Source: Cyanidioschyzon merolae (Eukaryota). Taken from it: a stretch of DNA of 64,000 nucleotides. The position numbers were made by a program, and so were the translations under genes. This document shows positions 1 through 64,000 of this stretch, piece after piece; position 1 is the first letter of the stretch, and each line of letters begins with the position of its first letter. Under the pieces are notes generated by a model. The model ran no database searches and was not told where the DNA came from. It worked only from the letters and a program-made list of their open reading frames with translations. The DNA is taken from assembly GCA_000091205.1 (NCBI GenBank), contig AP006497.2; one strand, given 5' to 3'.

Positions 1-1
1 T

Positions 2-1771
2 ACACGAGGTAAGAGGAAGCCACACTCAGCGCGTCATGAGAACACCGACGAGCTCACTGCGGAAACACTCTTGGCTGTAAACCATGCGGTGCAGGTCACG
101 GTGGACGGCACCGGGCTGGTGCAGCTGCTTCCGGACCTGGTGGCCGGCGAGTCACTCTACTGGCGCTCAGCGATCGTCGTTCGCGGGGCTGCACTAGATA
201 CCCAGGGTTCGTGGTACCTGACTCCTAAGGACTGCTTGTCATGGCAGTATCAGGTCGCAACCAGTAGGTCCGCGGGCGTCATGAGCGACGACGACGACGA
301 CGATGATGATGATGACGAAGACGACGACGACGATATGGACGACGACTTCGGCGAGGACGGCCAAACTGACGAACACAACGAGAATCAGGACCCCCATACA
401 AGTACTTGGGAGTCGTCAACAGTCGACTCGGCACATGAGCGGCGCTCTAGCGCAGCCTATGCGTCAGGCTCGACCAATGCGACCAGCAAATCGTCATCTA
501 GAGCGCCCGGGACGACTTCTCGGGATGATGACGCCCATTTGCGAGGCACACCGCCAATGTTGAAGCACGCTCGTGATGAGCCTTTATTCCGGAAGCTAAC
601 GCAGGTACAATGCCGGGGTATCAGCGTCTCGTATCGGCGCCTTGTGTCTTCCGAGCAAATGATGGAAGCTGGCCTAGCCTGGGCTGGATCACCGTCTCGC
701 ACTGGTGCGACGCTCTTTGCCGATGATTCATGGACAGCACGTCCACTGCTTTCGGGAAAGCTGTGGCGTCGTGTGAGTCCGCACGCTTCGCTTGCGCTTG
801 AGGCGTCGTACGCTCTTGGGCGCGACCAGCGACCCGAGCTGGTGCTGAGTCACGCTCGTCAGATCTCGGAGAGGTGGCAGGGCCATCTAGCCTGGGCCGC
901 TGGACCTGCACCCGGCTACATGGCTTCTTTTGTCTACGGAGCGGAACAGTGGAATGCAGCTTTTACCGTGAACCTGGGTCTTGGCGCCAGCGGCATCAAG
1001 TTCACCCTCCGACGGCTCTGTGATCAGGCTCAGACGATCATTGCGCGACTGCGAGCGCACTTGTCGTTATCGGGCTGGTCCCTGGAGACCGGACTTGCCA
1101 AAGAACTCGCTTTGGATAGTTATGTGGCAGTTGCAGCGCGCGTATCGCATGTTGGCGTGGCACTGCGACTGAGACTAAGTCGAGCCGGTCACCGCCTAAC
1201 GGTGCCGATCCTTTTGTTTCCGAACCCGGACCCGTTGGCGTTTGTCGCTGTGGCGAGCATTGGGGCAACAACTGCAGCTGCAATTGAATACCTGGCGCTT
1301 CGACCGCTGCGGCGGCTAGCACAGGAGCGCAACCGACGTCGAATACGCGAACGTGTCTATCAAAAACTCGTTGAACGGCGGCGTCAGGCACTTGAGGAGC
1401 GCGAGTTGTTGCGACCACAAGCGGCTCGTTCGCGAGCACTCGAGCAGCAGCGCAACGGTCTGGTGATTGTTCGAGCGCTCTACGGTGCCGCAGAAGTCGT
1501 ACGGCGAATGCATTCACCGGACGTGCCAGTTGCAGTCATCGATGCACTCGAAGACGTCTGTGATGTCACCGATGCCCTGCAAGCGCTGGTTGACGATCGG
1601 GATTCGAGTTTGCGGCTCTACGCTACGAGCAAGGCAGCGCTGACGGGATTCTTCGACCCAACCATGGGCGATGCTGAGCTTGCCTTGCGTATTTGGTATT
1701 TGCTGCGTGGGGAGCCTCTCCAGGTGACCATCGGGGATCTGGATCCGCTCTATATAGGCGCAGATACCTGA
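2..1771 (+). CDS. 5'-partial gene: acidic (poly-Asp/Glu) protein with coiled-coil and C-terminal domain; tentatively DNAJC11-like (DUF3395-type C-terminus)
   Basis: Frame of track ORF 71..1771 stays open back to window position 2 with no in-frame ATG in 2-70, and the upstream codons have strongly GC-rich third positions. The gene therefore starts upstream of the window; the first in-frame ATG inside the window is at 281 (MSDDDD...). (GAC/GAT)n gives a D10-E-D5 run. Arg-rich coiled-coil (RRRIRERVYQKLVERRRQALEERELL) precedes ...VIVRALYGAAEVV..., which is reminiscent of DnaJC11 C-terminal DUF3395; that assignment is from memory and not verified. Confidence 0.5.
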   Translation, partial: TRGKRKPHSARHENTDELTAETLLAVNHAVQVTVDGTGLVQLLPDLVAGESLYWRSAIVVRGAALDTQGSWYLTPKDCLSWQYQVATSRSAGVMSDDDDDDDDDDEDDDDDMDDDFGEDGQTDEHNENQDPHTSTWESSTVDSAHERRSSAAYASGSTNATSKSSSRAPGTTSRDDDAHLRGTPPMLKHARDEPLFRKLTQVQCRGISVSYRRLVSSEQMMEAGLAWAGSPSRTGATLFADDSWTARPLLSGKLWRRVSPHASLALEASYALGRDQRPELVLSHARQISERWQGHLAWAAGPAPGYMASFVYGAEQWNAAFTVNLGLGASGIKFTLRRLCDQAQTIIARLRAHLSLSGWSLETGLAKELALDSYVAVAARVSHVGVALRLRLSRAGHRLTVPILLFPNPDPLAFVAVASIGATTAAAIEYLALRPLRRLAQERNRRRIRERVYQKLVERRRQALEERELLRPQAARSRALEQQRNGLVIVRALYGAAEVVRRMHSPDVPVAVIDALEDVCDVTDALQALVDDRDSSLRLYATSKAALTGFFDPTMGDAELALRIWYLLRGEPLQVTIGDLDPLYIGADT

Positions 1772-1992
1772 ATTCGCGGGTTCGCACGATGTGATTGGGG
1801 GTTGCGCATCGCGAGCTGCACGTAATTCGAACGAGGCAGACTTGATGCAGCTGGGCACACGGGCTCTAGGCAAAACGTGAACGACTGGTGCATCGGGACG
1901 TCCGTAAAAGTCACAGAGCGCACGGCGCTCGAGACGGCGTTGCCCGCGAACAACATCGAATGCGGCATACACGAAGCAATGACCTGCTCTAT

Positions 1993-3105
1993 TTACAGGG
2001 AAGTATCATCAAGGTCAATAAGTTGCAAGATCGCGCGTTCTTTGCGGCGTTTGAAGCGACGCGGCAACGAATGCGGTCGAAGCGAGGCTTCGGCTGATGT
2101 TGTTGTTCCTCCTTGCACCTGATCTGCGACGGCAGACCAGCTAGGTGCCGATGCACGCGGCCGAGAGTCTGACGGTACGGTCGCGTGCAACGTCCGAAGA
2201 CCACCACCACCACCACCACCACCACCACCACCACCACCGGTGTCGCCGCTGTCGTCATCGTTGTATTCAGGCCAGTGACAGCTGGACGCCTCTACGAGCT
2301 TATAGTGCTCCACCACCATGCGGTTGATCGGCGTTGTCTCTTTGCCTGGAGACCAGGTAGCGCAGCGGACGGAGGCACGTGGCACGGATGTCGTATGCTC
2401 ACGGACATCGTTTCGCTCAGTCGAGCGCTTTTGCCAATATCGATAGCATCGTTGCAGGAACAGCATACAGTGATGCAAAGCGGGATATATCCATTGTTGC
2501 ACGAGACATCTCGCAAGAAGAACCAGCGCCGCCACCAACCCAAAGATGCTCGTAAACAGCTGCGTGAATGCTTGCGTAAGCTCTGGACCTAGTGCACGCA
2601 CAATCACTTGACGCAAGAAAATACCGAGTCGTTTCAGTTGCCTGAGCAGTAGCTGTGCGATGTCGCAAAAGCTGCGGTACACGCGCCATCGCACTGCCCG
2701 CATATAGCGATGTCGCCAGAGCGCTCCGAGCTGCTTTGCAACCAGCTTGATGAGTTGCAGGCTTAGGCTGCCGATGCTCATCAACAGATGGCGCGATACC
2801 ATGAGCTGTTTACGAAACCTAGATGACAGGTACAGTTGCCAACCTGCGGCCTGTCGCAGCAAAGCGCCAGAGCTCGCCTTCACTGCAAGTTTCTCGTAGA
2901 TACCCGTGGTAGACGTTGTGAGCGGTTCATTCGCGAGCACCGTGTGCTTCTTGCCTTGCAAACGAGCTCGCACAGTTTCCTGAAGCAACCTAGCCTCAGC
3001 AGAGCGCTCTGAGGAACCCAGCGAGCTCGTACTGCAGCTGCTGCTCGCCGGGTGCGTCACCGATCGTGTAGAGTCGTTAGCTCGAGGGTGAGCCTCGCGC
3101 TCCAT
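1993..3105 (-). CDS. hypothetical protein with Gly13 run and one hydrophobic segment
   Basis: 380-codon ORF on the minus strand (track 1993..3135 begins at TTG; first in-frame ATG gives MEREAHPR... at 3105). (CAC)13 on + strand at ~2199-2237 encodes GGGGGGGGGGGGG. Putative TM stretch IFGLVAALVLLARCLV. No recognisable domain; convergent with gene 1. Confidence 0.35.
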   Translation of the reverse strand: MEREAHPRANDSTRSVTHPASSSCSTSSLGSSERSAEARLLQETVRARLQGKKHTVLANEPLTTSTTGIYEKLAVKASSGALLRQAAGWQLYLSSRFRKQLMVSRHLLMSIGSLSLQLIKLVAKQLGALWRHRYMRAVRWRVYRSFCDIAQLLLRQLKRLGIFLRQVIVRALGPELTQAFTQLFTSIFGLVAALVLLARCLVQQWIYPALHHCMLFLQRCYRYWQKRSTERNDVREHTTSVPRASVRCATWSPGKETTPINRMVVEHYKLVEASSCHWPEYNDDDSGDTGGGGGGGGGGGGGLRTLHATVPSDSRPRASAPSWSAVADQVQGGTTTSAEASLRPHSLPRRFKRRKERAILQLIDLDDTSL

Positions 3106-4469
3106 TCGGACTCTGCGATTTTTAAAGATGTACAAGCCCTATGGTGTTCTTCGTTATCTGAAAAGCGGTCCTATGTGCTTTCGTTGGTTTCCCGGAGCAC
3201 CAGCAGCACCGTGGGCCAAGCAACGGCACGCCGAAGACTCGACAACCCCGGACCGTATACACGCTCTGCTTGAACAGCAACAGGAGCCCGTCTAGTTCTC
3301 CTACTTAACGCTAGCAGAATAAGCGCGAGTCCCAGTGCCACGCGGGTTGCAGGGCACCCCACGCATACGCAACGTCAGTACAGCACGAGCGTATACCCGC
3401 TCGGGTTCGGTAACGACTAGACGCGCGTCGTACGCGAACGCGAACGGTGCGCGCCATATCCCTGGGCGCATGGTTGGCGCTTCGGCGCTGCAACGCTTTC
3501 CATAGGGATGGCGATCATTTTAGAACGAAACTGTATGTTTTCGATCAAAATTTGAAGAAAATGCCTCGGGTACAGATCGTGCACGGCATCCCCGATCCAT
3601 GCAGTGTGACCGCTGTGCCAGCGTGACCCCCGGCGCCGGATCTGCGACTCCTTGCCAGTGATGAACGCGTACCATGGAACAGGTCGACGGGTACCGGTGT
3701 ACGAGGGAAGTTTTTGGTCTCTTCCCACTGGCATCAACAGGGGTCTTGAGTGGACTGTTTTTTCTGTAGGTGCTTTGGTTTGATCTTTTTCCTATGTCTG
3801 GTTTTCTAAACGCTGATCTCTCGATTCCCTATCGCTCCGTTGCATGCAGTCGAGGTATGTAGTTGACACCCAACGTCCGGGTATCGCTGCGATTGACGCT
3901 TCGCTTGTCTGTCTCATTTTCAGTTGGTAGGGATTTGGTGTACCGTTGTGCAGCGATGGTACCCTAATTTCGTTCAGGAGTTCTCATTTGTCCATCACGC
4001 CTCCTCTCCCGTGCACCGCATGGTGGCAAGTGCGTGCGCTCGGCACATGCGCTTCGTGGGTTCAGTAGGTTCGCCTCGATGCCCGCGTTGGCTTTCAGCG
4101 CCCGGTGCCGTAGCCCAGGATCATGGGCTTCTGTGCAGCGATCCCCTGGTCGAGGATGCTGTCCGGTGCGTACGCACGCAAGTGCAGCTCGTCCGATATG
4201 ATGCACGATTTCTGGATAGTGATACTGTCCATGATGAAACAAGTACAGAGAGGAAAATCTAGGCTCAAGTCGAGTTATCCCGAACCGTCTGCGCTCCATT
4301 CTTGAAAAATGGTGACGCATGCTGCACTGGATATGAACGCTGCGATGATTCACGTCCGAGTACAAAGCGCTTTTCTGTGCAAACACAGGAGGCGGGAACT
4401 TTTGGGAAAATACCCATGAGAGGCATCCTGCTTGTTTAGATACCGTTTTGTAGATCGCCACAGAATGAG

Positions 4470-4700
4470 AGTGACTTGGCTTTCAAACGGAATCGATGCA
4501 TTTTTGTGAAAAGTTCAACGATCTTTTGGTATGCGCTTGTGTACAAAACGTCGAGAGACGACACCCGGTTTTCTACGTGGATGCTGTGGCGAGCATACCT
4601 CGTCCCACGAGTTACCTCGAAACGCAAAGCTCGAGCTCTTGAAGCATGCTTGATTTGCACATGGAAGCCGTAGTAAAACGGGAAGCATGGATGCTTCCGC
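4470..4700 (+). repeat. dispersed repeat family 1, copy A (~230 bp, conserved core CTTTCAAACGGAATCGAT)
   Basis: Shares an exact 18-mer CTTTCAAACGGAATCGAT (4480-4497) with copies at 25990 (same orientation) and 21206-21223 (inverted). Downstream blocks align at ~65-70%: ..catgaaaagtttcacgaac.. and cctcgaaacgcaaagctcgag...gcatgcttgatttgc. Confidence 0.6.
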
Positions 4701-5634
4701 GTATATGCTGAATCATGGTTTCCATTAGTTTGCGCTCCGTTACATGAACGCGTCACGAATCATATCGATTCCGATGATGTAACGTGTTCCCGCAGCAGAG
4801 TGGCAGACCAGCCACTCGGAAAATATCGCCGAGAATCCCTCAGCACGAGCACCTGGGCATGGAGTGTCGATGCAGTGCGTCTAGAAGGAAAAAAGTTCGA
4901 ATAAAAATCTCACACCAGCAACAGAGTGAACAAATCAGTGTTCCACTCTCATCTGAAACGGGTAGAGAGTCAGCGCCATTCTTGCGAAAGCGCTTTCGTG
5001 AATGTGGTCGCGTACCCGCAAACCTGCAAGCATACGTAAAACCTGCATACTTCCCGGGCGGATACTCAATATGTGAATACATGGCTTCGCTGGCCGTTGC
5101 TCCTTCAGATGCACACTCTAGCTGGTGACCGGACCACTAGTTCGGAGACTGAAGTCGCCCGCAAGCGGTACGCTCGGCGTGCCATCTGCTCGGAAACTCA
5201 CTGGAGCCAGCACCCACACAGGCTAAAGCAAAGCTGGTCTTTGTTCGTACGTCGTCCGCAGCGCCATTCACCAGGCACAGTTGTCGATACTCGATGGATC
5301 CATGCAAGACACCCGCGTGCATCGCATGAACGTACCATGATCACGAAGCAACTTCTGGTCTTGGATCCATGGTACACACGAGGTCCGGAAGCGCATAGCG
5401 GGCGCTTCTCTACCTGCCGATCGTAGTCGTGCACACGGGTAGACTGCGGTCAGGTTTAACGATCCCTAAGGATATGCAATAAACTCGTTCGAGCGCATCG
5501 TGCGGAGCTTTTCCCCCCGTGACCTACCGGAAGACTAGTCTAATAAAGCATGCTCTTCCAGTCACATCGATAGATTAGAATTCCATAGGGCACGAGCGGT
5601 CGTTCTTCGCCAGCACATTGCCCACTCTGCGGCG

Positions 5635-6153
5635 CAAGGTGCTGCCTCGTGCGACACGCTGAACCGATCCTCCGTTGATCAGCGTACACAGGGACGTTCC
5701 TCAGTGGATGCTTGTACACCTCTGCTTCGAAGAACGCAGACACCCAAAGCTTCGTGACTCGTTTCAAGGTGCTGCCTCGTGCGACACGCTGAACCGATCC
5801 TCCGTTGATCAGCGTACACAGGGACGTTCCTCAGTGGATGCTTGTAGACCTCTGCTTAGAAGAAAGCAGACACTCAAAGCTTCGTGACTCGTTTCAAGGT
5901 GCTGCCTCGTGCGACACGCTGAACCGATCCTCCGTTGATCAGCGTACACAGGGACGTTCCTCAGTGGATGCTTGTAGACCTCTGCTTAGAAGAAAGCAGA
6001 CACTCAAAGCTTCGTGACTCGTTTCAAGGTGCTGCCTCGTGCGACACGCTGAACCGATCCTCCGTTGATCAGCGTACACAGGGACGTTCCTCAGTGGATG
6101 CTTGTACACCTCTGCTTCGAAGAACGCAGACACCCAAAGCTTCGTGACTCGTT
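5635..6153. repeat. minisatellite: 130-bp unit x4 tandem array immediately upstream of SelO gene
   Basis: Unit ggtgctgcctcgtgcgacacgctgaaccgatcc... starts at 5638, 5768, 5898 and 6028. Copies 1 and 4 share variant ...tgtacacctctgcttcgaagaacgcagacaccc..., while copies 2 and 3 share ...tgtagacctctgcttagaagaaagcagacactc... (A-B-B-A). The track's four staggered identical 70-aa ORFs (MISVHRDVPQWMLV...) are artefacts of this array. Confidence 0.95.
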
Positions 6154-6300
6154 TCTTTGCAACGTAGAGGCGTTCGACGGAAAGCAACTCACAGCTCAGG
6201 AAACGTTGCCCCGCCGCAAGCAGCGCGGCGCAACGGCATCCTCAGACGCAAGGCGTCGGGACTCGGAAACCAAAAATGTTGTTGGTTCGAGAACTCGACT

Positions 6301-8316
6301 ATGACTTTTTGGGCCTGGATTGCGCTCACGGGACACAGCGGAATTCATTCGAGGTCGAGTCTGAGAACGCTCCCACGAGAGACAGCGCGAGTACGTAGGG
6401 TGCTGTGGCGGTTGTCGCCTGAACACCCACATCTCGGGCGCAGTGTGTTTACACCATCCCGTACCACGGCGCGTCCGTCAGAAGCGCGTGAGCGACTACC
6501 GCGTAGCGCTTTGCCACACCTCCGCTCAAACTACTCCTTACCTGAAACAGCGATGCTCGGGAGCGGTACTGGACACGGAAGTTCTGATGGAAAGGGAGCA
6601 CCACTACCAGCAACGACGACGACGACGACACACCAGAGTGACGAGCGCCTGCTCACACTCGACGAACTAGTGCTGAGTGCGGGGTTCGCCAGTCGTCTAC
6701 CCGCGGACCCGGAAACTGCAAACTACGTCCGCGTAGTGCGCGGTGCGGCACTTTCGTTTGTGCACCCGTCACCGACCTGGACGGAGCCGGTGCTTGCTGT
6801 CTGGTCAGACAGGTGTGCGCGTGCTTGTCTTGACCTCGAGGTGAGGCCCTCAGAGCGAGACTATGCAGCACGTGTGTTCAGTGGCCTCGCGATGTTGCCC
6901 GGATCGCGACCCTATGCGCAGCGCTACGGCGGACACCAGTTTGGCGTCTGGGCAGGTCAGCTTGGCGACGGTCGTGTCATTGTGTTGGGTGAGTACCAGA
7001 ATCGATGCGGCGAGACCTGGACCTTGCAGCTGAAAGGCGCAGGCAAGACGCCGTTTGCTCGTTTCGCTGACGGGCGCGCTGTCTTGCGCAGCAGCGTGCG
7101 AGAGTTTCTCGCCAGTGAAGCGCTACATGCGCTGGGCATCCCTACCAGTCGTGCGTTGTCCCTTGTGGTCACTGGTGACAAAGTCGTGCGGGACATGTTC
7201 TACGACGGCAATCCACGCGAGGAGCCTGGCGCTGTCGTTTGCCGTCTAGCTCCTTCATGGGTGCGGTTCGGAACGTTTGAATTGGCAACGGACTGGAATG
7301 AGCTGGAGCTTCTTCGACAGCTTGCGGACGATACGATTGTACACCACTACCCGGCATTGCTGGCACATGAGCGTTCTCACGGCAAGCGCACATCCGCAGA
7401 CTCGAGCCGCAGCGCAAGAAATGAAGAGTCCCAGAACCCAATGCCGTATCGAGCGCTTTTACTCCAAGTCGCTGAACGAACAGCTGCGCTAGTTGCCGGC
7501 TGGCAAAGCGTCGGTTTCGTACACGGAGTCTTGAACACCGACAATATGAGTATTCTGGGGATCACCATAGACTATGGTCCGTTCGGCTTCCTGGACGCTT
7601 ACATGCCCGAGTACACGCCGAATACCACAGATCTTCCGGGTCGACGCTATTGTTATGCGTTACAGCCGACCATCTGTTTGTGGAATCTGCTTCAACTAGT
7701 GCGTGCATTCGAGCCGCTCACTGGTACTAATCTCTCGGAGGAAGTGAGTCAGACCTACGAGACCAAGTTTCGCGAAGAGATGTCCGCACGCCTGCGAGCC
7801 AAACTCGGTTTCCAAACCTGGAACTCGGATGCAGATAATGGACTTGTGCGGGACCTGTATGAGCTCATGCGTCAGGATCGAGCGGATTTTACACGCACCT
7901 GGCGAGCGCTGTCCTGGTTAGAGCCCGTTGCTTGTCTACAGAAAAGCGACGCCTCGCTCGAGCCGCTGCTTCGCGTACTCCCAGAGCCGGTTCGAAAGAA
8001 TCCGGACCGACTTGAAGCTTGGCGACTTTGGGTGCAACGTTACGCAGAGCGTACGCTGGCCGAAGACAACTTTGATGGGACTGCACGGCGCAAGCAAATG
8101 CAAGCCGCGTCTCCCAAGTACATTCTACGGAATTACATGGCTCAGGTGGCAATTGAAAAGGCGGAAAATGAACAGGATTTTTCGGAAATCGAGCGACTGC
8201 TCAAGTTACTCGAACATCCGTACGCAGAACAGCCCGAAATGGAGGCACTCTACGATCGGGAGCCACCGACATGGTCCCAGCGCCTTGGAGTGTGCATGAA
8301 CAGCTGCTCTTCCTAA
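6301..8316 (+). CDS. SELENOO: protein adenylyltransferase SelO (UPF0061/YdiU family), Cys-containing form
   Basis: Strong SelO hallmarks: FASRLPADPE, YQNRCGETWTLQLKGAGKTPFARFADGRAVLRSSVREFLASEALHALGIPTSRALSLVVTG, GVLNTDNMSILGITIDYGPFGFLD. Track ORF starts at TTG 6157 inside the tandem array; the first in-frame ATG is 6301 (MTFWAW..., Arg/Ser-rich N-terminus plausible as mitochondrial presequence), and an alternative ATG lies at ~6553 (MLGSGTG). C-terminus ...CMNSCSS-stop places Cys at the antepenultimate position, where vertebrate SelO has Sec; the codon is TGC and the stop is TAA. Confidence 0.85.
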   Translation: MTFWAWIALTGHSGIHSRSSLRTLPRETARVRRVLWRLSPEHPHLGRSVFTPSRTTARPSEARERLPRSALPHLRSNYSLPETAMLGSGTGHGSSDGKGAPLPATTTTTTHQSDERLLTLDELVLSAGFASRLPADPETANYVRVVRGAALSFVHPSPTWTEPVLAVWSDRCARACLDLEVRPSERDYAARVFSGLAMLPGSRPYAQRYGGHQFGVWAGQLGDGRVIVLGEYQNRCGETWTLQLKGAGKTPFARFADGRAVLRSSVREFLASEALHALGIPTSRALSLVVTGDKVVRDMFYDGNPREEPGAVVCRLAPSWVRFGTFELATDWNELELLRQLADDTIVHHYPALLAHERSHGKRTSADSSRSARNEESQNPMPYRALLLQVAERTAALVAGWQSVGFVHGVLNTDNMSILGITIDYGPFGFLDAYMPEYTPNTTDLPGRRYCYALQPTICLWNLLQLVRAFEPLTGTNLSEEVSQTYETKFREEMSARLRAKLGFQTWNSDADNGLVRDLYELMRQDRADFTRTWRALSWLEPVACLQKSDASLEPLLRVLPEPVRKNPDRLEAWRLWVQRYAERTLAEDNFDGTARRKQMQAASPKYILRNYMAQVAIEKAENEQDFSEIERLLKLLEHPYAEQPEMEALYDREPPTWSQRLGVCMNSCSS

Positions 8317-9427
8317 CAAATTAGGCGAAAAGGTGAGGTGTCTGGTTCGTGTACCCGATCGCATGGATAGACATCCACGGATGCCTATTGAAGCACCTGT
8401 AGGAATACTCCTACGAATACCTGCGCGGATACGGCTATGGACACAGGCATGTTCATGGGTGGCAATGGTTGAAGTGCACGATTCGTGCTGGAAACTGCCT
8501 GCAACCTGTCACGTTCACAGTGTGTTGTTGCAACTTGTTTCGCATGCGTCGCCAATGCCGCGTCCCGAGTTTTCTTTTTGTAAAGAACCGCTTTCACCGA
8601 ATACGGTTGGATGCGAATCTTGATGCTCTGGTGGATCATACGCCAGAGACTAGTGGGACCGCTGCAACTGTATATATTCTCAGGACGGCGCTGTTCGTCG
8701 ATCGCGTTTCCAGACACCACACCCGAGCAGTCCATATGATCAGTTCGCATCTATGGGTTCGCCCCGGAGACGCAACGCGGGAGACGTCTTTGCACCCGAT
8801 CCCATGGGTGAATCTGCATCCACCGAGAAAACCGAGTTGAGCGCTTACCTCGTACCGTTTAGGCGATCGCTTTTGAGATCCGATGCTAGCGGGGGTCGGG
8901 GTATCCGCTGACCTTTCTACGACTGGATGCCAGCGCTATGCAGCCTGAACCTCGTCGGAGCTGCTGCTTCGATCGCCATATGAAAACGTGAGATTCGATT
9001 CGTGCAAAGCCAACAAAGAGTCCATATGCAGAATACAAACTTTTCCTTCAGCAAAAGCAGCCTCTTGCAAGTAAGGATCTACGCGAGGTTTGTGGTGTAG
9101 GACCCGTACCTCATTCGCGCTGGGGCGTCTAGAGTGCTGGGGGTCTCCGAGGTGCCCCCGCTGCACGCTCCTGCCCTGCCGCCTGCGCTAAACAACACCT
9201 TTCATATACTGGGCACTCGCGCTCTCTCTACAGGTCCTTCGCTTCATTCATCAGCAAATATCCGCCTGAACGTTTGCCGGCACTGCAACACCAGACTTGG
9301 ATAACTGCATTCAATGAAAGAGTGACGCTCTTTTTCCAACGTAGAGCGCCACCAACCTACAACCGCGTCCTAACCTGCAGCTGTTGCAAGACGCCCTAAC
9401 GAGAGCATCTTCTGTACCGAACAATTT

Positions 9428-9850
9428 CCATACCAGTGCTGCTCCCTAAGCGCTATCCTAACCCAGCGCACAGTGTCTTGAACGGTTTTGTGGTACGCAC
9501 TCGGAAACAGTTGGCGTACCAGTGCTGCTCCCTAAGCGCTACCCTAACCCAGCGCACAGTGTCGTTAACGGTTTTGTGGTACGCACTCGGAAACAGTTGG
9601 CGTACCAGTACTGCTCCCTAAGCGCTACCCTAACCCAGCGCACAGTGTCGTTAACGGTTTTGTGGTACGCACTCGGAAACAGTTGGCGTACCAGTACTGC
9701 TCCCTAAGCGCTACCCTAACCCAGCGCACAGTGTCGTTAACGGTTTTGTGGTACGTACTCGGAAACAGTTGGCGTACCAGTACTGCTCCCTAAGCGCTAT
9801 CCTAACCCAGCGCACAGTGTTGTTAACGGTTTTGTGGTACGTACTCGGAA
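9428..9850. repeat. minisatellite: 86-bp unit x ~4.9 tandem array in 5' flank of peptidase gene
   Basis: Unit ccagtgctgctccctaagcgctaccctaacccagcgcacagtgtcgttaacggttttgtggtacgcactcggaaacagttggcgta repeats at 9433, 9519, 9605, 9691 and 9777. Track ORFs 9436.. and 9522.. (identical 61 aa, GTG starts) and the 5' end of ORF 9748.. are generated by it. Confidence 0.95.
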
Positions 9851-9942
9851 ACGCTCCAGTGGCCGCGTCAGCGTTCGCTGTCCACCTGTGTGCCAGCCCG
9901 TTCAACGAGTGCAGTTCTCTTTTTGAAGATAGAGGCTTCTTT

Positions 9943-11946
9943 ATGCTTCTATTCCAGTCTACACTGGTTCGAGTTTATGTTGTCCGGAGCCCGCCTCGCA
10001 ACCGACAACTGTGTCTCCGCGCTGACTCGAGTCAAGGACGACACCTCCTGGGAGCACGACCTGCACAGCAGACGACGACGACGACAACAACCACTACAAC
10101 TACAACTGCTGCGGCGTCGAGACCGATAACCAAGCTAACAGTATTGCGAGTACAGCAGCGTTTCTGGGAGCGCCATGGAAGCGCTCCAGCGCTGGCTTGT
10201 TCGCAGAGCCCGTTGCAGCCGCACCTGGGCGTCGGTGCAGAGGCTTGCACCCGGCAACGAATCTCAGACCTCAAGCCGAGCGTCGGTGAGCGCCTCCATT
10301 CAGCCTATTATACACGATTGCGGCAAGCTGTGGCGGTAGTTAGAAACTGGGTTTGTGTTGCAAGCGCGCTTCTCTTTGTCTACCTGAGTACCAGCGACCA
10401 GGTGGCCCTGGCGGCTGCCTCACTCGCCAATGGCATGCCTCAAGACCGTCTGGCTCTGGCAACGAGTACGCCCGTTCCAGATCGCTACCGAATTCTTTGG
10501 GAGCAGGCACTGGACATCATCACGAACCTTCACTACCAACCCGGTCAACATATCCATGCAGCCTCGTTAACCATGCCTTCGCACTTGCCGCCTACGCGTG
10601 CGTCCACGATCCCATGGGGATGCTCTCTGGGAACACGTGCCTCGACCTACGATGCCATTCGGATCCGACTCAGTGAATTGAATGATCCCTACTCACGTTT
10701 CCTGGAGCCGGATGAATTTGAGGCGGAACTGAATCCTTACCGGCGAGCTCGGAAGCTCAGCGGGGTCGGCATCATACCGGAGCGCAGTCCAAAAGGCCAC
10801 GGCACGCTGCGCGTTATAGCCGTTATTCCCGAGTCACCGGCTGAGGAGGCCGGAATCAACCCCGGCGATGAACTCGTTATGATTGACGATATTGTCGTCG
10901 AGCCTTCACCTTTGAACCCGATTCCTGTGACCCCCGATGAAGCGTTGGCGTTGCTGCGCGGCCCAGCGGGTACGCGGGTTCGTCTCACTGTGCGACAAAC
11001 GACAAACTCGTTGTCGTACGCTGATGCATCGCTGCAAGTAGCGTCAGCGTCCACAGCGCCGACCTCTATGATGCGTACATATACATTAACGCGGAGACCG
11101 CTTCTGGTAGCTCCGGCTGTCTACGGCCTTGTCGCCGCGGAGCCCACTTTCGGTTACATTCGCCTCCATACCTTCAACGCCGAAGCGACACGTATCGTCT
11201 TCGAGGCTCTGAACGCATTCAAGAATTCTAGCGATCGTTCGGCAGCGGCTGGTGTTATCCTAGACCTGCGCAACTGCCGAGGTGGCGTCTTCCAGGAAGC
11301 ACTGGTGATTGCTTCGATGTTCATCGCAAACCCCGATGCCGTACTCGTCTACACCGTCGACAGTCGGGGTATCGAGCGCGCACACCGGGTGCGTGACCAG
11401 TGGAACGGTTGGCCTGAAGCTCCTGCTGCCGCTGCTCGTACTCCTCGTACTCCTCCTGAGACGCTCGGGAGCGCGGCGTCGGCCCGGCATCCGCTGTACA
11501 ATGGCCCACTGGTGGTGCTCGTCAATGGTGCCTCAGCTTCCAGTAGCGAAGTGCTTGCGATAGCCTTGCGCGATCACGGACGAGCAGTGCTGTTGGGCAT
11601 GCCAACTTTTGGGAAAGCCCGCATCCAACACTACTTCCCGCTTTTGGACGGCTCGGCGATCGCGCTCACTGTCGGGGAGTTTCTCGGCCCGCAGCACGAA
11701 CGCCTCGCGGACCACGTCGGCTTAGTGCCGCAGGTCTCCTGCAACGCTGCACCCCGGAACTTTGCGCTCCTAGAGAGACACACGCCACCAGATGCCTGCA
11801 TCGCAGAGGCAGCTCAGCTGCTAAGCGAAGAACCCACGGGGTCATCGGCTACAGAGCCGGTGCCGGTCGGTGGCTCCGTGCGGTCTGCGTTCACATCCCG
11901 AAGCAGGTCCACTGAAACGACACTGTTGCCTCGGATCCAAACCTGA
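9943..11946 (+). CDS. C-terminal processing peptidase (S41 family, CtpA/tail-specific protease-like) with PDZ domain
   Basis: DPYSRFLEPDEFEA motif, PDZ (GVGIIPERSPKGHGTLRVIAVIPESPAEEAGINPGDELVMIDDIVV) and S41 catalytic region (VILDLRNCRGGVFQEALVIASMFI ... GMPTFGKARIQHYF). Track start 9748 is GTG inside the tandem repeat. The first in-frame ATG is 9943 (MLLFQ...); the next is ~10432, after a hydrophobic segment (WVCVASALLFVYLSTS), so the start is uncertain. ACN-repeat encodes T12. Confidence 0.8.
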   Translation: MLLFQSTLVRVYVVRSPPRNRQLCLRADSSQGRHLLGARPAQQTTTTTTTTTTTTAAASRPITKLTVLRVQQRFWERHGSAPALACSQSPLQPHLGVGAEACTRQRISDLKPSVGERLHSAYYTRLRQAVAVVRNWVCVASALLFVYLSTSDQVALAAASLANGMPQDRLALATSTPVPDRYRILWEQALDIITNLHYQPGQHIHAASLTMPSHLPPTRASTIPWGCSLGTRASTYDAIRIRLSELNDPYSRFLEPDEFEAELNPYRRARKLSGVGIIPERSPKGHGTLRVIAVIPESPAEEAGINPGDELVMIDDIVVEPSPLNPIPVTPDEALALLRGPAGTRVRLTVRQTTNSLSYADASLQVASASTAPTSMMRTYTLTRRPLLVAPAVYGLVAAEPTFGYIRLHTFNAEATRIVFEALNAFKNSSDRSAAAGVILDLRNCRGGVFQEALVIASMFIANPDAVLVYTVDSRGIERAHRVRDQWNGWPEAPAAAARTPRTPPETLGSAASARHPLYNGPLVVLVNGASASSSEVLAIALRDHGRAVLLGMPTFGKARIQHYFPLLDGSAIALTVGEFLGPQHERLADHVGLVPQVSCNAAPRNFALLERHTPPDACIAEAAQLLSEEPTGSSATEPVPVGGSVRSAFTSRSRSTETTLLPRIQT

Positions 11947-12116
11947 CCGAGTTGCGCACCCGTTCGGCAGTCTAGAGCATCCGACAGCACCAGGTTCGCG
12001 TAGTGATCAAAACCGCTGAGTTTTCCGCGCACGCACCTGTTCGCGTTCAGGTACACTTGGACGGAATGAAACAGCAACGCTTCGAGTTCCGCAGTATCGA
12101 CCTCGTCTTTTGCCAT
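11814..12116 (-). CDS. Sm-like protein (SmG/LSm7-like)
   Basis: 100-aa ORF with a genuine ATG (cat at 12114-12116). Sm1 motif VRGKLSGFDHYANLVLSDALD and Sm2 motif LGQVWIRGNSVVSVDLL; compare SmG ..GILRGFDPFMNLVIDE..IGMVVIRGNSI. The C-terminal 28 codons overlap the last ~44 codons of the convergent peptidase gene (11814-11946). Confidence 0.55.
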   Translation of the reverse strand: MAKDEVDTAELEALLFHSVQVYLNANRCVRGKLSGFDHYANLVLSDALDCRTGAQLGQVWIRGNSVVSVDLLRDVNADRTEPPTGTGSVADDPVGSSLSS

Positions 12117-13362
12117 AAACCAAGCTGATCAACAACCAACACGACGCTGGTCAAATGCTTGGACGCACGCGGGTTTCCCACAGCCTGCCAAGACGCCGTC
12201 GCAGGGTACCGGCAAACGCACTTGTGTGTATGTTGCTGAGTTGCGCGACGTTTCTGTGCATATCCGAAGCAGGAGCAGCAGTAGTTCCAGCCCAGGAAGC
12301 CTTTCGTTTCGACCTTTCAGGAACGTGTAGTGCGCACGTCGTTTTGACGAAAAGTCACCTTCCCTGCGATAACCGACGACTCAACCTGGACTGCAGGGTA
12401 AAGTCGTTGCAGCGCGTTCGGGTGTACGCGCGAGCTCCACGAGTCGCCAGTGAGTGCCTCGGCATACCTCGACCTCGACGGTGTTCGTTGAACCCAGAAC
12501 ACGAATTCGGGAGCTTGGTTGCCTCAAGGCGAAAGCGAGCGACAGGCACTTCTCGGAGTCTGTGGGTGTTTCTGGTGCCTATCCCAGTCTGTGGCCGGAG
12601 TGTGTCCGTTCGTCCAGTTCAAGCGGAGGTGTACCGAGTGTCTTGAGCAGCGTGCGGACGTCTGGGTGTCACGGTGGCTCTCTGTGGTGCGTCCTGCCTT
12701 CACGGGCGTGATTCAGACTGCACCCGCGAGCATGCGCTACTCACTCGTGCTGCAAACGCCCGCCACCTGCGCAGTGTTGCAGGCGAGAGACAGCGGAACC
12801 TACCGCTATGCGACTTGGCGTTAGGTGCGTAGGTATATGCGTTTATGCGACGGAAGCAACGTTGTTGTCGAGTACCTGCCCGCGGGTTATCTGGGACCGT
12901 GTTGAGATTCACGTTTACGCATTCTCTATATATGCTGCCTTTAGATGAAGCTGCCGCCTAGCCTAGCCAAGCGCATCTCTTCCTAGGCACCAGAACCCGC
13001 TCTGGTCCAAGATATGCACGCGTATCCATTCCCGGCTTTTTGGTGACGCTCAGGGAGTATTCCTTGTCCGGCTGGGTATGCCACTACTTGATCAGCGCTT
13101 TCAAAAGCAGATGCCAGCCCCGCGCACCAGCGCGTCCAGCGTTTACATTACAGGCTTGCACACCGCCGCTACCCGCTGGTATCATACGCCGGTTTGTCTT
13201 CATCGTGAAGCTCTTCGTTCCACGACTTGCTCTACCAGAGTCTCCGATGCCGCGGTAGCATGTCTGGGAATGCTCTACCTCCGGCAAACGCACACACACT
13301 CACTCCTTCACAACAACAACAACAACAACCAATGGGAATCGAACAAGGCACAGATGCACGCC

Positions 13363-16300
13363 TCAGGTGCCGCTTTCAAGTGCATCCAATCCACGAACGA
13401 CGTGAACGGACATGTGGACTTTGGTGACGCACGAGTTCGCCAACAGGTGCACTGCTCGCCAAACAACATCCGGCTCGATGTCGCCCAGGTGTTGTACTGG
13501 TCGCCGCAACGCCAGCGCATGCGTATGAGAGAGCAGCAGCGACGGGTGCTGCTGCAGCTCCGAACGGATCCTCTGCAGCGCCATGAGTCGACAAGTGTGG
13601 CACGAATGATCGCCCTGGTCAGCAACGTGTCCATCTTGGGGCGTCTGCTGCTCAGGCGAGGCATCGACGGTATCGCGATCCGCATAGAGTTGGAAGTAGC
13701 CGCGGTAGAGGTGTGCATCCAGGGCCGTGCGAAATGCCTCATCCTCAATGGCTTCCGCGACGCTCAACAGACCCACTACGGCTGCGGGTTGAGAGCCGGT
13801 GATCAGATTCGGCTCTCGATAGTACTTGTGGCGATTGGCAATCACATTTTCGTTGAAAACGGGCGCCCGTGAAATAGCTGTCGCTGTGAAATGCGAAAAC
13901 TCAGCGATGCCGTAGAAGAACAGGGGGTTCGTCGTTCCCGTCTGCAGGTACAGATCATTGAGTACACGTGACCACGGCAGGCCTGCTGGTATTTTCTTGG
14001 AGCCAGCATTGGTACCCTGAACCCCGGTAGGCAATTGCACGCCGGGCGCCTCGTATGATACGTAAAAGTCGGGTACAGCACCCTGGGGCATGCCCAGGAA
14101 CGCGACACTCGAGAGGTACCGTCCACGCACCGTGCGGTAGTACTCGGCTGGTGGCGCCTCAGGCGCTTCCGCTGGGCTTTGCTGCTGATTGCTGGTCCCG
14201 TCGGACGTCGCTGGAGACGTTGCTGCTGGCAGTTCACCGGTCAGCGTACAATACGCAGTCCCGTGAACGATGATGGCTTCACCCATGGTCTCCGGCGGAC
14301 GACCGTCCACGGTGCCCAGCTCAAAACCCGCAATATAGTCTTGGGAATCGATTGGAATCCGCGACAGCGCCTCTACGGACGGTATCTTACCCTCGATGAG
14401 GTTCCGCACGGAGCCCAGCGCTCGTGCTCGGCTGCCTGGCGGTTGTGGTGCATGTGGATGCAGGTTGTAGACCTTGACCGGGCTCTGGTTGGAATCCGGA
14501 CTGGACTCCAGCGGCTCTACCAGGAGTTTCTGGGAGGCGATGCAACCGAAAAAGTCGCCACTGCGCAGTAGCTGCAAAAGATATTCGCGATCCTCAGTTG
14601 ACAACGCGGCGCTCGCGGCAACATCCTCCGTTTCGCCCGCGGATTCAGCGTCCATCCGCTGACGCTGTCGATGCACCATGATAAAGCTGTCGAAAACCTG
14701 GCGGGCAATCCGCATCTCTTCGGGTGAGATGAGTCCGTCGTTGTCCAGGTCAAAGATACTCAACAGCTCCATGTCGCTAGCAGTGAGCGCCTCGGTAGGC
14801 AGGTATTCGGCAATCAGACGCAATACTGGTACCCGGTTGCTTTCCACGGTGGCGTACTCGGCCTTGAGCTCAGGGCTCTCGACCAGATCGATGAGGAACG
14901 AGTGCCGGGCATCGCCTCGTTGCTGTGCAGCAAGAGCGGACTCCAACGCCGCCGGTGCTTCCGCTGGTCGCTGGACGCGGGCGAAGCCCATACGGTACGC
15001 CTGGGCGAGTCGCTGCAAGTCTGGAAGGATGATTTCGTCGCCAGCGACGCCAGTATTCCCAAAGCGTACCCGTCCCATAACGCCGTTGCGGAGGACAATC
15101 ACGACAAGGTTATCGAGGCCCTGCTGCAGGGCAGTTCCAAGTTCCTGTTCAGCCATTTCGAAACCGCCATCGCCAGTGATGAGGTAGACGACACCCTCGC
15201 TTTTGCGTCTCTTCAGCGAGACGCCCATCGAAACGGCAGCCGGAACCGCGTACCCCATACTGCCCATGTTGATGCTGGAAAGCAGACGCGTTCCCTGCCC
15301 ATCGAAACAGAGGCAGAGACCTGCCCAGATGGTAACATCTCCGATATCCACAACCACAACATCGTCTGGACCAAGTTTCGCGGACAAGGCGGTGAGCAGG
15401 TGGCGCGGATGACAGAAGCCGCGTACCTCATCATCGCCCTCGTCAGCGGTATCGTCTGTGTCCAGCATGGAGCGCCTGCCAGTGACCATAGCGTGTGGCG
15501 TTTTGCTCAAAACTGCAGCACGACGCGGCGATGAAGGCAATGAAGCTTGACGCTCACGCCATTCACCGTCTAAAAAGTACTTCCAGAGCCGGCTCGAGTA
15601 GTCCCGGGCCTGTTGAGGGCCCGGCGGCAGCATGCGCTTTGATTGCATCTCCCGCACGCTCGCTGTTAGTGCGCTCAGCAGGGCCTCCAATTCAGGATCG
15701 ATAAGCATACACTCCACATGGTAGTAGACCTGGAGGCGCGTAGCCAGTGTATCGTCTACACCGAATACTCGGACCTGCTGTTGACCAGTAGAATCGAGCA
15801 CGACTGGATCGCAACGATCGACGCCTATCGCCAGAATACACTCGGCAGTGCTGACGAGGGCCCGCGGCGCTGCCATGCCGGGGTTCCCAAAGATCCCGTC
15901 AACACCGAGTACCAGCGGGTGATGCTCATCGACGGCACCCTTGGCGTCCAGTGTGGTAATCACCGGCGCACAGAGCGTTTCTGCGAGTTTCAAAATCGTA
16001 CTCGAGCAACGAGCCTGTGCTGCACGCAACCCGCACAGAATGACGACGCGATGTCCCAGCAGAAGGCGTCCAGCGTGCTCCACGGAAACGGCAGCGCAGC
16101 GCGGTACCTCGGCAATATGAAAGGGAAGGCGAGCCAGGGCGCTCTCGTCTGAGGGCGACGTCTGCACATCTACTGGTATCGCCAGATGTGCTGCTGTGCT
16201 TCGCTCCAGGGCGAAGCGGATAGCCGAGTCCAGCAGAGAAAGGAAGCGATCGGCAGTCATGGGGGCCTTGGCAAACTGGACGCCTGCTCCGTGCATCAGT

Positions 16301-16674
16301 TGTGCTGTTCGGGTGTCCTGGAAGCCCTCGTGTCCGATGTTACTCCGCGACACGAGGCCGCTGAGTAGGAGCACCGGCACAGAGTCCGCAAGCGCATCCA
16401 CCATGCCGCACACGGTGTAGGCGGCACCCGGACCCGAGGTGGTAACGCACACACCCAGCTTCCGATAATACTTGGCGTATGCAGATGCGGCAAACGGTGC
16501 GGCAGTTTCGTTTCGAACGAGAACCCAGTGCAGACGTGGATGCTGCACAATCGCTGTGATAAGAGGACTCGCAGCTGCTCCGTGTCCACCGAACACGAGC
16601 TCCACGTTTGCCGCCGCAAGCCGGTCTGCAATCAGGTTCGCAATGGTGTACGTGCTACCACGACTCGCTGGCAT
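13363..16674 (-). CDS. thiamine-diphosphate-dependent enzyme (acetolactate synthase / 2-hydroxyacyl-CoA lyase superfamily) fused to an EF-hand and a ~400-aa C-terminal domain of unknown function
   Basis: N-terminal Pyr domain (GVCVTTSGPGAAYTVCGMVDALADSVPVLLLSG...GFQD) and C-terminal TPP-binding GDG...N motif (VYLITGDGGFEMAEQELGTALQQGLDNLVVIVLRNGVMG). A canonical EF-hand loop (DLDNDGLISPEEM) follows ~60 aa later, then ~400 aa with no recognisable domain, all in one uninterrupted 1103-codon frame. Track start 16695 is TTG; the first ATG gives MPASRGSTYTIANL at 16674. Confidence 0.8.
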   Translation of the reverse strand: MPASRGSTYTIANLIADRLAAANVELVFGGHGAAASPLITAIVQHPRLHWVLVRNETAAPFAASAYAKYYRKLGVCVTTSGPGAAYTVCGMVDALADSVPVLLLSGLVSRSNIGHEGFQDTRTAQLMHGAGVQFAKAPMTADRFLSLLDSAIRFALERSTAAHLAIPVDVQTSPSDESALARLPFHIAEVPRCAAVSVEHAGRLLLGHRVVILCGLRAAQARCSSTILKLAETLCAPVITTLDAKGAVDEHHPLVLGVDGIFGNPGMAAPRALVSTAECILAIGVDRCDPVVLDSTGQQQVRVFGVDDTLATRLQVYYHVECMLIDPELEALLSALTASVREMQSKRMLPPGPQQARDYSSRLWKYFLDGEWRERQASLPSSPRRAAVLSKTPHAMVTGRRSMLDTDDTADEGDDEVRGFCHPRHLLTALSAKLGPDDVVVVDIGDVTIWAGLCLCFDGQGTRLLSSINMGSMGYAVPAAVSMGVSLKRRKSEGVVYLITGDGGFEMAEQELGTALQQGLDNLVVIVLRNGVMGRVRFGNTGVAGDEIILPDLQRLAQAYRMGFARVQRPAEAPAALESALAAQQRGDARHSFLIDLVESPELKAEYATVESNRVPVLRLIAEYLPTEALTASDMELLSIFDLDNDGLISPEEMRIARQVFDSFIMVHRQRQRMDAESAGETEDVAASAALSTEDREYLLQLLRSGDFFGCIASQKLLVEPLESSPDSNQSPVKVYNLHPHAPQPPGSRARALGSVRNLIEGKIPSVEALSRIPIDSQDYIAGFELGTVDGRPPETMGEAIIVHGTAYCTLTGELPAATSPATSDGTSNQQQSPAEAPEAPPAEYYRTVRGRYLSSVAFLGMPQGAVPDFYVSYEAPGVQLPTGVQGTNAGSKKIPAGLPWSRVLNDLYLQTGTTNPLFFYGIAEFSHFTATAISRAPVFNENVIANRHKYYREPNLITGSQPAAVVGLLSVAEAIEDEAFRTALDAHLYRGYFQLYADRDTVDASPEQQTPQDGHVADQGDHSCHTCRLMALQRIRSELQQHPSLLLSHTHALALRRPVQHLGDIEPDVVWRAVHLLANSCVTKVHMSVHVVRGLDALESGT

Positions 16675-17861
16675 CTTGGAGGTGGTACTATTCAATGCTT
16701 CAGCACGCGCCCAGTCAAGTTCTTGGTGCTGGTCGAGCGTCTGTCTCTGGAGTTACCGCTTGTGTGAGGCGTTACGGGTAGCCTGCGGTGGCAACTTGAT
16801 CGAACCGTGCGCTCTCTGAGCAAAGCCTCCACTGGATACCTTCGGGCAACGCGAGCTGAGCGAAATGCAGCCACAAACTATCGTCTACGAACTTTGAAGC
16901 GACTCTGAGATAGGACCTAGCGACGCAGTTCACCCTGAAAAGTCGATGTTCGGTTGCGAGCAGGCAGAGCAGCTTGTTCAGTCTGATACGTCAGCAACTG
17001 CCTCTCTGGAATACACCTTTTATTGGCAGCGCTCCCTGATTATAAACACTGTTTGCAATCACCTCTCCAGATTTATGGGATGCACTCGTCACACTGGTTC
17101 TGTGGAGTCGCGTTCAGGCCGGTGCGCCAACAAGTGCCTCCCTGGACCAAACCGGTTATTGAGGGTGCTCGCCGATGAAACACACCGTTCGCAGTCGCTT
17201 TTCCAGATCTATAAGATGCACTTGTCAAACCTGTTCCCTCGAGTCGCGTTTCGCGCTGTGGCACTCCCTCGAGGAGGCAAGTGGTTGCGTAGGACACGAG
17301 GCCGCCTGCCGGTCGTTGCAACGTCTGGTACCCCGAGCGCGATACGATGCGTCTCGCGTGGCTCTGGAGCCGTGTGGAGCACCCGCCACCCAGCGACTGT
17401 GAGGCCGAAAGCCCAGCGATGCAGATCATCAGGAGTGCCGCTCAACCGGGATCATCGAACTTCATCTGATTCCGCTTCAGCTCAGTTAACTCCAATGAAT
17501 TCCAGTTTATCTCTTCTGACCTCATTCCATCTCAAATGATCCCACTCGTTGGGATAGCAAGGACGCTTGGTAATTTTGCAGGGTACGCATCAGGAATATA
17601 AGAGCTATCATGAATACTCATCACGAGAGGCACTTGGCGCTGGGAGAGTCCCACGAACGAATGAAAGGATCACCGGAGGCAAGTATAGGTCATGGCGAGT
17701 GGTCAGCAGAACGCTCGGGAGAGATCGTGAGGCGTCATCACGACTGCCTGCCCGGAAACCGATACGCGTCGTGCAGTTGGGAATCCCTGTTTGCTCTACG
17801 CGATGCAACGTCATGGTTATCCATCGAGGGTGGCGCTCGGGCTGGTCTACTGGAGCGCGTG

Positions 17862-17884
17862 CACGCACGCACACACACACACAC
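17862..17884. repeat. (CA)n microsatellite
   Basis: gcacgcacacacacacacacac in the divergent intergenic region. Confidence 0.9.
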
Positions 17885-18206
17885 TTCGCAGTTTACCGCC
17901 TGATGATCATCGCCCAGGTACACCGTCAACCATCTACGTAGCGTGCACTTGCATCCGATTTCTTTCGTTTCCATACCCCATGACGCCTTTTCGAATGCAT
18001 TCTGCATCGACAACGACGAGCACACGAGTGACTGCAGCTGACGTTTCTCGCTTCCTATAACCCGAAACGCTCGGCAACGACGCATCTCTCGAGAGCATCG
18101 CCCGCAGCCTCGGAGCATCGCAGAGGACCTGATTGCATGCAACGATGCTAGTCCATAAACCGATGGAAAAGAATTGACCCTGTGTATGGGAGCATCTGCA
18201 GCTTGC

Positions 18207-18437
18207 AGCTCATATCCATCACAAGCATCTGTACGAACACCACCGGGTTGACTGCCACACGAAGCTCTCGGGGGTGCGCGGGCAGCTCATATCCATCACA
18301 AGCATCTGTACGAACACCACCGGGTTGACTGCCACACGAAGCTCTCGGGGGTGCGCGGGCAGCTCATATCCATCACAAGCATCTGTACGAACACCACCGG
18401 GTTGACTGCCACACGAAGCGCTCGGGGGTGCGCGGGC
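18207..18437. repeat. minisatellite: 77-bp unit x3, ~200 bp upstream of ALDH start
   Basis: Unit agctcatatccatcacaagcatctgtacgaacaccaccgggttgactgccacacgaagctctcgggggtgcgcgggc at 18207, 18284 and 18361. Confidence 0.95.
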
Positions 18438-18640
18438 GCTCGCGCTTTGCGTCCCGATCCGGCTGTGTGAAGCGAGGCGCTCGCGGGCGATACGCACGAC
18501 TGCCGAGTGTATCTCGACGGCTCGGGTGAGCGCGTGGAGCACTGTCGACCGCAGGTGACCATCGGGTGCAGCTTAGACCTGGTCAAAGTGTACGACGCAT
18601 ATACTCCATTACGCGTAGCGGTTGACGCTGACGGAATAAG

Positions 18641-20245
18641 ATGCTGACGTCAGCAGCTGACGACTTGTCGTCGGGATATCGGGAGGTAAGGGCGGAGCTG
18701 GGCGAAGCCTTTCGGAGTGGGGCAACACGCTCGCTTCGTTGGCGTGCAGCGCAGCTGGAAGCCCTGAAGCAGGCGCTAGTGGAACAGGAGCGCGCAATCA
18801 TCGCGGCATTAGCTGATGATCTCGGGAAGAGTGCTGAAGAGAGTCAGCTTACCGAGCTACAACCCGCACTCCAGGAACTAGCGTTGGCGCTGGGGAACCT
18901 GAAGCTCTGGGCTGGGCCCCGCACGGTAGAACCCTGCTTAGCACCCAAGTATCTGGCGCCGTGGTTCTGGTTGCAACGTGTTTGGCGCGCGGTGCTTCCT
19001 CGAGTACTGGGCGGTGGCAACCCGCCGGTGGCAAGTTACGGCGGCGTAGCACTGGCGACGATACTGGAGCGTCGCTGGGTCGTTCCTGAACCACTGGGCG
19101 TGGTGCTGATCATCACAGCCTGGAACTATCCTCTACTGCTTGCGATTTGGCATATGACAAGTGCTATCGCCGCTGGGAACTGTGTCGTCTTGAAACCAAG
19201 TGAACGTGCTCCTGCAACAGCAAAACTGCTGGCAGAGCTGGTGCGCACCTATCTCGATGCTCGCTGCATCCGAGTCGTGCTGGGCGATGCCAGCACTGTT
19301 CGGCGTCTGCTTCATCTGGATACCGAGTGTCCGGCGGATGTTGCGTTCCGCGTTTGGGCACAGCAGCGCCCTTTTGATGCGGTGCATTTCACGGGCGGCT
19401 GGAGGATTGGGCGTGAAATCGCACGCGCTTGTGCGGCCTACCTGATACCGTGCACGCTCGAACTGGGCGGTAAGAATCCGCTTGTGGTGGACTGTGCATC
19501 GCTGTCCGAGCGAGACTTGGCTCGGGTTGCCCGAACGACCGCATGGGCCAAGTTACTGAACGTGGGTCAGACGTGCATCGCCCCGGATTATGTGGTTCTA
19601 TGCGGTGCAGACCGGGCACAGGAGGCGTTCTTCATAGAAGAGATGTGGAAATCGATTGAAGCATTCTACGGGAGGCCAGTGGAAAACAGCACGACCTTCC
19701 CACGGATCGTGAGCAAGGCACATACCGCCCGTCTGGCGGACCTGCTCCAACAAAGCCGTGGTGAGGTTGTGTTCGGTGGAACCCACCGAGAGAATGACTG
19801 CTTTTTCACGCCGACCATTGTGCGCAATGTGACTCTGGATGATGCGCTGATGGCGGAGGAGATTTTCGGGCCGATACTGGTTGTTCTGCAGCCGTGTGCT
19901 GGTACCGAACAAGCGCTCGAGGTGATCGGGAGTCTACCATCTCCGCTGGTAGTCTATCTAATGTCTCGTGACGCTGCTGTGGTGCAGCGTTTTGAACGGG
20001 CATCCACCTCTGGATCGCTTGTCGTGAATGATCTGCTGGGTCAGGTAATCTCGCCGGGTCTTCCGTTTGGCGGGGTCGGCGCTTCTGGATACGGCAAGTC
20101 CAAAGGTCAAGCGGGGTTCGATGCGTTCTCGAACCTCAAGAGTGTCCTCTGCAAACCGATATGGATAGAGCGAATAGCGAGTGATCGCTACCATCCACTA
20201 ACCGCTACCAAGATCAGTCGTTTTCGTCGCTTAATCGCGCTCTGA
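18641..20245 (+). CDS. aldehyde dehydrogenase, ALDH3 family (fatty-aldehyde-dehydrogenase-like)
   Basis: ATG start. ALDH3-type motifs: LIITAWNYPLLLAIWHMTSAIAAGNCVVLKPSE, TLELGGKNP, catalytic Cys in LLNVGQTCIAPDYVVL (compare ALDH3A1 MNSGQTCVAPDYIL), EIFGPILVV. 534 aa. Confidence 0.9.
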   Translation: MLTSAADDLSSGYREVRAELGEAFRSGATRSLRWRAAQLEALKQALVEQERAIIAALADDLGKSAEESQLTELQPALQELALALGNLKLWAGPRTVEPCLAPKYLAPWFWLQRVWRAVLPRVLGGGNPPVASYGGVALATILERRWVVPEPLGVVLIITAWNYPLLLAIWHMTSAIAAGNCVVLKPSERAPATAKLLAELVRTYLDARCIRVVLGDASTVRRLLHLDTECPADVAFRVWAQQRPFDAVHFTGGWRIGREIARACAAYLIPCTLELGGKNPLVVDCASLSERDLARVARTTAWAKLLNVGQTCIAPDYVVLCGADRAQEAFFIEEMWKSIEAFYGRPVENSTTFPRIVSKAHTARLADLLQQSRGEVVFGGTHRENDCFFTPTIVRNVTLDDALMAEEIFGPILVVLQPCAGTEQALEVIGSLPSPLVVYLMSRDAAVVQRFERASTSGSLVVNDLLGQVISPGLPFGGVGASGYGKSKGQAGFDAFSNLKSVLCKPIWIERIASDRYHPLTATKISRFRRLIAL

Positions 20246-21019
20246 GACTCGAGCGCGGACTCGCGGTAAACACGCGATGTGCTCAGGATACGTCCGAGAG
20301 CGCCCGAATGTTTTCGTCGGTGGACAATATCGGGGACCTTGGTGGATGGAAACGGGTGCATTGACAAATCGAGCTACACGTATCGCCGCGGCATCGATTC
20401 TGAATCGTTTGGGCTGCACTGCGGCCATCGGGTCGTTACGTTGTGCGAAATACCGGTGTGTATGGCGTCGATGACGGACTACCGCGTCGCTTAGGGCGTA
20501 TTCGAAGACGGTCTGTTCTGATGCGCCACTGGCATCCGGTCTTGCGGTGTCGTTCCAGCGGGAGCACTTCGAGCGCCATCTAGCGTTTCACGCGAGCTGC
20601 ACCGCATGCTTCCTCATCCTATCGTCCATGCAGCGTTTACGCATTCTTCCGAAACTGTTGCTGCTGCGCTGCTGAATGCCATTTTCGTGAGACGACGCTG
20701 TGGGTATCGCGCACCGCTCCACCCGTGTCGGATGAAAATGGAAGCCTGAACTGCTGGCGCCTTGCCTGCTTATCGGTTTTTTCCCGATTGCACATAGATC
20801 TACAACCTTGACGTTCGATATGCAGCAATCAGGGTATACGATTGCATTTGTAGTTTGAGGATTCTCGGTCGTTTTTTTTCGGAGACGCTCCTTCGACGCT
20901 TTGCCGCTGCCGTTGGTGACGTCGTCGCCATCACGATGATTCTCGACGCGTTCGAACGAGACTTTTTAAATTCAATGACGTCTTTGTCGAATTCATATGT
21001 GCAAGCCTCGACTTGTCTC

Positions 21020-21235
21020 GTTTTCTCGCGCATGCGATAATCAAATCAAACATGCTATCAGTTTTCGATTCTTCTGTTCCTGTGCAACTCATGGGTGCAG
21101 CAATTCGCGCCGATGAACTGACGACGAAGAAAAAGTCGACGCTGTCCCATGGTCACTTGTTCACAAGCTCTTGCCAACGGTTCACTGAAGTGTTCATGTC
21201 AAAAAATCGATTCCGTTTGAAAGAAAAATCCTCTT
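21020..21235 (-). repeat. dispersed repeat family 1, copy B (inverted)
   Basis: Reverse complement of 21206-21223 is CTTTCAAACGGAATCGAT. Flanks align with copies A and C (…catgaacacttcagtgaacc…, aattgctgcacccatgagttgc…, gcatgtttgatttga…). Confidence 0.6.
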
Positions 21236-21525
21236 CTCAATGTAACCATTGACGGAGCTGCGTTCAACATCCATAGGATATCTCTAACGGGATTCGCAGG
21301 TAAAGAATCCGGTCCTTCGGACTTGTATGTAAGCTGGTGCAGAACATGAGTCATCGCGGTGATCGCTTGCAGTCGAGTGTGCATCATCGCTTTTGAGCGA
21401 AGGGTGCGCCAACGGATCGAAAGTCCTCGACGTGTTCCCCAGCCGTGAATTGCAGTTCGGTACTAGATTCATCACGATTCACATCGTGCGCCATGCATGC
21501 TTTACCGAATGGCATAGCGTTCTGT

Positions 21526-22467
21526 TTACACATGCAACCTGAAGAGCATGCGCAGAGCGCGCTCGCCCAGGAGCAGCACGTCATTGCAGGAGACGGCTCT
21601 GGGCATGGAAACGGAGCAAGGCATGGTAGGGAGCCCTCTGGATCCGTCAAGGGCATGTAACGAGCGATGAAGCGAGCCTTGACGTGCTGCAGGACGGCGC
21701 TCGAAAGATGAAGAGGTGTGTTGGATACATAAGTGCACTTGACAGCATGCACATGTTACCGCTTTGAAGCGCGCACCGGGCTCTACACAAAAGGAAACGA
21801 AAACGACAAGCGAAGCGTAACGCAACTTTCGTCTGTGTATAAAATGCGCCGTTGACAGCAACCGGAATCGGGGAAAGCGGAGCTTGAACGCCTCCAGCAA
21901 CATGCTTCGACTGCTGACAACGGAGCTTGAGGAAAACCCGAAACCAATGTATTCAGACCTTGATCTATGAGAGCACGAAAAGGAAGCACTCACAGCACAG
22001 TCCCGCAACATCTGGTTTTGATGACAGCCGCAAGAGCCCTCGACTTGCGTGCATACGCCCGAGATCGCCGCGTGCACCTCTTCCAAGTTCACGCTGACAC
22101 AGGCGTCGTCTAGGTGCTCGAGGACGGCATTGCTCTGCCCGCAAGCCGCATGCCCATGCAGTGCATACAAGCTCTTCCAAATCGTCACCTGTACGTAAAA
22201 ACAATACCAGCATTTCTCTATGGAGATTACGGTCACTATCGTTTCCGAGGCAAGTGCGTTGTCTCCATCTGCAGGAACGCTGGGGGCGCTCCCTTCTGGC
22301 TGCTCGATCGCTCGCCTCGCCCGGTGCGGGAAACTTATACCGGCCGCTTTGGCAACCAGCGGCGCGAGCGCAGCCCAACGTCGCCGCTGGCGTTGCGCTT
22401 GCTGCTGGTCAGGCCTGGAACTACTTCCAGGCAGCGGCACGAACCTCCGGGCGCCTGCAGAAGACAC
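21526..22467 (-). CDS. long ORF of uncertain coding status (313 codons), divergent from FA2H
   Basis: No domain similarity and several overlapping ORFs on the + strand; length alone is somewhat beyond typical random ORFs for this GC content. Low confidence. Confidence 0.15.
   Translation of the reverse strand: MSSAGARRFVPLPGSSSRPDQQQAQRQRRRWAALAPLVAKAAGISFPHRARRAIEQPEGSAPSVPADGDNALASETIVTVISIEKCWYCFYVQVTIWKSLYALHGHAACGQSNAVLEHLDDACVSVNLEEVHAAISGVCTQVEGSCGCHQNQMLRDCAVSASFSCSHRSRSEYIGFGFSSSSVVSSRSMLLEAFKLRFPRFRLLSTAHFIHRRKLRYASLVVFVSFCVEPGARFKAVTCACCQVHLCIQHTSSSFERRPAARQGSLHRSLHALDGSRGLPTMPCSVSMPRAVSCNDVLLLGERALRMLFRLHV
21815..21930. repeat. dispersed repeat family 2, copy X (~115 bp)
   Basis: ~75% identity to 63740-63850: shared gcttcgactgctgacaac(g/a)g core plus upstream gtgt..a.atg/ttacg.cgttgacagc...gg(g)aaagc blocks. 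Confidence 0.5.
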
Positions 22468-22798
22468 GCATCACTATCGTTCGTCTTCGTAAGTCTTTTA
22501 TTGGATATAAAGGCATCAGATCAGGCGTGCGCAGGTGATTACTGTACATAACGGCCATATGTGATGCTGGTGCGCGCACGCGTTTTTCCAGCAGCGCTCC
22601 TTCGCCGCCGTTTGACGATACCGGCCGCTGACGGGCGCGACACGTGTCCACAAGCGCTCAGGGAGCGCGTGTCCATACGACCTGGCGGTGCCGATTTACA
22701 GGGCGCGCGTTCATGCTGCGGCAGGTGAGAGCGCTTTAGAACAATCCTCGTGTGCTGCGTCCGAGGTCCTGCGTTCGAGTCGTGGACAGCGTGCGTCA

Positions 22799-23797
22799 AT
22801 GACAGAGTGCTACACACTAACACGGCGCGTAGTCCGTGCACACAACCATGAAAACGACGCCTGGGTGATCGTTCGTGGTGGTGTCTATGACGTGACGGGG
22901 TTCTTGCGGTACCACCCGGGCGGGCGGGACGTCCTCTTGAAGCGTTTGGGCGAGGACGTCACCAGTGTTATGAACGGCGAGCTCAAAGGTGGTCACGAGC
23001 ACTCCAGTGCGGCGTATAAAATTCTGCAGCAGTACTACGTAGGCCCGCTGGCTGACGCGGACGCTTCTCCCGCAGAGGCAGCCGCCCTAGACGGCACGCT
23101 GGACGAGCACGGTAGACCGCTGGTCGACTTTAGTAAGCCGCTTCTGGACCAGGTTGGTAAGCTTGGGGATAAGTATCACCGCTGGGTGCATTCTTTTCCG
23201 ACCAGCGACCATCATGTGGCCCTTTTCGCGAACCCGACGCTCGAGTCACTGACAAAGTGTCCCTGGTACGTGCCGCTAGTGTTCTGGATTCCGATCTTTG
23301 TCTGCGGGCTGTGGTTTGTGTTTGCGCGCCTCGGTTGCTCGTTTGTTCGAGATTTCCTACCGTTCACGACGTTTGGCTATATATTTTGGATGTTCTTCGA
23401 ATATCTGTTACATCGATATGTATTTCACGTGCGGACCGGGACGTACTGGTCGAATATCTTTCATTTTCTTATTCATGGACATCACCACCTGGCGCCGATG
23501 GATTATGATCGACTCGTGTTTCCACCGATTCCCGCAGCGCTCGTCTCGATGCCGGTATGGCTGACTGCACCTCGAGTGTTTGGTCTCGTGCGCGGACTGT
23601 GCTTCCTTTTTGGATTCGGTGTTGGGTACCTTCAGTACGACATGACACACTTTCTGGTGCATTATGGAACGCTACGTACGGGGTTCTTAGCCGCTCAGAA
23701 ACGGCGGCACATGATACACCATTTCAAAGCACCAGGGGCGAATTTTGGTATCAGTGTTCCCGTGCTGGACATTGTGTTCGGGACATTGCACCGGTAA
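22799..23797 (+). CDS. FA2H: fatty acid 2-hydroxylase (FA2H/Scs7-like) with N-terminal cytochrome b5 domain
   Basis: Cytochrome b5 heme-binding region (HNHENDAWVIVRGGVYDVTGFLRYHPGG) followed by a multi-TM fatty-acid-hydroxylase domain with His boxes (HRYVFHV, HGHHHLAP, HMIHHF). Track start 22688 is GTG; the first ATG (MTECYTL) is at 22799, immediately before the b5 domain. Confidence 0.85.
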   Translation: MTECYTLTRRVVRAHNHENDAWVIVRGGVYDVTGFLRYHPGGRDVLLKRLGEDVTSVMNGELKGGHEHSSAAYKILQQYYVGPLADADASPAEAAALDGTLDEHGRPLVDFSKPLLDQVGKLGDKYHRWVHSFPTSDHHVALFANPTLESLTKCPWYVPLVFWIPIFVCGLWFVFARLGCSFVRDFLPFTTFGYIFWMFFEYLLHRYVFHVRTGTYWSNIFHFLIHGHHHLAPMDYDRLVFPPIPAALVSMPVWLTAPRVFGLVRGLCFLFGFGVGYLQYDMTHFLVHYGTLRTGFLAAQKRRHMIHHFKAPGANFGISVPVLDIVFGTLHR

Positions 23798-25984
23798 CAA
23801 CCACTGGTTTTCGCACACGCCTGCATGGACGAGCATGCCAACGAGAAGTGCGGTATTTCTGGACGGCGCGTCGAGCGCAGCGTGATGGATACCCACGGGC
23901 GGCTTGCGATGCTCGTATGGAGTCAAGCGTGCCTTGAAAGAGAGGTGTTTTTCTGGTTTGCTTGGTAACATCCATACGAAAACAAATTCATGATACAAAC
24001 GCACCTGAGTGTTAGATAGCTGATGAGCTGCTAGCAGACTGCTTTTGTATTCTTGCGAGCTGCGTTCCGCGCGGGCCCGTGCACCTGCACAGTAATTAGC
24101 CTCTCCTATGGGCGTGTGGTCCCCGCTCCACGTGCGACATACAGCCTGCGCGCTTTGGGCATTGCGGTTGCGGGTATCAGTTTGCTTGGTGGTGCCTGTC
24201 CGGAGACTTGCTTCTCGGGTATGGTGAGGTAACGCAGGTTTTCACCTGCTTCTGCCGCCGCTGTCGCACACCAAGGATGGACGCTACAATCACATCTTTG
24301 TAAAAGATTTGCTGTGCCCGATCACCGCGGACCTCGTTGACATGGTGCTTTGGAGTAATGACAGAGGAATCCACGCTGTTGTGGACGCCGGGTTCTGCAG
24401 CCCCTCCGAGCGCCTGCTGTTGGCCGGTCGCTGGAACGAACGCGCAGAAGCCGCTAGCCTTGGCGGGCCCATAGTTGGACAGCTTCTTGTCAGTCGATTC
24501 GTCGCTAAAGATGCCAGCATTCTCGAGTACGCGAGAACCTCGCATCGATATCCATGGGCGTTTATTACCGGCGACGATTCTGCTGAACAGGGCTGGTGGG
24601 ACTTGTTCCATGTCCCAGTATCGTACCACCAAACAGTTGAATTTCTCCTCGTACTGCTGTTCATGTGCAGATACAGCTCATTGACTCGGATGATCCAAGC
24701 AGATGTGCACCCGCGCGAGCACCTCGTGGAGTGGAAGAATAGGGGAAACCCCCAGCACATGTGCTCGCGACCCTATGTAAACCCGAGGGATGGGTGCAGC
24801 GATCGACGCTCTTCACCAGCGCCGAACGCTCCCTTGAACCTAGGATAAATACACAGCGGTGTTCAGAAGAGACTGGATCTGGGTTCTAGTGATTGATAGC
24901 GTCTCCGCACGCGTTCCATGCCAGCTCGTTTCCTCGGTGCGGTACGTGGAGAGAAGATCGCCACGATCGCTTGCAGTGGTGGTATCGGCGGCGCGCCTGC
25001 GGATAGACTCGGGTGAGGTCGCTGCGAAAAGCTCGAAAAGTCGCGCGTTGCTACCCGGCCCGTTGCCGCAATCCCGTACCGTGGTGTGAGACGTCGTCTA
25101 GACTCGTGTCAGAATCAAATGGAAGAGGTCCTTTTTTCGCGAAAACTAAGGTGTGCACGCTAAAATTTTGGTCTCTTTCCATTGTCATGAACAGAAGTCT
25201 TGTTGGCTTTTTCTGCAACTGCTTGCTGTTCCCCTCTCTGCTCCGTGGCTCTGAATACACCGCGATCTGCTCTGCCTTCAGCTCCGTTGTACGTTGTCGA
25301 AGGATATTGCTCGAAACGATCATGTCCCGATATCGCCATGTTCAGCTGTTGTCGACGCTTTACACACATAGAGAAATGTTACGATCCTCGCATTGCTTTC
25401 CATTTTCAATTTTGGTTGTATAGGGCACCGGTATGCGCTTCGCGGCGGTCGCATTTGGCCGTGGCCAGGTGCTCCCGGATGTTCAAGGATCCTCCTACTC
25501 CGCCTCCGAGCGCAGCCCCGTAACGCGTGAACTCTTGCATCAGCGCTCGGTACTTGTCACGGAGAGGAAAAGAAGGCCTCCGGCGATTTGCCCCTCAAGT
25601 GCGGCGCCCGGTGCCATAAACCACGTTCATGAGCGTATCCTAGTCGAACTCTTCGACGGGTACTCTGTCCGGTGCACTTGCAAGCGCACGTTATTCGCTT
25701 CGATGGAGCATTTGCGCATCGCGATCTTGTCGCTGGCGAAACAAACACCCGCAGGAAAATCCAGACATGAGCAGGACCCGAGCTGTTTCGATCGTTCAAT
25801 GCTCGCTTGATGCAAAGCGGTGTCGCACGCGCAGCTGGAAGCAGCTTCCGTGATGACTGGAGTCCGAGTTCATAATGCATTCCCATGAAAGCAGAACAGA
25901 TAAAAGCTTCTGGAGGCATGTCCCGTCAGCGATATTCTGCTGCTTCTAAGTTCGGTTTCGTAGAAAGCCAAAAAGACAGGAAGA

Positions 25985-26230
25985 AATATCTTTCAAACGG
26001 AATCGATGATTGAGCATGAAAAGTTTCACGAACATGCGGCATGAGCTTGAGAACAGGTAGTCAAGACCGATGTAGAGGTTTTTTGCTTTGCAAGCCCAGC
26101 GACCCCAATTGCTGCGCCCACAAACTGCCTCGAAACAGACAGGTCGAATACTTGGAAGATTCATGATTCGAGCATGCTCCACACAACGAAAGGAGAAGAG
26201 CGGATTCTCGCACATTTGAACTGGATCATG
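25985..26230 (+). repeat. dispersed repeat family 1, copy C
   Basis: CTTTCAAACGGAATCGAT at 25990-26007. Downstream gcatgaaaagtttcacgaaca, caattgctgcgcccacaaactgcctcgaaacagacaggtcga... align with copies A and B. Confidence 0.6.
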
Positions 26231-26491
26231 ATTTCTTTGATTTTACGAACCCTAGTTCTCGGATATCGCGACTCTTGTTGGTTCTGGTGACGTTCCGTTC
26301 TCCTGTACCAATGCATCGAAACAGGCACTCCGCGAACACGACAGAGAATACTAGGGAACTACGTATCAGTGCATAGGTCCTCATCATTACATGATGGAAG
26401 TCCAGGATGTCCTTCTATAAAGCTATGAAAACATTCTACTTGCAACAAAGAACACCCTGCTCCGTGTTCCATTTTAAACTGGCACAGTAGG

Positions 26492-26728
26492 AATACTAGC
26501 AAGCAATGGGATGCTTCTCGGCACCTTATAGCGCACCCGAGTACCTCACCTGCCATGATCCAGTCACCGCAATACTAGCAAGCAATAGGATGCTTCTCGG
26601 CACCTTATAGCGCACCCGAGTACCTCACCTGCCATGATCCAGTCACCGCAATACTAGCAAGCAATAGGATGCTTCTCGGCACCTTATAGCGCACCCGAGT
26701 ACCTCACCTGCCATGATCCAGTCACCGC
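26492..26728. repeat. minisatellite: 79-bp unit x3, ~150 bp upstream of MYSM1-like gene
   Basis: Unit aatactagcaagcaataggatgcttctcggcaccttatagcgcacccgagtacctcacctgccatgatccagtcaccgc at 26492, 26571 and 26650. Confidence 0.95.
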
Positions 26729-26768
26729 AACAGCGTCGTCGCTGCCCTGCGCGATGCTGCACCAAAGA

Positions 26769-26789
26769 GCGCGCGCGCGCGCGCGCGCG
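26769..26789. other. alternating (GC)10 tract (Z-DNA-prone) ~85 bp upstream of start codon
   Basis: gcgcgcgcgcgcgcgcgcgcg between the 79-bp array and ATG 26873. Confidence 0.9.
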
Positions 26790-26872
26790 GATCGCCTTAC
26801 TACTGCGCGCTCGCTTTTACCTAGACCCAAGGCGAAACTAGTGAGGTGTTCGCTGGGAGGCGAGATCGCCTT

Positions 26873-28789
26873 ATGGTGCAGGACCCGGTAGTCGGATCTG
26901 AGACTGAAAATGATGCGCTTCTAGCGCAGCTGCTTTCGGCGGAGGAAGAGACGGCAGATGCGTTATACTACGCGAACGGCAACGACTGGATAGATGCGTT
27001 CTCGTGGGCGAGTCCCGAAGGTCTGGAGGCAGAGCGCAGCCAGCGCAAGGGACGGCACAAACGGAACGGCAGGCGGCGGAGGTTCAGTAACATTGACGAA
27101 TACGATGAAGATGGTGAAGACGACGACGATGAGGACTGGATTGAAACGGTAAAGAACCGGAGACCGCGCTCGACAGCAGTAGGTCGGAGGCCGACGGCTA
27201 GCGCGCCAACTGCCGGCGCGCAGCCTGTCTCCAGTGAGCGAGAGCGAGGCGACAGCCGCGACAATAGTGTCGGCCGCGACAGGAACCCTTCAGAGGATAG
27301 CCCGGAACGGGGTCGGAAGCGCCCCACGGCCTGGAGTCCCGAGGAAGAGCAGCGTTTTCTCGAGGCCCTCGAGCTCTACGGACGCGACTGGCGACGAGCG
27401 GCGGCGCACGTCGGAACCCGGAGTGCGAGCAACTTCCGCTCACACGCGCAAAAGTATTTCATTAAGCTGTACAAGGAAGGGCGGCCTGTGCCGCCCAAAG
27501 TTGCTGAAACTGGTGCGGGTCACACGTTGAGTGGAAAACCTTTGGATCCAAATAGTGCAGCAGCGCGTGCATACTTACAGGGCAGTGTCTACCGCAAAGA
27601 GCTACGTAGCCGCCACAAGTCGAGCGGTGCCGCAGAGAGCCCGGCAGGGTCAGAGGAACCCGACTTGAGCACACCAAAAACGAAGCATGCGTCACCAGAG
27701 GCATCCGTCGCTGCACCAACCTCAGATATTCATGAAGATGAAATTTTCCAGCAGATGCAGCTCGACGCACAGCTGCAGGCTGAGGAAGCGAGCGCTCCCT
27801 ACGACGAGTACGCCAAAGAGAATGCCCATCAGGATCCAGAGTATACGGTAAGGGCACCCTCGATGCCGGGACCTGCGGCTGCTGCGGAGCCTCCGGAGTA
27901 CGCGAAGCGGAGACCGAAGCGATCGACCGCGGGGCGACGGAGCATTCGTTCACTCTACAACATCGCGTCCGCTGATGATGAGCTGCGGTTTGTGAGCTGC
28001 CTATCGTACGAGCCCGACGCCCAGCCATTTCGAATCGTTGTTCAGCCTCGCGCCTTGTTCATGATGGACCTGCATGCGCATCTCGATCTACGAGAAGTCA
28101 TCGGCTTTCTGGGCGGCCGCTACGACACCACACGCAAACAACTCGAGATCATTGACGCGTTCGCCTGTCGAGCTGCCCAAGGGCGGGCCGGTCACCTAGA
28201 CGTGGAGCTGGACCCGGAGTCAGCGGTAGAGGCGCGGAACACCATCGAGGTATCCGGTCTCGCCGTTGTTGCCTGGTATCACTCCCACCCGACATTTCCT
28301 CCTGAGCCATCCGTTCGTGACTTGGATAATCAACGAAATTACCAGAAACAATTTGAAAGCGAGGGAGCGCCTTATCCGTTCCTTGCCGCAATCATTAGCC
28401 CGTACGATCCGAACTTGCCGAGTGTGCGGTCTGCGATTCAGTGGTTCCACGTTGGCCTCAGTCCAGCCGAGGATAGCTTTGCTTTCCGTTTACAATGGGA
28501 ACCGGGGCCGGTTCCTCTGCTTGCTCCAGCGGTGTCGTCGCCTGCATCCCATGCGACGTCCGAGAAGCTGTCGGATGAGCTGCAGAAACGAGTTCAGCAG
28601 TTGCTGGACAACCGTTCAGTGAAGCTTGATACAAACTGGAGCCTTCGCAACGGCGAACGCGGTGAGAGATCGACGCTTCGTCGCGGGGAGAAGCTTTTAC
28701 GAAGTCTCCGATCACGGGTATCGGAAACGGACGCCGACGGCCTGGCTCTGTTGGAGGAGCTGAAACCCGCTCTCCTCGCTGCAACCTGA
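26873..28789 (+). CDS. MYSM1-like protein: SANT/Myb (SHAQKYF-type) domain + MPN+/JAMM metalloprotease (putative histone H2A deubiquitinase)
   Basis: Myb/SANT: WSPEEEQRFLEALELYGRDWRRAAAHVGTRSASNFRSHAQKYF. MPN+ domain with intact JAMM motif: EVIGFLGG...VAWYHSHPTFPPEPSVRD (HxHx7Sx2D). Acidic low-complexity N-terminus. Track start 26846 is GTG; the first in-frame ATG is 26873, and an in-frame TAG lies at 26822. Confidence 0.75.
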   Translation: MVQDPVVGSETENDALLAQLLSAEEETADALYYANGNDWIDAFSWASPEGLEAERSQRKGRHKRNGRRRRFSNIDEYDEDGEDDDDEDWIETVKNRRPRSTAVGRRPTASAPTAGAQPVSSERERGDSRDNSVGRDRNPSEDSPERGRKRPTAWSPEEEQRFLEALELYGRDWRRAAAHVGTRSASNFRSHAQKYFIKLYKEGRPVPPKVAETGAGHTLSGKPLDPNSAAARAYLQGSVYRKELRSRHKSSGAAESPAGSEEPDLSTPKTKHASPEASVAAPTSDIHEDEIFQQMQLDAQLQAEEASAPYDEYAKENAHQDPEYTVRAPSMPGPAAAAEPPEYAKRRPKRSTAGRRSIRSLYNIASADDELRFVSCLSYEPDAQPFRIVVQPRALFMMDLHAHLDLREVIGFLGGRYDTTRKQLEIIDAFACRAAQGRAGHLDVELDPESAVEARNTIEVSGLAVVAWYHSHPTFPPEPSVRDLDNQRNYQKQFESEGAPYPFLAAIISPYDPNLPSVRSAIQWFHVGLSPAEDSFAFRLQWEPGPVPLLAPAVSSPASHATSEKLSDELQKRVQQLLDNRSVKLDTNWSLRNGERGERSTLRRGEKLLRSLRSRVSETDADGLALLEELKPALLAAT

Positions 28790-30289
28790 ACGATATTTCC
28801 ATACCCTACCATGTCCCGTGGCAGAAGTGCGAGTGACGCGTGTGACTGCGATATCCACTGGAGCAGCCCCAGAGACAGGTGTGGGTTCTTTGTGGATGCA
28901 CCTCCACGGATACGTCGATGAACTCTAAAGTGATGCGCTGGCATTCAGGTGCAGTGCGTTCGTGAAAGCGTGGGTTTTCTTTTACGATAAAGCGGTTCCA
29001 TGCTTACAACCCGATACCTGGCTATACCTGCATGCGAATACGATGGGCAGCGATCGCTCTTGTCTTTCTCATGAGCATCAAGTTCGGTTCATGCGATATC
29101 ACTCACACCAGTGTCTATGCGGTATCGAGGCAGCCCATCTGGAACCGCATGAACGCCTGCCCAGCTGAACGCCCGTGATGAAGTATGCGGAAGGTCACGG
29201 GCTCCCCGAACACCTCCTGTGACGTTATGCGAGGTTGAAAGACGCCTTGGCTAGCCACGAGTACGAACCGACGACGTGCGCGCCGTTGAGAGTGCAACGC
29301 TTCGGCGACCGCTGACGCGCGCCCTGGGCACTCGGTCCGCAGCTTGTCTCGGCTACAGTGCCCAGCGAGCGGCACGGTTAGCAGCGTTCAAGTCTATCCA
29401 GACTAGTTGAAGCGTTACGGAGCAACGTTCGGAGGTGCTCGCTCGAGAAACTCCTCCGGAAGCCGTCGGTCGCTAGTGCAAGCGCTATGTCTGACAGAGG
29501 GCATGTGGTCCATGAATGAAGGATACGACGCACTCCCCTCGGCTTGCTTCGGTGCTCTGAGCGTCTAGATGGGCGCTGACGCCATCATTGCATTCGTTGG
29601 TTCGTCTGGGGGCGTCCATAACGAGCACTGGAAAAGTTGAGAACCTGTATCTGCTTTCCGTTGAGGTCTTTGGCTCCGATCTCTTGATTTACAGGTGTGG
29701 TGACAGCCATGATGTCCTTAAACCCAACGTCCATGCCAACGCTAACGTCATTCTCATCATCCATACGGAACAGACGAGCATGAGTTCTGTCGCTTGGCCC
29801 AGGTCTGGGTACCACACACTGCATGCAAATGAATATTTCGTCAGTCACTTCTGTCCGCGTAAAATGCATTCCATTTGCTCCTTGTAAACGAGAAAACTTG
29901 AATGAGCTCTGTCAACGCCCATGGCGAAGCTGCTCGGATGCTTCCTCCTCTCTAGCGGAGACCAGTGGTAGCTCACTGAGGACACCAGCCAGCGCACTGC
30001 ATAAGTTTCTACACTGATACCATGAGCCTTGCTCTGCAAGATGGTGGCCACGTATCGACGTTACGCTTCCAGATGGCGAAGGTATTCGGTTTCGGTGGAC
30101 GGAATCTGCTTTGCTCCCGATGACTCTTTTCGGGGACACCTTGTAGCATGAGGTGCTCCAAAGACAGGCATCACGTTCAAAAGATCGTTGGAGTATCACG
30201 TTCACTGGTCTAATACCCAGACCATCATACTACGCATGGCCAATCTGGAGCGATGCTTGCTCTCGTTGCGACATCTCTTCCGAACTCGT

Positions 30290-30525
30290 AACCTTCTCGA
30301 TCTTTTCCGACACCAGCTCGTCATTTGCCCTTATCGACACACTAGGAATCGGTTCTATCAGTATGGGACTCGGAAACCTCTTTATCTCTACTGATACCAG
30401 CTCGTCATTTGCCCTTATCGACACACTAGGAATCGGTTCTATCAGTATGGGACTCGGAAACTTCTTTATCTCTACTGATACCAGTTCGTCATTTGCCCCT
30501 ATCGACACACACAAGGAATCCTTTC
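30290..30525. repeat. minisatellite: 84-bp unit x ~2.7
   Basis: accagctcgtcatttgcccttatcgacacactaggaatcggttctatcagtatgggactcggaaacctctttatctctactgat repeated at 30312, 30396 and 30480; generates the 28-aa periodicity in track ORF 30153..30791. Confidence 0.9.
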
Positions 30526-32489
30526 GACATGTCGCTGATTTCTGCGCCAGCCAGATTCTGGTGCAATTCGTAGAAAGCATGCCTCATGAAGCGCTCTATT
30601 TTAACCCGCATTCGTTTCTGGTTCCCGTAGTTCGTTTGCTGCCTGTCGGTACCGGCACTGGCGCATGTTTCTTCGGTGGCCGACGTGGCAGCACCACGCG
30701 TCAAGTTATGCCAGCAAGCGTTTGTGCAAACCCCGCATCCTACACTGACGCAGCGATGCATGTACCGCGCAGCACTCCAGTTCCCGCATGAGGGTTTGAT
30801 CGAGAAATTTCAGAGGAAGATGGATAACTGGTAGCGCTGTGTCGGAAACTCCTCTGCACAGTTGCTCGGCGAGATGCATCATGAAAGAGAGACTGGACGT
30901 GGCTTGCCTGCGTAACGAGCTACATGATGTGGGGCGGTTTTCTATATTCCTTGTCATCGAAGTTGCTCCCGATTTGCGTGTTTTAGCATAGAAGCCTTGA
31001 GAATGTTTTGAGTTTGGTTTTTCGGCTCCGACGGTTTTTCCTTGCTGAGATTTCTCGTCATGTCTTCTGGAGGATCGTTCGCTTCTTTGTGTGGCTCGGT
31101 TCAACGCCTTTTCGTTTTCTCGGCAAAAGTCGTATGGACGTGGTCCCGGGAATCAAGCACCGTTTCTTTTATTCAGACGCAGACGCGTTCGGTGGCCGTG
31201 CACCTCAAACGCTTCTACGATCTGTACGTATCTTCTCCTTCGACCGCATATTTTCGTCATCCGTCTTCGTCGCGCGCACGCCGACGTCCCGCAGCACTGC
31301 TTTCCGCTCCGCACAGCGCACGAGAGCAGGCAAGCAACATACGAGTTCAGTGCTGCTGAATATAGAGAACGACCTGTCGAAGCACGGGGTCGTCTATTTG
31401 ATCGACTTTTCAATGGATCCATGATTGTGCATATGGTGTTTGCCGACAAAGAACACGCCCTCGACTGGACTGAATCAGGGAGGCTGAGCTAGCCCGTAGA
31501 GCAGCGCATCCCATGCTGCAGCTGCGTACACCTTGACCGCTTTTGAGTGATGGAAACCGACGCTTCTCAAAGCCGGACATAGCAATATGGGATCATGGAG
31601 CCACCGAGTGCTTCACTGAGGGATAATCTTTTGTGCGATCCTTCCGTTTGAGCAAATCACAGGCGACTACATGATTGCATTGCCGCCAGCGCTGATACAT
31701 CGTGAATTTCGCTTGCCGCTCCCGCGCGAAGAGCGGTTCGCTCTTCTTTGCGTACCAGTGAACAAGTCTACCATTGGTCGTGAGTGAGGTCTCATCGGCT
31801 GAGACGGACGTCTGTCCCTCTTGTGATAAGCGTTCGCGTTTCAGAGCGAACTCCGTGGTGTCTTGTTTATGGTGCGATAGTCTCCCGTAGAGGCCTGCAT
31901 ATTTTCTTTGACGTTTGCATCATTTCATCACTGTTCCGGTCAACGATAGGAAAACTTCATATCCTGTATCATCTTTGATCGTATTTCTTAGAGAATAGTA
32001 GGGGACGGATTGAATAGACAAAGCAACAGTCATGTATGCATTGTATAGCGAGATGTGTATGTAGACTGCTCGACGCTGAGCATGACAACGACGACAAGGG
32101 CGGCATATCCACCTGTTTCCCATGCAATGACTGACTTGTACAAGAAAGGTCCTCAGCTCGCAGGCTAGCTCCTGCACCATGCAACCTTTCCGTGACATCG
32201 CTCTTTAATCCACGGGTTCCATTCCGTTTGTTGCATGCCTGCGAGAAAACAATCAAAAAATGCATCCGGGTACAGGAATTCCAGTACTCATGGCTCCGCG
32301 TACAATCGTAGATAACGATGCTGCCGCCATCGCCTTTCGATCTCGATCACCCTGCATCGCGGTGGTGTCGCAGTCGATAAACTTCAGACTTGGAGCTCCC
32401 AGAGCGCTATCGAGTATCCTTGGTTCGTGTGGAAACGATCCGAACCCCCTAAACACGAACTAGGAGGGCGTATGTGGGTCATCTTGACC

Positions 32490-34031
32490 ATGGCAAGTGC
32501 AGTTCACTGGTTCCGAAAGGGTCTGCGCTTGCACGACAACCCTGCCCTGCTTGATGCGGTGCAAAATCCCACCACAACGTACGTGTTGCCAGTATTCTGC
32601 CTTGACCCGATATTCCTGCGACCCGAGACTGTGGGCGTGAACCGCATGAACTTTCTGCTAGAGTGCTTACAGGATCTGGACCAGCAACTTCGCAAGCTGC
32701 ACTCTAGACTGTTTGTGCTTCGGGGCAATCCGCTGGAGCAACTACCCGTCTTTTTCCGAAAGTATCATACGCGCTTGCTGACGTTCGAGTTCGACACAGA
32801 GCCGTATGCGAAGCAGCGAGACACACAGGTTCGGCGACTCTGTGCCGAGCTGGGCATCGAGGTGCGCACTCGTGCGACGCACACGCTCTACGATCCCGAG
32901 GATATTCGACGTGAACTCGGAGATCGTCCCACACCGCTTACCTACAAAAGCTTCTACGCGTTCGTAACGGAGCGTCTGGGCCAGCCGATGAGTGCGCTGG
33001 ACGCACCCGCGCCTGCGAGCGGTTTCCAAACACCCGATGTGGACCTGGACACCTACACCGTTCCGTCGCTTTCGGAGCTGGAGGCGTATCAGGGCCTCGA
33101 AGTGGAGACACCTTTCCGCGGTGGCGAGACTGAAGCACTCAGGCGCATGGAGAACTTTTTACGAGAACGGGCGGATGAAGTTCGCTCGTTCGCGAAACCC
33201 GCGACATCGCCAACGGCATGGCCAGTAGCATCCACGACGCAACTGTCGCCGTACTTCAAGTTCGGCTGCCTATCGCCGCGGCTCTTTGTCGAGCGCGTCC
33301 GCTCACTACGACCGCTCCAGCAACCACCGGTCTCTCTGATTGGACAGATCTGGTGGCGGGAATTCTTCACATACGTCGCCTATGTGACGCCGCACTTTCA
33401 TCAAATGCAGGGGAATCCTATCTGTCGACAGATACCGTGGCGAGAAGCTGCAGATGATGCACGCTATAGGGCGTGGGAGGAGGCTCGAACCGGATACCCC
33501 TGGATCGATGCTTGCATGGTGCAGCTGCGACAGGAGGGCTGGCTGCACCATCTCGCACGACACGCTGTCGCTTGTTTCCTGACACGGGGTGACCTCTGGG
33601 TCAGCTGGGAACGAGGTCGTGAGACCTTTGATCGTCTGTTGGTAGACGCCGACTACAGTCTGAACAATGCAAATTGGTTATGGTTGTCAAGCTCAGCATT
33701 TTTTCATCAGTACTATCGCGTCTATTCTCCGATCAGTTTCCCCCAAAAGTACGATCCAAATGGTGAATATGTGCGACATTTTCTGCCAGTGTTGAAGGAG
33801 ATGCCGTCAAAATACATTTACACCCCGTGGTTAGCACCAGTTGTGGTGCAGAAAAAGGCCAAATGCATCATTGGTGAGGACTATCCGCATCCGATCGTGG
33901 ATCATGCAGTCGTTATGCGAGAGAATATGAGGCGCATGCGCGAGGCACTTGACGCGGGCGCTCCGCAGCGTGTTCCGAAGCGGCCACGACGCGATGCCAA
34001 CGAAGCATCGTCATCGTCATCGTCGTCATAG
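32490..34031 (+). CDS. animal-type cryptochrome / (6-4) photolyase family protein
   Basis: N-terminus MASAVHWFRKGLRLHDNPAL is near-identical to animal CRY/6-4 photolyase. FAD-binding region: WREFFTYVAYVTPHF, GWLHHLARHAVACFLTRGDLWVSWERG, DADYSLNNANWLWLSSSAFFHQYYRVYSPISFPQKYDPNGEYVRHFLP. Ends in Ser8. Track start 32427 is GTG; in-frame ATGs lie at 32472 and 32490, and the latter has the better Kozak context and matches the family N-terminus. Confidence 0.9.
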   Translation: MASAVHWFRKGLRLHDNPALLDAVQNPTTTYVLPVFCLDPIFLRPETVGVNRMNFLLECLQDLDQQLRKLHSRLFVLRGNPLEQLPVFFRKYHTRLLTFEFDTEPYAKQRDTQVRRLCAELGIEVRTRATHTLYDPEDIRRELGDRPTPLTYKSFYAFVTERLGQPMSALDAPAPASGFQTPDVDLDTYTVPSLSELEAYQGLEVETPFRGGETEALRRMENFLRERADEVRSFAKPATSPTAWPVASTTQLSPYFKFGCLSPRLFVERVRSLRPLQQPPVSLIGQIWWREFFTYVAYVTPHFHQMQGNPICRQIPWREAADDARYRAWEEARTGYPWIDACMVQLRQEGWLHHLARHAVACFLTRGDLWVSWERGRETFDRLLVDADYSLNNANWLWLSSSAFFHQYYRVYSPISFPQKYDPNGEYVRHFLPVLKEMPSKYIYTPWLAPVVVQKKAKCIIGEDYPHPIVDHAVVMRENMRRMREALDAGAPQRVPKRPRRDANEASSSSSSS

Positions 34032-35114
34032 TCTACAGTAGCTGCTTCCTGAATGCAACCTTATCCATTATCCGAATGCCGCCAGCACCAAGCATGAGCG
34101 GCAAGGGCGATGCCAGAGCGCGCTACGTCGTTCAGCTGGCGAGTCGACGACACTGGCACCAGTGCGGGTTACGTGCATGGCGTGCGTCTTGTATGGGACA
34201 CGGGTGCGGCACATGACTCGCCGGAAACTCGTGCATACTCCATCTGCAGACGGCAGGGCAGCTGGTTCCTCGTCCAGCTGATGGGCACGAATCCGAGGCA
34301 GATCACGAGAATCAGAGATGCAGTATTCGTCGCGTCTGTGAACGGCCATGCGTATGCATTCACGAGTGCGTCATAAGCGCACCAATGATGAGACACACGC
34401 TCCTGGCGGCGAACAGTACCAACGGGCGCGCCAGTGAACGCATCAGGTTCAAGTCGTCGGTGCCTTTTGTCTTTGCTGGAACGCTGTCCAGAAACCTGTA
34501 CGGCATTGGTGTGCCCAGCGTAGGTGCCGCCCAGGCTATGCGCATTGGGCGCTCGGGACCAAGTTCCGACGAGCAAGACTGCGCTCTCCGTTCCGTACCT
34601 CGTTTCGTATGAAACGGCGGACCACGCACAAAGAGTATCACATGAACGGAATTTAGCGGGCTTTGCGGATGAAAAGCATGCCCTACAGCTTTCGATCAAA
34701 CACACACGCCCGACTCCAGCACCTATCGCGGGTCGCGCTCGTTCCACCGGCCGTGGTGCATCGTTGCGGGTCGCTCGACGTGCGCAACTGCATCGTCGCC
34801 CGAGCGAGACGTTGAACCTGAGGAAACGCTCGCCATGACACTGCCGATATACATCGCAGGTACTAGTTGTGTTCGTGTTTGAGCTAGCGACCGCACGCCC
34901 GTTCGTTGCATGTCAGGTACGCTCTGTGCATCGCGTAACTCGTTTTGGGTTCATGCCAGCGTGAATCCGAGCGCAAGTCTCGAAAAGCACACCAGAGCGC
35001 CTTGTCGATAACAGAGCCTCATTGGCGCATGATGCCGATAACAAAGACTCGTATGCCTGTATCAAGCACGCCCTCGATTCTCCCCGAGTCTGAGTCAAGT
35101 GCAGCCCATAAACG

Positions 35115-35131
35115 CACACACACACACACAC
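35115..35131. repeat. (CA)n microsatellite
   Basis: cacacacacacacacac. Confidence 0.9.
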
Positions 35132-35177
35132 ACCTGTCTTGCGCGTCTCGAAATACCCAGCGGCGATAAACGACCAG

Positions 35178-35846
35178 CTACATCGTATGCCGCCCACAAA
35201 ATTGGTCAAGTGGGGTCTCCGGCAGGGCCTCCTTCGGGATACCGTAGACCACAGCTTTCGCCCTCAAGTAAAGCTCGATCTGAGCCATTGCTTGTTCCGT
35301 ACGCCGAATCTCTGGCCCAGCTCGATACGAGTCCAGCAACACCCAGTACAGTTTCAACCCGCAAACGACACGTCGCCAAGCCAGCCAGTGCGAGTCATAA
35401 TGGACGAGCACCGCTCCGTACTGGACTGCTTTCTGAGCCGCTCTCTGCAGCGATCGAGTTTCGGAAGCCTTCCAGCGCAGCGGCTCCGGGTGGATACCGA
35501 CCGATGCCAGCGCAGCAAGCAGCACTTGTGCACTGAAGAAGCCAGTGAGACTCGCGTTCAAAGAGGCGGGTGTGTACGCCTGCAAGAGCTCGTGCCCCTG
35601 CAGTAAAGCCCGCTCCGCTTCATCAAGCTCGTTACTGATGCTGATCAAGTCGTCCAGCGAAAAGTACGGCCCCTGCAACACGTTGTTCAAACAGTGCAGT
35701 ACGCAGAGGTACGAGTCTGGCTCCTGGTGTTCAAAGTAGACCGCTGAAAGCACCTGCTTCCGACTGGGTACCCGTGGTGGCCCTTCCTCGTCGATTGCTC
35801 CCGAGTGCCGGCCTCTGCTCAGGAACCGGGGTGCGAAGCAGACCAT
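35178..35846 (-). CDS. Josephin-domain protein (ataxin-3-like cysteine deubiquitinase), Josephin domain only
   Basis: ATG start. VYFEHQEPDSYLCVLHCLNNVLQGPYFSLDDLISISNELDEAERALL aligns closely to ATXN3 IFHEKQEGSLCAQHCLNNLLQGEYFSPVELSSIAHQLDEEERMRM, with catalytic Cys in ..SYLC... Later blocks YDSHWLAWRRV.. ~ YKEHWFTVRKL.. also match. 222 aa, no UIM/polyQ tail. Confidence 0.8.
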   Translation of the reverse strand: MVCFAPRFLSRGRHSGAIDEEGPPRVPSRKQVLSAVYFEHQEPDSYLCVLHCLNNVLQGPYFSLDDLISISNELDEAERALLQGHELLQAYTPASLNASLTGFFSAQVLLAALASVGIHPEPLRWKASETRSLQRAAQKAVQYGAVLVHYDSHWLAWRRVVCGLKLYWVLLDSYRAGPEIRRTEQAMAQIELYLRAKAVVYGIPKEALPETPLDQFCGRHTM

Positions 35847-36045
35847 ACAGCACGCCCAGTGTTACTCCGAGGTCTCGAAGCGCTGCTTGTTCGCTTTCAC
35901 GACGACGGACGTTGTCAACGAGTTCCTGGCAAGTGCGTGGCGTTTCGACAGGTATGCGTACGCATGCCAAGCGTCCTCCTGTATACTCGCGTCCCGTGCG
36001 TCCTGCTTGACACAATTCAGATGCAGTGCAACCCGTTGCTAGCTT

Positions 36046-36046
<1 letters not shown>

Positions 36047-36109
<63 letters not shown>
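36047..36109. repeat. (CAG)21 perfect trinucleotide repeat
   Basis: 63 nt uninterrupted CAG, ~200 bp upstream (5') of the Josephin gene start and not in its reading frame (on that strand it reads CTG). Confidence 0.95.
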
Positions 36110-36111
<2 letters not shown>

Positions 36112-36755
36112 AAAGTCAGGTATAAAGTGGCGTGTAGCGCACGTAGCGGCCGCCCGACTGCTCGACGGATCATGCCCGAGCGTTGCGCGGCTTCCGCAGA
36201 AGCGCTCGGGATACCCTGTGAACGCCTTTAACTGGATCATAGGTCTAACCAGCGGACTTGGACTTGTGTGTTACAGTATGGGGTGCTTGCCGGTGTGTTA
36301 GCAACACCAGCCTTTAAGGTTGTTTCTGTGACTGGTTCCTTTCTCTCTCTCTCTCGTTGCATAGGGGTTACAAACGCCAGTCTCTCCTGTTTCTCCAGCT
36401 CGGTTGTTCGTAGTCCGCGGATGTTGGCGGTAACGTTAAGGTCCGGATTTCCCTGCTTCCGGCTGTTGTTGATATAGTCGATGCACAGGTGGAAACGGCA
36501 AGCTACGGCTCACTCGTCGTGTTCATCTTCTATATGTGCGGCCTTGGTGTGCCGTTCGCAACGGTGATACTTGGCTGTGGCCGGGTGTTTCCGTAGGTCC
36601 AGTATACCGCCTGCTCCAGGGGTTGTCCCGGGGCGCGTGAACGCTGTCTTCATCGCTCGACACCAGCTCACGACGACTCCAGCAGGCTGCTTTGGATGCC
36701 CTGCTTGGTTTCTGCACTCGGCACGATGCGCGATATTCACGGGCTTGTAGAGGAA

Positions 36756-36890
36756 TGCATTCGTGTTCTGAAGGTATCTTGAAGTGTGCAAAACGTTGCA
36801 TCTGGATTGCTCCTTGTTCTTCCGCGTTCTCTATCTTGTGTAAAGGAATCCATTCGTGTTCTGAAGGGATCTCGAAGTGTGCAAAACGTT
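36756..36890. repeat. two-copy ~45-bp direct repeat (spaced ~89 bp)
   Basis: gaatgcattcgtgttctgaaggtatcttgaagtgtgcaaaacgtt and ggaatccattcgtgttctgaagggatctcgaagtgtgcaaaacgtt. Confidence 0.7.
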
Positions 36891-39071
36891 CGTGGCTGAT
36901 GACGACAGATACGTTCACGACTCCGCTCTCGATGGAGAGCACTACGTCTGCTTGCCGCACTGCCAACATCCCGCTCCTCTCTTTTCCTTCGCATTCACAC
37001 ATTTCTCTGCCTTGTTTTTCCCTTTCGTTCATATGGTACGCATGAGTGCCCTGCAAGCCACGGACGAAAGCTGCAACTTTCGCTTCGTGAACTCGTCGTT
37101 GTTGCTGAGTTCCCTATCGTTTTCGGTACGCTAACCTTTCATCGGACGCATCTGCGCCGCCCGGAAGCCGGTACCGCTCTCCACAACAAGCCGAAATAAT
37201 GCCCCTAAACGAATCGCCGTTACGAGCCCCGCAGGGATGCAATAGGAGAACGCGCAGTCTCTATCATTCAGGAGCCCTGCTGCATCGCTCCAGATCCGGT
37301 GGCATCATCGCTTCGGAAGGCGGGGTTCTCGCATTCAACGTATTCATCTTCTCCTCGACATCTTCGCTTATGAGGAAAATTCGACCCAGGCATAGCATGC
37401 CATCTCTGTTCACCGAACGAATGGGCTTGGACGAAAGGCATGCAACAATGCCGTCATTCGTGCCGTTCAGTCCGGTACTTGAGTGGAGCCCGCAGCACCC
37501 AAGTCCGCATGCTTCTGTACCGGCTCCGTGATCCCGGCAAAGAGCAAGCACATTCCGCGGTTTCCCTCTGCTATTGTGGTGTCGTAGAAATGCGGCGTCG
37601 TCAGGCACAGGCGTGCCAACGAATTGGGCAAGATTCTCGTAAGTTTATGAGTCTCTACGCCAAATCCTCGGTTCACCACTTAAGCACGGATACGAGCATC
37701 TTGACGAGAGCTCTTTTGCATAGCGCTATTGTTTATGGTGCCGGCTCGCCGTACGTCGCCTATAGAATGGATATGGAGCCAGCTAGTGTTCAGTCGTATT
37801 GTTTTCGTCGTTCGACGATCTCATAGGCGAAAGGCGCACCAAGTATCTGTCGTATCGAAGTGTCGAGAGGCGCTCGAAATCAGCGTCACATCTCCACCGC
37901 CGATCGAAACGTATGTGATACCTCGTGTGAAGCGAGCAAGGGCGTAGCGCATGTCGAGTTGCGCTGGTTTGGTACTCGTTGCCTGTATTCGAGTCTGCAG
38001 GGTGCTGCAGTGATTAGCGCTTCAGGTGGGAGTCTTCGGTCTCGCCATGAACGTGAGACCCGGCGCTGTATGAAGTGGAATACTGAAGCGCCTGCGCGCG
38101 CGTCGATGTCTACACCAACGCATGGAGCTGCTTTGACGTATTCGAAAGCGTGCGCTTCTATTCATGAGTAATGCCCCATTCAGTCCCCGTCAGGCACAGC
38201 TGCATACGGCGTACATAACGTATGGACTCGTTCGGAATCGTATCGACCAACGGGGGCATATCGTGGCGCCCTTGGGGGCAGTTATCGACAGCTGACGCTT
38301 GGGTACCCTCTACCTGCCAGGTCGACGACTCGGATTCTACGGACATGACCTTCAATGAGTGCCAGCAGTTACGGACCCTGCAGACTGCAGTTCGCCACAG
38401 TCTAGCCGTATGACAGAGGGTTCGGTGCCCATACAATGACGCACCAGCACCTGCCTGCCAGTCACCTGCTGTGCGCTTCATAGGATGCATAAGGCTTCAT
38501 GTTCGCTGCCCGCGCGTCCTGTACCCACCGGTGCATTCTAGGAAATCGCAAAAAAACGCAATGATGCACTTCTCGGCATGCGACATGTCCTTCTCATTGT
38601 CAATGGTTGCTCGCCTCGTTCCTGACGCAGATGCACCCTAAAAGTTGGCCGAATCCACCCAGTTCAGTAGCTACTGCTCATGCTCTTGTGCTCACTATGC
38701 TGGTCAGTCACACACAAACGGCTTTCCACGGTATTCTCTGGAGGCCGCGGTACCGTGCTCAGACGCCATCGTCCTCGCCACGGAGCATGCGTACGTTCTA
38801 TTGCGAGTGGATGCTCGATGCCTACCTTGACCTATATACACTGAGATCGTGATCCGAATGGGCTGTGCTCTGGTTCTGTCATCGATAAAGACCTAACCAC
38901 ATGCGGTTTCCGTGGCCCACTCCTGATCTTTTGATGCTCGCAATGCAGCAAGTCCTCATCACGGTCACACAGGTTATCCAAGAATGTCCTTACCTACGTC
39001 TACAGCATCCTTCCGGCTATGTTGACGTGTTTTCGCCAAATCAGTCTGATCTAGGTGCATCCTGATCGTCT

Positions 39072-40373
39072 CTAAAAAGTGACATCATGGCAAAGCCGCG
39101 ACTTCTCTGCGAGCCAGACACACCAGCTGGACACCGCTGTAGTTTCCAGTGAACGGACATGGGTGTCGGGGCCGAGCCATTGTCGCGCCTGGGCAGCGAC
39201 TTGCTCCGACTCCGTCGTGCGTCGTCGACCGTTCCATTCCATATGTGCGAGCAGCTGCGCGTACCGCACCAAAGCGCCAATGTAGAGAACCTGATGGCTC
39301 GCTGGACTCAGCGCTGGACACTGCTGCTGCTGCTGCTGCTGCTCTCCTGGCTTTGAAGTACCAGAGTGTCCCGACAGCGAGCGTTGCGGAGGTGCACGCT
39401 CGAGACAGGCGCGATACAGACCTTCCGCAATGACGGGATCTCTGCGGACCTGCCAGTAAAAATTTGCCAACGCAGTGAGCGGAATTAGGGCAAAACCCGG
39501 ATGCTCCGTTTCTTTGGCCCTGCTCAGAGCTTCAGTCAGCATGGATTCGCACTGCTCGTCGTCAAAGGACAGCGAAGCTGTTACTTGCGGCCGCTGTGTG
39601 CGCCAGAACGCCACGCTGGCGTTTTCTGAAAGTGCTACCACCTTGCCAAACAGCCGCATGTCGCTGTGGTTACCCGCTGGTGGCGACTCGTGCTCAATAT
39701 GTGTCAATGCAGCCTGGAGCATATCTTCCGAGTGCAGAGCTGCACCAAGCGATAACAGCGCCCGTCCGAGAAGTGCGCTTCCACTGGCGGACGCTCTCAG
39801 CTCGTCCAGGAACCGCTTGGCGTCGGACACAAGCCTCGCGTGGATCTCTCTAGAAGCGGCGTCTGCGGAAGGATTCCCGGCATACAGCTGTTGTGCTCGG
39901 CTCAGCAGCGAAAACAGATGGACCCCACTCTTGAGGAGGCCTCTGGGCGACTCCCTATCGCTGATCGTGCCGGTCATACGCGAGCACCTCGTGGAATGCC
40001 AATCGCCCAGCTGCACCGTTCGCAAACACTGCACCAGGAACTGCTGACTATTCCAGCATGCCATGCTATCCAGATAGAAATCCTCTCCACTTCGTTGAAG
40101 CGCGACCCATGCTTTGCGGTAAAAACGAAGAGCGCGGCTGATGCCTGCTCTCGTTGACCAAGAGTCAAGCGTCGCAACGTGTGCATACAGTGCTGCCGCA
40201 TCCAGACTGTGCTGAGGAAGCTTCTGTACGACAGCTACCACGCGCTGGAGCGCACGCTCACTTCCGTCCGATAACTCTGGGAGACGCTCTGCTTGAGCCA
40301 GAGCACGCGCAAAGGCAGCAGAGCGTGCTTTCGGTCGGAGCACCTGGAGCCAGCTTTGACTCTGGGCACTCAT
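39072..40373 (-). CDS. hypothetical protein (433 aa, predicted all-helical, Q7 run)
   Basis: Uninterrupted 433-codon ORF with ATG start (cat at 40371-40373). No recognisable domain, but the length far exceeds chance for this GC content. Confidence 0.5.
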   Translation of the reverse strand: MSAQSQSWLQVLRPKARSAAFARALAQAERLPELSDGSERALQRVVAVVQKLPQHSLDAAALYAHVATLDSWSTRAGISRALRFYRKAWVALQRSGEDFYLDSMACWNSQQFLVQCLRTVQLGDWHSTRCSRMTGTISDRESPRGLLKSGVHLFSLLSRAQQLYAGNPSADAASREIHARLVSDAKRFLDELRASASGSALLGRALLSLGAALHSEDMLQAALTHIEHESPPAGNHSDMRLFGKVVALSENASVAFWRTQRPQVTASLSFDDEQCESMLTEALSRAKETEHPGFALIPLTALANFYWQVRRDPVIAEGLYRACLERAPPQRSLSGHSGTSKPGEQQQQQQQCPALSPASHQVLYIGALVRYAQLLAHMEWNGRRRTTESEQVAAQARQWLGPDTHVRSLETTAVSSWCVWLAEKSRLCHDVTF

Positions 40374-42062
40374 CAGGCGTCAGTGTCCGCGTCGCCGAGC
40401 ACGCTGTGTACGCTTCTCGAACCTGAAAGCGACAACACTGGACTCGTGGCGATGCGTGCCGCACGGTGACGCAGTATCCGTAGCTATCCAGAGAAGACGC
40501 GCTTTCTGTTGGCTAGCGTGCGGCCTAGAGCCAACGTCGCTTCACTATCGTTTCCGTACCTCGTTTACCGCCTGGTGCGCGTGGCTGCCTTTCCACTTAA
40601 GGCGCATGAGCAGCGCTTGCCTTTCGTCCCTAGAGTTGTACTTCGCCGGTTACGTCCGTCGAGATCAATGAAGATCACCCCTTTTTCTTCGCTTTGAAAC
40701 GCAACTGCCTGTCGGAAGCGCGCTTTCTCAGTTTAGAAAGCCCCGATCAGTGACGTCTAACTAGAATCCAACATCTCAGCATGCAACTACCAGCTCAGGC
40801 GCCTGAGGGAAACGTCGTAGCATCCGCGCGACAATTCAGGAAACGTTCTGCGATGATGAAAGGTCAACAAATACCCAATAGCAGACGCCTTCCGGTCTTT
40901 TTGACTGGCCGCCTGCGGTCCGTTTCAGTTCATCCTTGCACAGTACGAGTCGGGGTGGCTGTCCCATAAAGTCGGCCCACCTCAGCTTCTCGGGTCTCGA
41001 CCTGAGTACCGCACATCGCTTGATATGGATGGCGGCATTTGGAGCCTCGGTTCACGAACTCCTTGCTTTCTTTTTTTGACTCGTGTTGAACGCACCAGTG
41101 CAAAGAATGCTGGAGTTCGTGCCCTCTCTGCCACCGCAGACTCGTCATTGTTCCGTGGGGCAAACACAGTTCGTCTCTTGTCTTTCCTATTTTGCACGTT
41201 CTTCTTCATCCGATGAACACAGAGAAGAGGTTTTTTCGTCTTTTTCCGGTACCCGGCGATGACGGTCCCGCAGGATCCCCAACTCTCATGTCCATACCTT
41301 TTACTTGGATTTTGTATTTCTTCATGTGAGCGCACTTCGAACGCCTCTGCAATCAACCGAGAAGAAGCATTTGATGACACGCTCCTCGAGATGGAACACC
41401 ATCGAGGTGAAAGACTAGAAAAGCTCCCGGAATGCGAATGGCTAGTATCCATTCGGAGACATAGAACGTGCTTTTCTGAACGCATGTAACAGGTATTTTG
41501 CGTTTCTTGGTGCTACGGAGGGAATCACCATACATGCCAGGCGCCCAGTGAGTGCATGATCCTACACCTCGGATCGAGTCAGGCGAAGTGTATCCAAGGT
41601 TCGAAAGCTTCTACACGGCATCGCGTGCGCTGCTTTCGTGACGTGCTTGCTCCAATGCACGCTGTTCGGAAAATGGAGGTCACATTGCACAGCTGATGCT
41701 GCCTTGGTTAGAAAAGTGCTCTAGGGCGTCGAGTGCGCACCTGGTTTGCTGCTGGTGCTTGCGAAGTTCTCGTTTGTACCGCTATGCTCGCGCAGCGTTG
41801 CGCTTTTGAGGAAGGCAGCCCTAAACCAGACCTGGACGACGATTTAAAACATTTCAGAGAGAGTCTTGTCGAGCGACACCTATGACGCCTGTTAATGCTC
41901 AATGGTTTGCCTAGGCGCTTGCCCGACCGGGAACGAACGTCTCACTCGAAAGGGCGCCTTCAGTCTTGACCAGTTGCGCTGGCAGAATACATGTCGCTGA
42001 AGCATCACCCCGTGCACCGACTTGACGCCATCTCGAGGCGTTTATCGTGCACAATACATGTA

Positions 42063-44390
42063 TCAGATGCTTCCTAAGAAGAAATGCGGCAGAGTCCTCT
42101 GGTTAGCTTCAATGCAACCCAGGAGTATCGCTGGTGTTGGCATCCCGCATCCGAGTGCGAGTCCCGACACTGTACCGCGACCTCTGGGCAGTCCAAGCAT
42201 CTCGTCCAATATCCACGATGCGGAAAGGGGCACGCTTGCGTCGTCCAGCGCGGTACACTTTGTATCCCTGCCCGGAATCGATAGATCGAAGAGGCAGAGG
42301 TGCGCGCAATCATTCTGATCAGTAAGCGGGCAGGCAAGCAGCACCGTTCCATGATGCGTATCGGCTCGTATACTGGGCCGAATGTTGTTACCGAATCGCC
42401 ATGAGGTATATCGCAGCGATGCCGACTCTTCCCCAATTGATTGCAGGTACTGTGCGGCGGGATATCTGTACTCGTGAGAGAGGATCGAGTTCAGGGGTGC
42501 GCTCGTTGTATGTAGCGCTGAGGTAGCCTGCGGCAGTGCGCCAGGTATTGCAGGCTGCTCCAGTCTCGCTTGCAATGGGCTGCTTTCGAGCCCCGATGCG
42601 ACTGAGCTGCTGTTTCGAGCAAGCGTAATCAATAGATTTCTTCGGTATTCTTGTTCGCAAGCGTTGCTAGAATTAGGGAATCTGGCGAAAGGTGCGGCAG
42701 ACGACAGGATCCGCCCATCCTCCGCCGCCGCTCGATACGGTCGCGTAGCGCACGTTGCCTCCGTTTCTGGTTCAAAGCACCAGCGAAGGCGCAAAGGTCC
42801 ATTCCATGACGTGGACGCGCCTCGTTCAACGCTTTGCCCAAAGGCCTGACGGTCGATATCCAAAATTGCGCATCGCCGGAAAGTCGGCGTTGTCACCGCA
42901 AGCGAAAGACAGTCGGGATGTTGGGCGTCTTCCGGTAGCGGTTGGATAGAAGAAAATCGACAAGGTGTTGGGAAGCGCGCTATCATCGTCGTATTTGTGA
43001 CGGTTTCGTATGCGTCCCATAGATGCGCAGTCGAAGCGCTCGTACCTCCTCGGTATTGTTTGGCAAAGGATCCGCCAGATTCCTGGCGATTTTGTCCAGA
43101 GGTATTCCATGGGGATTTCGAGGAACCTGGACATACCTGTGGCCCGAGTCCGACGCCGATTTGCCCCAAGACGGAGGCTGCACTGCTCGTAAGAGAATTC
43201 GTGCTGAGCATGCGGGCGTCATGGAGCTGCAAAACGTCAGTGTAGACAACGCCAACTAGTGTGGGCGCAAGCCGATGGTGGCTGCTCCAGATGCCAACTG
43301 GCATCGACGCATGGCCATGTGTCCTGTCCCGAATGAGGAAGCGTGCAAATCGACGCCAGTCAGGACGCTCCCTTTGGTCCATGATCCCTGCGAAAGGCCC
43401 ATCGCGGTTACAGCCACATAGCAGCATGAGAGTTGGGTGCGGATCCGAGAACGCTGCAGCGTCTGTGTACCAGGCGGCCGCCTGGATCCTACTCGAGCTT
43501 GCGGCGGGCAACGAAAAATGCCAGAAAGGCGCTATAGGCGACGGCTGCTCAGGGGCAGTCCACGGGTGAATCCCGGAATCGGTGCGCTCCAGACTATAGA
43601 CGCCCAAAGCTCGATTCGTCCAGGCCAAGAGCTTTCCCTCGGAGCGCGTCGACTGCCACTGAATGCCGCCCCAGAGGTCAGGGGATGCACTGCCCTGAAT
43701 GCCTTGGTCGCCGAATCGGCGCTGTAATCCGGGCCTGACATTGCCCGATCCACTACTCCCATTACCACCACTACTACTGGTTGAGGGCGGCATCAAGTAC
43801 CCCATGACATGCCAATGTTCCATGCTGGCTGCTTGACGGATATTCCAGAGAAACGCGGACTCCGCCGTACAACAAGCGACGAGCGCAACGTCAGGGTGTG
43901 TATCTAGGGCACGCAACATCCCCTGGCCGTTGTGGAGCGGCCGACGCGCTGCCGTCAAGCGCTCGCGCGTATACCACGCTTCGCCACGTGTAGCGGAGAG
44001 CGCTCGCCACTGCCATGCTTCGCGTTTAGCGCAGGTTCGTTGGTACCAGACGCGTCGCGCGTCGGCGTGGAGTGCACTCCTGGCTGTACACTCACGCTGC
44101 TCCATCCGAGTAACGGTACTGCTCATGTCGGTTGACGGATGGACAACCGCAAGTTGGCAACCGCGGCGCCATGCGCTGCGTTGCTGCTGACAGTTAACGG
44201 CAGCAGCATTTGGAGTAACAACGGCGAGTCGGACGCCAGAAAGAACATGCGCAGGCGCTCTGATGCGTTTTTCGGGTCTCCGCTTCATGGGAGCTGTGTC
44301 TATATTTGTACAGTTTGCCGCTCGGTGCCGGAAAAACGACCGCACCGGCATGTTACCAACGTGAGCATCAGCAGCACCAGCGGCCTCCAT
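42063..44390 (-). CDS. hypothetical protein (775 aa), possibly beta-propeller-like; unassigned
   Basis: Uninterrupted 775-codon ORF with ATG start (cat at 44388-44390). No confident motif. Confidence 0.5.
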   Translation of the reverse strand: MEAAGAADAHVGNMPVRSFFRHRAANCTNIDTAPMKRRPEKRIRAPAHVLSGVRLAVVTPNAAAVNCQQQRSAWRRGCQLAVVHPSTDMSSTVTRMEQRECTARSALHADARRVWYQRTCAKREAWQWRALSATRGEAWYTRERLTAARRPLHNGQGMLRALDTHPDVALVACCTAESAFLWNIRQAASMEHWHVMGYLMPPSTSSSGGNGSSGSGNVRPGLQRRFGDQGIQGSASPDLWGGIQWQSTRSEGKLLAWTNRALGVYSLERTDSGIHPWTAPEQPSPIAPFWHFSLPAASSSRIQAAAWYTDAAAFSDPHPTLMLLCGCNRDGPFAGIMDQRERPDWRRFARFLIRDRTHGHASMPVGIWSSHHRLAPTLVGVVYTDVLQLHDARMLSTNSLTSSAASVLGQIGVGLGPQVCPGSSKSPWNTSGQNRQESGGSFAKQYRGGTSASTAHLWDAYETVTNTTMIARFPTPCRFSSIQPLPEDAQHPDCLSLAVTTPTFRRCAILDIDRQAFGQSVERGASTSWNGPLRLRWCFEPETEATCATRPYRAAAEDGRILSSAAPFARFPNSSNACEQEYRRNLLITLARNSSSVASGLESSPLQARLEQPAIPGALPQATSALHTTSAPLNSILSHEYRYPAAQYLQSIGEESASLRYTSWRFGNNIRPSIRADTHHGTVLLACPLTDQNDCAHLCLFDLSIPGRDTKCTALDDASVPLSASWILDEMLGLPRGRGTVSGLALGCGMPTPAILLGCIEANQRTLPHFFLGSI

Positions 44391-45041
44391 ACAGAGGAAC
44401 GTATTGGAGTTAAGGCGCTGATCTGCAGGTCCTATTACCGTGTAGCTACTTCACCCAGCGTACCGCAACAAGTGCAACACAAACACACGAACGAACGAGA
44501 AAGCAGCGGTTTCGGCAGCTCTAACTTGTCCCTGGGACGTTCCCGTTCACGCCTGGTGCCCAGCAGCGTACGTGCACCAAACGTGCGTGCCTAGGCACCC
44601 GAAATAGAAACGAACACCCCGCGGGACGCGTTCGTGCACACAGCGTTTCCCGCGTGTTTGCTTACCAGGTTCAAACGCGGTCCACTGTACGCAATCAACG
44701 AAGCAAACAACCAGTTCCCGGACGCAGCGTCCAACAGCGCTTCACTACGGAGTCTTACGAAAGTGCCTGATGATTGTGTTTGACGCAAGCTGTACTCGTT
44801 CTGCATCCAAGCAGGTGCAGCTCGGGTGCGTTTGTGTACCTGCTGGATGCTGGTGTTGCCTGCAGAGGCCGCAGTGTGAGGCTGCGCCCCAGCGCCTGCG
44901 ATGACGATGAAGAAGATGGTGATTCGCGCCAGAACGCCCCCCGGATCGATCCGGTGCACGATCGTATCTAACGCTGAATGAAGCCTTTCTTCGATACTGT
45001 TGCTGTTGCTGCTGCTCTAGGACGCACCCTGGCAGACACCA

Positions 45042-48000
45042 ATGGCTTTCCTGCCTCTAGTGCCTAGACCAGTTGGGACGAGACGGTGGTCAGGAACGTG
45101 GAACAATGCTTCAGTAGAGTCCAGAAAAGCGGCAGCGTGGAGGCAAAGCGACAGGCTCAAACCGGCAAAGGAGGTGCCTGCGAAGCAGCGTACCTCTTCG
45201 TCAAGGACACCGCCTCGTTCCTCCTTAACCCAGCGTCTGCGGGCGCTCGCCAATGTACCGGAAAGGAAAGACAACGGCTCGCTACTGGACGCTGAACAAG
45301 AAGCGCTGGAGTCGATGTTTTCGTTCAGCTTGGATGAGTTCCAGTTGCGGGCGATTCGCTCCGTGCTACAGTCGCGCTCGGTGGTCGTTTCGGTTCCGAC
45401 CGGCTCCGGAAAAACTGTGATTGGCGAAGCAGCACTCGCAATTGCGCTGAAAAAAGGCATGCGTGCTTTCTACACGACGCCGTTAAAGGCGCTCTCGAAC
45501 CAGAAGTTTGGCGACTTTTGTGATCGTTTTGGGACAGAGCAGGTTGGCTTGCTCACTGGCGACATTTCCATTCGCCCGGACGCTCCCATCCTCGTGATGA
45601 CCACCGAAGTGTACCGCAATATGCTGTACCGCTGCCGTACTGGGGTGCTTGCGGAGCTGAGCGTCGCCGCATCCCCAGTAGACGAGGTGCTGGCACCGGC
45701 GACAGAGGACGCCCACTCGATTGCACCGCTTCTGCGTGCTGGCTATCTCGATGACCTTTTCGTGGTTGTATTCGATGAGTTTCACTACATGAATGATCGC
45801 GAACGTGGTACAGTTTGGGAGGAGGCTGTCATCGGCAGTCCGACGCATACGATCCTGGTGGCGCTCTCGGCAACGATGCGCAATGCAGCAGAGATCAGCG
45901 AATGGTTCGAGGCAGTCCACGGTGTAACAGACCTGATCGTAGCTAATGATCGCCCTGTACCTCTGGAGTATGTGTATCTGGACGCGGATGGCCTGCATCC
46001 GCTTTTGGTGCCGCTAAAGCGAAGCAGCGGTGATAAGGGGAAGGGGTTTGGGCGCTCTCGCCAGCGCGGTGCCCGAAACGAGAGCAAACTTCCAACCATA
46101 GAGGGTCGCTATCAAATGAATCCGGAGCTGGTATGGAATGTCGGCCAAGAGAGCAAGCAGATCGCTGAGCGACGTCAACGTTGGCGCGACGCGAATGACC
46201 CGAACCTGCGACGCTCTGCGGAGGTGCTGGAGCGTCGCGAAGCTCGCCGCCTGCGCGAGCTCTACCGCGTTAGCGTTCCCTCGTACCCTTTCCTGGTTCG
46301 TTGTCTTCGTAATCGTCAGCTGCTCCCGGCAATTGTTTTCGTGTTTTCCCGAAGTGGGTGCGATCGAGCGGTTTCGGAGGTACTTCGGGAGCGCAGCGCC
46401 CTCAAGCTGGTGAGCAAAGCTGAGCGCGCCATGCTCGAATCTGAAATGGAGGCGTTTTTCGAAGTGCATCCAGAGCTGCGTGAGAATCCAGACTCCCAGA
46501 AACGCTATGAATCAATCATGGAGGGCGTTGCCGCTCACCATGCTGGCATGTTACCGCTTTGGAAGGCGCTCGTCGAACAGCTGTTTCAAGCCAACTTGAT
46601 CAAAGTGGTATTCGCGACCGAAACCCTCGCCGCCGGAATCAACATGCCAGCTCGCTCGACGGTGGTAACCGCTCTGAGCAAACGCTCCCGTAGCGAAGGC
46701 ATTCAGCGCCTGACACCGAACGAGTTCCTGCAAATGGCGGGCAGGGCTGGACGCCGCGGTATGGACCCCATCGGCTACGTCGTCGTCATGCAAAGTGCCT
46801 GGGAGCCATCCGCAGAGGTCGCTTGTCAGCTGCTGCAACGAGGTGCGGACGCCCTGCGTTCCAACTTTGTGCCGTCCTACGGCATGGCTTTGAACCTGCT
46901 CCGTTATCCGGGTACACCACTGCAGAGTGCACGACGCTATCTGGAGCGGTCGTTTGGAAGTTTTCTGGCATCGCGTGGTCGTCTGAACCAATGGAAGCCG
47001 GAAATCCACGATGAGGTCGAGGCACTCGAACGTCAAGTGAAGGAAGCACATCGCATCTTTGCGCAGCACGGCGGCGAGAAGGTTGTCGCCGCTTACGATA
47101 AACTGCTGGAGCGATTGCGCTGTGAGGAGCGGATTCTCGGATACCTACATGAGCAACACGAAGAGAGTGCGGTTAGCATCATGGAGGACCTGTTGGTATT
47201 CTCGGACCCGGGAACGATTGTCTTGCTTCCTGATCGAGCGGAACGCGCCGTACTTGCTGGTGTCGTCGTCGAGCGCACACTGGACACCCCGTTGCGCTTT
47301 GCACTTGTCGCCGCGGATGGTCGTATTCGAGTGTGCGGACCGCGCTACATTGCAGCTGTGCTTTCCAAAGAGCCGCTGGCGAAGGTTTCGCTCCCAGACT
47401 CTTTGACTGGACTCAAAGCCGAAGCACTGAGCGTCCTACATTGGCGAGAGCTTTTTTCAGCTTCCAGCCGCTATGGTGAAGTTCGGGAAACGTTTGAGCC
47501 GGTCATGGACTGCGGCCTCGTGGATGTTGGCACAGCGCCTGCGCTCGAGTACTCGGAAATGACCACCTGGGATGATTTGGCAGCACCACCGCTCGCGGTG
47601 CCCGAGATACGTCGCCAGCAGAAACTCGTCGTCGACCTTCAGGAGCGTTTGGCGAGTTTCAGTCTGCACGATCATCCTGATTGCGAACTTGTACTGAAAG
47701 CCTATCGATCCCTGGGCGTCGCTGAAGCACACCTTGGTCGTCTCCGTCAGCGGCTGATGCGTCAAACCATGCAAGCTACTGCTACCGAGTCGTGGAATAT
47801 TTTTCGTGCTCTCGTCGATGTTCTCGAGCGCTATCGGTGTTTGGAGCGCGTCGAGGAAGTAGAAGACGATGCTCGTGCCGAGTCTGGGCAGGATGTGACG
47901 CGAGCTGCACCTGAGGCCTCCGACGATACCGGCTCGCGATACACGTTCTTCCGCTTGACCGAGTTCGGTTCTATTGTTGCTGGATTGCGCGTTGAAAACG

Positions 48001-48686
48001 AGTTATGGGCGGGACTGGCGCTCATCCACGCCGAGCAGCAACTCGCAGGGCTTGCACCGCACGAGCTCGCGGCTGTCGTAGCATCGATTGCGGCAGACAC
48101 GAGTCTCCCGCCCGGCGGCTACTGTCGTTTCCTGCCCAGCGTCCGAGTTTTGGACCTATGTCGGGAGGTGCTGGGCCCGTTGCGCAAGCAGCTTGCGGCA
48201 GCACAACAGGAAGCACTGGAGACGTACTGGTCGCCGTCCATGGCGACGCTGAACGGCGAGCTCATGATTCCCGATGTGCGGCTGTCGTACGACCTAGCCG
48301 GTGTTGTGGAAGCCTGGGCGTGCGAGACGCCGTGGTCAACGCTGCTGAATGGGGTCAGCCTTGATGAAGGCGATATCGTTCGTCTCCTGCGTCGCACGAT
48401 CGACCTGTTGCGGCAGATAGCGAACCTTGGCACCAGCTCGGGTCTCGGATGGTCTCGTCGTGTTGCCGCACTCGTTTCCTCACAGCTAGTGGTGAATGCG
48501 AAACGAGCACTTACACTGATCGATCGCTATCCAGTTAATGATGGCGGTCTAGAACGGGCGTCTGGTGGACAGGTTGCCGAGTCGCTGGAGCTCGACAACG
48601 ACTCCGACGAGGACAGTGCGGAGGTCGAAGAAGACGTAGCCTGGGACTCGGGTGAAGATGCGATATTGGCCACCTCCGATGAGTGA
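45042..48686 (+). CDS. Ski2-like DExH-box RNA helicase (HelY/ISE2-like) with ~100-aa N-terminal extension
   Basis: Q-motif FSLDEFQLRAIRSV, motif I VPTGSGKTVIGE, motif II VVFDEFHYMND (DEFH), motif III LSATMRNA, and Ski2-signature HHAGMLPLWKALVEQLFQANLIKVVFATETLAAGINMPARSTVV, QMAGRAGRRGMD. Basic/Ser-rich N-terminal ~100 aa before the helicase core. 1214 aa. Confidence 0.85.
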   Translation: MAFLPLVPRPVGTRRWSGTWNNASVESRKAAAWRQSDRLKPAKEVPAKQRTSSSRTPPRSSLTQRLRALANVPERKDNGSLLDAEQEALESMFSFSLDEFQLRAIRSVLQSRSVVVSVPTGSGKTVIGEAALAIALKKGMRAFYTTPLKALSNQKFGDFCDRFGTEQVGLLTGDISIRPDAPILVMTTEVYRNMLYRCRTGVLAELSVAASPVDEVLAPATEDAHSIAPLLRAGYLDDLFVVVFDEFHYMNDRERGTVWEEAVIGSPTHTILVALSATMRNAAEISEWFEAVHGVTDLIVANDRPVPLEYVYLDADGLHPLLVPLKRSSGDKGKGFGRSRQRGARNESKLPTIEGRYQMNPELVWNVGQESKQIAERRQRWRDANDPNLRRSAEVLERREARRLRELYRVSVPSYPFLVRCLRNRQLLPAIVFVFSRSGCDRAVSEVLRERSALKLVSKAERAMLESEMEAFFEVHPELRENPDSQKRYESIMEGVAAHHAGMLPLWKALVEQLFQANLIKVVFATETLAAGINMPARSTVVTALSKRSRSEGIQRLTPNEFLQMAGRAGRRGMDPIGYVVVMQSAWEPSAEVACQLLQRGADALRSNFVPSYGMALNLLRYPGTPLQSARRYLERSFGSFLASRGRLNQWKPEIHDEVEALERQVKEAHRIFAQHGGEKVVAAYDKLLERLRCEERILGYLHEQHEESAVSIMEDLLVFSDPGTIVLLPDRAERAVLAGVVVERTLDTPLRFALVAADGRIRVCGPRYIAAVLSKEPLAKVSLPDSLTGLKAEALSVLHWRELFSASSRYGEVRETFEPVMDCGLVDVGTAPALEYSEMTTWDDLAAPPLAVPEIRRQQKLVVDLQERLASFSLHDHPDCELVLKAYRSLGVAEAHLGRLRQRLMRQTMQATATESWNIFRALVDVLERYRCLERVEEVEDDARAESGQDVTRAAPEASDDTGSRYTFFRLTEFGSIVAGLRVENELWAGLALIHAEQQLAGLAPHELAAVVASIAADTSLPPGGYCRFLPSVRVLDLCREVLGPLRKQLAAAQQEALETYWSPSMATLNGELMIPDVRLSYDLAGVVEAWACETPWSTLLNGVSLDEGDIVRLLRRTIDLLRQIANLGTSSGLGWSRRVAALVSSQLVVNAKRALTLIDRYPVNDGGLERASGGQVAESLELDNDSDEDSAEVEEDVAWDSGEDAILATSDE

Positions 48687-51600
48687 AATTTAGCTTGTAA
48701 AGGCACTGAAGCGGAGCTCGCTGACCATCGATGACCTGCAGCAGCATGGAAGAGAAACGGTCTTTGCAAGGTGCACATGAAGAAGCCGATTACCCGCAGA
48801 GTCGACGACGGGACTTGCAGGCGAGACTCGCGAAGCGCCAGCCCTGGTAGCACTCGTCTTATTTCGAGTCTGGGATACTGGGAACAATGGAAAAAGGATT
48901 CGGGTGTCGTTTCGTGAAACGTTGCAGTAACTCGTTGTATGTCGGAGTTGTATGCAGAGCGGTACATTCGGGAACTACTGTAAGAGGACGTTGTTTTGTT
49001 TGTTCTTTTTTCTCGCGGATATTCTACACAAGGATTGCATGCTGTATATTGGAGAAAGATTGCATGAAGACACGATACGATGCTTGATGGATTGCGGAAA
49101 TCGGCCTCGCTTGTACATGTCAGTTATTCTACGGGATGCAGGTGGTTGAATTGCCGGTCACGCCGTCCTTGTTCTCAACGTCGTGCACCGAAAACGGGAC
49201 TTGTAAAAATCGGTGTACACGACACTCTCCCTATCAATCCAGTAAAAGGCGTGCATTCTCGGAGAAAAGTCTACAATAGAAGCAACAGGATGTGAGGTTT
49301 CTGTACCGCTGACACGAACGTGGATCAAGAGACGCGAAAGCACAGAGAATGATGTGCACATTTATGGGCATGCGTCGCGCCTTGAACAAAAAGCATATAA
49401 TGTATGTTACACGAGCAAGCGATTGATTGCTGCAGGAAGGACTGGTGCGGGTCTCAGTGTATGCGGCTTGATTCTAGACAAGTGGTATTCCTGTATGCAC
49501 GTACTCGGAGTCGCGCAATCTGCAATGCGGAAAAAAATGAAACACGCGAGCGCAGTGACAGCACCAGAAGTCACAGTGATTCTACTATAAGGGCACCAAC
49601 GGAACACCGAACGCTCAGGAATGTTCGACGCCTCATGTTTCACTGAAGCTCTCCACGTGGTTACCCATTCTCGCTTTCTTTGGTCCTGTTCATGGAGAAC
49701 GATGCTTTCCCGAACATAAAAGCGGTCATGGAATACACAGCTGAGTTTTGCGCTGAGCTGCCCTTCTTTCAGACGTTTTCTTCTCGGTTCAATCGAGTCG
49801 AATCCATAGCGTTTCTGCCTTGATGGAGCGTCTGCACCGGCGCGTTTGGTGCTATTGTAGACGCTCACGGCAGGCTGAGCGCACAGTAGTACGGATGCAA
49901 CGACCGGTCTCTTCAGGGGGAAGGGTTGCGGTGGCTGTTGCACCTCGCATGACTCGCGTGGAATCATGACTGCCCGCCCCTATACTGATAACAACCGCGG
50001 CTTTGGGTATTCCAGCAAGTGGAAATGCGGGGAAATCAAGTAAATTCCATCCAAAGGCGTCGTCTTTGTCGTCTAGCGCTATTTCTATGCTCATGGATCA
50101 ATTTACAACTCATTCGGACCGAAGGAAACGTTCTTCGACGAGTCTTTCTCTACTTTTTCCTGTCCTGAACCACAGCGCAGCTTCGAATCCTGTGCACGGG
50201 AGGGAGCGAAACGGCGTGCATCTATTCTTGGGCGTACGCACAACCGAGACAACGATGAAACCCGACGTGAGGAATCCTTGGTACATGCACAGGAGAGGCG
50301 AGGTGCCGCACCAACGGCCATCAAAGGTGTCTGATTCGCGCTAAAACATGAATATGGAGTGCAGTGAACGCATTGGTGCCACTCTGTTGAATTATAGTGT
50401 AAGAGAAAATTCTACGCGACAAATCAGAGCAAGATAATCCTAGAGTGCAGACGGGTGAACACATCGAGGAAAAAATGTTTGCACATGAAAGAAAGTTCTG
50501 AAACTATTAGAAAAGGAACTCCCTGTGAAAGCTCACCAACGGGAAGATCGCTTCAACTGGTGAGATGCAGAACGCCTTTCGAGCATCTTTCTCATAGATA
50601 GCTCACATCGCCTCTCTCGCGTTGGCGCATACCGTCAAGCTACTGGTCGTGCGAGTTCGGGGCAGAGGGCTTTCAGCTGTGCAGTTTATTCTGGAATTTT
50701 TCAATCAAATCGTCGTACAAGTACCGGTGCTCAGGCAGAGGATGCAATACAACCCGATCGCCGGGTCAGGGATTTGCAAAGACGCTCCTCTGAATCCCTT
50801 GACAGGTCGCCGTGCTAGCCCGGCGATCGGAGTATCTACTGCGCCGGTGCCGAAAAGTTTCATACCGATCTCAAAAAAACTGCATGAAATCAGGGTTCAT
50901 GTCGAGCGCTTCGAGAGTCGCGCTCTGTTGCCGTTGGAAACTCACTGTACTGGCACCGGGAAGCAGGGACCGTTGCAAGAGATTCTAGGTTTCAGACAGT
51001 ACATCAATGTCCAAATGGCCTATGCGGACGAATTGTGGCAAGCGTACCCGCGATCAAGCAGAAACTGCCGACTGTTCCAGTTCTACAACGGTAAGAGGCG
51101 TGAACTCGTCAGCTTGTTCAATGAGCTGGAAGAAAAAATCATCGATAACTCGCAACGTTTGGTGTTCGTCAAGAGAGCTGGACGTACTGCAGTGCACAAA
51201 GGCTGCGCTCCTGCGTCATCGACTTGAACGCATGATGCGTACATGAACCAATGCTGCACGTTTCCCATCGATGGGTTTACGACGGTATAGACGCTCGACG
51301 AGCACATGAAGACGCTGAAACAGATAGGAAAGAAAAACGTGAAACGGAGACGGATGCAAGAGATGGTGTTTGGTTGTCGGAGCAAACGTCAGATGGCTAG
51401 AGAATCGATGGTGAGCTGGTTCTGATGATATGATTCCATGAGCAAGGATGTGCTCGAGGACATTCTAAACATTGATCTCAATGCCTCTATCAACCATTCG
51501 AAATGTCTCGTACTTTTGAAGTGTCTTGAGGCTTCGCCTCGAGAGAACATTCAAGGAAATCATTCGGTGTTCAATGTGGATGTGATGCTGAAATGCTGCA

Positions 51601-54600
51601 GACTTTCAATGAAAAAATCAGTGGACAACACAGAGGTCACTAGATTCTCGCCTGTAGCGGTGCATTAGCGACGTGCGCTGGGCAGTCAAGCAAGCACGGC
51701 TGGAGCAACGTATTCACAACGGGAACGATTTTCCCGGGCACTTGCTGAAAGATGATTTTGTTCTGTTGTGCGATGTTCGTGCGTCACCTGATACGTAATG
51801 GGCGCTTCGTGTCAGTCGCTTCCAATCAAACTTTGTGGCGTGCATGACATCTCCCGATGATTTCGAGCGAAAATCCCGTGTTGGATTCGTTATTGGACGT
51901 AGGCTGCAGTTCGAGGTTTTCGTCTGCCTGCACGCCTCCGTCCACGAAAATGTGTTTTCGAGGATTGGCTTCACTGCACCATGACTGGATTCCATGCGAA
52001 TAGCAGGCTGTCAACTTGCGCCCTGACTGCGAATTGTCGCTACATGCTGAGCGGTTTGGAATGCTTCTGCATGTCCTAGCGAGTCGACAAGAGCTCTCTT
52101 GCTGCAGAGGCACGAAGGATACCCCTGATGCCTCGGATCTATCGACCGTGGAAAGCGTTCGCACGGGAGATACGTCCAGATGCTCACGTAAGTACGCACA
52201 ACGAGAATATGAAAGAAGGTGCTGCTCCGAATCGTCTCTTCTTCGAGGTATGCGCCTGAAGAAGAGCTTTTGGGGATAAGGTGCGGTTTATCCACGGTGG
52301 GTGCATGCGAGCAGTGGTGTAGACGGAATCGTCTGAACCTCGGAGTGCCCAGGGCTCGCGACTGGCGCCCAAGTCATCAAGTTGCTGCCGAGACTTCGAC
52401 AGGAGTTCGCGTACGAGGAGTGCTGTCGGGCGGCCAACAACTCGTGTCTCGCAGTCGGTCGAGTCGCATCACATCCTGCGTGGAGACGGAAGCTATCCGC
52501 TCGATGTCTCGGTGGACCAACGCCTTCCTCGAGGTGCGCATTGATGCCGATGTCCGTCTATATCCGGCAATAAGATCGCAACCGCAACGGCTACCTGCTC
52601 GTTGGTCGGCAAACAGCGGACAACCAGTCGGCGCGCTTGAACCCTCTACCAAAACTCATCATCTTGTGCTCGCTCGTTATCAGCGTATCCGGAAGCTGGA
52701 TTGGTTGCAGGTTTCAGATAAAGCGCACTGAGGCTTGCACCTGTTGGCAAGGCCGAGCCAAAAAGTGCCACTCGTTCAGGGCGCCCCGTGCGGGCGTGGC
52801 GCTCGCGGGATACGTATTGGACTGGCACTGCTACGAACTTTACCACAGCGTCTAAGCTAAACTCCCGCCTGCTGTAGTGTATGAGCAGCACAGCGCTGCG
52901 TAGCGTGAATCTGGCCCGAGTCCCGACACTTTGAGGCTCGTCTTGGATATGATGCGTTCTTGGCGGTGCAGCAGCTCCGCTCACAGCACTGCGCACCAAG
53001 GTCTGTGAAGCGGCGCCTTACTCGCCAGTCTTGGTTATGTTGCAGCGCGCTGAGGCATTCTGAGATTGCAACCTGCACTCGAGCTCGACACATTCTGAGG
53101 AACTTCCGGCGTTCAGGGTTCGATAAACACAGGTGGTAGGTGGCCACCACACGCCAGTACTGTTGGAGGGCTCGTTTCGCTTGCGCCGAAAGCCACTGTA
53201 CGTACATAGACGGTACCGATATGCGCTCTTCTGCTTTCAGCAAGTGTGCTACGCTACTGGTGCAAACTGGACAGAGGTGGTATATGCGTGCCTCCTCTAT
53301 TGCCTTCTCAAGGTGAGCGTACGCGTCCACAAACTGAGACCAGGCCCAGATGCGATACATTCCTATGCCATTGGCGCGATAGGGAGAACATTTCAGGCGA
53401 GGCATGGAACTTCAACTACTGAGCCAAGTCTTCCAACAAGTTTCAGGAACCGAATGTTATTTATGAATTAGCTAGTGTCGTGTCTTGAGCAGACCAAGGC
53501 TTGGGTTGCGCTGTTCATCGACAGGTGGACAAGCATCCATTTGACCAGAGAGTGATTGTTGGACATCTACGGTTCCTCTTCTGGATGGTTTAGATCCTTG
53601 AAATCAGGAAGCAGGTCGCCGTGATCTTGAACGAATTCCTTCGTAGGCAAAATGCCAGTCGCAGGTCTCAATGGGGCGGCCCTCACTTTCTCCCGCGTTG
53701 TATGATACGGTCTCTCGCTGAAGCGCGAACTGCGGATGGAGAGCCATGCCAAATCCATGCAACCCTTGCTGCTTTTTATGGAATGTGTGCTGTCTTGCAT
53801 GCTGTTCCTAATCACACTGCCGTGTACTTCAAGGCGATGAGCGGCATGCTTGGCGCTGTCGGATGCGAGCGACCGAGCATCATCTAAACCGTCGTTCCGG
53901 TCGAGGATGAAAGTACGACATAGCCGCTGCGGCGGTGTCGCGGAGCGGTGCCTGTATTTGACCTCTTAAAATTGGATCTTTTTTTCGAAGCTGTATGCGC
54001 ATCAAGGCAGTCTGGTGAAGCACGAAGGACGCTCGAATGCATTAAAATCCTCCAAAGAGAGACTAGCGGAGTGGGACGTTTGGAATGACCGAGCGAGCTG
54101 TGACCTGTATTGTCGGATTTTTTGGTCTATAGTATAGCAAACAGGAGCTTTTCATTCGTCACTGAGAAAGCGGCCTGCAATGGCATCAGGTTAAAAAATA
54201 CACAACGCGTCAATGACAAAATGGAATCATGCTCGTCTGGGACCGACTTGATTTGCCCACTTATAGGCCGGGCGCTGACTGATATGGTTGCCTACTGCTA
54301 GAGCACGTTTTCGAAGGATTCGCAATAGCGCAGGGCACCATACCTGGGTCCCGGTCTCAGGGCGGAGTCACCATTGGCATGTTGTTCTGGTAGAGCACCT
54401 GACCCGCCACAGGGCCAACATGTACACAGATGCAAGCACTCTGGATAACCCTGCTCAAGTACGCACTTTGCTCGTCCTAAACCAAGTGTAGAGATGTTGC
54501 GGGACTAGGGCATACACCTGTTGCGTATGGGCGTGCGTGCGGGCTTCTCGCCACATCTTTGCATACTTCCGACAAACGCCTTACAGATTCATCAACAACC

Positions 54601-56412
54601 TATTCAAGGATCGTTGATCGACAGACAAAAGACCGCCGTGCTGGTTATTCTCAAGACGTTCAGGTACAACAATAGAGACGTCAGAAAGAAACCGAAAGTG
54701 TCTTCTTCCTGGGCCCCACTCGATAAAGTTTGAGTCTCTTTCTACTGCTTTCGACAAACCAGCCTTTTTGCAAGCGTTCTCTGTGACCGCTTTCACTTCC
54801 AGTGTCTCTCATCTCGGGACTGGCATCCGTCGGTGTCTCTGTTCCTTCAAGCACTGTTGTCAGCACTCGGACGATAAGGGTAGCTACGTCCGAAAGCCGA
54901 ATTGGCCGCTTCCTGCTGTTGCCAACGCTTTTCATCTACAGACGATCATTCTATGTACGCTTTGCTCACCAGGTCCATCTCCTTCGTTTCAGCTTTATTG
55001 GGGCCTTTGCATGTGCGGCAGTAGACTCTGAACAGGTGCTTCCGCACGGCCATCACCCTTTCTCCCACGATCGCCGCGCTGAGGGCCATGAGGACGTTCT
55101 TCACCTCTGAGCACATGCCGATGACGGGCACAGAAGCTCCCCTTCGGTACTCTACGCTGTTTCGGCGCCCGATGCCGAGTCTTGCAAACAGAGGCTTCCT
55201 CTGGCCCTGCACCTCGGCTGGAGCTCTGCGCGCTGTACAAGCAAGCATATTCTGTCCCATTCGATAGACTATTCGTGGACTGCGATGTTCTCCGTGATGA
55301 AAGAACTACCAGAAAGAATATAGAATTAGAGAACCGGCAGAAAAATTCCGGTTTAGCTCTTCTCTCGTCGGGCAGAACCGTGACCGGCGCGGGAGTGGGA
55401 GCGATCACGGCGGTGACAAAGTTTCTAATCCATGACCCTCATCGGTGCTAACTGAAGGTACGGAGCTCCGGGGAGCATACCCACTGAGCGGTTTCAGGCT
55501 GCTATCGAATCTTTTTTCGTCGTTGACAACAATGAGAGGAATCTGGTGTCGTTCGAGCGAGATCGATTCTTTAAGGTAACAAGTACATGGACCGTTCCGC
55601 ATGAACTTGTGAGCAAGTCATCTGGCGACGACGTCGAGAATCTCACCTTGTCAATACATCGGCACGAGTTGCTGCGTCTACAATTCTTGTTGACACAACG
55701 ATACCGGAAAACCGGAATGATGTATGATTTCGCGATTGCTTCATGCGATGGAAGGAGACGAACGGAGATTTCCACATACAAAATGGATAATGGCTTCAGT
55801 CAAGTTACCGACCATGGTTCTAGGAGGTCGCGAAACATCCTAACTCTGGTGAAGTAACGAATTCTAGCAGCAAAGCGTCCCCGCTATCCGTCCGATGAAA
55901 CGATCGAGAATCCGAAAACGATCGAAATAAAAACGAAAGCCCTTACTGATGCGCTTTGAGTACCCCAAGGCTGAATACCTACAAAAACATGCAAGAATGA
56001 AATCTACGAAAAACGCGAGTACTTTTGCTTTCGCTTTGAATCCTTCATAGGTGGAAAGTTGATGGCTTCGTAGTACGCAGCATCGCTTTCGTGCAAAAGC
56101 GCTTTACAGAGAGGGTATGTGGAGCACGGCTAGGCGGCCGTCTCCCAGCGCTCAACCTCGACATGTCCATATTGTCCAGCCACGATTTTGGCCAGCAACG
56201 CTTTCGCGGTTGTGTGGAGTAGCAGCAGCTCACGATTTCTGTTAGAGCAGTCGGGGCCGATCTTTGTTGACCACGAGGTCTCCACTGTTTCATAGTCAGT
56301 AGTGCTAAACAAATTATCAGAGGTTGCTGAATACAGGAAGAACGTAGGGAACGATCGTACCGGTTCTGGTGAAAGCACTACGTGCGAGCCTTTCCCCGCG
56401 AACACGCTCTGA

Positions 56413-59400
56413 ATGGCGGGTTCGACGCTTCCGGGTAGCTCACCTGGGGACGAATCAGTTCGGGAAACGTCCACTCCAGAGCCACCCGCGACTGATGGAA
56501 ACAGTAACATGGACGGAGAGGGATCTGTATCCGAAATAACGGCGATGAGGAGCAGAACTTCTGTCTCGAACGACGCACTTGTGCTGGAACGGAACAGTGA
56601 GCAGCGTGTAGACCAAGACACTTGGGTGCGTAGCCGGGAGCCTGCAGCCAGCGCTCGCGAGCTATCTCCTGATCTTGGGCCCATGCAACCGGGTGCATCG
56701 CCTGAAACAGCTGCGGAAAGCGATAGTGAAGAGGCGTCGGGGTGTGCGTCGCCTGCGCTTGCCTCTGGATCAAGTGCCGACTCGCCGCACTCGCCGCAGT
56801 TTCCTGTTCAAAGCGCTGAAAACGATAACCCGACTTTAAAAGAGATGCAAAAGGCGAGCCCCGCCTCGATCGCGGAGTCAGGTACCCAGGAAAGCTTTCC
56901 AGGAGAGAGAGACTCACCTGTTCCAGTACACTCGCTGGCCTCGACCCTGGAGGAAATAGGCAAGCCGGTGGCAGCGGAGCGCAAAAACTCTGCAAATGAG
57001 AACGCAATCGTGCCAACTGAGCCGGAGATGCACGCCCAGGTGCTTTCCAGGCGTGCTGATGGACACGAATACGTCGACGAAGACGAGACAGCGTCAACTG
57101 GGCCCTCGCCTACGGTGACGACAACACCGACGGCTCACAAACACGCTGGCTTGCTGACTAGTCGCCCTGGGCAGAAGAGTGCGGAAGCAGCTCGTCTTCT
57201 CGCGCTCCGCGGCCTACGCCGCATTGTGGAAACCTGCACTTCTCGAAAGTACGCGGAAACGGTCGCCAGTTGTCGACGAGCGATCGAGAAACTGGAAGTG
57301 GGCACGGAGCCTGACGTTCCTGAGGTGCTTGAAGCCATCAAGAAAGCAATTTATTGCGGCAAAATTGTCGCTGCAGATATTGCCCTTGATACACTGCATC
57401 GATTGCTCACCTATGGCTACGTTGATCCGTTGCGAGGTGCTGATCTTGACGCCGAGCAATTTGAGAATCTGATTGAATGCGCCTGCTCCTGTATTGACAC
57501 GAAGGATGAAGGGGTGTATATCCGTCTGACGCAGGTTTTACTTGCTTCAGCTACGAGTACCGTTTACGGCTTACATCAGACAGTATTACTTGCGGCAGTG
57601 CGCACCCTCTACAACATCTACTTGTCGAGCAAATCGAGTGCGACGCAGACGACGGCCCGCGCTGCAATCATCCAGATTGTGAGCCTTGTATTCGGTGCAC
57701 TCCAGGGCGTTCCGGTATCCACTGAATCGATGCTTTCGACGGGTTCACTGGAGCCAACGGCTATGCTAGCCGGAACCTTGTTGGTGCACCGCAAATATCG
57801 GCAGCGAGAGGCAGCTTCCGGTGCGGGCGACGACCCGGAAGCGGTTTCGCAATCGTCGATTGTCGTGCCGGGGCAGGCAACCGCCGCATCCAAAGGCGTC
57901 CTCGATCTCGAACCTGTTGAGCAGTGTCGAAAGGATGCATATTTGCTCTTCCGAGCTCTGTGTAAGCTGGCTTCGAAGCAAAGCACAGAAAACAGCAGCC
58001 TACCGACCGAGTCGATACCCATCCGATCCCGTCTATTGGCGTTGCAGCTCATACGCGATATCACTGAGACTTGCGGGGCGGCACTGCTTCAGCACGAACG
58101 CTTCGTGTTTGCGCTGCGTGAGTACCTCGTACCGACCGTTCTTCAGAACTGTATGATCCCGAATCCGCAAGTCCTTGACGTTGCCTTGCAGCTTTTCGAG
58201 CGAATGCTGCAGCTCTACAGAGCCGCCCTCAAACTCGAGATTGCCGCTCTCTTCCATGCGGTCGTGTTTCGCTTTCTGGAGAGTTTGACGGTCGCTCCGT
58301 GGCAGCGACTCCGCATCTACCAGACCGTCGAATGCGTTGTCCGTGATCAGCAGCTGCTCATGGATCTCTTTGTGAACTACGATTGTGACGTGAGCTCGCC
58401 CAAGATCTTCGAACGTCTTGTCGATGATCTCAGTCGCCTTGCGATCGCCGCCTTGCAGAGCGGAGGTCCGCGCAAGCTCTCTGCTGCGGACCGGAAGCGC
58501 TGCCTGGAGCTCCTGGCTACCATGCTGCACTCGCTGAAAGAGTGGAGTCAGCCACTGGTCGATGCACGTCGGCAACTTGGAATCGACGACGAAGACGTGT
58601 TTCAGGTGCTCGCAACTCCGTCCGCGCCTGTCGACGAGCGGAACGCTGCCGATGGCGTTCCTTCGTCGTCGTCGTCGTCGTCGTCGTCGTCTTTGGGGCA
58701 GCACTCCAGCGCCACAGAGGTGGGCTCTGGTCTTTCGGCTGTTAAGCCGGTCGGCACCTCGAACGGTTCGGCTGCACCGCTCGCTGAGCGCTCTCTTATC
58801 GAGTCGCTACGGCGAAAACGCGAACTGCAAGAAGTGGCCGAAACCTTTAACAGGGACGCTGTAGAGGGCGTGCGGCTCGCCGCCAGCAAGGGCCTCGTGG
58901 ATGCCGCAGACTCCTCCAGCGTAGCTGGGTTTCTGCGGAACTACGCCGGGCTCGATCGTCGGCAAGTTGGCGAGTACCTGGGCGGTGCAGATCCTTTCCA
59001 AGTGAAAGTTATGCATGCTTTTACGGATATGGTAGATTTTAGTAACATGCGTATCGACGTGGCGCTACGGAAGCACCTTTCCGCGTTTGTACTGCCGGGG
59101 GAGGCCCAGAAAATCGATCGCATTGCAGAAAAGTTCGCCCAGCGGTATTGCGCCTGCAATCCTACGCTTTTTGCCAGTGCGGATACGGCGTACATCCTTG
59201 CGTATTCCATCATTATGTTGAACACGGATTTGCACAATCCACATATTCGTCGCAAAATGTCGCTAGAGGATTTTATCAGGAACAATCGGGGTATTAACGA
59301 TGGCGCGGATCTGCCTCGAGAGCTTCTCACCGATATCTATCGAAGCATTCAGGCGGAAGAGTTGCGTCTTCTGGACTCGATGACGGGATCCTGGGGTGTG

Positions 59401-62400
59401 AACGATTTTCGGTACCCGGCAGCTATCCAGTCTGGTGAACAGCAGCGTGCAACGCTCTTTAAAGAGGAGAGCGAGCGACTGCTAACGCAGACGCGTGAGC
59501 TTTTTGCGCAGCGACGCCACATACAGTCGTTGCCGCCGTCTGGTAGAGCGGCTTCGCCAGAGCGCTCGAGTCGTGCGGAACAGTCTCAACCAGGAGCCAG
59601 AGCAGATGCGGGATTGAGGGCGACTGGCAATCCTTTGGACGCCCAAGTACCTGTCACCGAAGTCTACTACACAGCAAACAACGTGGGTCATGTGCGTTTG
59701 ATGCTCGAGGTCAGTTGGCAACCCATCCTTGCCGGGCTCTCGCAGATCCTGGAGAACACCCCAGACACCGACCGAGAGCTCCTGGCGCTATGCATCGATG
59801 GATTCTCGGTTGCGGTCCAAATCGCTTCACTTTTTGAGATGGGCACTGAACGGCAAGCCTTGGCATCGGCGCTTGCCAAGTTTACCAAATTGCACGCTCT
59901 ACCAGATATCCGTCTCAAGAACGTTGACTGTATCCGAATCCTCCTGAAAATCGCACTTGAGGATGGCGATACGCTCGGTGAGACCTGGGTGGATGTGCTG
60001 CGCGCCGTCTCCCTGCTGCAGCAGTATCGAGCGGTACTCTGGCCGGGCACTCGAGACGGCACGTCACTGCCGGTATCGCCCGGGGGGCGCACACCTACTG
60101 CCAATGAAAGCGATGTTCAGGGTCGCAACAGCGAAGCTGCAGTGGACGCGCTGGATGCTCTTGCCGCGCTCCAGCACGTCGAGGCGGATTACGACGAGGC
60201 TTCTGGTCTCAGGTCGCGCCCCGGTGAGTCGCTTCCTCGCCGTACTACGGCCGAGGCGCCGAACTCCCCGGTACCGCTCATTCCGGCCGCTGTTCGGGAG
60301 CAACTAGTGCACGTGCTCCAGAGTCCCGACTTGGATCGTCTGTTCATGCAGACGACCTCGTTGAGCGCCGCAGCTATGTTGGATTTTATGGAAGCGCTTT
60401 GCCTAGTTGCCGCTGAGGAGCTCGATGTCTCGCCCGCACCGCGTTTCTTCTGTCTAAGGCAGATGGTACGCGTTGCTCATCTCAATATGGATCGCATCAG
60501 ACTGGAATGGTCGCGAATTTGGAAGCATATCGCCAACTTTTTGGAATACTGCTTGCAGCGAAAACAGCGACCTGTAGTCGGCATCAGAGCGCTCGATGCC
60601 CTGCGCGATATGGCTCGCAAATTTCTCGAGAAAGAGGAGCTGAGCAATTTCAACTTTCAGCGAGAAGTGCTACAGCCGCTGGAGCGCTGCTTTGAGCTCG
60701 ACGTGAGCGAAATGCTAAAGCTCCGCACCCTCTCCGTCGGTGAAGTGCTGGTGCGGGAGCACGCCACCCGCATGCGCTCTGGATGGAAGTGCATCTTTAC
60801 TGTGCTGCAGCGGGCGGCAGAGGAGCGTTCTGAAAAGGTTGTGGAGCGTGCCTTTTCTCTTTTGGATTTTATTGTGCGCACCTATTTCGGGGAGATTCCC
60901 GAAGTCTTTGTCGACGGGATTCATACGCTTGCCGTCTTTGCTGTGAATCGAGTATCCACGACTTGTGCGACGCAGGCCGTAGAGCACATAGGTGTGCGAG
61001 CGCCCGTCATGGTTGCCGAGCAACGAACTGGCGTCACTGGTGGACCCGCTGGCGACGACGGTAGCTTGTGGTTTCCGATCCTCACCGCTTTGGCGAACGT
61101 GTGCACAGATGGCCGTGAAGTGCTTCGTGCTTACGCCGTAGAACTGCTTTTTCGTTCGCTGTTAGAGTATGGCGGTGGTTTTTCGGGCGAGTTTTGGGTG
61201 CTCGTGTTCCGCGGCGTTCTTGCCCCGATTTTCGATGATCTGCATCATATGCCGGGTGGGGATCGCTTCGAGGAGCCACCAGCAGCTGAGACGGCCTCGG
61301 GTCAGAGCTGGGCTCAAACGACGGGTGCAGGCGCACTTCACGGCCTTTTGATGGTGTTCGAAGCGCACCATGTGCATATGAAGTCGCTCTTCACAGACAT
61401 GCTAGAGATCTTGCGTATTTGGATCTGTCAGGAGAACGAGGCAATCTGTCGCGAGGGCATGCGCTGTTTGCAGCGATTCGTTGACCAAGCTGCTGCCTGG
61501 ATGGAAGCAGCTGATTGGGATCTGGTGGTGAACTTTATCGACGATCTTGTCAGAATGATGCTGCCTGTTGATATCAGTCGCGAGGGGAGTCTCGTCCAAG
61601 ATGTTGTGGCGGGTGCGGAGCCGAAGCCCACGGGGTCGCCACGCCAAGCTGCCGTGCCTTCTACCCTGGAGCGCATCGCAGTTGCCGCAGACTCGGTGCC
61701 AGCACCCGTGCTTGAGCCAGCGCTAGAGCAGGACGCACCGCCCGGATATGCAAACGAGACCAGTGGTGCCCCGGGCGCTGCTGTGCGGCTGAGCAGAGAG
61801 TCCGTTCAATCGCCAACGGCATCTTTGCCGGGGATAGAATCAGCAACAACAGCATCAGCACCTGCGCCTGTTACCGCTAGTTCAACTCGCGTTGATATCC
61901 ATGCGGATGGTGATAGCGGGCTCCTGACTAGCATGTCGCCGGGCCAAGCCGCAGACCTCAAGGATACCGTCTCGACTGAACGACGGACATCTGGGCAGCG
62001 CTCAGCGACTCGAGGCGTTAGCGAACGGCGTCAGGCGGCTTTCGTTGCGATCCGTTGCAAATGTGTTGTGCAGCTGCTCTTGATTGAACTTGTTCGGGAT
62101 CTGGTATCGGAGCATTATCCGCGACTCGAGGCGGTACAAGTTCTGGCGCTGGGCAAGGCCGTCCACTGCTCTTTTCGATTCGCACATCGTTTCAATGCGG
62201 ATCTTGCGCTACGCTTTGACCTATGGCGGGCGGGTTTTATGTCGCAGGTTCCGAATCTGTTCAGACAGGACACAATTGGGCGAATGGTGTATTTGCAAAT
62301 CCTCTTCAGGCTGGTAGTTGACCAGCGGGCGGCATATGCAACGCAGGCGCTGGAGCCGTTGCTTGAGCTATCTGCCGAGACCTTTGCGCACTACAATCGC

Positions 62401-62724
62401 AAAGCGTCCGCAAGATATGCAGGGCTAAGCGGAGACGCGCGCAACACAGCTGTTGGTGTGACCTCTACAACGGAGACGACGGCAACCCCGTCGGTGGAGG
62501 AACAGCGCGAGTTGCAAGCGTTCGCTCCGGTTGTCGCATTTGTTTTGGAGAATATCGCTGCTGCTCCGGATGCCGTATTTGATTACCTCGTGCGCGGTCT
62601 TTTCAAGGAGCTCGCTGATCTGATTCGTACTGCCGGGGAGCCTGCTGATGTTCGCGTTGCGCTGGCGAGCATCTTCCATCGCCTGGGAAGCGTCTGGCTG
62701 GACAAGTCTTGCGCGCTTTCCTGA
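56413..62724 (+). CDS. large ARF guanine-nucleotide exchange factor of the BIG/GBF (Sec7) family
   Basis: ATG start. Sec7 domain: FNRDAVEGVRLAASKGLVD...LGGADPFQVKVMHAFTDMVDFSNMRIDVALRKHLSAFVLPGEAQKIDRIAEKFAQRYCACNP...ILAYSIIMLNTDLHNPHIRRKMSLEDFIRNNRGINDGADLP. 2103 aa with a DCB/HUS-like N-terminal region after a ~250-aa Ser/Pro/Glu-rich extension; the true start could be a later in-frame Met. (GTC/TCG)n encodes S11. Confidence 0.9.
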   Translation: MAGSTLPGSSPGDESVRETSTPEPPATDGNSNMDGEGSVSEITAMRSRTSVSNDALVLERNSEQRVDQDTWVRSREPAASARELSPDLGPMQPGASPETAAESDSEEASGCASPALASGSSADSPHSPQFPVQSAENDNPTLKEMQKASPASIAESGTQESFPGERDSPVPVHSLASTLEEIGKPVAAERKNSANENAIVPTEPEMHAQVLSRRADGHEYVDEDETASTGPSPTVTTTPTAHKHAGLLTSRPGQKSAEAARLLALRGLRRIVETCTSRKYAETVASCRRAIEKLEVGTEPDVPEVLEAIKKAIYCGKIVAADIALDTLHRLLTYGYVDPLRGADLDAEQFENLIECACSCIDTKDEGVYIRLTQVLLASATSTVYGLHQTVLLAAVRTLYNIYLSSKSSATQTTARAAIIQIVSLVFGALQGVPVSTESMLSTGSLEPTAMLAGTLLVHRKYRQREAASGAGDDPEAVSQSSIVVPGQATAASKGVLDLEPVEQCRKDAYLLFRALCKLASKQSTENSSLPTESIPIRSRLLALQLIRDITETCGAALLQHERFVFALREYLVPTVLQNCMIPNPQVLDVALQLFERMLQLYRAALKLEIAALFHAVVFRFLESLTVAPWQRLRIYQTVECVVRDQQLLMDLFVNYDCDVSSPKIFERLVDDLSRLAIAALQSGGPRKLSAADRKRCLELLATMLHSLKEWSQPLVDARRQLGIDDEDVFQVLATPSAPVDERNAADGVPSSSSSSSSSSLGQHSSATEVGSGLSAVKPVGTSNGSAAPLAERSLIESLRRKRELQEVAETFNRDAVEGVRLAASKGLVDAADSSSVAGFLRNYAGLDRRQVGEYLGGADPFQVKVMHAFTDMVDFSNMRIDVALRKHLSAFVLPGEAQKIDRIAEKFAQRYCACNPTLFASADTAYILAYSIIMLNTDLHNPHIRRKMSLEDFIRNNRGINDGADLPRELLTDIYRSIQAEELRLLDSMTGSWGVNDFRYPAAIQSGEQQRATLFKEESERLLTQTRELFAQRRHIQSLPPSGRAASPERSSRAEQSQPGARADAGLRATGNPLDAQVPVTEVYYTANNVGHVRLMLEVSWQPILAGLSQILENTPDTDRELLALCIDGFSVAVQIASLFEMGTERQALASALAKFTKLHALPDIRLKNVDCIRILLKIALEDGDTLGETWVDVLRAVSLLQQYRAVLWPGTRDGTSLPVSPGGRTPTANESDVQGRNSEAAVDALDALAALQHVEADYDEASGLRSRPGESLPRRTTAEAPNSPVPLIPAAVREQLVHVLQSPDLDRLFMQTTSLSAAAMLDFMEALCLVAAEELDVSPAPRFFCLRQMVRVAHLNMDRIRLEWSRIWKHIANFLEYCLQRKQRPVVGIRALDALRDMARKFLEKEELSNFNFQREVLQPLERCFELDVSEMLKLRTLSVGEVLVREHATRMRSGWKCIFTVLQRAAEERSEKVVERAFSLLDFIVRTYFGEIPEVFVDGIHTLAVFAVNRVSTTCATQAVEHIGVRAPVMVAEQRTGVTGGPAGDDGSLWFPILTALANVCTDGREVLRAYAVELLFRSLLEYGGGFSGEFWVLVFRGVLAPIFDDLHHMPGGDRFEEPPAAETASGQSWAQTTGAGALHGLLMVFEAHHVHMKSLFTDMLEILRIWICQENEAICREGMRCLQRFVDQAAAWMEAADWDLVVNFIDDLVRMMLPVDISREGSLVQDVVAGAEPKPTGSPRQAAVPSTLERIAVAADSVPAPVLEPALEQDAPPGYANETSGAPGAAVRLSRESVQSPTASLPGIESATTASAPAPVTASSTRVDIHADGDSGLLTSMSPGQAADLKDTVSTERRTSGQRSATRGVSERRQAAFVAIRCKCVVQLLLIELVRDLVSEHYPRLEAVQVLALGKAVHCSFRFAHRFNADLALRFDLWRAGFMSQVPNLFRQDTIGRMVYLQILFRLVVDQRAAYATQALEPLLELSAETFAHYNRKASARYAGLSGDARNTAVGVTSTTETTATPSVEEQRELQAFAPVVAFVLENIAAAPDAVFDYLVRGLFKELADLIRTAGEPADVRVALASIFHRLGSVWLDKSCALS

Positions 62725-63739
62725 GATTCGGCCATATTTACGACGAGACATCCTATGGTGAGCGTTGTAGACATTACGCTCGACTTGATAGCGAATGCCC
62801 GACATGAACTGCGATATCGCGCACCGCTCATATACGGAGTTGGAGAGGGCGCAGTGCCCTGCTCCGGAAAGCGCTGTAAACTTCAATGGAGCCGGGGTGT
62901 GTGTGTATGTGTGTAATGTCACGCTACGATGAATGGATGGAATCGTCTGCGTCTGGTGCCGTGCAACTGCTGCAGTCGATGGAGCATGGCGCTTTTCCAC
63001 GTTGCGCATTGTTTGACATCCGAGCCAGCTCGTCGCTGGGCTTGAACGACCCCAGGCCGGGGCAGTGCCGGGGGAGCGCTTCGTCGCGGAGGCTATCGCT
63101 CTGGGTCTTCTAGTTTCTGTGGCATGCCTCGTGATGGCGCGGCTTGGTGCACTGTGGTGCTCTCTTTGTGAGCTGTTCTTCTTTTTCTGAGCCTACTCTG
63201 GGCAGAGCGGTTGTGTGGTTGAAGTGAAAGGTATCGCAGATTGTAAAGTGAGGTATTGTATCGGGTGCAGGATGCACTGATGCTGTCCCAGGTAAAGACT
63301 GCATCACTGCTTCACAAGAAGGAGCATATGCAGATGGAAATCTCGCGGCTTGTATTCCAGCCTAGGCATTTTCTTCCTGTAATTTTCACATCATGAGCAA
63401 CATTGCGTGCCACAACATCCTCTAGCGAATGGAACGGTATGCATTGGATTGTGCAGCCGACAAAGTCCTTGCTGGGGCATCATCCAGAAGAAGCTGGTGA
63501 TCATAGGGTCATGCACCAGGGCGCCGGAACCGAGGGCGGCACGGAATGCAGCCCCTCGTATACGCTAAGTGCATATACCGAGCGATGAAACATGTTTCGA
63601 TGCTCCACAGCACGACTCTCGGGGGATAAGATGATTTAGTGCACGTATAGGCACAACTGACAACTGCCATTTGTCCTGCTGCGAGGCGTTCATCGAGGCA
63701 GTATACCAAGAACATTGAATTGACAATCGAAGCGTGGGT

Positions 63740-63850
63740 CGAAACTATCTTGTGTGCAGCATTTACGTCAACGACAGCTGGAAGCGGCTGCACGGAAAGC
63801 TCAGCGCTGCCATCCACACGCTTCGACTGCTGACAACAGGGCAAGAGGTA
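63740..63850. repeat. dispersed repeat family 2, copy Y
   Basis: Aligns to 21815-21930; shared core cgcttcgactgctgacaacagggc. Confidence 0.5.
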
Positions 63851-64000
63851 ACGAAGAGACCAGGATATTCCAGTCCGGAGAGAAGCGTGTGGAATTGAAA
63901 GCACTTGCAGCGAATCCCGCAAAAGCCGCTGTTGATGGTGATGGCAAGAGATTCGAACCTAAGACCGTACATTGGATAAGGTTATATGGACTCAATCCGT

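Follow-up and report, generated by a model that had tools for sequence, protein, structure and literature searches.

Transposons of the Tc1/mariner type that carry a Fanzor1 gene have been described under the names PUl-1, PUl-2 and Mariner-2_PGv (Bao & Jurka 2013, PMC3627910). The same paper gives a Fanzor1 signature, [TS][TS]-x-x-C4 zinc ribbon-x(5,50)-RD, and describes an element from Cyanidioschyzon merolae itself, CMe-1A / TE-N2_CMe, which has a 3,169-bp consensus and ~150 copies that are ~80% identical to it, and in which no terminal inverted repeats (TIRs) were found. The window analyzed here, a 64-kb stretch of C. merolae DNA, contains another repeat family. This window comes from strain 10D and probably lies on chromosome 15; its ORFs include sequences identical to the C. 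merolae 10D proteins BAM81667, BAM81673 (CMO351C), BAM81674 and BAM81675. Like PUl-1, PUl-2 and Mariner-2_PGv, the family is bounded by TIRs, and the pairing of a DDE transposase gene with a following Fanzor1 gene is seen in its relatives; unlike those elements, the window copies are internally deleted, with the transposase and Fanzor remnants fused, and all of them are dead. The family is also distinct from CMe-1A, the alga's already published Fanzor1 element. The two occur in the same genome, belong to one protein superfamily and have decayed to a similar extent, but the window family is set apart by its clear TIRs and its transposase-derived half. The window copies and their consensus gave no blastn match to the CMe-1A consensus at E <= 0.01, and the protein likeness to CMe-1 amounts to ~25% identity over ~150 C-terminal residues (E = 0.31). 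We consider it very probable that the family consists of relics, specific to this lineage and decaying neutrally, of a non-autonomous TIR transposon that had lost an internal segment.

The window holds four full-length copies (1.3-1.4 kb, measured from TIR core to TIR core) and two truncated copies, and the six together occupy 10.8% of it. In the following list, the strand is that of the element's sense direction.

3653-4958, minus: copy A, full-length relic, 1,306 bp
3653-3680: copy A, 3' TIR, degenerate, TGCCAGTGATGAACGCGTACCATGGAAC, located by end alignments
4941-4958: copy A, 5' TIR core, sense TTTCAGATGAGAGTGGAA, with 3 mismatches vs TGTCAGATGAAAATGGAA
20726-22099, plus: copy B, full-length relic, 1,374 bp (tblastn matches 20836-22047)
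20726-20743: copy B, 5' TIR core, 1 mismatch
22080-22099: copy B, 3' TIR
25107-26484, minus: copy C, full-length relic, 1,378 bp (tblastn matches 25102-26355)
25106-25124 and 26467-26485: copy C, TIR arms, 19 nt, 79% complementary
36219-36899, minus: copy F, 5'-truncated relic, Fanzor-derived 3' part with 3' TIR at 36219-36238
40881-41417: separate occurrence of CMe-1A
54679-56047, minus: copy D, full-length relic, 1,369 bp (tblastn matches 54741-55881)
63209-64000, plus: copy E, 5'-truncated relic, Fanzor-derived part, with its 3' end beyond the window

For copy A, the nhmmer profile match extends over 3618-5062 and the tblastn matches of family proteins over 3897-4836. The initial annotation recognized only copies A, B and C, as a homologous unit of ~230 bp around a shared 18-mer; the actual unit in these three is 1,306-1,378 bp long, and copies D, E and F had been missed. 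It correctly described the three copies as intergenic and strongly diverged, but the identity that it gave for the flanks (65-70%) is too high: pairwise identity between copies is 52-60% in the multiple alignment and 56-64% in local BLAST alignments, and each copy is 68-75% identical to the family consensus. The tree of copies is star-like, and A, B and C are overall no closer to one another than to the rest. A profile search retrieved 435 family proteins at E <= 1e-3, chiefly fragments of 70-300 aa, and the fragment matches in the window all fall inside the six copies.

The tracts that contain the repeats had been called gene-free; they are not free of gene-derived sequence, since the repeat itself is a pseudogene. 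The majority consensus of the copies has a 290-codon open frame with the motifs ...GYGTG...DIWEHLTTAKCHRCE...CMKC...RNRDLNAA.NI. This ancestral frame runs on the strand opposite to that of the HRFRLK frame quoted earlier. The reconstruction encodes an HTH, then a DDE_3 transposase of the Tc1/IS630 type as far as two-thirds of its length, and last the C-terminal part of Fanzor1 (RuvC-II/zinc-ribbon/RuvC-III); a frameshift lies at the junction of the two halves, and two further frame changes are required. Built from nine copies, it scores 27.4 bits against PF07282 (gathering cut-off 26.3) and 25.1 bits against DDE_3 (E = 1.8e-5, below the cut-off of 28.6), the latter over profile positions 3-94 of 146. 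The first two Asp motifs of the transposase (VAIDET, MDNxxxHK) are present, and the third acidic residue is deleted. The Fanzor segment starts with the helix that precedes GYGTG (profile positions 434-602 of 606), and the consensus carries the Fanzor1/TnpB C-terminal signature as EHLTTAKCHRCE...CMKC...RNRDLNAAINI, which is degraded in single copies. Neither a full RuvC triad nor WED/REC is present, the RuvC-I aspartate (DPG) region being absent from the element; the copies are Fanzor1-derived and are not Fanzor1 genes.

The reconstruction and the intact HTH/DDE_3/TNB fusion P0245 (449 aa) align over their whole lengths (30% identity, E = 2e-49), and residues 1-235 of the reconstruction align with residues 1-231 of P0348, a complete 321-aa DDE_3 transposase (32% identity, E = 4e-32). 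We think it unlikely that the fusion of HTH, partial DDE and Fanzor tail, which P0245 has in intact form and the consensus almost so, is a protein architecture that has been maintained and did not arise accidentally by deletion. Three further intact relatives, P0210, P0222 and P0230, score above the PF07282 gathering cut-off and carry the DPG region (D413 of P0210). Their profile matches the solved Fanzor1 chains 9cf0 (1.3e-9), 8gkh (1.5e-3) and 9cer (0.023). The fold comparison was run on the intact homolog P0210 and not on the relics: the best matches of its AF2 model (pLDDT 83.6) are the SpuFz structures (E ~1e-17, TM 0.58-0.66), with E = 1.6e-17 and TM 0.60/0.66 against 9cey in Foldseek. 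The intact relatives match the fold of characterized Fanzor1 nucleases (SpuFz1 8gkh/9ce*, PpFz 9cf0, GtFz 9cer) over their full length at TM ~0.6, and share with them the RuvC D-E-D residues and the C4 zinc ribbon. The window copies, in contrast, have only the RuvC-II/zinc-ribbon/RuvC-III tail, without RuvC-I, WED and REC, and nuclease function is impossible for them.

The association of the two genes is seen on contig L036, on which the C-terminal end of a DDE_3 is followed by a related Fanzor gene. In addition, P0348 (DDE_3) and P0230 (Fanzor1) each come from a Logan contig of 3,344 bp, which is probably the same contig. Placement in Tc1/mariner, and not in some other DDE superfamily, rests on the DDE_3/IS630-type domain and on contig L036, and the TA duplication typical of that superfamily is a candidate feature only: TA occurs 7-8 nt outside the TGTCAG core at several of the decayed ends, and at both ends in copy O38b.

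Each element ends in TIRs of ~19 bp with the inverted end motif (ACYCG)TGTCAGAWKAAAATGGAA, and homology breaks off sharply at either end. The core TGTCAGAWKAAAATGGAA was found at both ends in alignments of nine 5' ends and 11 3' ends, and a second, independent tool identified the arms of copy C. Between the stop codon and the 3' TIR lie ~50 nt. No omega-RNA, which Fanzor1 elements carry at their 3' or right end, was recognized by folding the 3' region of the consensus or by comparison with Rfam. The earlier suggestion of a non-autonomous transposable element holds in part: the family is dispersed, non-autonomous and TIR-bearing, but it has neither the size of a MITE or SINE nor their non-genic nature. 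The refuting condition set for that suggestion, an 18-mer confined to three loci and no TIR/TSD structure, does not apply, since additional copies occur at other loci and the elements have TIRs. Assignment to MITEs (under ~800 bp, non-coding) was considered and rejected, since the TIRs and multiple copies are accompanied by a length of 1.3-1.4 kb and by recognizable, fused coding remnants of two genes. As in Ds of Ac and in Stowaway MITEs (from Tc1/mariner), a uniform internal deletion has left the TIRs in place, no complete transposase remains, and many copies have been amplified.

The progenitor would have been a composite element of the Tc1/IS630 type, ~3.3 kb long, whose two genes encoded a ~320-aa DDE_3 transposase and then a ~700-aa Fanzor1 RNA-guided nuclease. 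An internal deletion would have taken the last third of the transposase, including its third catalytic acidic residue, together with the first two-thirds of Fanzor1 (WED, REC, RuvC-I). It would have left a unit of ~1.4 kb that leads from the 5' TIR through the HTH, the DDE_3 part with the first two Asp motifs, the Fanzor1 RuvC-II/zinc-ribbon/RuvC-III tail and ~50 nt of 3' sequence to the 3' TIR. This unit was presumably mobilized in trans, through the shared TIRs, by the transposase of a full-length relative, and it was amplified within the C. merolae lineage. In the order of events proposed here, decay without selection came next, and it has brought each insert to ~70-75% identity with the family consensus.

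The 18-mer CTTTCAAACGGAATCGAT is indeed exact at 4480-4497 (+), 21206-21223 (-) and 25990-26007 (+), while none is expected in the window (0 in 100 shuffles); no further match with <= 2 mismatches was found in the window. By element sense, its strand is minus in copy A, plus in copy B and minus in copy C. It had been proposed as a TIR or a target site, and it is neither, nor is it a demonstrated regulatory motif: it sits in the transposase-derived coding remnant, ~460 nt into the element (444-477 nt for copies A-C). At the protein level it is a poorly conserved linker just ahead of the catalytic core. In copy A, the first DDE aspartate motif, decayed there to I-Y, lies 8 codons downstream of the sense sequence ATC GAT TCC GTT TGA AAG (I D S V stop K); in copy B, the aspartate codon GAC of this motif (T-I-D-G-A-A-F) follows the 18-mer at 21251-21253. 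The word is not invariant in the family. Copy D has ATCGATCTCGCTCGAACG at the homologous position 55550-55567 and retains the CGA (Arg) codon, copy F does not include the region, and other copies show 1-7 changes in the block. In seven of 12 copies, this Arg codon has become TGA or TGG at the CpG, and the ATCGAT part is unbroken in 10 of the 12.

We think it unlikely that the 18-mer is a real cis-acting site, bound by a host factor or the HTH domain, that selection has kept in some relics. Its presumed ancestral form is A-TCGA-TTCCGT-TCGA-AAG, with two TCGA palindromes one helical turn apart. It is no more probable that the block A-TCGA-TTCCGT-T[C/T]GA-AAG survives in decayed relics as a sequence-specific recognition site. 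Such a site would also imply functional retention of the A/B/C cluster on chromosome 15, again an improbable outcome. In favor of such a site, this is, over the nine full-length copies, the most conserved 18-nt window (0.914; next 0.864; mean 0.715), with sharp boundaries and unconserved flanks. The run of 18 invariant columns in A/B/C exceeds all of 20,000 shuffles (mean longest run 6.7, maximum 15; analytic P ~1e-5), although this trio was chosen for sharing the run. A search for more copies found further loci, two of which, from near-identical metagenome strains, have the 18-mer unchanged; of the five exact genomic copies, three lie within 22 kb, a clustering with a chance of ~5e-5 to 4e-4. 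Coding constraint does not account for the conservation, because the stretch is an unconserved linker with an in-frame stop. Against a cis-acting role, copies A, B, C, G and K all owe their discovery to the exact word, and 2-6 exact survivors are expected in any case if the family has roughly 150-450 copies. In addition, relative to the neighboring genes the element is oriented one way in A/C and the other way in B, its distance from the next gene start varies (~1.7, 1.5 and 0.8 kb), and there is no Rfam match. The "invariance" is mostly ascertainment, because in the seven copies found independently of the word the block has 25 mismatches in 126 positions (19.8%) vs a background of 28.5%. This mild deficit (binomial P = 0.017, post hoc choice) lends weak support to the functional core proposed earlier. 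The 18-mer is the family's best-preserved stretch and would be without function; its exactness in A, B and C most plausibly reflects survivorship and ascertainment, on top of a mildly slower-evolving block.

It is also highly improbable that the copies constitute a living, fast-evolving gene family or long non-coding RNA genes. The consensus ORF is nearly complete and has the same Met-Tyr start as P0245 and P0348, and with P0245 an organism other than C. merolae has the fusion as an intact ORF. In the window, however, every copy has several in-frame stops and frameshifts (in the Fanzor segment of 168 codons, copies A-D have 2-6 of the former and 2-9 of the latter), the longest ORFs reach 106-165 aa in inconsistent frames, and conservation is equal at the three codon positions (0.72/0.71/0.71 in the Fanzor-derived part and likewise flat elsewhere). 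C. merolae protein accessions also appear consecutive across the intergenic regions. As to RNA genes, the 3' region of the consensus folds no better than shuffles (z = +0.6, +0.9), with no stable or conserved structure, and the repeat family has no match in Rfam. Local segmental duplication, or an origin as SINE/LINE/SIDER-like retroposon fragments, is scarcely credible. Six copies do occur within 64 kb, and in E and F, the partial copies, it is the 5' part by the sense strand that is missing, as in 5'-truncated retrocopies. But flanking genes and DNA are unrelated between copies, homology stops at the same motifs, and the ends are inverted repeats; the content is DDE transposase and Fanzor, without reverse transcriptase, and the full-length and 3'-end alignments contain no poly(A) tail. 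Moreover, copies occur at unrelated loci in other contigs, and divergence is about the same for all pairs, which recent local duplicates would not show.

The reading of the copies as relics of a non-autonomous TIR transposon includes their lineage specificity, for which the syntenic loci of Cyanidiococcus yangmingshanensis and of a JGI relative were compared. No nhmmer match to the family was found at these loci at E <= 10. Gene order is kept there, and the intergenic regions are shorter, 1,345 and 1,089 bp vs 2,443 and 3,049 bp in C. merolae.

The 18-mer CTTTCAAACGGAATCGAT is found exactly three times in the window, at 4480-4497 (+), 21206-21223 (-) and 25990-26007 (+), as the initial annotation had claimed; allowing two mismatches adds no further site in the window, and chance alone would give none. 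That annotation assigned the 18-mer to a repeat unit of about 230 bp. However, when 2.3 kb around each site is aligned, the similarity extends over about 1.3 kb, and the observation was thus real but under-described. Additional members were collected by a sensitive self-comparison and an nhmmer profile, whereas a self-BLAST at +2/-3 scoring did not detect them at all. Besides copies A, B and C, which carry the exact 18-mer, these are:

about 54.7-56.0 kb, copy D, the fourth full-length copy, with ATCGATCTCGCTCGAACG at the 18-mer position
about 36.2-36.9 kb, copy F, partial
63.2 kb to the end of the window, copy E, partial

The six copies sum to 6.9 kb, or 10.8% of the 64-kb window, and the full-length ones measure 1,306-1,378 bp between the cores of their terminal inverted repeats (TIRs).

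The majority consensus of the copies restores an open frame of 290 codons, read on the opposite strand from that quoted originally, and the C-terminus of this frame (...GYGTG...DIWEHLTTAKCHRCE...CMKC...RNRDLNAA.NI...) is a TnpB/Fanzor signature. A protein profile built from fragment proteins matching the consensus retrieves 435 relatives at E <= 1e-3. The majority are fragments of 70-300 aa, in our reading what is left of ORFs in other decayed copies, and about a dozen among the best 150 are proteins of 500-800 aa. These long relatives are Fanzor1 proteins; three of them pass the PF07282 gathering cut-off, and their profile matches the solved Fanzor1 chains of Parasitella (1.3e-9), Spizellomyces (1.5e-3) and Guillardia (0.023). 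PDB searches with single sequences returned nothing useful. The AlphaFold model of P0210, an intact Fanzor1 relative (pLDDT 83.6), has the SpuFz structures as its best match, and this along its full length (TM 0.58-0.66, E about 1e-17).

Over its 5' two-thirds the element is something other than Fanzor. The reconstructed consensus protein and P0245, an intact 449-aa protein in which an HTH and a DDE_3 domain (28.9 bits, profile positions 3-93 of 146) are fused to a Fanzor tail, begin with the same Met-Tyr and align all the way to the C-terminus (E = 2e-49, 30% identity). The first 235 residues of the consensus protein also match P0348, a DDE_3 transposase complete at 321 aa, over residues 1-231 (32% identity, E = 4e-32). 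The consensus protein itself scores 27.4 bits for PF07282, above the cut-off, and 25.1 bits (E = 1.8e-5) for DDE_3. On the basis of these alignments and scores, the unit consists of an HTH, DDE_3 as far as its second aspartate motif (VAIDET...MDNxxxHK), and then RuvC-II, the zinc ribbon and RuvC-III of Fanzor1; the third acidic residue of the transposase and the WED, REC and RuvC-I parts of Fanzor are absent. We rejected VAIDET as a Fanzor RuvC-I or TDG motif, since it is the first DDE_3 aspartate motif. The P0245 ORF lies at L039:516-1865 (Logan SRR33769809), and its fusion junction differs from that of the window-family consensus by 17 residues; the resemblance could reflect either independent deletions at almost one place or a maintained architecture.

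In the flank alignment (nine 5' ends and eleven 3' ends), homology breaks off abruptly on both sides, and both ends carry the motif (ACYCG)TGTCAGAWKAAAATGGAA, in inverted orientation relative to each other. A separate repeat-finding tool places arms of 19 nt with 79% complementarity at 25106-25124 and 26467-26485, the ends of copy C. Several ends have a TA dinucleotide 7-8 nt outside the TIR core, a possible trace of a target-site duplication. The coding consensus and the TIRs rule out a solo LTR or paralogous UTRs. Trypanosomatid SIDER/DIRE retroposons, which the GC content and the long intergenic regions would suggest, were also rejected, because the large ORFs of the window, ordinary eukaryotic genes, lie on both strands and their proteins identify a cyanidialean red alga.

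Codon positions 1, 2 and 3 are equally conserved relative to the consensus, at 0.72, 0.71 and 0.71 in the Fanzor part, 0.75, 0.72 and 0.71 in the DDE part, and 0.73, 0.71 and 0.70 in the HTH part. Copies A-D contain 2-6 in-register stops and 2-9 frameshifting indels per 168-codon Fanzor segment; pairwise identity is 52-60% throughout, identity to the consensus is 68-75%, and the phylogeny is a star. The state of the copies is one of neutral decay following an insertion burst. Since all full-length copies have the identical deleted structure, the deleted unit itself would have been the form that amplified in this burst, presumably mobilised in trans. The autonomous parent would be a transposase-plus-Fanzor1 composite, as pointed to by two observations: P0348 and the intact Fanzor1 relative P0230 both come from 3,344-bp Logan contigs and probably belong to one autonomous element, and on contig L036 a DDE_3 C-terminus lies just upstream of a related Fanzor gene. 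Composites of transposase and Fanzor have been described for Mariner-type elements (Bao & Jurka, PMC3627910).

In the sense direction the 18-mer reads ATC GAT TCC GTT TGA AAG, in frame with VAIDET eight codons downstream (all five copies with an exact 18-mer have a spacing of precisely 24 nt). The stretch of P0245 and P0348 that corresponds to it is an unconserved linker. Its TGA stands opposite an Arg in a related Fanzor-family alignment; the homologous codon is CGA in copy D and in four copies outside the window (N38a, O38b, M37 and L042), and 7 of 12 copies have a T at this CpG. The HRFRLK frame noted initially is accidental, the region being transposase-derived with the frame I-D-S-V-R-K (P0245 and P0348). 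As an ancestral frame, HRFRLK has in its favour a likeness to 'FKIRDK' in Fanzor proteins, but it was rejected on the P0245 and P0348 alignments. Because the 18-mer contains an in-frame stop and falls in an unconserved linker, protein constraint cannot explain its preservation.

Another explanation is that the 18-mer is a real recognition site. It is the most conserved 18-nt window over nine copies (0.914 versus a mean of 0.715), and its 18 invariant columns in A, B and C exceed all 20,000 shuffles. It counts against this that these three were picked for the 18-mer and that it also served to retrieve G and K, from outside the window. Among seven copies obtained independently of the 18-mer, 25 of the 126 positions in the block are mismatched (19.8% versus a background of 28.5%; P = 0.017 for a block chosen post hoc). 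About 2-6 exact survivors are expected for a family of roughly 150-450 copies, and the exact 18-mer occurs at five distinct loci (in a metagenome collection covering known loci up to about four times). Oddly, three of these five lie within 22 kb (rough P 5e-5 to 4e-4), although the overall mutual likeness of A, B and C is no greater than that of any other pair. In its ancestral form the 18-mer contains the palindrome TCGA twice, at a distance of ten bases, and 10 of 12 copies preserve ATCGAT. Neither an RNA family nor a known motif accounts for the preservation: Myb/MSA, HSE, E2F and STAT readings do not fit, and AACGG/CCGTT is not enriched above its window frequency. A recognition site is kept as a candidate that we consider unlikely, and of the initial interpretation, the class (a non-autonomous TIR element) stands while the role given to the 18-mer does not.

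The 3' region gives no unusual folding signal that would point to an omega-RNA-like structure. Copy B contains a 15-nt inverted repeat (21846-21860 and 21912-21926, 87% complementary, 51 nt apart) whose arms lie in the zinc-ribbon coding region and in the family's second-ranking block by conservation, ACTGCTGACAACGGAGCT, which encodes LLTTEL; in the consensus, only 10 of 13 positions of this hairpin are paired, as counted by eye. This block and the 18-mer have the hexamer TCCGTT/AACGGA in common, in complement.

Four ORFs of the window are identical to C. merolae 10D proteins, one of them tagged CMO351C, a prefix that would place the window on chromosome 15. Contigs from hot-spring metagenomes, at 98.2-99.1% identity to the window, contain the same copies. 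Gene order is kept at syntenic loci of Cyanidiococcus yangmingshanensis and a relative from a JGI metagenome (protein identity about 77-78%), with nine genes in conserved order from a TPP enzyme to a DEAD/DSHCT helicase (L001, from GCA_026122185.1, and L002 and L003, from JGI metagenomes). At these loci the family profile gives zero matches even at E <= 10, and two corresponding intergenic regions measure 1,345 and 1,089 bp in Cyanidiococcus versus 2,443 and 3,049 bp in the window, the Cyanidiococcus spacers being consistently shorter across the syntenic stretch. The repeat is thus lineage-specific inserted DNA rather than conserved non-coding sequence. Further full-length or nearly full-length relics of the family lie on other samples' contigs of 50-55% GC (L037:9294-10676; L038:755-2110 and 5310-6702; L040:3928-5239; L042:3037-4313; L043:4403-5751), and they diverge from the window copies as much as those do from each other.

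C. merolae is cited as nearly transposon-free, with a published tally of just 26 class I elements and 8 of class II that amount to 0.7% of its genome (Nozaki et al., PMC1955436), in contrast to the 10.8% of the window taken up by one decayed family. One Fanzor1 element has been described in this alga, CMe-1A, of 3,169 bp, with no TIRs found and with about 150 copies that share some 80% identity with the consensus (Bao & Jurka, PMC3627910). Against the published CMe-1A consensus the family shows no similarity at the nucleotide level, and against the protein no more than about 25% collinear identity, over the C-terminal 150 residues; it is therefore a family different from CMe-1A. None of the papers searched describes the family, which relative to this literature is a new, heavily decayed member of the Fanzor1-carrying DDE transposons and their deletion derivatives. 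Together with CMe-1A, it suggests that much unexplained intergenic DNA of C. merolae may be the remains of transposons with RNA-guided nucleases. Any role of the 18-mer is putative; the main value lies in annotating the intergenic DNA of C. merolae and in tracing how Fanzor elements evolved among red algae, and the result also bears on promoter and UTR studies in C. merolae.

At least two Fanzor-related relics accompany the family in the window, among other features:

40881-41417 (-), internally deleted CMe-1A copy (CMe-1A 788-969 at 71%, 2833-3084 at 64%)
50988-51557 (+), third Fanzor1 remnant, CMe-1-like (33% identical to CMe-1 508-699, E = 1e-19)
31263-32305 versus 50250-48948, inverted, second diverged dispersed repeat (about 59-61% identity)
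5635-6155, tandem array, period 130 bp
9431-9852, tandem array, period 86 bp
18205-18441, tandem array, period 77 bp
26492-26730, tandem array, period 79 bp, starting right outside the 5' TIR of copy C
30312-30510, tandem array, period 84 bp
36047-36109, perfect (CAG)21 microsatellite, 110 nt beyond the 3' terminus of the truncated copy F
26770-26790, (GC)n run between the tandem array of copy C and the next gene
21526-22467 (-), 313-aa ORF antisense over copy B, without family match, probably spurious
1993-3135 (-), 380-aa ORF beside copy A, with no Pfam domain and no family match

The CMe-1A copy also matches residues 674-721 of the CMe-1 protein at 48%. The remnant at 50988-51557 belongs neither to CMe-1A at the nucleotide level nor to the transposase/Fanzor-tail family, and it adjoins the second dispersed repeat, which is found in two further long intergenic tracts; at 49805-49923 there is also a brief stretch matching CMe-1A in its 5' part, the TE-N2_CMe region. 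The five tandem arrays are near-perfect (2.4-4.9 copies, 97-99% matches) with mutually unrelated units, and mostly lie just upstream of, or overlap, the start of a gene-sized ORF.

Follow-up and report, generated by a model that had tools for sequence, protein, structure and literature searches.

The stretch of DNA studied here, 64,000 nucleotides of chromosome 15 of Cyanidioschyzon merolae 10D (the window), carries minisatellites in the spacers between its genes. An initial annotation had proposed five such arrays, and Tandem Repeats Finder (TRF) recovers all of them in place and in spacers, with periods of 77-130 bp, 2.4-4.9 copies and 97-99% matches, the register being checked for each copy. 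For comparison within the species, we used about 25 environmental contigs from short-read metagenome assemblies (L numbers below), which are about 99% identical to the window and hold the same arrays. Five proteins encoded in the window are identical to C. merolae 10D entries. The features are as follows.

5635..6155, no strand: A130, minisatellite of 130 bp x 4.0, copy order A-B-B-A (TRF, 97% matches)
6301..8316, plus strand: SelO coding sequence, 671 aa (Pfam SelO, E = 1e-120; ATG fixed by a 671-aa gene call in L016)
9431..9852, no strand: A86, minisatellite of 86 bp x 4.9 (TRF, 97% matches)
9943..11946, plus strand: S41 (C-terminal processing) peptidase with a PDZ domain, 667 aa (667-aa gene calls in L012-L014 and L016)
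16976..17247, no strand: old tandem duplication, 136 bp x 2, 72% identity, in the TPP/ALDH divergent spacer
18205..18441, no strand: A77, minisatellite of 77 bp x 3.1 (TRF, 98% matches)
18641..20245, plus strand: aldehyde dehydrogenase (ALDH), identical to BAM81667.1 of C. merolae 10D
26492..26730, no strand: A79, minisatellite of 79 bp x 3.0 (TRF, 99% matches)
26873..28789, plus strand: MYSM1-like protein with Myb/SANT and JAB/MPN domains (Myb+JAB), 638 aa (638-aa gene call in L022)
30284..30535, no strand: A84, 84 bp x 2.4 by TRF (30312-30510), two copies being close; the longer span includes a third, diverged copy
36746..36890, no strand: partial tandem duplication, 52 nt repeated at 93-bp spacing, 92% identity

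A130 lies in a divergent spacer between a conserved minus-strand gene (~345 aa) and SelO, A86 between SelO and the S41 peptidase, and A77 between the divergent TPP and ALDH genes. With the downstream ATGs set by homology and gene calls, and the alignment of Myb+JAB orthologues beginning at residue 1, the arrays end 145 nt before the ATG of SelO, 90 nt before that of the peptidase, 199 nt before that of ALDH and 142 nt before that of Myb+JAB, in agreement with the gaps proposed earlier. A (GC)10 run (26769-26789) separates A79 from the Myb+JAB ATG. A84, described before as standing away from any gene start, is indeed mid-spacer, about 1.5 kb past the Myb+JAB stop (28789) and 1.9 kb before the photolyase ATG (32472); its flanking genes carry consecutive protein accession numbers, so no annotated protein gene lies between them. 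The A-B-B-A order claimed for A130 is exact, copy 1 being the same as copy 4 and copy 2 the same as copy 3, and the two types differ at four sites, all inside one 28-nt patch. The two older duplications, absent from the list of the initial annotation, lie 301 nt from the ATG of the TPP-enzyme gene and 899 nt upstream of the Josephin ATG, respectively. Altogether, a young minisatellite is found in about one-third of the spacers of the studied region.

The consistent 5'-flank placement put forward in the initial annotation is seen in the 10D window but is not replicated in an independent set. Four of the five young 10D arrays end 90-199 nt before an ATG, compared to 0.52 expected (P ~6e-4), a result of the discovery set with a threshold picked afterwards. 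However, in a replication set of eight arrays from the sister species and Cyanidiococcus, only two fall within 200 nt of an ATG, compared to 1.73 expected (P = 0.55). Of seven arrays in the sister species, three end 173-250 nt before an ATG and three lie right beside a stop codon; one of the former precedes the Myb+JAB orthologue and is built of an unrelated unit. A broader tendency toward gene boundaries is seen when both ends are counted: 10 of 15 arrays lie at most 250 nt from an ATG or at most 60 nt from a stop, compared to 3.7 expected (P = 5e-4), and six of eight do so in the replication set alone, compared to 2.6 expected (P = 0.017), under a criterion picked after the data were seen. 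Recurrence of arrays in the same spacers across species was considered and rejected, with two shared spacers against about 1.85 expected by hand calculation. Contigs L001 and L002 both begin 134 nt before the ALDH ATG, which resembled a transcription start, but we rejected them as transcript ends because the samples are of genomic DNA and the starts of other contigs range from 56 to 226 nt upstream. According to PMC12770821, the endogenous promoters of C. merolae are still undissected and without known transcription starts.

The units share no sequence with one another beyond chance, as the initial annotation had stated. Among 11 units from 10D and its relatives, the longest word that any two have in common is the 10-nt ACTCGGAAAC, and 85 of 200 shuffles give a word of at least 10 nt. 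This word, present in the units of A86 and A84 and again 30-40 nt before the SelO ATG, was rejected as a common motif, since it stands at chance level among the units; it occurs once in the corresponding spacer of the sister species, and looser matches to it show no clear enrichment when each array is counted once. Another word, CAACGTAGAG, found near two arrays, was likewise rejected at chance level. Spacers of the window could not be aligned with those of the sister species or Cyanidiococcus, where no 10D unit is conserved; both genomes have arrays of their own, unrelated to the 10D units, including a 93-bp array of the sister species with 2.9 versus 1.9 copies. In Cyanidium, whose genome is compact, 25 kb contained no array. 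The 10D spacers are 1.5-3.7 times as long as those of Cyanidiococcus. Growth from decayed arrays was rejected as the cause, because sensitive self-comparison gives only two old duplications, which leave most of the extra spacer DNA unaccounted for. Coarse divergence counts (1.08% in spacers, 1.16% in the 200 nt before ATGs and 0.85% at third codon positions) give no sign of constraint in spacers or promoter-proximal DNA.

Within the species, the comparison of array sizes among isolates that the initial annotation called for appears to confirm that copy number varies, in whole units, at A130, A86, A77 and A79, although short-read assembly may merge identical units into fewer copies. A130 has four copies in 10D and one in L006, L008 and L011, whose span at this array is exactly 390 bp, or three units, shorter. 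A86 has 4.9 copies in 10D and L011, 2.9 in L006 and 1.9 in L008 and L016; it is not spanned by L012-L014, which begin some 50 nt beyond its 3' edge, nor by L015, which starts a little further in. A77 has 3.1 copies in 10D, 2.1 in L006, L007 and L012-L015 and 1.1 in L008 and L016-L018, and its alleles occur on several flanking SNP haplotypes. Span differences are exact unit multiples at these three arrays. At A79, copy counts differ: 10D has three copies, L006 three with different unit variants, and L008 at least four, the contig ending inside the array; L022 begins within it. The span of A84 in L022 equals that of 10D, while L023, L024 and L031 begin within the array. Of the older duplications, the 136-bp one has two copies in all eight environmental contigs spanning it, and the one at 36746-36890 keeps a constant span in five. 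The arrays thus behave as VNTRs and derive from unique spacer DNA duplicated in place, their polymorphism being apparent and subject to the caveat of assembly collapse. The single-copy versions in environmental contigs indicate that the A130 and A77 arrays are dispensable, provided that these versions are not themselves collapsed.

The differences could instead come from the assemblies, if the arrays were fixed at the 10D count and short-read metagenome assemblers had skipped identical units. Many contigs do begin or end at or inside arrays, no environmental contig exceeds 10D at A130, A77 or A86, and only at A86 is it equalled, as collapse would also give, and by our reasoning a de Bruijn graph permits a path of flank, unit and flank even where the genome has more copies. 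However, identical counts recur across samples (for A77, two copies in six contigs and one in four), alleles are also distinct in internal unit variants and flanking SNPs, and one contig keeps at least four copies of A79, above 10D. Another short-read contig retains 4.9 copies of A86, so assemblers do not as a rule collapse an array completely. A CAG run of 63 bp, which typical 150-nt short reads could span if the reads of these samples were of that length, is variable as well, with 21, 15, 12 or 10 units, and we regard artefact as an improbable source of the differences. Less likely still is that the arrays are unannotated functional genes, either tandem small-RNA genes such as snoRNA clusters or protein-coding repeats. 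The units, at 77-130 nt, do resemble small RNAs in size, and the 84-bp unit is divisible by three and lies within a 212-codon ORF. Against this, Rfam gives zero matches at gathering thresholds, folding z-scores of +0.05 to +1.03 show no excess stability over shuffled sequences, and the units are without conservation in the sister species, where the SRP RNA of a neighbouring spacer is strongly conserved. Unit lengths of 77, 79, 86 and 130 bp are not divisible by three, and the ORF over A84 (30153-30791) is unannotated, with no match in the sister species and no homologue in relatives. The same folding result led us to reject hairpin-driven slippage. Equally hard to credit is an origin in mobile DNA, whether as tandem repeats internal to transposable elements or as satellites that such DNA seeded. 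The longer 10D spacers imply that extra DNA entered, but self-comparison of the 64-kb window reveals no dispersed copy of any unit, the single-copy state occupies the identical site in other strains, and transposable elements make up only 0.7% of the C. merolae genome (PMC1955436), which also counts against mobile DNA. The satellite or centromeric class was rejected too: the arrays are 0.2-0.5 kb long, lie between housekeeping genes and, within the window, have a unit unique to each locus.

A regulatory explanation, which takes up the idea of the initial annotation, is that the arrays are promoter-associated repeats retained because their copy number tunes how strongly the downstream gene is expressed. 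Binding sites within the unit, or the spacing it gives to upstream elements, would bring this about, and resizing would yield heritable, reversible expression variants. The proximity of the 10D arrays to ATGs, tighter than a neutral uniform model gives, is what a regulatory role predicts, the sister-species arrays upstream of genes, including that of Myb+JAB, point the same way, and the apparent natural variation in copy number would be raw material for tuning. However, the independent arrays do not reproduce the 5' preference, other arrays lie at stop codons or mid-spacer, and single-copy versions are present in environmental contigs. Moreover, no unit is conserved across species, no motif is common to the units, promoter-proximal DNA is without extra constraint, and unit GC (45-60%) is near that of the window (49-60%), giving no sign of a nucleosome-excluding composition. 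Putative tuning by copy number is possible, and retention for that purpose seems to us unlikely. Somewhat less likely still is a wider proposal for the Cyanidioschyzon lineage, that gene starts and ends, as open chromatin, are a hot spot for the continual birth and resizing of minisatellites; the upstream ones would serve as putative copy-number dials of expression and be a main source of the regulatory differences between hot-spring populations. Birth from unique DNA would perhaps take place during the recently found sexual cycle, in a genome with almost no transposons and few transcription factors. Such a cycle is now reported in Cyanidiophyceae (PMC13353863).

The arrays are probably young VNTR-type minisatellites of gene spacers, born locally and turning over fast, whose placement is mutational and whose effect is near-neutral. 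Each birth would have duplicated 77-130 bp of unique spacer DNA head to tail, with 1-2 nt of homology at the junction, after which replication slippage, unequal exchange or gene conversion would add or remove whole units to give one to five copies per strain. The local origin fits the 130-bp and 77-bp units that stand single and in place in several contigs, and the window without dispersed copies. Such arrays would be born and decay fast; turnover appears quick because none is conserved in the sister species and the copies within the two old duplications have diverged to 72-92% identity. Placement near the ends of coding regions would reflect duplication-prone sites, such as open chromatin at both ends of genes and possibly recombination hot spots, and not a selected function; we infer this mutational cause from the pattern of positions. 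Judging from the coarse divergence counts and the absent conservation, the effect on the neighbouring genes is most likely neutral or slight, and if transcription were affected, it would be by multiplying or displacing upstream elements within the unit.

The genome of the model alga C. merolae is called exceptionally simple and repeat-poor. Its Ensembl track lists 3335 TRF features (PMC11050394), tandem repeats that are so far unanalysed, and our search of the literature for C. merolae minisatellites or promoter repeats found nothing relevant. The arrays could be used as ready markers to type natural Cyanidioschyzon populations, and they explain why metagenome contigs of C. merolae break at these sites. 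They also carry a warning, as "promoter fragments" cloned from 10D may hold strain-specific duplications, such as the four 130-bp copies before SelO where three environmental contigs have one. Should copy number influence expression, this could be tested directly at these loci, since homologous recombination works in C. merolae.

Promoter VNTRs or minisatellites are familiar from animals, for example, the INS VNTR and the MAOA upstream VNTR. Like the arrays described here, they consist of head-to-tail units of tens of bp a few hundred bp upstream of the coding start, with copy polymorphism within the species (apparent in our case) and interspersed variant units. In contrast, the C. merolae arrays have only 2-5 copies of units larger than in most classical cases, have only a putative effect on expression, and duplicate local unique sequence whose single-copy alleles are still in the population. 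In yeast, unstable tandem repeats in promoters reportedly confer transcriptional evolvability, a finding attributed to Vinces and colleagues in Science in 2009. Those repeats act on nucleosome occupancy and mostly consist of short, AT-rich units. Both cases combine a compact genome with repeats near gene starts (putatively promoter-proximal in C. merolae) and copy variation from strain to strain (apparent in C. merolae), whereas the C. merolae units are 77-130 bp long and of ordinary GC, and their 5' enrichment is unreplicated in relatives. Minisatellites are also unstable at meiotic recombination hot spots in human and yeast, and plant hot spots lie at promoters and terminators. The arrays of C. 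merolae resemble these in their position near gene 5' and 3' ends, their mosaic variants (A-B-B-A) and their recombinant single-copy alleles, from which we infer that they may be linked to recombination hot spots.

Tandem Repeats Finder recovered the five long-period arrays that the initial annotation had described in the window, four of them ending close 5' of a start codon, with start codons set from homology and gene calls in related contigs.

Tandem arrays of the 10D window (coordinates; unit and copies in 10D; downstream start codon and its distance from the array end; copies in environmental contigs, as lower bounds)
5635-6155; 130 bp x 4.0 (A130); SelO, 6301, 145 nt; 1 in 3 contigs
9431-9852; 86 bp x 4.9 (A86); S41 peptidase, 9943, 90 nt; 4.9, 2.9, 1.9
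18205-18441; 77 bp x 3.1 (A77); ALDH, 18641, 199 nt; 2.1 in 6 contigs, 1.1 in 4
26492-26730; 79 bp x 3.0 (A79); Myb+JAB (MYSM1-like), 26873, 142 nt; 3, and at least 4
30312-30510; 84 bp x 2.4 (A84), 30284-30535 with a third, diverged copy; mid-spacer, without an adjoining gene start
16976-17247; older tandem duplication new to this analysis, 136 bp x 2, 72% identity; 2 in 8/8 contigs
36746-36890; older tandem duplication new to this analysis, pair at 93-bp spacing; span as in 10D in 5 contigs

The units are mutually unrelated: among 11 units taken from three species, no pair has a word longer than 10 nt in common, and words of that length or longer occurred in 85 of 200 shuffles. One candidate common motif, ACTCGGAAAC(C) on the plus strand, is found in two unrelated units (9499-9852, in every 86-bp unit, and 30368-30461), at 6261-6271, 30-40 nt 5' of the SelO ATG, and, in species B, a sister species known from metagenomes, in the corresponding spacer (L004 9192-9201); its recurrence was at or near chance level in tests, and it was rejected. 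With copies aligned in register, A130 has the A-B-B-A order proposed earlier, copy 1 being identical to copy 4 and copy 2 to copy 3, and types A and B differ at four sites, all inside 28 nt.

The ORFs of the window are long, uninterrupted and code for eukaryotic proteins, five of which have exact counterparts among the protein entries of Cyanidioschyzon merolae 10D. Accession numbers of ALDH, fatty-acid hydroxylase, Myb+JAB and photolyase run consecutively, indicating that the long array-bearing spacers hold no annotated protein gene. Between A79 and the Myb+JAB ATG lies an alternating (GC)10.5 run (26769-26789), with 8.5 units in environmental contig L022. A 100-aa LSM-domain gene on the minus strand (about 11814-12116), which has gene calls in related contigs and an annotation in Cyanidiococcus, extends over the final ~130 nt of the peptidase coding region, antisense to it.

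The comparison of copy number among strains that had been proposed as a check revealed whole-unit differences. Across about 25 environmental contigs with ~99% identity to the window, spans between flanking anchors of A130, A86 and A77 differ from 10D by exact unit multiples. Environmental alleles also vary in unit variants and flanking SNPs, and where the 130-bp unit is present once, that copy is a mosaic of A and B. Since assemblers working from short reads may pass over identical units, and contig breaks at the arrays are numerous, individual counts are lower bounds. Wholesale collapse is disfavoured, however, because counts repeat across samples, one contig retains 4.9 copies, another exceeds the 10D count, and a 63-bp CAG run varies too; the copy-number polymorphism is thus very likely real. 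The CAG run is a pure (CAG)21 microsatellite (36047-36109) 201 nt upstream of the Josephin (ataxin-3-like) ATG and on the opposite strand; environmental contigs have 15, 12 or 10 (interrupted) units of it, so that it too is polymorphic in length. A86, A79 and A84 repeatedly coincide with, or contain, the ends of environmental short-read contigs (L012-L015, L022-L024, L031), making minisatellites a systematic cause of metagenome assembly breaks.

The 130-bp and 77-bp units occur singly, in place, in some environmental contigs, and no unit has dispersed copies within the 64-kb window, indicating that the arrays are local duplications of unique DNA. Homology at duplication junctions is 1-2 nt. 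Gene order is kept in Cyanidiococcus yangmingshanensis and species B, with protein identity of about 63-78%, and the spacers cannot be aligned with either, save for one block. Species B carries its own set of seven arrays, built from unrelated units, and one array of this set is polymorphic (2.9 vs 1.9 copies); Cyanidiococcus has one array in 39 kb, and the compact genome of Cyanidium caldarium none in 25 kb. The arrays are VNTR-type minisatellites, quick to arise and turn over in Cyanidioschyzon spacers.

Several 10D spacers exceed their orthologs in Cyanidiococcus and species B 1.5-3.7-fold in length, including that before photolyase (3.7 kb vs about 1 kb) and that between helicase and Sec7 (7.7 kb vs 2.8 kb). 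The extra DNA contains no annotated gene or dispersed repeat, just two recognisable old duplications.

Enlarged 10D spacers
16675-18640
23798-26872
28790-32471
35847-39071
48687-56412

The one alignable spacer block is non-coding (22250-22480, minus strand) and sits in the spacer that separates ALDH from the cyt-b5/fatty-acid hydroxylase gene. Its conservation is strong both in Cyanidiococcus (L003 4442-4672) and in species B (L004 2587-2816). It matches the S domain of SRP RNA RF00017 below threshold (27.8 bits, E = 3.5e-5), and a TATA-like element, also conserved, lies near 22500, 5' of the block on the minus strand. This block is probably a 7SL RNA gene.

The initial annotation read the arrays as promoter-associated repeats that could tune expression through copy number. 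Under a null model of uniform placement over the spacers of each array's own genome region, the 5' clustering in 10D is striking, with 4/5 young arrays ending within 200 nt of the downstream ATG vs 0.52 expected (P = 6e-4), a test on the very arrays that had suggested the pattern, at a threshold picked afterwards. However, it was not replicated in the independent set of seven species B arrays and one Cyanidiococcus array, either at 200 nt (2/8 vs 1.73 expected; P = 0.55) or at 250 nt (3/8; P = 0.35). Three species B arrays instead abut stop codons, lying 11 nt after, 56 nt after, and across the end of a third CDS; one occupies most of a 435-bp convergent spacer.

Stop-abutting minisatellites of species B
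L009 6784-7095; 117 bp x 2.7
L009 11548-11703; 81 bp x 1.9
L032 7846-8083; 121 bp x 2.0

By a post hoc boundary criterion (at most 250 nt from an ATG or 60 nt from a stop), 10/15 arrays lie near gene ends vs 3.7 expected (P = 5e-4), as do 6/8 of the replication set alone vs 2.6 expected (P = 0.017). Arrays of 10D and species B share a spacer at chance level (2 vs about 1.85 expected, by hand calculation).

The arrays have no Rfam match, their units fold no more stably than shuffles, and four unit lengths are indivisible by three; an ORF across A84 has neither conservation nor annotation. Environmental contigs differ from 10D by 0.3% at codon positions 1+2 and by 0.85% at position 3; the figure is 1.08% for spacers and 1.16% for the 200 nt preceding ATGs. 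Since this last value compares with 0.85% at position 3, promoter-proximal DNA is without visible constraint at this resolution. A 2025 paper (PMC12770821) describes the endogenous promoters of C. merolae as uncharacterised. Promoter association with tunable expression thus has partial support, the 5' clustering being unreplicated, and a regulatory role appears unlikely; we lean toward near-neutral repeats, which would lie close to gene boundaries because duplication-prone events occur there.

The value of these arrays is chiefly practical, as strain markers, as an explanation of assembly breaks and as grounds for caution with cloned promoters. Moreover, the relation of copy number to expression is a cleanly testable question in this tractable alga. 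VNTR-type minisatellites are a kind of repeat already known, and the arrays of the window are a further example.

Follow-up and report, generated by a model that had tools for sequence, protein, structure and literature searches.

Convergent SmG and S41 Peptidase Genes of Cyanidioschyzon merolae Share 133 nt of Coding Sequence, Apparently as a Tolerated By-Product of Close Spacing

Two convergent nuclear genes of Cyanidioschyzon merolae, one encoding the spliceosomal protein SmG and the other an S41 C-terminal processing peptidase, overlap by 133 nt within their coding frames. The pair lies in a 64,000-nt stretch of contig AP006497.2 (NCBI GenBank assembly GCA_000091205.1), referred to here as the window. 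Our preferred reading, to which we give a probability of about 0.8, is that the two frames were extended neutrally through a tail-to-tail junction that was ancestral and very short, with both tails translated but unconstrained and the antisense mRNA overlap tolerated. The overlap looks like a by-product of end-to-end genes and an example of an already known kind, with no new mechanism.

Results

Geometry of the Overlap

Each gene contributes 43 sense codons and its stop codon to the shared segment, and both stops sit within the partner's coding sequence (Table 1). On the SmG side it spans codons 58–100 and the third base of codon 57; the Sm2 motif therefore lies inside the overlap, facing the final nine sense codons of the peptidase and one base of the preceding codon. 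The last nine peptidase residues, TTLLPRIQT, are the Sm2 motif read antisense. Both ORFs show purifying selection, and translation as SmG has to extend through the Sm2 portion of the overlap at the very least. An earlier note on this DNA, made from sequence alone, had placed a convergent CtpA-type peptidase ORF against the small ORF at these positions, as the S41 and PDZ domains and the 133 nt bear out; its figure of 28 SmG codons in the overlap was wrong, the count being 44 codons of each gene, stop included.

Table 1. Features of the SmG/peptidase gene pair (window coordinates)
Feature	Coordinates	Strand	Description
S41 (Ctp/Prc-type) C-terminal processing peptidase CDS	9943..11946	+	667 aa from first ATG; PDZ and S41 domains
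Last structured, conserved peptidase helix	11794..11829	+	Residues 618–629, ACIAEAAQLLSE; AlphaFold helix and alignment
Peptidase C-terminal tail	11833..11943	+	Residues 631–667; lineage-specific; predicted disordered (pLDDT < 50)
Peptidase stop TGA	11944..11946	+	Antisense of SmG Gly57 (GGT) third base and Gln58 (CAG) first two bases
Coding–coding overlap, 133 nt	11814..11946	both	Third codon position of one strand pairs with that of the other
SmG CDS	11814..12116	−	100 aa; ATG 12116–12114; stop TGA 11816–11814
Sm fold	11901..12095	−	Residues 8–72; AlphaFold
Sm1 motif	11976..12026	−	Residues 31–47, GKLSGFDHYANLVLSDA; outside overlap
Sm2 motif	11916..11942	−	Residues 59–67, VWIRGNSVV; within overlap
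SmG C-terminal tail	11817..11900	−	Residues 73–100; predicted disordered
SmG stop TGA	11814..11816	−	Antisense of peptidase Ala624 (GCT) last base and Gln625 (CAG) first two bases; within last conserved helix
Candidate peptidase poly(A) signal TAAA	12116..12119	+	First after stop (+169 nt); overlaps SmG ATG (CATAAA)

Identity of the Two Proteins

The small ORF is identical to a GenBank protein, "similar to Sm protein G [Cyanidioschyzon merolae 10D]" (BAM81665.1/XP_005537701.1). It matches Pfam LSM over residues 11–69 (E = 1.7e-14; 53.7 bits against a 23.4-bit cutoff), and its eight top PDB sequence matches are all SmG chains (E 1e-10 to 5e-7; best 8xi2_g, E = 1.2e-10), with SmE, SmF, SmB, LSm8, and LSm5 trailing by 3 to 8 orders of magnitude. 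On sequence matching, the ORF is identified as an orthologue of SmG (SNRPG), which it resembles more than it does other Sm/LSm paralogues. The earlier note's 100-aa, ATG-started ORF with Sm1 and Sm2 motifs is confirmed by the Pfam match, the GenBank identity, and the predicted Sm fold. It had called the protein closest to SmG/LSm7; the SmG half of that label stands and the LSm7 half does not, LSm7 being absent from PDB sequence matches in which LSm8 and LSm5 are weakly present.

AlphaFold structure prediction, run with homologues, gave an SmG model with a helix (H8–13) followed by five strands and a mean pLDDT of 94–97 per 10-residue block across residues 11–70. Foldseek matched this model to Sm/LSm chains with probability 1.00, and comparison of its Sm fold (residues 8–71) with Chlamydomonas SmG gave an rmsd of 0.7 Å and a TM score of 0.94. 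Residues G31, G35, D37, N41, V43, and L44 of Sm1 and R62, G63, and N64 of Sm2 are invariant in the alignments. Like canonical SmG (SNRPG/Smx2), which is among the seven core Sm proteins of spliceosomal snRNPs, the protein has Sm1 and Sm2 motifs, the invariant Asp/Asn and Arg-Gly-Asn residues, and the Sm fold. Unlike canonical SmG (~76–82 aa), it has 100 aa, with an extra ~25-aa disordered C-terminal tail encoded antisense to the neighboring gene, and the spliceosome of which it is part reportedly has no U1 (bioRxiv 10.64898/2026.05.17.725761). The tail, which carries TEPPTGTGSVADDPVGSSLSS and NADRTEPPTGTGSVADDPVGSSLSS, is missing in ordinary SmG proteins and is ~18 aa longer than that of Cyanidium in the alignment; over residues 72–100, AlphaFold gives low pLDDT and no secondary structure.

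The partner protein matches Pfam Peptidase_S41 (8.5e-37, 126.7 bits) and PDZ_6 (9e-12, 45 bits), both above the Pfam cutoffs. All 14 aligned homologues keep Ser533 and Lys558, which, from motif knowledge, probably form the catalytic Ser/Lys dyad. These features are those of the CtpA/Prc/Tsp S41 family: the same PDZ and S41 domains, with the invariant Ser and Lys in GSASxSE and TxGKG motifs. What sets the protein apart from that family is an N-terminal extension that is long and disordered, together with internal insertions and a disordered C-terminal tail of 37 aa. This tail includes SAFTSR and STETTLLPR and is modeled with low pLDDT and without secondary structure; in the alignment, bacterial and Cyanidium peptidases stop shortly past helix 618–629.

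CtpA is the top NCBIfam model for the peptidase, yet its score of 203 bits falls short of the 625-bit cutoff; TIGR00225 likewise misses its threshold (180 vs. 218.6 bits). CtpA proper, the D1-processing protease, was rejected as an identity because both curated cutoffs were missed; judged by these scores, the label "CtpA-type" appears to be a statement of resemblance only.

A Graded Series of Junctions in Relatives

SmG is conserved at five other loci, at which the junction between the two genes takes several forms. At L010, which represents a more distant lineage, the genes are separated by an 85-nt gap; at the Cyanidium loci L008 and L011 their stop codons interlock over 4 nt (CCTAGG); and the overlap measures 142 nt in Cyanidiococcus L007 and 133 nt in both Cyanidiococcus L009 and C. 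merolae. All five abutting or overlapping loci (L007, L008, L009, L011, and C. merolae) keep the same codon phase. Within the three overlapping lineages, SmG is exactly 100 aa, both frames are open, and only an in-frame 9-nt indel separates them; the L007 peptidase has 3 extra codons, and the position of the SmG stop against the peptidase helix shifts by 3 codons. Between genera, peptidase identity is 55% in full-length alignment and 64% in the best local alignment.

SmG does end earlier in Cyanidium (77 aa) and at L010 (80 aa), an outcome that the earlier note had raised; the cause is an earlier stop codon, not the unrecognized intron it had suggested. Across 10 independent C. merolae-like strain and metagenome assemblies, ~99% identical, no variant falls in 11814–11946, where about one would be expected. 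A metagenome scan for further Cyanidiales lineages yielded bacterial S41 genes and contigs nearly identical to C. merolae, and nothing else.

Selection on Cores and Tails

Differences between L007 and L009 were counted by shared codon-position class, with three classes per segment. The counts were 9/71, 7/71, and 32/70 in the peptidase core, 3/49, 6/49, and 23/48 in the SmG core outside the overlap, and 1/18, 1/18, and 6/18 in the SmG core facing the peptidase tail. This pattern indicates that both cores are under purifying selection. The spacer in which tail faces tail has diverged by 49% (11/25, 10/25, and 16/25), and identical residues number 8 of 25–26 per tail, not above the out-of-frame control frames (6–8/25); the spacer evolves almost neutrally.

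Frame openness was compared with chance expectations. In 14 window genes, the antisense frame of the same phase carries 0.026 stops per codon, which gives a probability of about 0.3 that at least 44 codons stay open, and composition-preserving shuffles of the spacer left both frames open in 25–41% of trials. Multiplied, the shuffle probabilities reach ~0.04 if the lineages are taken as independent, which they are not. The SmG coding sequence itself limits where the peptidase can end: Tyr, His, and Gln are all absent from SmG residues 59–75, so in this phase no stop is possible there on the peptidase strand, and codon phase makes 11944–11946 the earliest site at which the SmG sequence allows a stop in the peptidase frame. 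The overlap length is unsurprising once two genes abut. Across the three lineages, neither amino-acid constraint on the tails nor frame openness beyond chance was found.

These results bear on the possibility that selection has kept the overlap, either because the tails are functional—for example, an SmG tail compensating in a reduced spliceosome—or because antisense pairing of the mRNAs couples expression. Persistence of one phase through three lineages as diverged as their peptidase identities indicate speaks for this account, as does the position of a candidate peptidase poly(A) signal, which in C. merolae and L007 alike falls on the SmG start or a little past it, and the constant SmG length with in-frame indels only could hint at weak selection. 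Against it stand the near-neutral divergence of the tails, their predicted disorder, the drift of both stop positions between lineages, and openness within chance; moreover, Cyanidium and L010 live without the overlap, and in C. merolae dsRNA would meet no RNAi machinery (PMC12770821). We regard maintenance by selection as unlikely. Its more specific form, in which selection has acted since before the Cyanidioschyzon–Cyanidiococcus split and either the peptidase mRNA modulates SmG or the SmG tail serves the U1-less spliceosome, is somewhat less likely again, although modulation of SmG by the peptidase mRNA, if true, would tie a minimal spliceosome's output to a plastid protease.

Transcript Ends and Translation of the Tails

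Tail-to-tail genes leave no room for separate 3′ UTRs, so their transcripts necessarily overlap; the obligatory antisense transcript overlap proposed in the earlier note follows from this gene anatomy. UAAA is the reported poly(A) signal of C. merolae (PMC8831791), and the candidate TAAA over the SmG start codon, if used, would place the peptidase 3′ UTR antisense to the whole SmG coding sequence. No UAAA occurs on the SmG strand within 1836 nt past the SmG stop, and how the SmG mRNA ends is left unexplained by the neutral-extension reading. Rfam reports no structured RNA in 9000–14000, and the gene junction contains no inverted repeats.

The earlier note had also offered that one of the two tails might not be translated, and an unrecognized intron, an earlier 3′ end, or a misannotation could in principle produce this. 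Such an account would accord with the lack of C-terminal extensions in Cyanidium, L010, and bacterial orthologues and with the missing canonical UAAA downstream of SmG, but it finds no usable splice signals in 11400–12300: the + strand there has no GTAAGT-like 5′ splice site, and the only GT[AG]AG on the − strand, at 11669, is past the SmG stop and has no matching branch point. Only 39 introns are reported genome-wide (bioRxiv 10.64898/2026.05.17.725761). Neither frame has an in-frame stop before 11944 (+) or 11816 (−), and an mRNA ending ahead of its stop would be a non-stop message. In Cyanidiococcus the extended ORFs are present in frame and annotated: two independent GenBank annotations (P0003 and P0005) carry the peptidase through to its extended end, with P0036 as the 100-aa SmG next to it. 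We consider an untranslated tail very improbable; from the lack of introns and earlier stops, we infer that both tails are translated.

The small ORF might instead have arisen antisense by chance in GC-rich DNA, or the overlap might be a frameshift artifact of sequencing or assembly. This account would fit the long antisense ORFs common in this genome and other evidently spurious ones in the window, but its probability is negligible, as it is effectively refuted already by strong Sm homology, the ORF's own codon-position substitution pattern, its conservation at the five other loci, and the identity of the DNA in the 10 assemblies.

Discussion

A Neutral Route to the Overlap

Under the neutral-extension reading, the SmG gene and its plastid-type S41 peptidase neighbor would have been inherited from the common Cyanidiales ancestor as a convergent nuclear pair whose functional cores lay only ~70–90 nt apart. 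In the Cyanidioschyzon/Cyanidiococcus lineages, the short spacer would have come to hold no stop for either frame, and with none in either frame both ribosomes would therefore read on. SmG would thereby gain a disordered tail of ~25 aa, ending at a TGA antisense to Ala624–Gln625 in the last peptidase helix; the peptidase would gain one of ~37 aa that runs through Sm2 antisense and ends at a TGA antisense to SmG Gly57–Gln58. The tails would be essentially unconstrained passengers, each constrained segment facing only the partner's unconstrained tail. The two mRNAs would be complementary at their 3′ ends, with the peptidase 3′ UTR probably spanning the whole SmG coding sequence. This antisense overlap would be tolerated in an organism without Dicer and Argonaute, RNAi being lost in C. 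merolae (PMC12770821), and in a genome where convergent transcript overlap appears to be the rule: only 39 convergent loci genome-wide are without it (PMC12874030).

Relation to Known Overlapping Genes

The pair has the tail-to-tail layout of convergent overlapping genes and cis-natural antisense transcripts in compact genomes (microsporidia, nucleomorphs, and yeast), which are likewise tolerated without RNAi and arise by shrinkage of the intergenic spacer. Williams et al., in PNAS in 2005, reportedly described [quoted passage not shown] The present case differs from such pairs in that 133 nt of protein-coding frames overlap, not UTRs alone, and in that the overlap is conserved across two genera.

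Overprinted coding regions are also established in viruses and bacteria, where intrinsic disorder marks the overlapped stretch of one or both proteins. The SmG/peptidase pair is similar in that structured or conserved segments face the partner's disordered, fast-evolving ones and the partner's codons dictate the stops. It is dissimilar in that the overlap is antisense (convergent) rather than same-strand, the genes are nuclear and eukaryotic, and there is no evidence that either tail has acquired a function.

The very compact gene packing suggested in the earlier note holds locally, where the two genes abut, but not genome-wide, where the reported mean intergenic distance is about 1.9 kb (PMC9812998). 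The pair is therefore a local outlier rather than a symptom of global compaction, and near-zero spacing in such a genome is its unusual feature. Nozaki 2007 makes no mention of overlaps.

For Cyanidiales annotation, the result means that both tails should be kept. In this model alga, a knock-out, tag, or 3′ insertion made at one of the two genes will disrupt its partner as well, and unstranded RNA-seq cannot tell SmG from peptidase transcripts. The locus offers a clean, datable example of two nuclear eukaryotic genes sliding harmlessly into antisense coding overlap, with a graded series—gap, interlocked stops, and an overlap of 133–142 nt—preserved in living relatives.

Convergent SmG and peptidase genes share coding DNA

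The window comes from the nuclear genome of Cyanidioschyzon merolae, or of a strain almost identical to it. Within it, the genes for SmG and an S41 peptidase share 133 nt of coding sequence, corresponding to 43 sense codons plus the stop for each of the two. The coding–coding overlap of convergent genes described in the earlier note is real; its figure of 28 codons for the SmG share is wrong. Both genes are already present in the existing annotation.

The SmG product is identical to the GenBank protein BAM81665.1/XP_005537701.1, named in C. merolae 10D as "similar to Sm protein G," and matches Pfam LSM (E=1.7e-14). By sequence, the nearest proteins of known structure are SmG chains (Chlamydomonas 8xi2_g, E=1.2e-10), with LSm paralogues matching much more weakly, and its predicted fold fits that of Chlamydomonas SmG with an rmsd of 0.7 Å. 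AlphaFold places a confident Sm fold at residues 8–71 and an unstructured tail at 72–100, beginning where ordinary SmG proteins stop in the alignment.

The peptidase carries PDZ and Peptidase_S41 domains (Pfam), and Ser533 and Lys558 are invariant among aligned homologues. The label "CtpA-type" holds as far as S41 Ctp-type: CtpA is the top NCBIfam model, yet it scores far under its cutoff, so CtpA proper is not demonstrated. The final helix predicted by AlphaFold spans residues 618–629, just past whose counterpart bacterial and Cyanidium homologues terminate in the alignment; residues 631–667 fall at pLDDT<50. A poly-threonine tract in the disordered N-terminal region shows a 6-nt length polymorphism across C. 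merolae strains, giving 665 or 667 aa.

Features of the locus (window coordinates)
Feature	Coordinates	Strand	Description
Tandem repeat	9431-9852		86-nt unit, 4.9 copies, 97% identical
S41 peptidase	9943-11946	+	667 aa, from first ATG
Poly-threonine tract	~10065-10100	+	variants 10071-10076
Overlap	11814-11946		133 nt
SmG	11814-12116	-	100 aa
Sm2 (VWIRGNSVV)	11916-11942	-	within overlap
Candidate poly(A) signal	12116-12119	+	first TAAA after peptidase
ORF	12155-12646	+	163 aa, ATG start
TPP enzyme	13363-16695	-	1110 aa

Both frames probably read through to their stops, given that we found no 5′ splice-site-like or branch-point-like signal able to remove either tail in the SmG/peptidase region and no RNA family in an Rfam scan of it, that only 39 introns are reported for C. 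merolae (bioRxiv 10.64898/2026.05.17.725761), and that the overlap region is identical across ten independent assemblies.

Open frames lie within chance in this phase

The final nine peptidase residues, TTLLPRIQT, are the antisense reading of Sm2. The strands are phased with third codon position facing third codon position; with this phasing, a stop can arise on one strand only where the other has NNY-Tyr or NNT-His/Gln. Because Tyr, His, and Gln are all absent from SmG residues 59–75, no stop is possible opposite them in the peptidase frame. Antisense reading of SmG Gly57(GGT)-Gln58(CAG) gives the peptidase TGA, and that of peptidase Ala624(GCT)-Gln625(CAG) gives the SmG TGA.

Across 14 window genes, the antisense frame in this phase carries 0.026 stops per codon, which puts the probability of at least 44 open codons at about 0.3; both frames were open in 25–41% of shuffled-spacer trials. 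Openness kept in three related lineages, with a single in-frame 9-nt indel and a constant 100-aa SmG, could at best hint weakly at selection.

A graded series of junctions in relatives

The order SelO, S41 peptidase, convergent SmG, TPP enzyme is conserved in relatives, and junctions grade from a gap through interlocked stops to a long overlap.

Peptidase/SmG junctions
Lineage (locus)	Junction	SmG (aa)
Distant Cyanidiophyceae-like, 71% GC (L010)	85-nt gap, different phase	80
Cyanidium caldarium (L008) and related L011	CCTAGG, 4-nt overlap	77
Cyanidiococcus yangmingshanensis (L007)	142-nt overlap	100
Cyanidiococcus-like (L009)	133-nt overlap	100
C. merolae (window)	133-nt overlap	100

In L008 (7684-7689), and likewise in L011, the palindrome CCTAGG supplies the TAG stop of both genes at once. 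L007 and L009 share the C. merolae phase and, as there, a peptidase C-terminus antisense to Sm2 (...TTPLPRTQT); two independent GenBank annotations of Cyanidiococcus retain this extended end. The distance from peptidase helix to Sm2 is about 93 nt in C. merolae vs 62 nt in Cyanidium. The overlap therefore reflects stop positions rather than deletion.

L010, a 7235-bp Logan contig (SRR31152685), carries the convergent pair (37% and 31% identity for peptidase and SmG) and an Nnf1 gene; its lineage may be an unsampled relative of Cyanidiales.

Constrained segments do not face each other

L007 and L009 align without gaps over the junction, and we tallied their differences by shared codon-position class.

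Differences between L007 and L009
Segment	+pos1/-pos2	+pos2/-pos1	pos3/pos3
Peptidase core	9/71	7/71	32/70
SmG core outside overlap	3/49	6/49	23/48
SmG core opposite peptidase tail	1/18	1/18	6/18
Tail-versus-tail spacer	11/25	10/25	16/25

The tail-versus-tail spacer has diverged by 49%, each tail keeping 8 identical residues of 25–26 against 6–8/25 in out-of-frame control translations. With the spacer diverged, the tails predicted to be disordered, and homologues ending before them, constrained segments of the two proteins are nowhere opposite each other.

We find the overlap genuine and conserved; its best explanation is that both reading frames extended neutrally across a tail-to-tail junction that was ancestrally minimal. 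It is a well-documented new case and reveals no new mechanism.

Transcript ends and neighboring features

UAAA is the reported C. merolae poly(A) signal, about 17 nt ahead of the cleavage site (PMC8831791). Among window genes, coding sequence is depleted in TAAA, and the first TAAA lies 0–270 nt past the stop in 11 of 15. The peptidase's candidate signal overlaps the SmG ATG (CATAAA), so its 3′UTR would span the entire SmG coding sequence in antisense. On the SmG strand, 1836 nt without a TAAA follow SmG, reaching roughly to where the peptidase gene starts (9970-9980 (-)); in L007, one immediately follows the SmG stop. Across the whole genome, transcripts fail to overlap at only 39 convergent loci (PMC12874030), and Argonaute and Dicer were lost in Cyanidiophyceae (PMC12770821). 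Genes lie on average 1890 bp apart in C. merolae, compared with 930 bp for Cyanidiococcus and 320 bp for Cyanidium (PMC9812998), which makes this junction a local outlier in C. merolae.

The TPP (thiamine-pyrophosphate) enzyme, with acetolactate-synthase-like N, M, and C domains, weak EF-hand matches, and a roughly 450-aa C-terminal extension that matches nothing in Pfam, adjoins SmG in all four Cyanidiales loci reaching that far (L007, L008, L009, L011). Between the two genes in the window, the 163-aa ORF has no family match, is called as a gene by metagenome pipelines (L001-L006), and may be spurious. The tandem repeat directly upstream of the peptidase ATG yields a series of repeated short ORFs.

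Follow-up and report, generated by a model that had tools for sequence, protein, structure and literature searches.

A red-algal protein joining a TPP-dependent enzyme, an EF-hand linker and a domain with a predicted alpha-acetolactate decarboxylase fold

Alpha-acetolactate decarboxylase (ALDC; AlsD/BudA, PF03306, EC 4.1.1.5) is generally regarded as a bacterial enzyme. In the alsSD and budABC acetoin operons it is paired with an acetolactate synthase (AlsS/BudB). The protein described here, from the red alga Cyanidioschyzon merolae, resembles these operons in its pairing of a synthase-type enzyme with an ALDC-fold domain, but it is eukaryotic and nuclear-encoded, and its two parts are covalently joined via an EF-hand linker and are not co-transcribed partners. 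In common with AlsS/BudB, it has a three-domain TPP enzyme with a catalytic Glu and a GDG...N motif. Its C-terminal domain shares 8-14% identity with ALDCs (PDB entries 4BT2, 5XNE, 5YHO, 6INB and 1XV2). A second point of reference is human PTD012/C11orf54 (PDB entry 1XCR), an ester hydrolase that contains Zn and belongs to the same fold superfamily, which is structurally less similar to the algal domain than is ALDC, has no detectable sequence relationship to it and has no known link to TPP enzymes. The covalent placement of an EF-hand on a catalytic domain recalls the calcium-dependent protein kinases (CDPKs; PDB entry 2AAO), and the profile of the algal linker aligns with CDPK and calmodulin EF-hands. 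However, CDPKs carry a C-terminal regulatory lobe of four EF-hands, whereas the red alga has one canonical loop located between two metabolic domains.

The window analyzed is a 64,000-nucleotide stretch of contig AP006497.2. Re-translation of positions 13363-16674 on the minus strand gave an uninterrupted open reading frame (ORF) of 1103 codons followed by TGA. An earlier note had described, with no strand given, a single frame of this length, which was recovered together with the C-terminal string quoted there. The unusual fusion it proposed is genuine and contained in one ORF, which combines a complete TPP enzyme with an EF-hand-type loop and a sizeable additional domain. The architecture of the gene is unusual. 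The ATG at 16674 is the first in frame, and a stop lies 26 codons upstream. Given that an N-terminal extension is impossible, the fusion protein is probably cytosolic. The features of the gene are as follows.

13363..16674 (-), complete CDS: TPP enzyme, EF-hand linker and ALDC-fold domain; P0001 is 100% identical, and P0002, P0029 and P0004 are collinear orthologs
16312..16647 (-), TPP_enzyme_N (Pyr), residues 10-121; PF02776, 99.7 bits against a cut-off of 26.8
15817..16056 (-), TPP_enzyme_M, central, residues 207-286; PF00205, 53.9 bits against 30.4
15415..15654 (-), M-C insertion, residues 341-420; shared with P0038 by alignment
14926..15348 (-), TPP_enzyme_C (PP), residues 443-583; PF02775, 74.2 bits against 21.9
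14473..14874 (-), conserved linker, residues 601-734; kept in all eight fusion proteins
14716-14751 (-), EF-hand 12-residue loop DLDNDGLISPEE, residues 642-653; from the consensus and the linker profile
13366..14472 (-), C-terminal domain with predicted ALDC fold, residues 735-1103
14278..14313 (-), Thr788 to Glu799 ('GT...MGEA'); aligned by hhalign to ALDC Thr55 and Glu62 (Bacillus subtilis numbering)
14146..14232 (-), lineage-specific low-complexity insert 1, residues 815-843; not in stand-alone homologs
13984..14049 (-), lineage-specific insert 2, residues 876-897; from the family alignment, the model and ortholog comparison
13582..13680 (-), lineage-specific insert 3, residues 999-1031; same sources as insert 2
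13447..13527 (-), His1050-x-His1052 and His1076, putative metal site; triad conserved family-wide

All three TPP-enzyme domains scored above their Pfam cut-offs. The diphosphate/Mg motif, GDGG-x25-NG, corresponds to residues 501-531 (15082-15174, minus strand), and Glu56, the cofactor-activating residue of an 'RNE' motif (16507-16509), occupies the position of the acetolactate synthase catalytic Glu in an alignment with catabolic ALS. Both Pfam and these motifs thus bear out the complete module, from the Pyr domain through GDG..N, that had previously been noted. Judged by its sequence, the module belongs to the acetolactate synthase/pyruvate oxidase branch with its cofactor motifs intact. Given that its best matches are of the acetolactate synthase and pyruvate oxidase types, the 'lyase-type' enzyme suggested in the earlier note is not indicated. 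The NCBIfam AlsS models NF006378 and TIGR02418 were not reached (168.2 bits against 510 and 137.1 bits against 551), and other NCBIfam models gave similar scores (biosynthetic ALS, 188; PoxB, 178; pyruvate oxidase, 176). The top PDB match was an (ancestral) catabolic ALS. Assignment of the module to AlsS is not supported, as neither the NCBIfam nor the PDB scores single out a subclass. Further differences from AlsS/BudB are the low identity (27% to chlamydial AlsS) and the 80-residue M-C insertion, which is 41-58% identical across orthologs as compared with 63-86% for the domains.

The linker comprises the string 'PELKAEYA', an EF-hand of helix-loop-helix form, an acidic stretch of variable sequence and a conserved 'LLxxLRSGDFF' helix. 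An EF-hand was defined by oxygen ligands at loop positions 1, 3, 5 and 12, Gly at position 6, a hydrophobic residue at position 8 and helices on either side. The loop DLDNDGLISPEE matches this consensus at positions 1, 3, 5, 6, 8 and 12 and is flanked by helices in a full-length AF2 model, which was built from four sequences and is poor (pLDDT 39). Six of the eight fusion proteins have a canonical loop. A second one, DKDKDSRLTEEE, occurs in P0033 only, and among the eight proteins the red-algal counterpart of that stretch is variable and acidic. The linker profile matched calmodulin, CDPK and centrin with E values of 3.7e-6 to 5e-4, and the canonical EF-hand reported previously therefore stands at the profile level; as a single sequence, however, it scored below the Pfam cut-offs (EF-hand_5, 17.5 bits against 25.9; EF-hand_1, 17.1 against 25.4). 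Sub-threshold Pfam scores are common for a lone EF-hand. The UniRef name of the Cyanidiococcus ortholog is 'EF-hand domain-containing protein'. Given that this ~130-residue linker has a canonical EF-hand loop, Ca2+ may, speculatively, tune the activity or the domain arrangement of the protein.

The region beyond the linker had been regarded as a ~400-residue tail with no recognizable similarity. This view was not sustained: the region is a member of a ~265-residue family with, as modeled, the ALDC fold. The HMM searches and structure prediction that had been proposed for the tail were run and returned, respectively, no Pfam or NCBIfam family and a model with the two-lobed ALDC beta fold. The family was recovered only by exhaustive HMMER search, and word-indexed searches with either the C-terminal region or the family profile found nothing or a single protein. 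Mean column identity across the family is only 28%. It also exists in stand-alone form, e.g. the Legionella londiniensis homolog WP_058529649.1. In a PF03306 scan, the C. merolae domain gave no match at E ≤ 1 and two of 35 family members reached E ∼ 0.02; this weak lead aside, NCBIfam and Pfam scans of all family members gave no significant family, and the family profile matched no ALDC among PDB sequences. In comparison with ALDC, the algal domain is fused to a synthase, does not pass the PF03306 threshold and has an extra helical segment, to which the red alga adds three disordered inserts. Insert 1 is 14-33% identical across orthologs, with pLDDT values below 50.

Candidate active-site residues were sought by alignment of the family to 11 ALDCs with hhalign (probability 64%, E = 6.7e-5). 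A G(S/T) motif corresponds to Thr55 and a 'GE' motif to Glu62, which are substrate-contacting residues of ALDC in B. subtilis numbering (PMC9090609). Within the family, 'GE' has an invariant Gly and a Glu with at least 90% conservation. His1050 (H316) and His1076 (H342) are likewise invariant, and conservation of His1052 (H318) is 90% or more; in the model, the triad lies on adjacent predicted strands at domain positions 314-322 and 337-343. These histidines form a putative metal site and may be the counterpart of the ALDC Zn ligands. Their spacing is HxH-x23-H in the family as compared with HxH-x10-H in ALDC, and the two registers that hhalign returned for the motif in the C-terminal half contradict each other and are not significant. 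Given this different spacing and ambiguous register, it is the predicted strand topology that suggests the metal site. No conserved acidic residue corresponding to ALDC Glu251/253 was found in the family C-terminal tail, where the alignment is unreliable.

In bacteria, the family occurs in Legionellaceae and Chlamydiae, which are amoeba-associated. Loci were compared with reference budA/alsS operon layouts. At six of nine bacterial loci the stand-alone homolog directly abuts AlsS, and the other three, one of which is cut by a contig end, show no AlsS next to it. These AlsS neighbors pass curated equivalog cut-offs. Around the bacterial pairs, neither aco genes nor a butanediol dehydrogenase gene were found, and a PDH E1/E2 operon was present at one locus only.

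The explanation that we favor, with some reserve, is that one polypeptide comprises the enzymes for two successive steps of an acetoin-type pathway, with an EF-hand module linking them. Here, the N-terminal ∼600 residues would condense two pyruvates to alpha-acetolactate, and the C-terminal ∼370 residues would bind a divalent metal and decarboxylate this unstable compound to acetoin. The fusion may allow the labile intermediate to pass directly between the two sites. The earlier note had offered a regulatory or partner domain; the idea of a partner comes close, but the domain is most likely not regulatory and instead a second catalytic domain, the enzyme that follows in the acetoin pathway. 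A literature search found no paper tying Cyanidiales to acetoin formation. If correct, this proposal would assign a function to a family that has no Pfam or NCBIfam model and would supply the 'missing' decarboxylase of those Legionellaceae and Chlamydiae that have AlsS and lack an annotated ALDC (compare PMC9666466). Some eukaryotes, among them acidophilic and thermophilic red algae as well as other protists, would then probably possess a neutral fermentation or overflow route of the acetoin type, a neutral end product being suited to organisms that must defend cytosolic pH. The protein would also offer one of the few examples of an EF-hand lying between two catalytic domains of metabolism, making Ca2+ control of central carbon overflow directly testable.

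An unlikely, though serious, alternative is that the same architecture performs other chemistry, such that the TPP module uses other 2-oxo acids or aldehydes to make a different 2-hydroxy-3-oxo acid or acyloin-type product. The ALDC-fold domain would then process this product, either as a decarboxylase whose specificity has changed or as a Zn hydrolase resembling PTD012/C11orf54. Against this, both fold searches rank ALDCs ahead of PTD012, the bacterial members are tied specifically to AlsS passing equivalog cut-offs, and the family Thr and Glu align with residues that contact substrate in ALDC. The position of ALDC Arg142/145 is Ala/Thr in the family, and Arg is not conserved; even in the genuine ALDC of Enterobacter cloacae, however, this Arg points away from the metal and active site (PMC9090609).

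A more novel reading, to which we give a low probability, is that the ∼265-residue family represents a distinct enzyme class on the ALDC scaffold, with no Arg, no tail Glu and a remodeled His hairpin, and that in eukaryotes it has been welded to a novel TPP carboligase that Ca2+ controls directly. The outcome would be a two-step pathway, gated by calcium, that either yields a product other than acetoin or differs in stereochemistry or substrates. In that case, the presence of the family in Legionellaceae and Chlamydiae would reflect gene exchange between eukaryotes and intracellular bacteria.

It is quite improbable that the C-terminal domain has no catalytic role and serves as a regulatory, ligand-sensing or oligomerization module that retains an ALDC/PPC fold and acts with the EF-hand to modulate the TPP enzyme. 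Loss of the PF03306 signature, tolerance of large disordered inserts and the existence of PPC proteins, single-domain fold relatives that are not enzymes of the acetoin pathway, are consistent with such a role. By contrast, the (near-)invariance of three His and one Glu in so divergent a family is what a metal active site typically shows, and the stand-alone form fills an operon slot normally held by an enzyme, which argues for catalysis.

Orthologs of 1064-1108 residues are collinear with the C. merolae protein from end to end. In the core blocks of the C-terminal domain, identity is 72-82% to P0002 and 56-64% to Cyanidium, values comparable to those of the TPP domains. Given the full-length collinearity and these conserved blocks, a chance ORF is excluded. 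The search for orthologous fusions in other genomes recovered them in several genera and, beyond this lineage, in P0038, P0036, P0033 and P0035, all from other eukaryotes; the fusion is hence not lineage-specific, a possibility that the earlier note had raised. Merging of two adjacent genes through an assembly error, an unrecognized intron or a missed stop is scarcely credible: it has in its favor only the unusual length and the splitting of a homolog from an intron-bearing eukaryote into two ORFs by prokaryotic gene callers, whereas the same continuous ORF recurs in many metagenome contigs and in assemblies made independently for three or more genera, ortholog comparison shows conservation across both domain junctions, and a 3450-nt transcript-like contig from a distant relative carries the whole fusion in a single ORF.

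An alpha-oxidation cluster comprising the TPP enzyme, as a lyase, and its neighboring genes was also considered and was rejected as ordinary synteny, given that the neighbors differ in Cyanidium and that the TPP module does not favor HACL or oxalyl-CoA decarboxylase. The neighbors in the window are an aldehyde dehydrogenase gene (18641-20245) and a cyt-b5/fatty-acid hydroxylase gene (22688-23797). Both are still adjacent in Cyanidiococcus-type contigs, and Cyanidium has CNNM, Dor1 and desaturase genes on that side.

The open reading frame (ORF) listing for the window contained a continuous minus-strand frame that opens at 16695 (TTG) or 16674 (ATG) and extends to 13363. From the ATG at 16674, this frame comprises 1103 codons followed by TGA, the length that the earlier note had claimed for a single frame, and the same value was obtained by re-translation, with which all feature coordinates were checked. 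No in-frame ATG was present upstream of 16674, and a stop codon lies 26 codons above it. Alignment revealed the same start position in all three orthologs; given that these proteins begin at the same point, an N-terminal targeting peptide is impossible.

13363-16674, minus strand: fusion gene
18641-20245, plus strand: aldehyde dehydrogenase, divergent and upstream of the fusion gene (gap 1966 bp)
22688-23797, plus strand: cytochrome-b5/fatty-acid hydroxylase fusion, 4 kb beyond the aldehyde dehydrogenase
13078-13872, plus strand: 264-aa ATG ORF, antisense over the 3' end of the fusion gene
13311-13328, plus strand: (CAA)6 microsatellite, ~35 nt past the fusion gene's stop codon
17870-17883: (CA)7 microsatellite, intergenic, on the aldehyde dehydrogenase side

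The 264-aa antisense ORF contains low-complexity sequence, including an Asn run encoded by (CAA)6, and lies opposite conserved coding sequence. It is therefore almost certainly spurious.

Three Pfam domains, each well above its cut-off, were identified in the N-terminal module.

Residues 10-121: TPP_enzyme_N
Residues 207-286: TPP_enzyme_M
Residues 443-583: TPP_enzyme_C

Glu56 aligned with the Glu that is catalytic in acetolactate synthases (ALS), and the GDGG...NG motif is intact at residues 501-531. NCBIfam scores of 188, 178, 176 and 168 bits were determined with biosynthetic ALS, PoxB, pyruvate oxidase and catabolic ALS (AlsS), respectively, all far under the cut-offs of these models. In the PDB, an ancestral catabolic ALS matched best, followed closely by PoxB and pyruvate oxidase; identity to chlamydial AlsS was 27%. 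Sequence comparison places the module within the ALS/POX branch, with no specific member enzyme assignable. Red-algal plastid genomes encode ilvB/ilvH; if these are present, the nuclear fusion gene would be dispensable for branched-chain amino-acid synthesis.

Within the linker, four Pfam EF-hand models gave sub-threshold matches at residues 636-656. Common to all eight fusion proteins are a 'PELKAEYA' segment, an LP(T/S) turn, a helix, the EF loop, an 'AR' helix and an 'LLxxLR(S/T/N)G' helix. The loop follows the pattern D-x-(D/S/H)-x-(D/T)-G-x-(L/I)-(S/T)-x-x-E and is fully canonical in six of the eight; P0033, a fusion from another eukaryote, has an additional canonical loop in place of the variable acidic stretch of the red algae. 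With the linker profile, the PDB entries ranked highest were calmodulin, a calcium-dependent protein kinase and centrin/Cdc31, each aligned over the helix-loop-helix with E values between 3.7e-6 and 5e-4, and the UniRef name of the Cyanidiococcus ortholog is 'EF-hand domain-containing protein'. Given these profile matches, the loop consensus and this name, a predicted EF-hand, as read from the loop in the earlier note, is well supported.

The C-terminal region had previously been described as unrecognisable. None of 35 aligned members of the family to which it belongs gave a significant Pfam or NCBIfam match; word-indexed homolog searches with the region also returned no match. The region does have relatives: searching 1.84 billion representatives exhaustively with HMMER gave 64 matches to residues 590-1103, which fall into two groups, other fusion proteins and about 50 stand-alone proteins. 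The latter (255-310 aa) cover residues 735-1103 end to end, red-algal inserts being the sole large gaps in the alignment. Among the positions that are invariant or nearly so across the family are a Gly-Glu pair, an H-x-H and, further on, another His. The only recurrent lead was PF03306 (alpha-acetolactate decarboxylase, ALDC; E ~0.02 in two family members), and comparison of the family profile with the PDB gave no solved relative.

For residue comparison, ALDC sequences from PDB alignments and eight annotated plasmid budA genes were combined in an 11-sequence profile. Alignment of the family to this profile with hhalign gave a probability of 64% (E 6.7e-5, 93 columns), compared with 27% for three ALDCs only. 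Among the conserved active-site residues of ALDC are Thr55, Glu62, Arg142, His191/193/204 and Glu251 (PMC9090609). Here, hhalign placed the family G(S/T) on Thr55 and G-E on Glu62, corresponding to Thr788 and Glu799 of the window protein. At the Arg position the family has Ala/Thr, and Arg is not conserved; in the Enterobacter cloacae enzyme, the same Arg is directed away from the metal (PMC9090609). For the C-terminal half, two low-confidence hhalign alignments conflict. In the predicted model, strand 314-322 carries the H-x-H, and the strand after it, 337-343, the third His. The ALDC zinc ligands form a hairpin of this kind, but there 10 residues, rather than 23, separate H-x-H from the third His. 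We infer from the model a putative metal site in the family.

Scanning a single genome for each GTDB species turned up eight loci with the stand-alone form (L005-L012): in Legionella londiniensis, in two Legionellaceae MAGs, in four Chlamydiae MAGs and in an uncultured bacterium. At five of them, a same-strand ORF of ~550 aa with three TPP domains lies immediately next to the gene; this ORF scored 601-776 bits (cut-off 510) with NF006378, a curated AlsS equivalog model, and 574-729 bits (cut-off 551) with TIGR02418. The P0077 metagenome contig supplies a ninth locus, where an ORF 75% identical to the N-terminus of a chlamydial AlsS starts where the homolog ends and continues past the contig end. 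AlsS precedes the homolog in Legionellaceae and follows it in Chlamydiae, and both orders occur among annotated alsS/budA pairs; no other acetoin gene was consistently near the bacterial pairs. Given this adjacency, the algal fusion and the bacterial pair are two forms of one association. ALS is known from several chlamydial families and annotated ALDC only from some Simkaniaceae (PMC9666466), a pattern that fits an unrecognised ALDC. In the reference-genome scan, the stand-alone family was nearly confined to Legionellaceae and Chlamydiae, and, as both associate intracellularly with amoebae and other protists, this hints at gene exchange between these bacteria and eukaryotes. In one Chlamydiae MAG (L007, 1856-5157), an operon of pyruvate dehydrogenase E1-alpha, E1-beta and E2 genes, each above its NCBIfam cut-off, immediately precedes the ALDC-like/AlsS pair; two pyruvate-consuming systems adjoin there.

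The fusion gene lies among eukaryotic genes (DNAJC11, SelO, S41 peptidase with PDZ, LSm and Myb+JAB). Its product matches P0001 (JGI/Logan assemblies) at 100% identity; identity falls to 72% with 1108-aa proteins, among them Cyanidiococcus yangmingshanensis KAK4530569.1, and to 58% with the 1064-aa Cyanidium caldarium KAK4536499.1. The DNA is thus nuclear and from a cyanidialean red alga. Orthologs align collinearly, end to end, and the EF-hand linker (85 and 69% identity) and C-terminal core blocks (72-82 and 56-64%) are as conserved as the TPP domains (63-86%); three low-complexity inserts in the C-domain are almost free of constraint (14-35%). Synteny on the LSm/S41/SelO side is retained in all three genera. 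A fatty-acid alpha-oxidation cluster of TPP lyase, aldehyde dehydrogenase and hydroxylase was considered and rejected: the adjacency is kept in Cyanidiococcus-type contigs and absent in Cyanidium, and is therefore probably plain synteny. Many metagenome gene calls in the P0001 cluster are fragmentary (227-676 aa) and labelled 'hypothetical protein', and full-length members are labelled 'acetolactate synthase large subunit-like', so that existing annotation hides the C-terminal domain.

The fusion had been proposed as possibly lineage-specific, a suggestion overturned by its recovery as P0038 (987 aa, three TPP domains), P0033, P0036 and P0035. P0038 shares 33% identity with the window protein over the TPP module, the linker and the C-domain and is the sole ORF on a 3450-nt transcript-like contig; the P0036 contig is genomic, with an eIF-5A gene interrupted by an intron. 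These contig features place the fusion in other eukaryotes. In an intron-bearing eukaryote (L014 1587-4881, and L013; Logan SRR30664515/17), gene calling splits the homologous fusion into two overlapping ORFs of 578 aa (TPP_N + TPP_M) and 535 aa (TPP_C + linker + ALDC-like domain), which suggests an intron or frameshift where the calls meet.

The reading we favour, with some confidence, is a bifunctional enzyme in which the ALS-like TPP module would produce alpha-acetolactate and the fused, metal-dependent ALDC-fold module would decarboxylate it to acetoin; the EF-hand between them may confer Ca2+ sensitivity. The main rival, retention of this two-step logic with other substrates or with a PTD012-like hydrolytic step, is less likely; it is motivated by how far both modules have diverged and by the absent Arg. 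A purely regulatory C-domain is improbable, being at odds with the conserved His/Glu constellation and the presence of the stand-alone form in operons. False joining of two genes is effectively excluded by independent assemblies, collinear orthologs and the transcript-like contig encoding P0038.

Full-text literature searches returned no paper in which acetolactate decarboxylase occurs together with Cyanidioschyzon or EF-hand. A small number pair acetolactate decarboxylase with Galdieria or with natural ALS-ALDC fusions but do not concern the fusion protein; those pairing acetoin with Cyanidioschyzon are unrelated to it, and Legionella matches were incidental. Both catalytic folds and the pathway are already well known; new are the unannotated ALDC-fold family, its eukaryotic fusion to a TPP enzyme and the embedded EF-hand.

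The closest non-orthologs of the TPP module (P0005-P0010 and P0013) include TPP+Rieske proteins of 27-28% identity. Those of ~650 aa carry a Rieske [2Fe-2S] domain (PF00355) with three TPP domains, and in P0013 (946 aa) TPP domains occur together with Glu/Leu/Phe/Val dehydrogenase domains. Both kinds are further unusual TPP-enzyme fusions.
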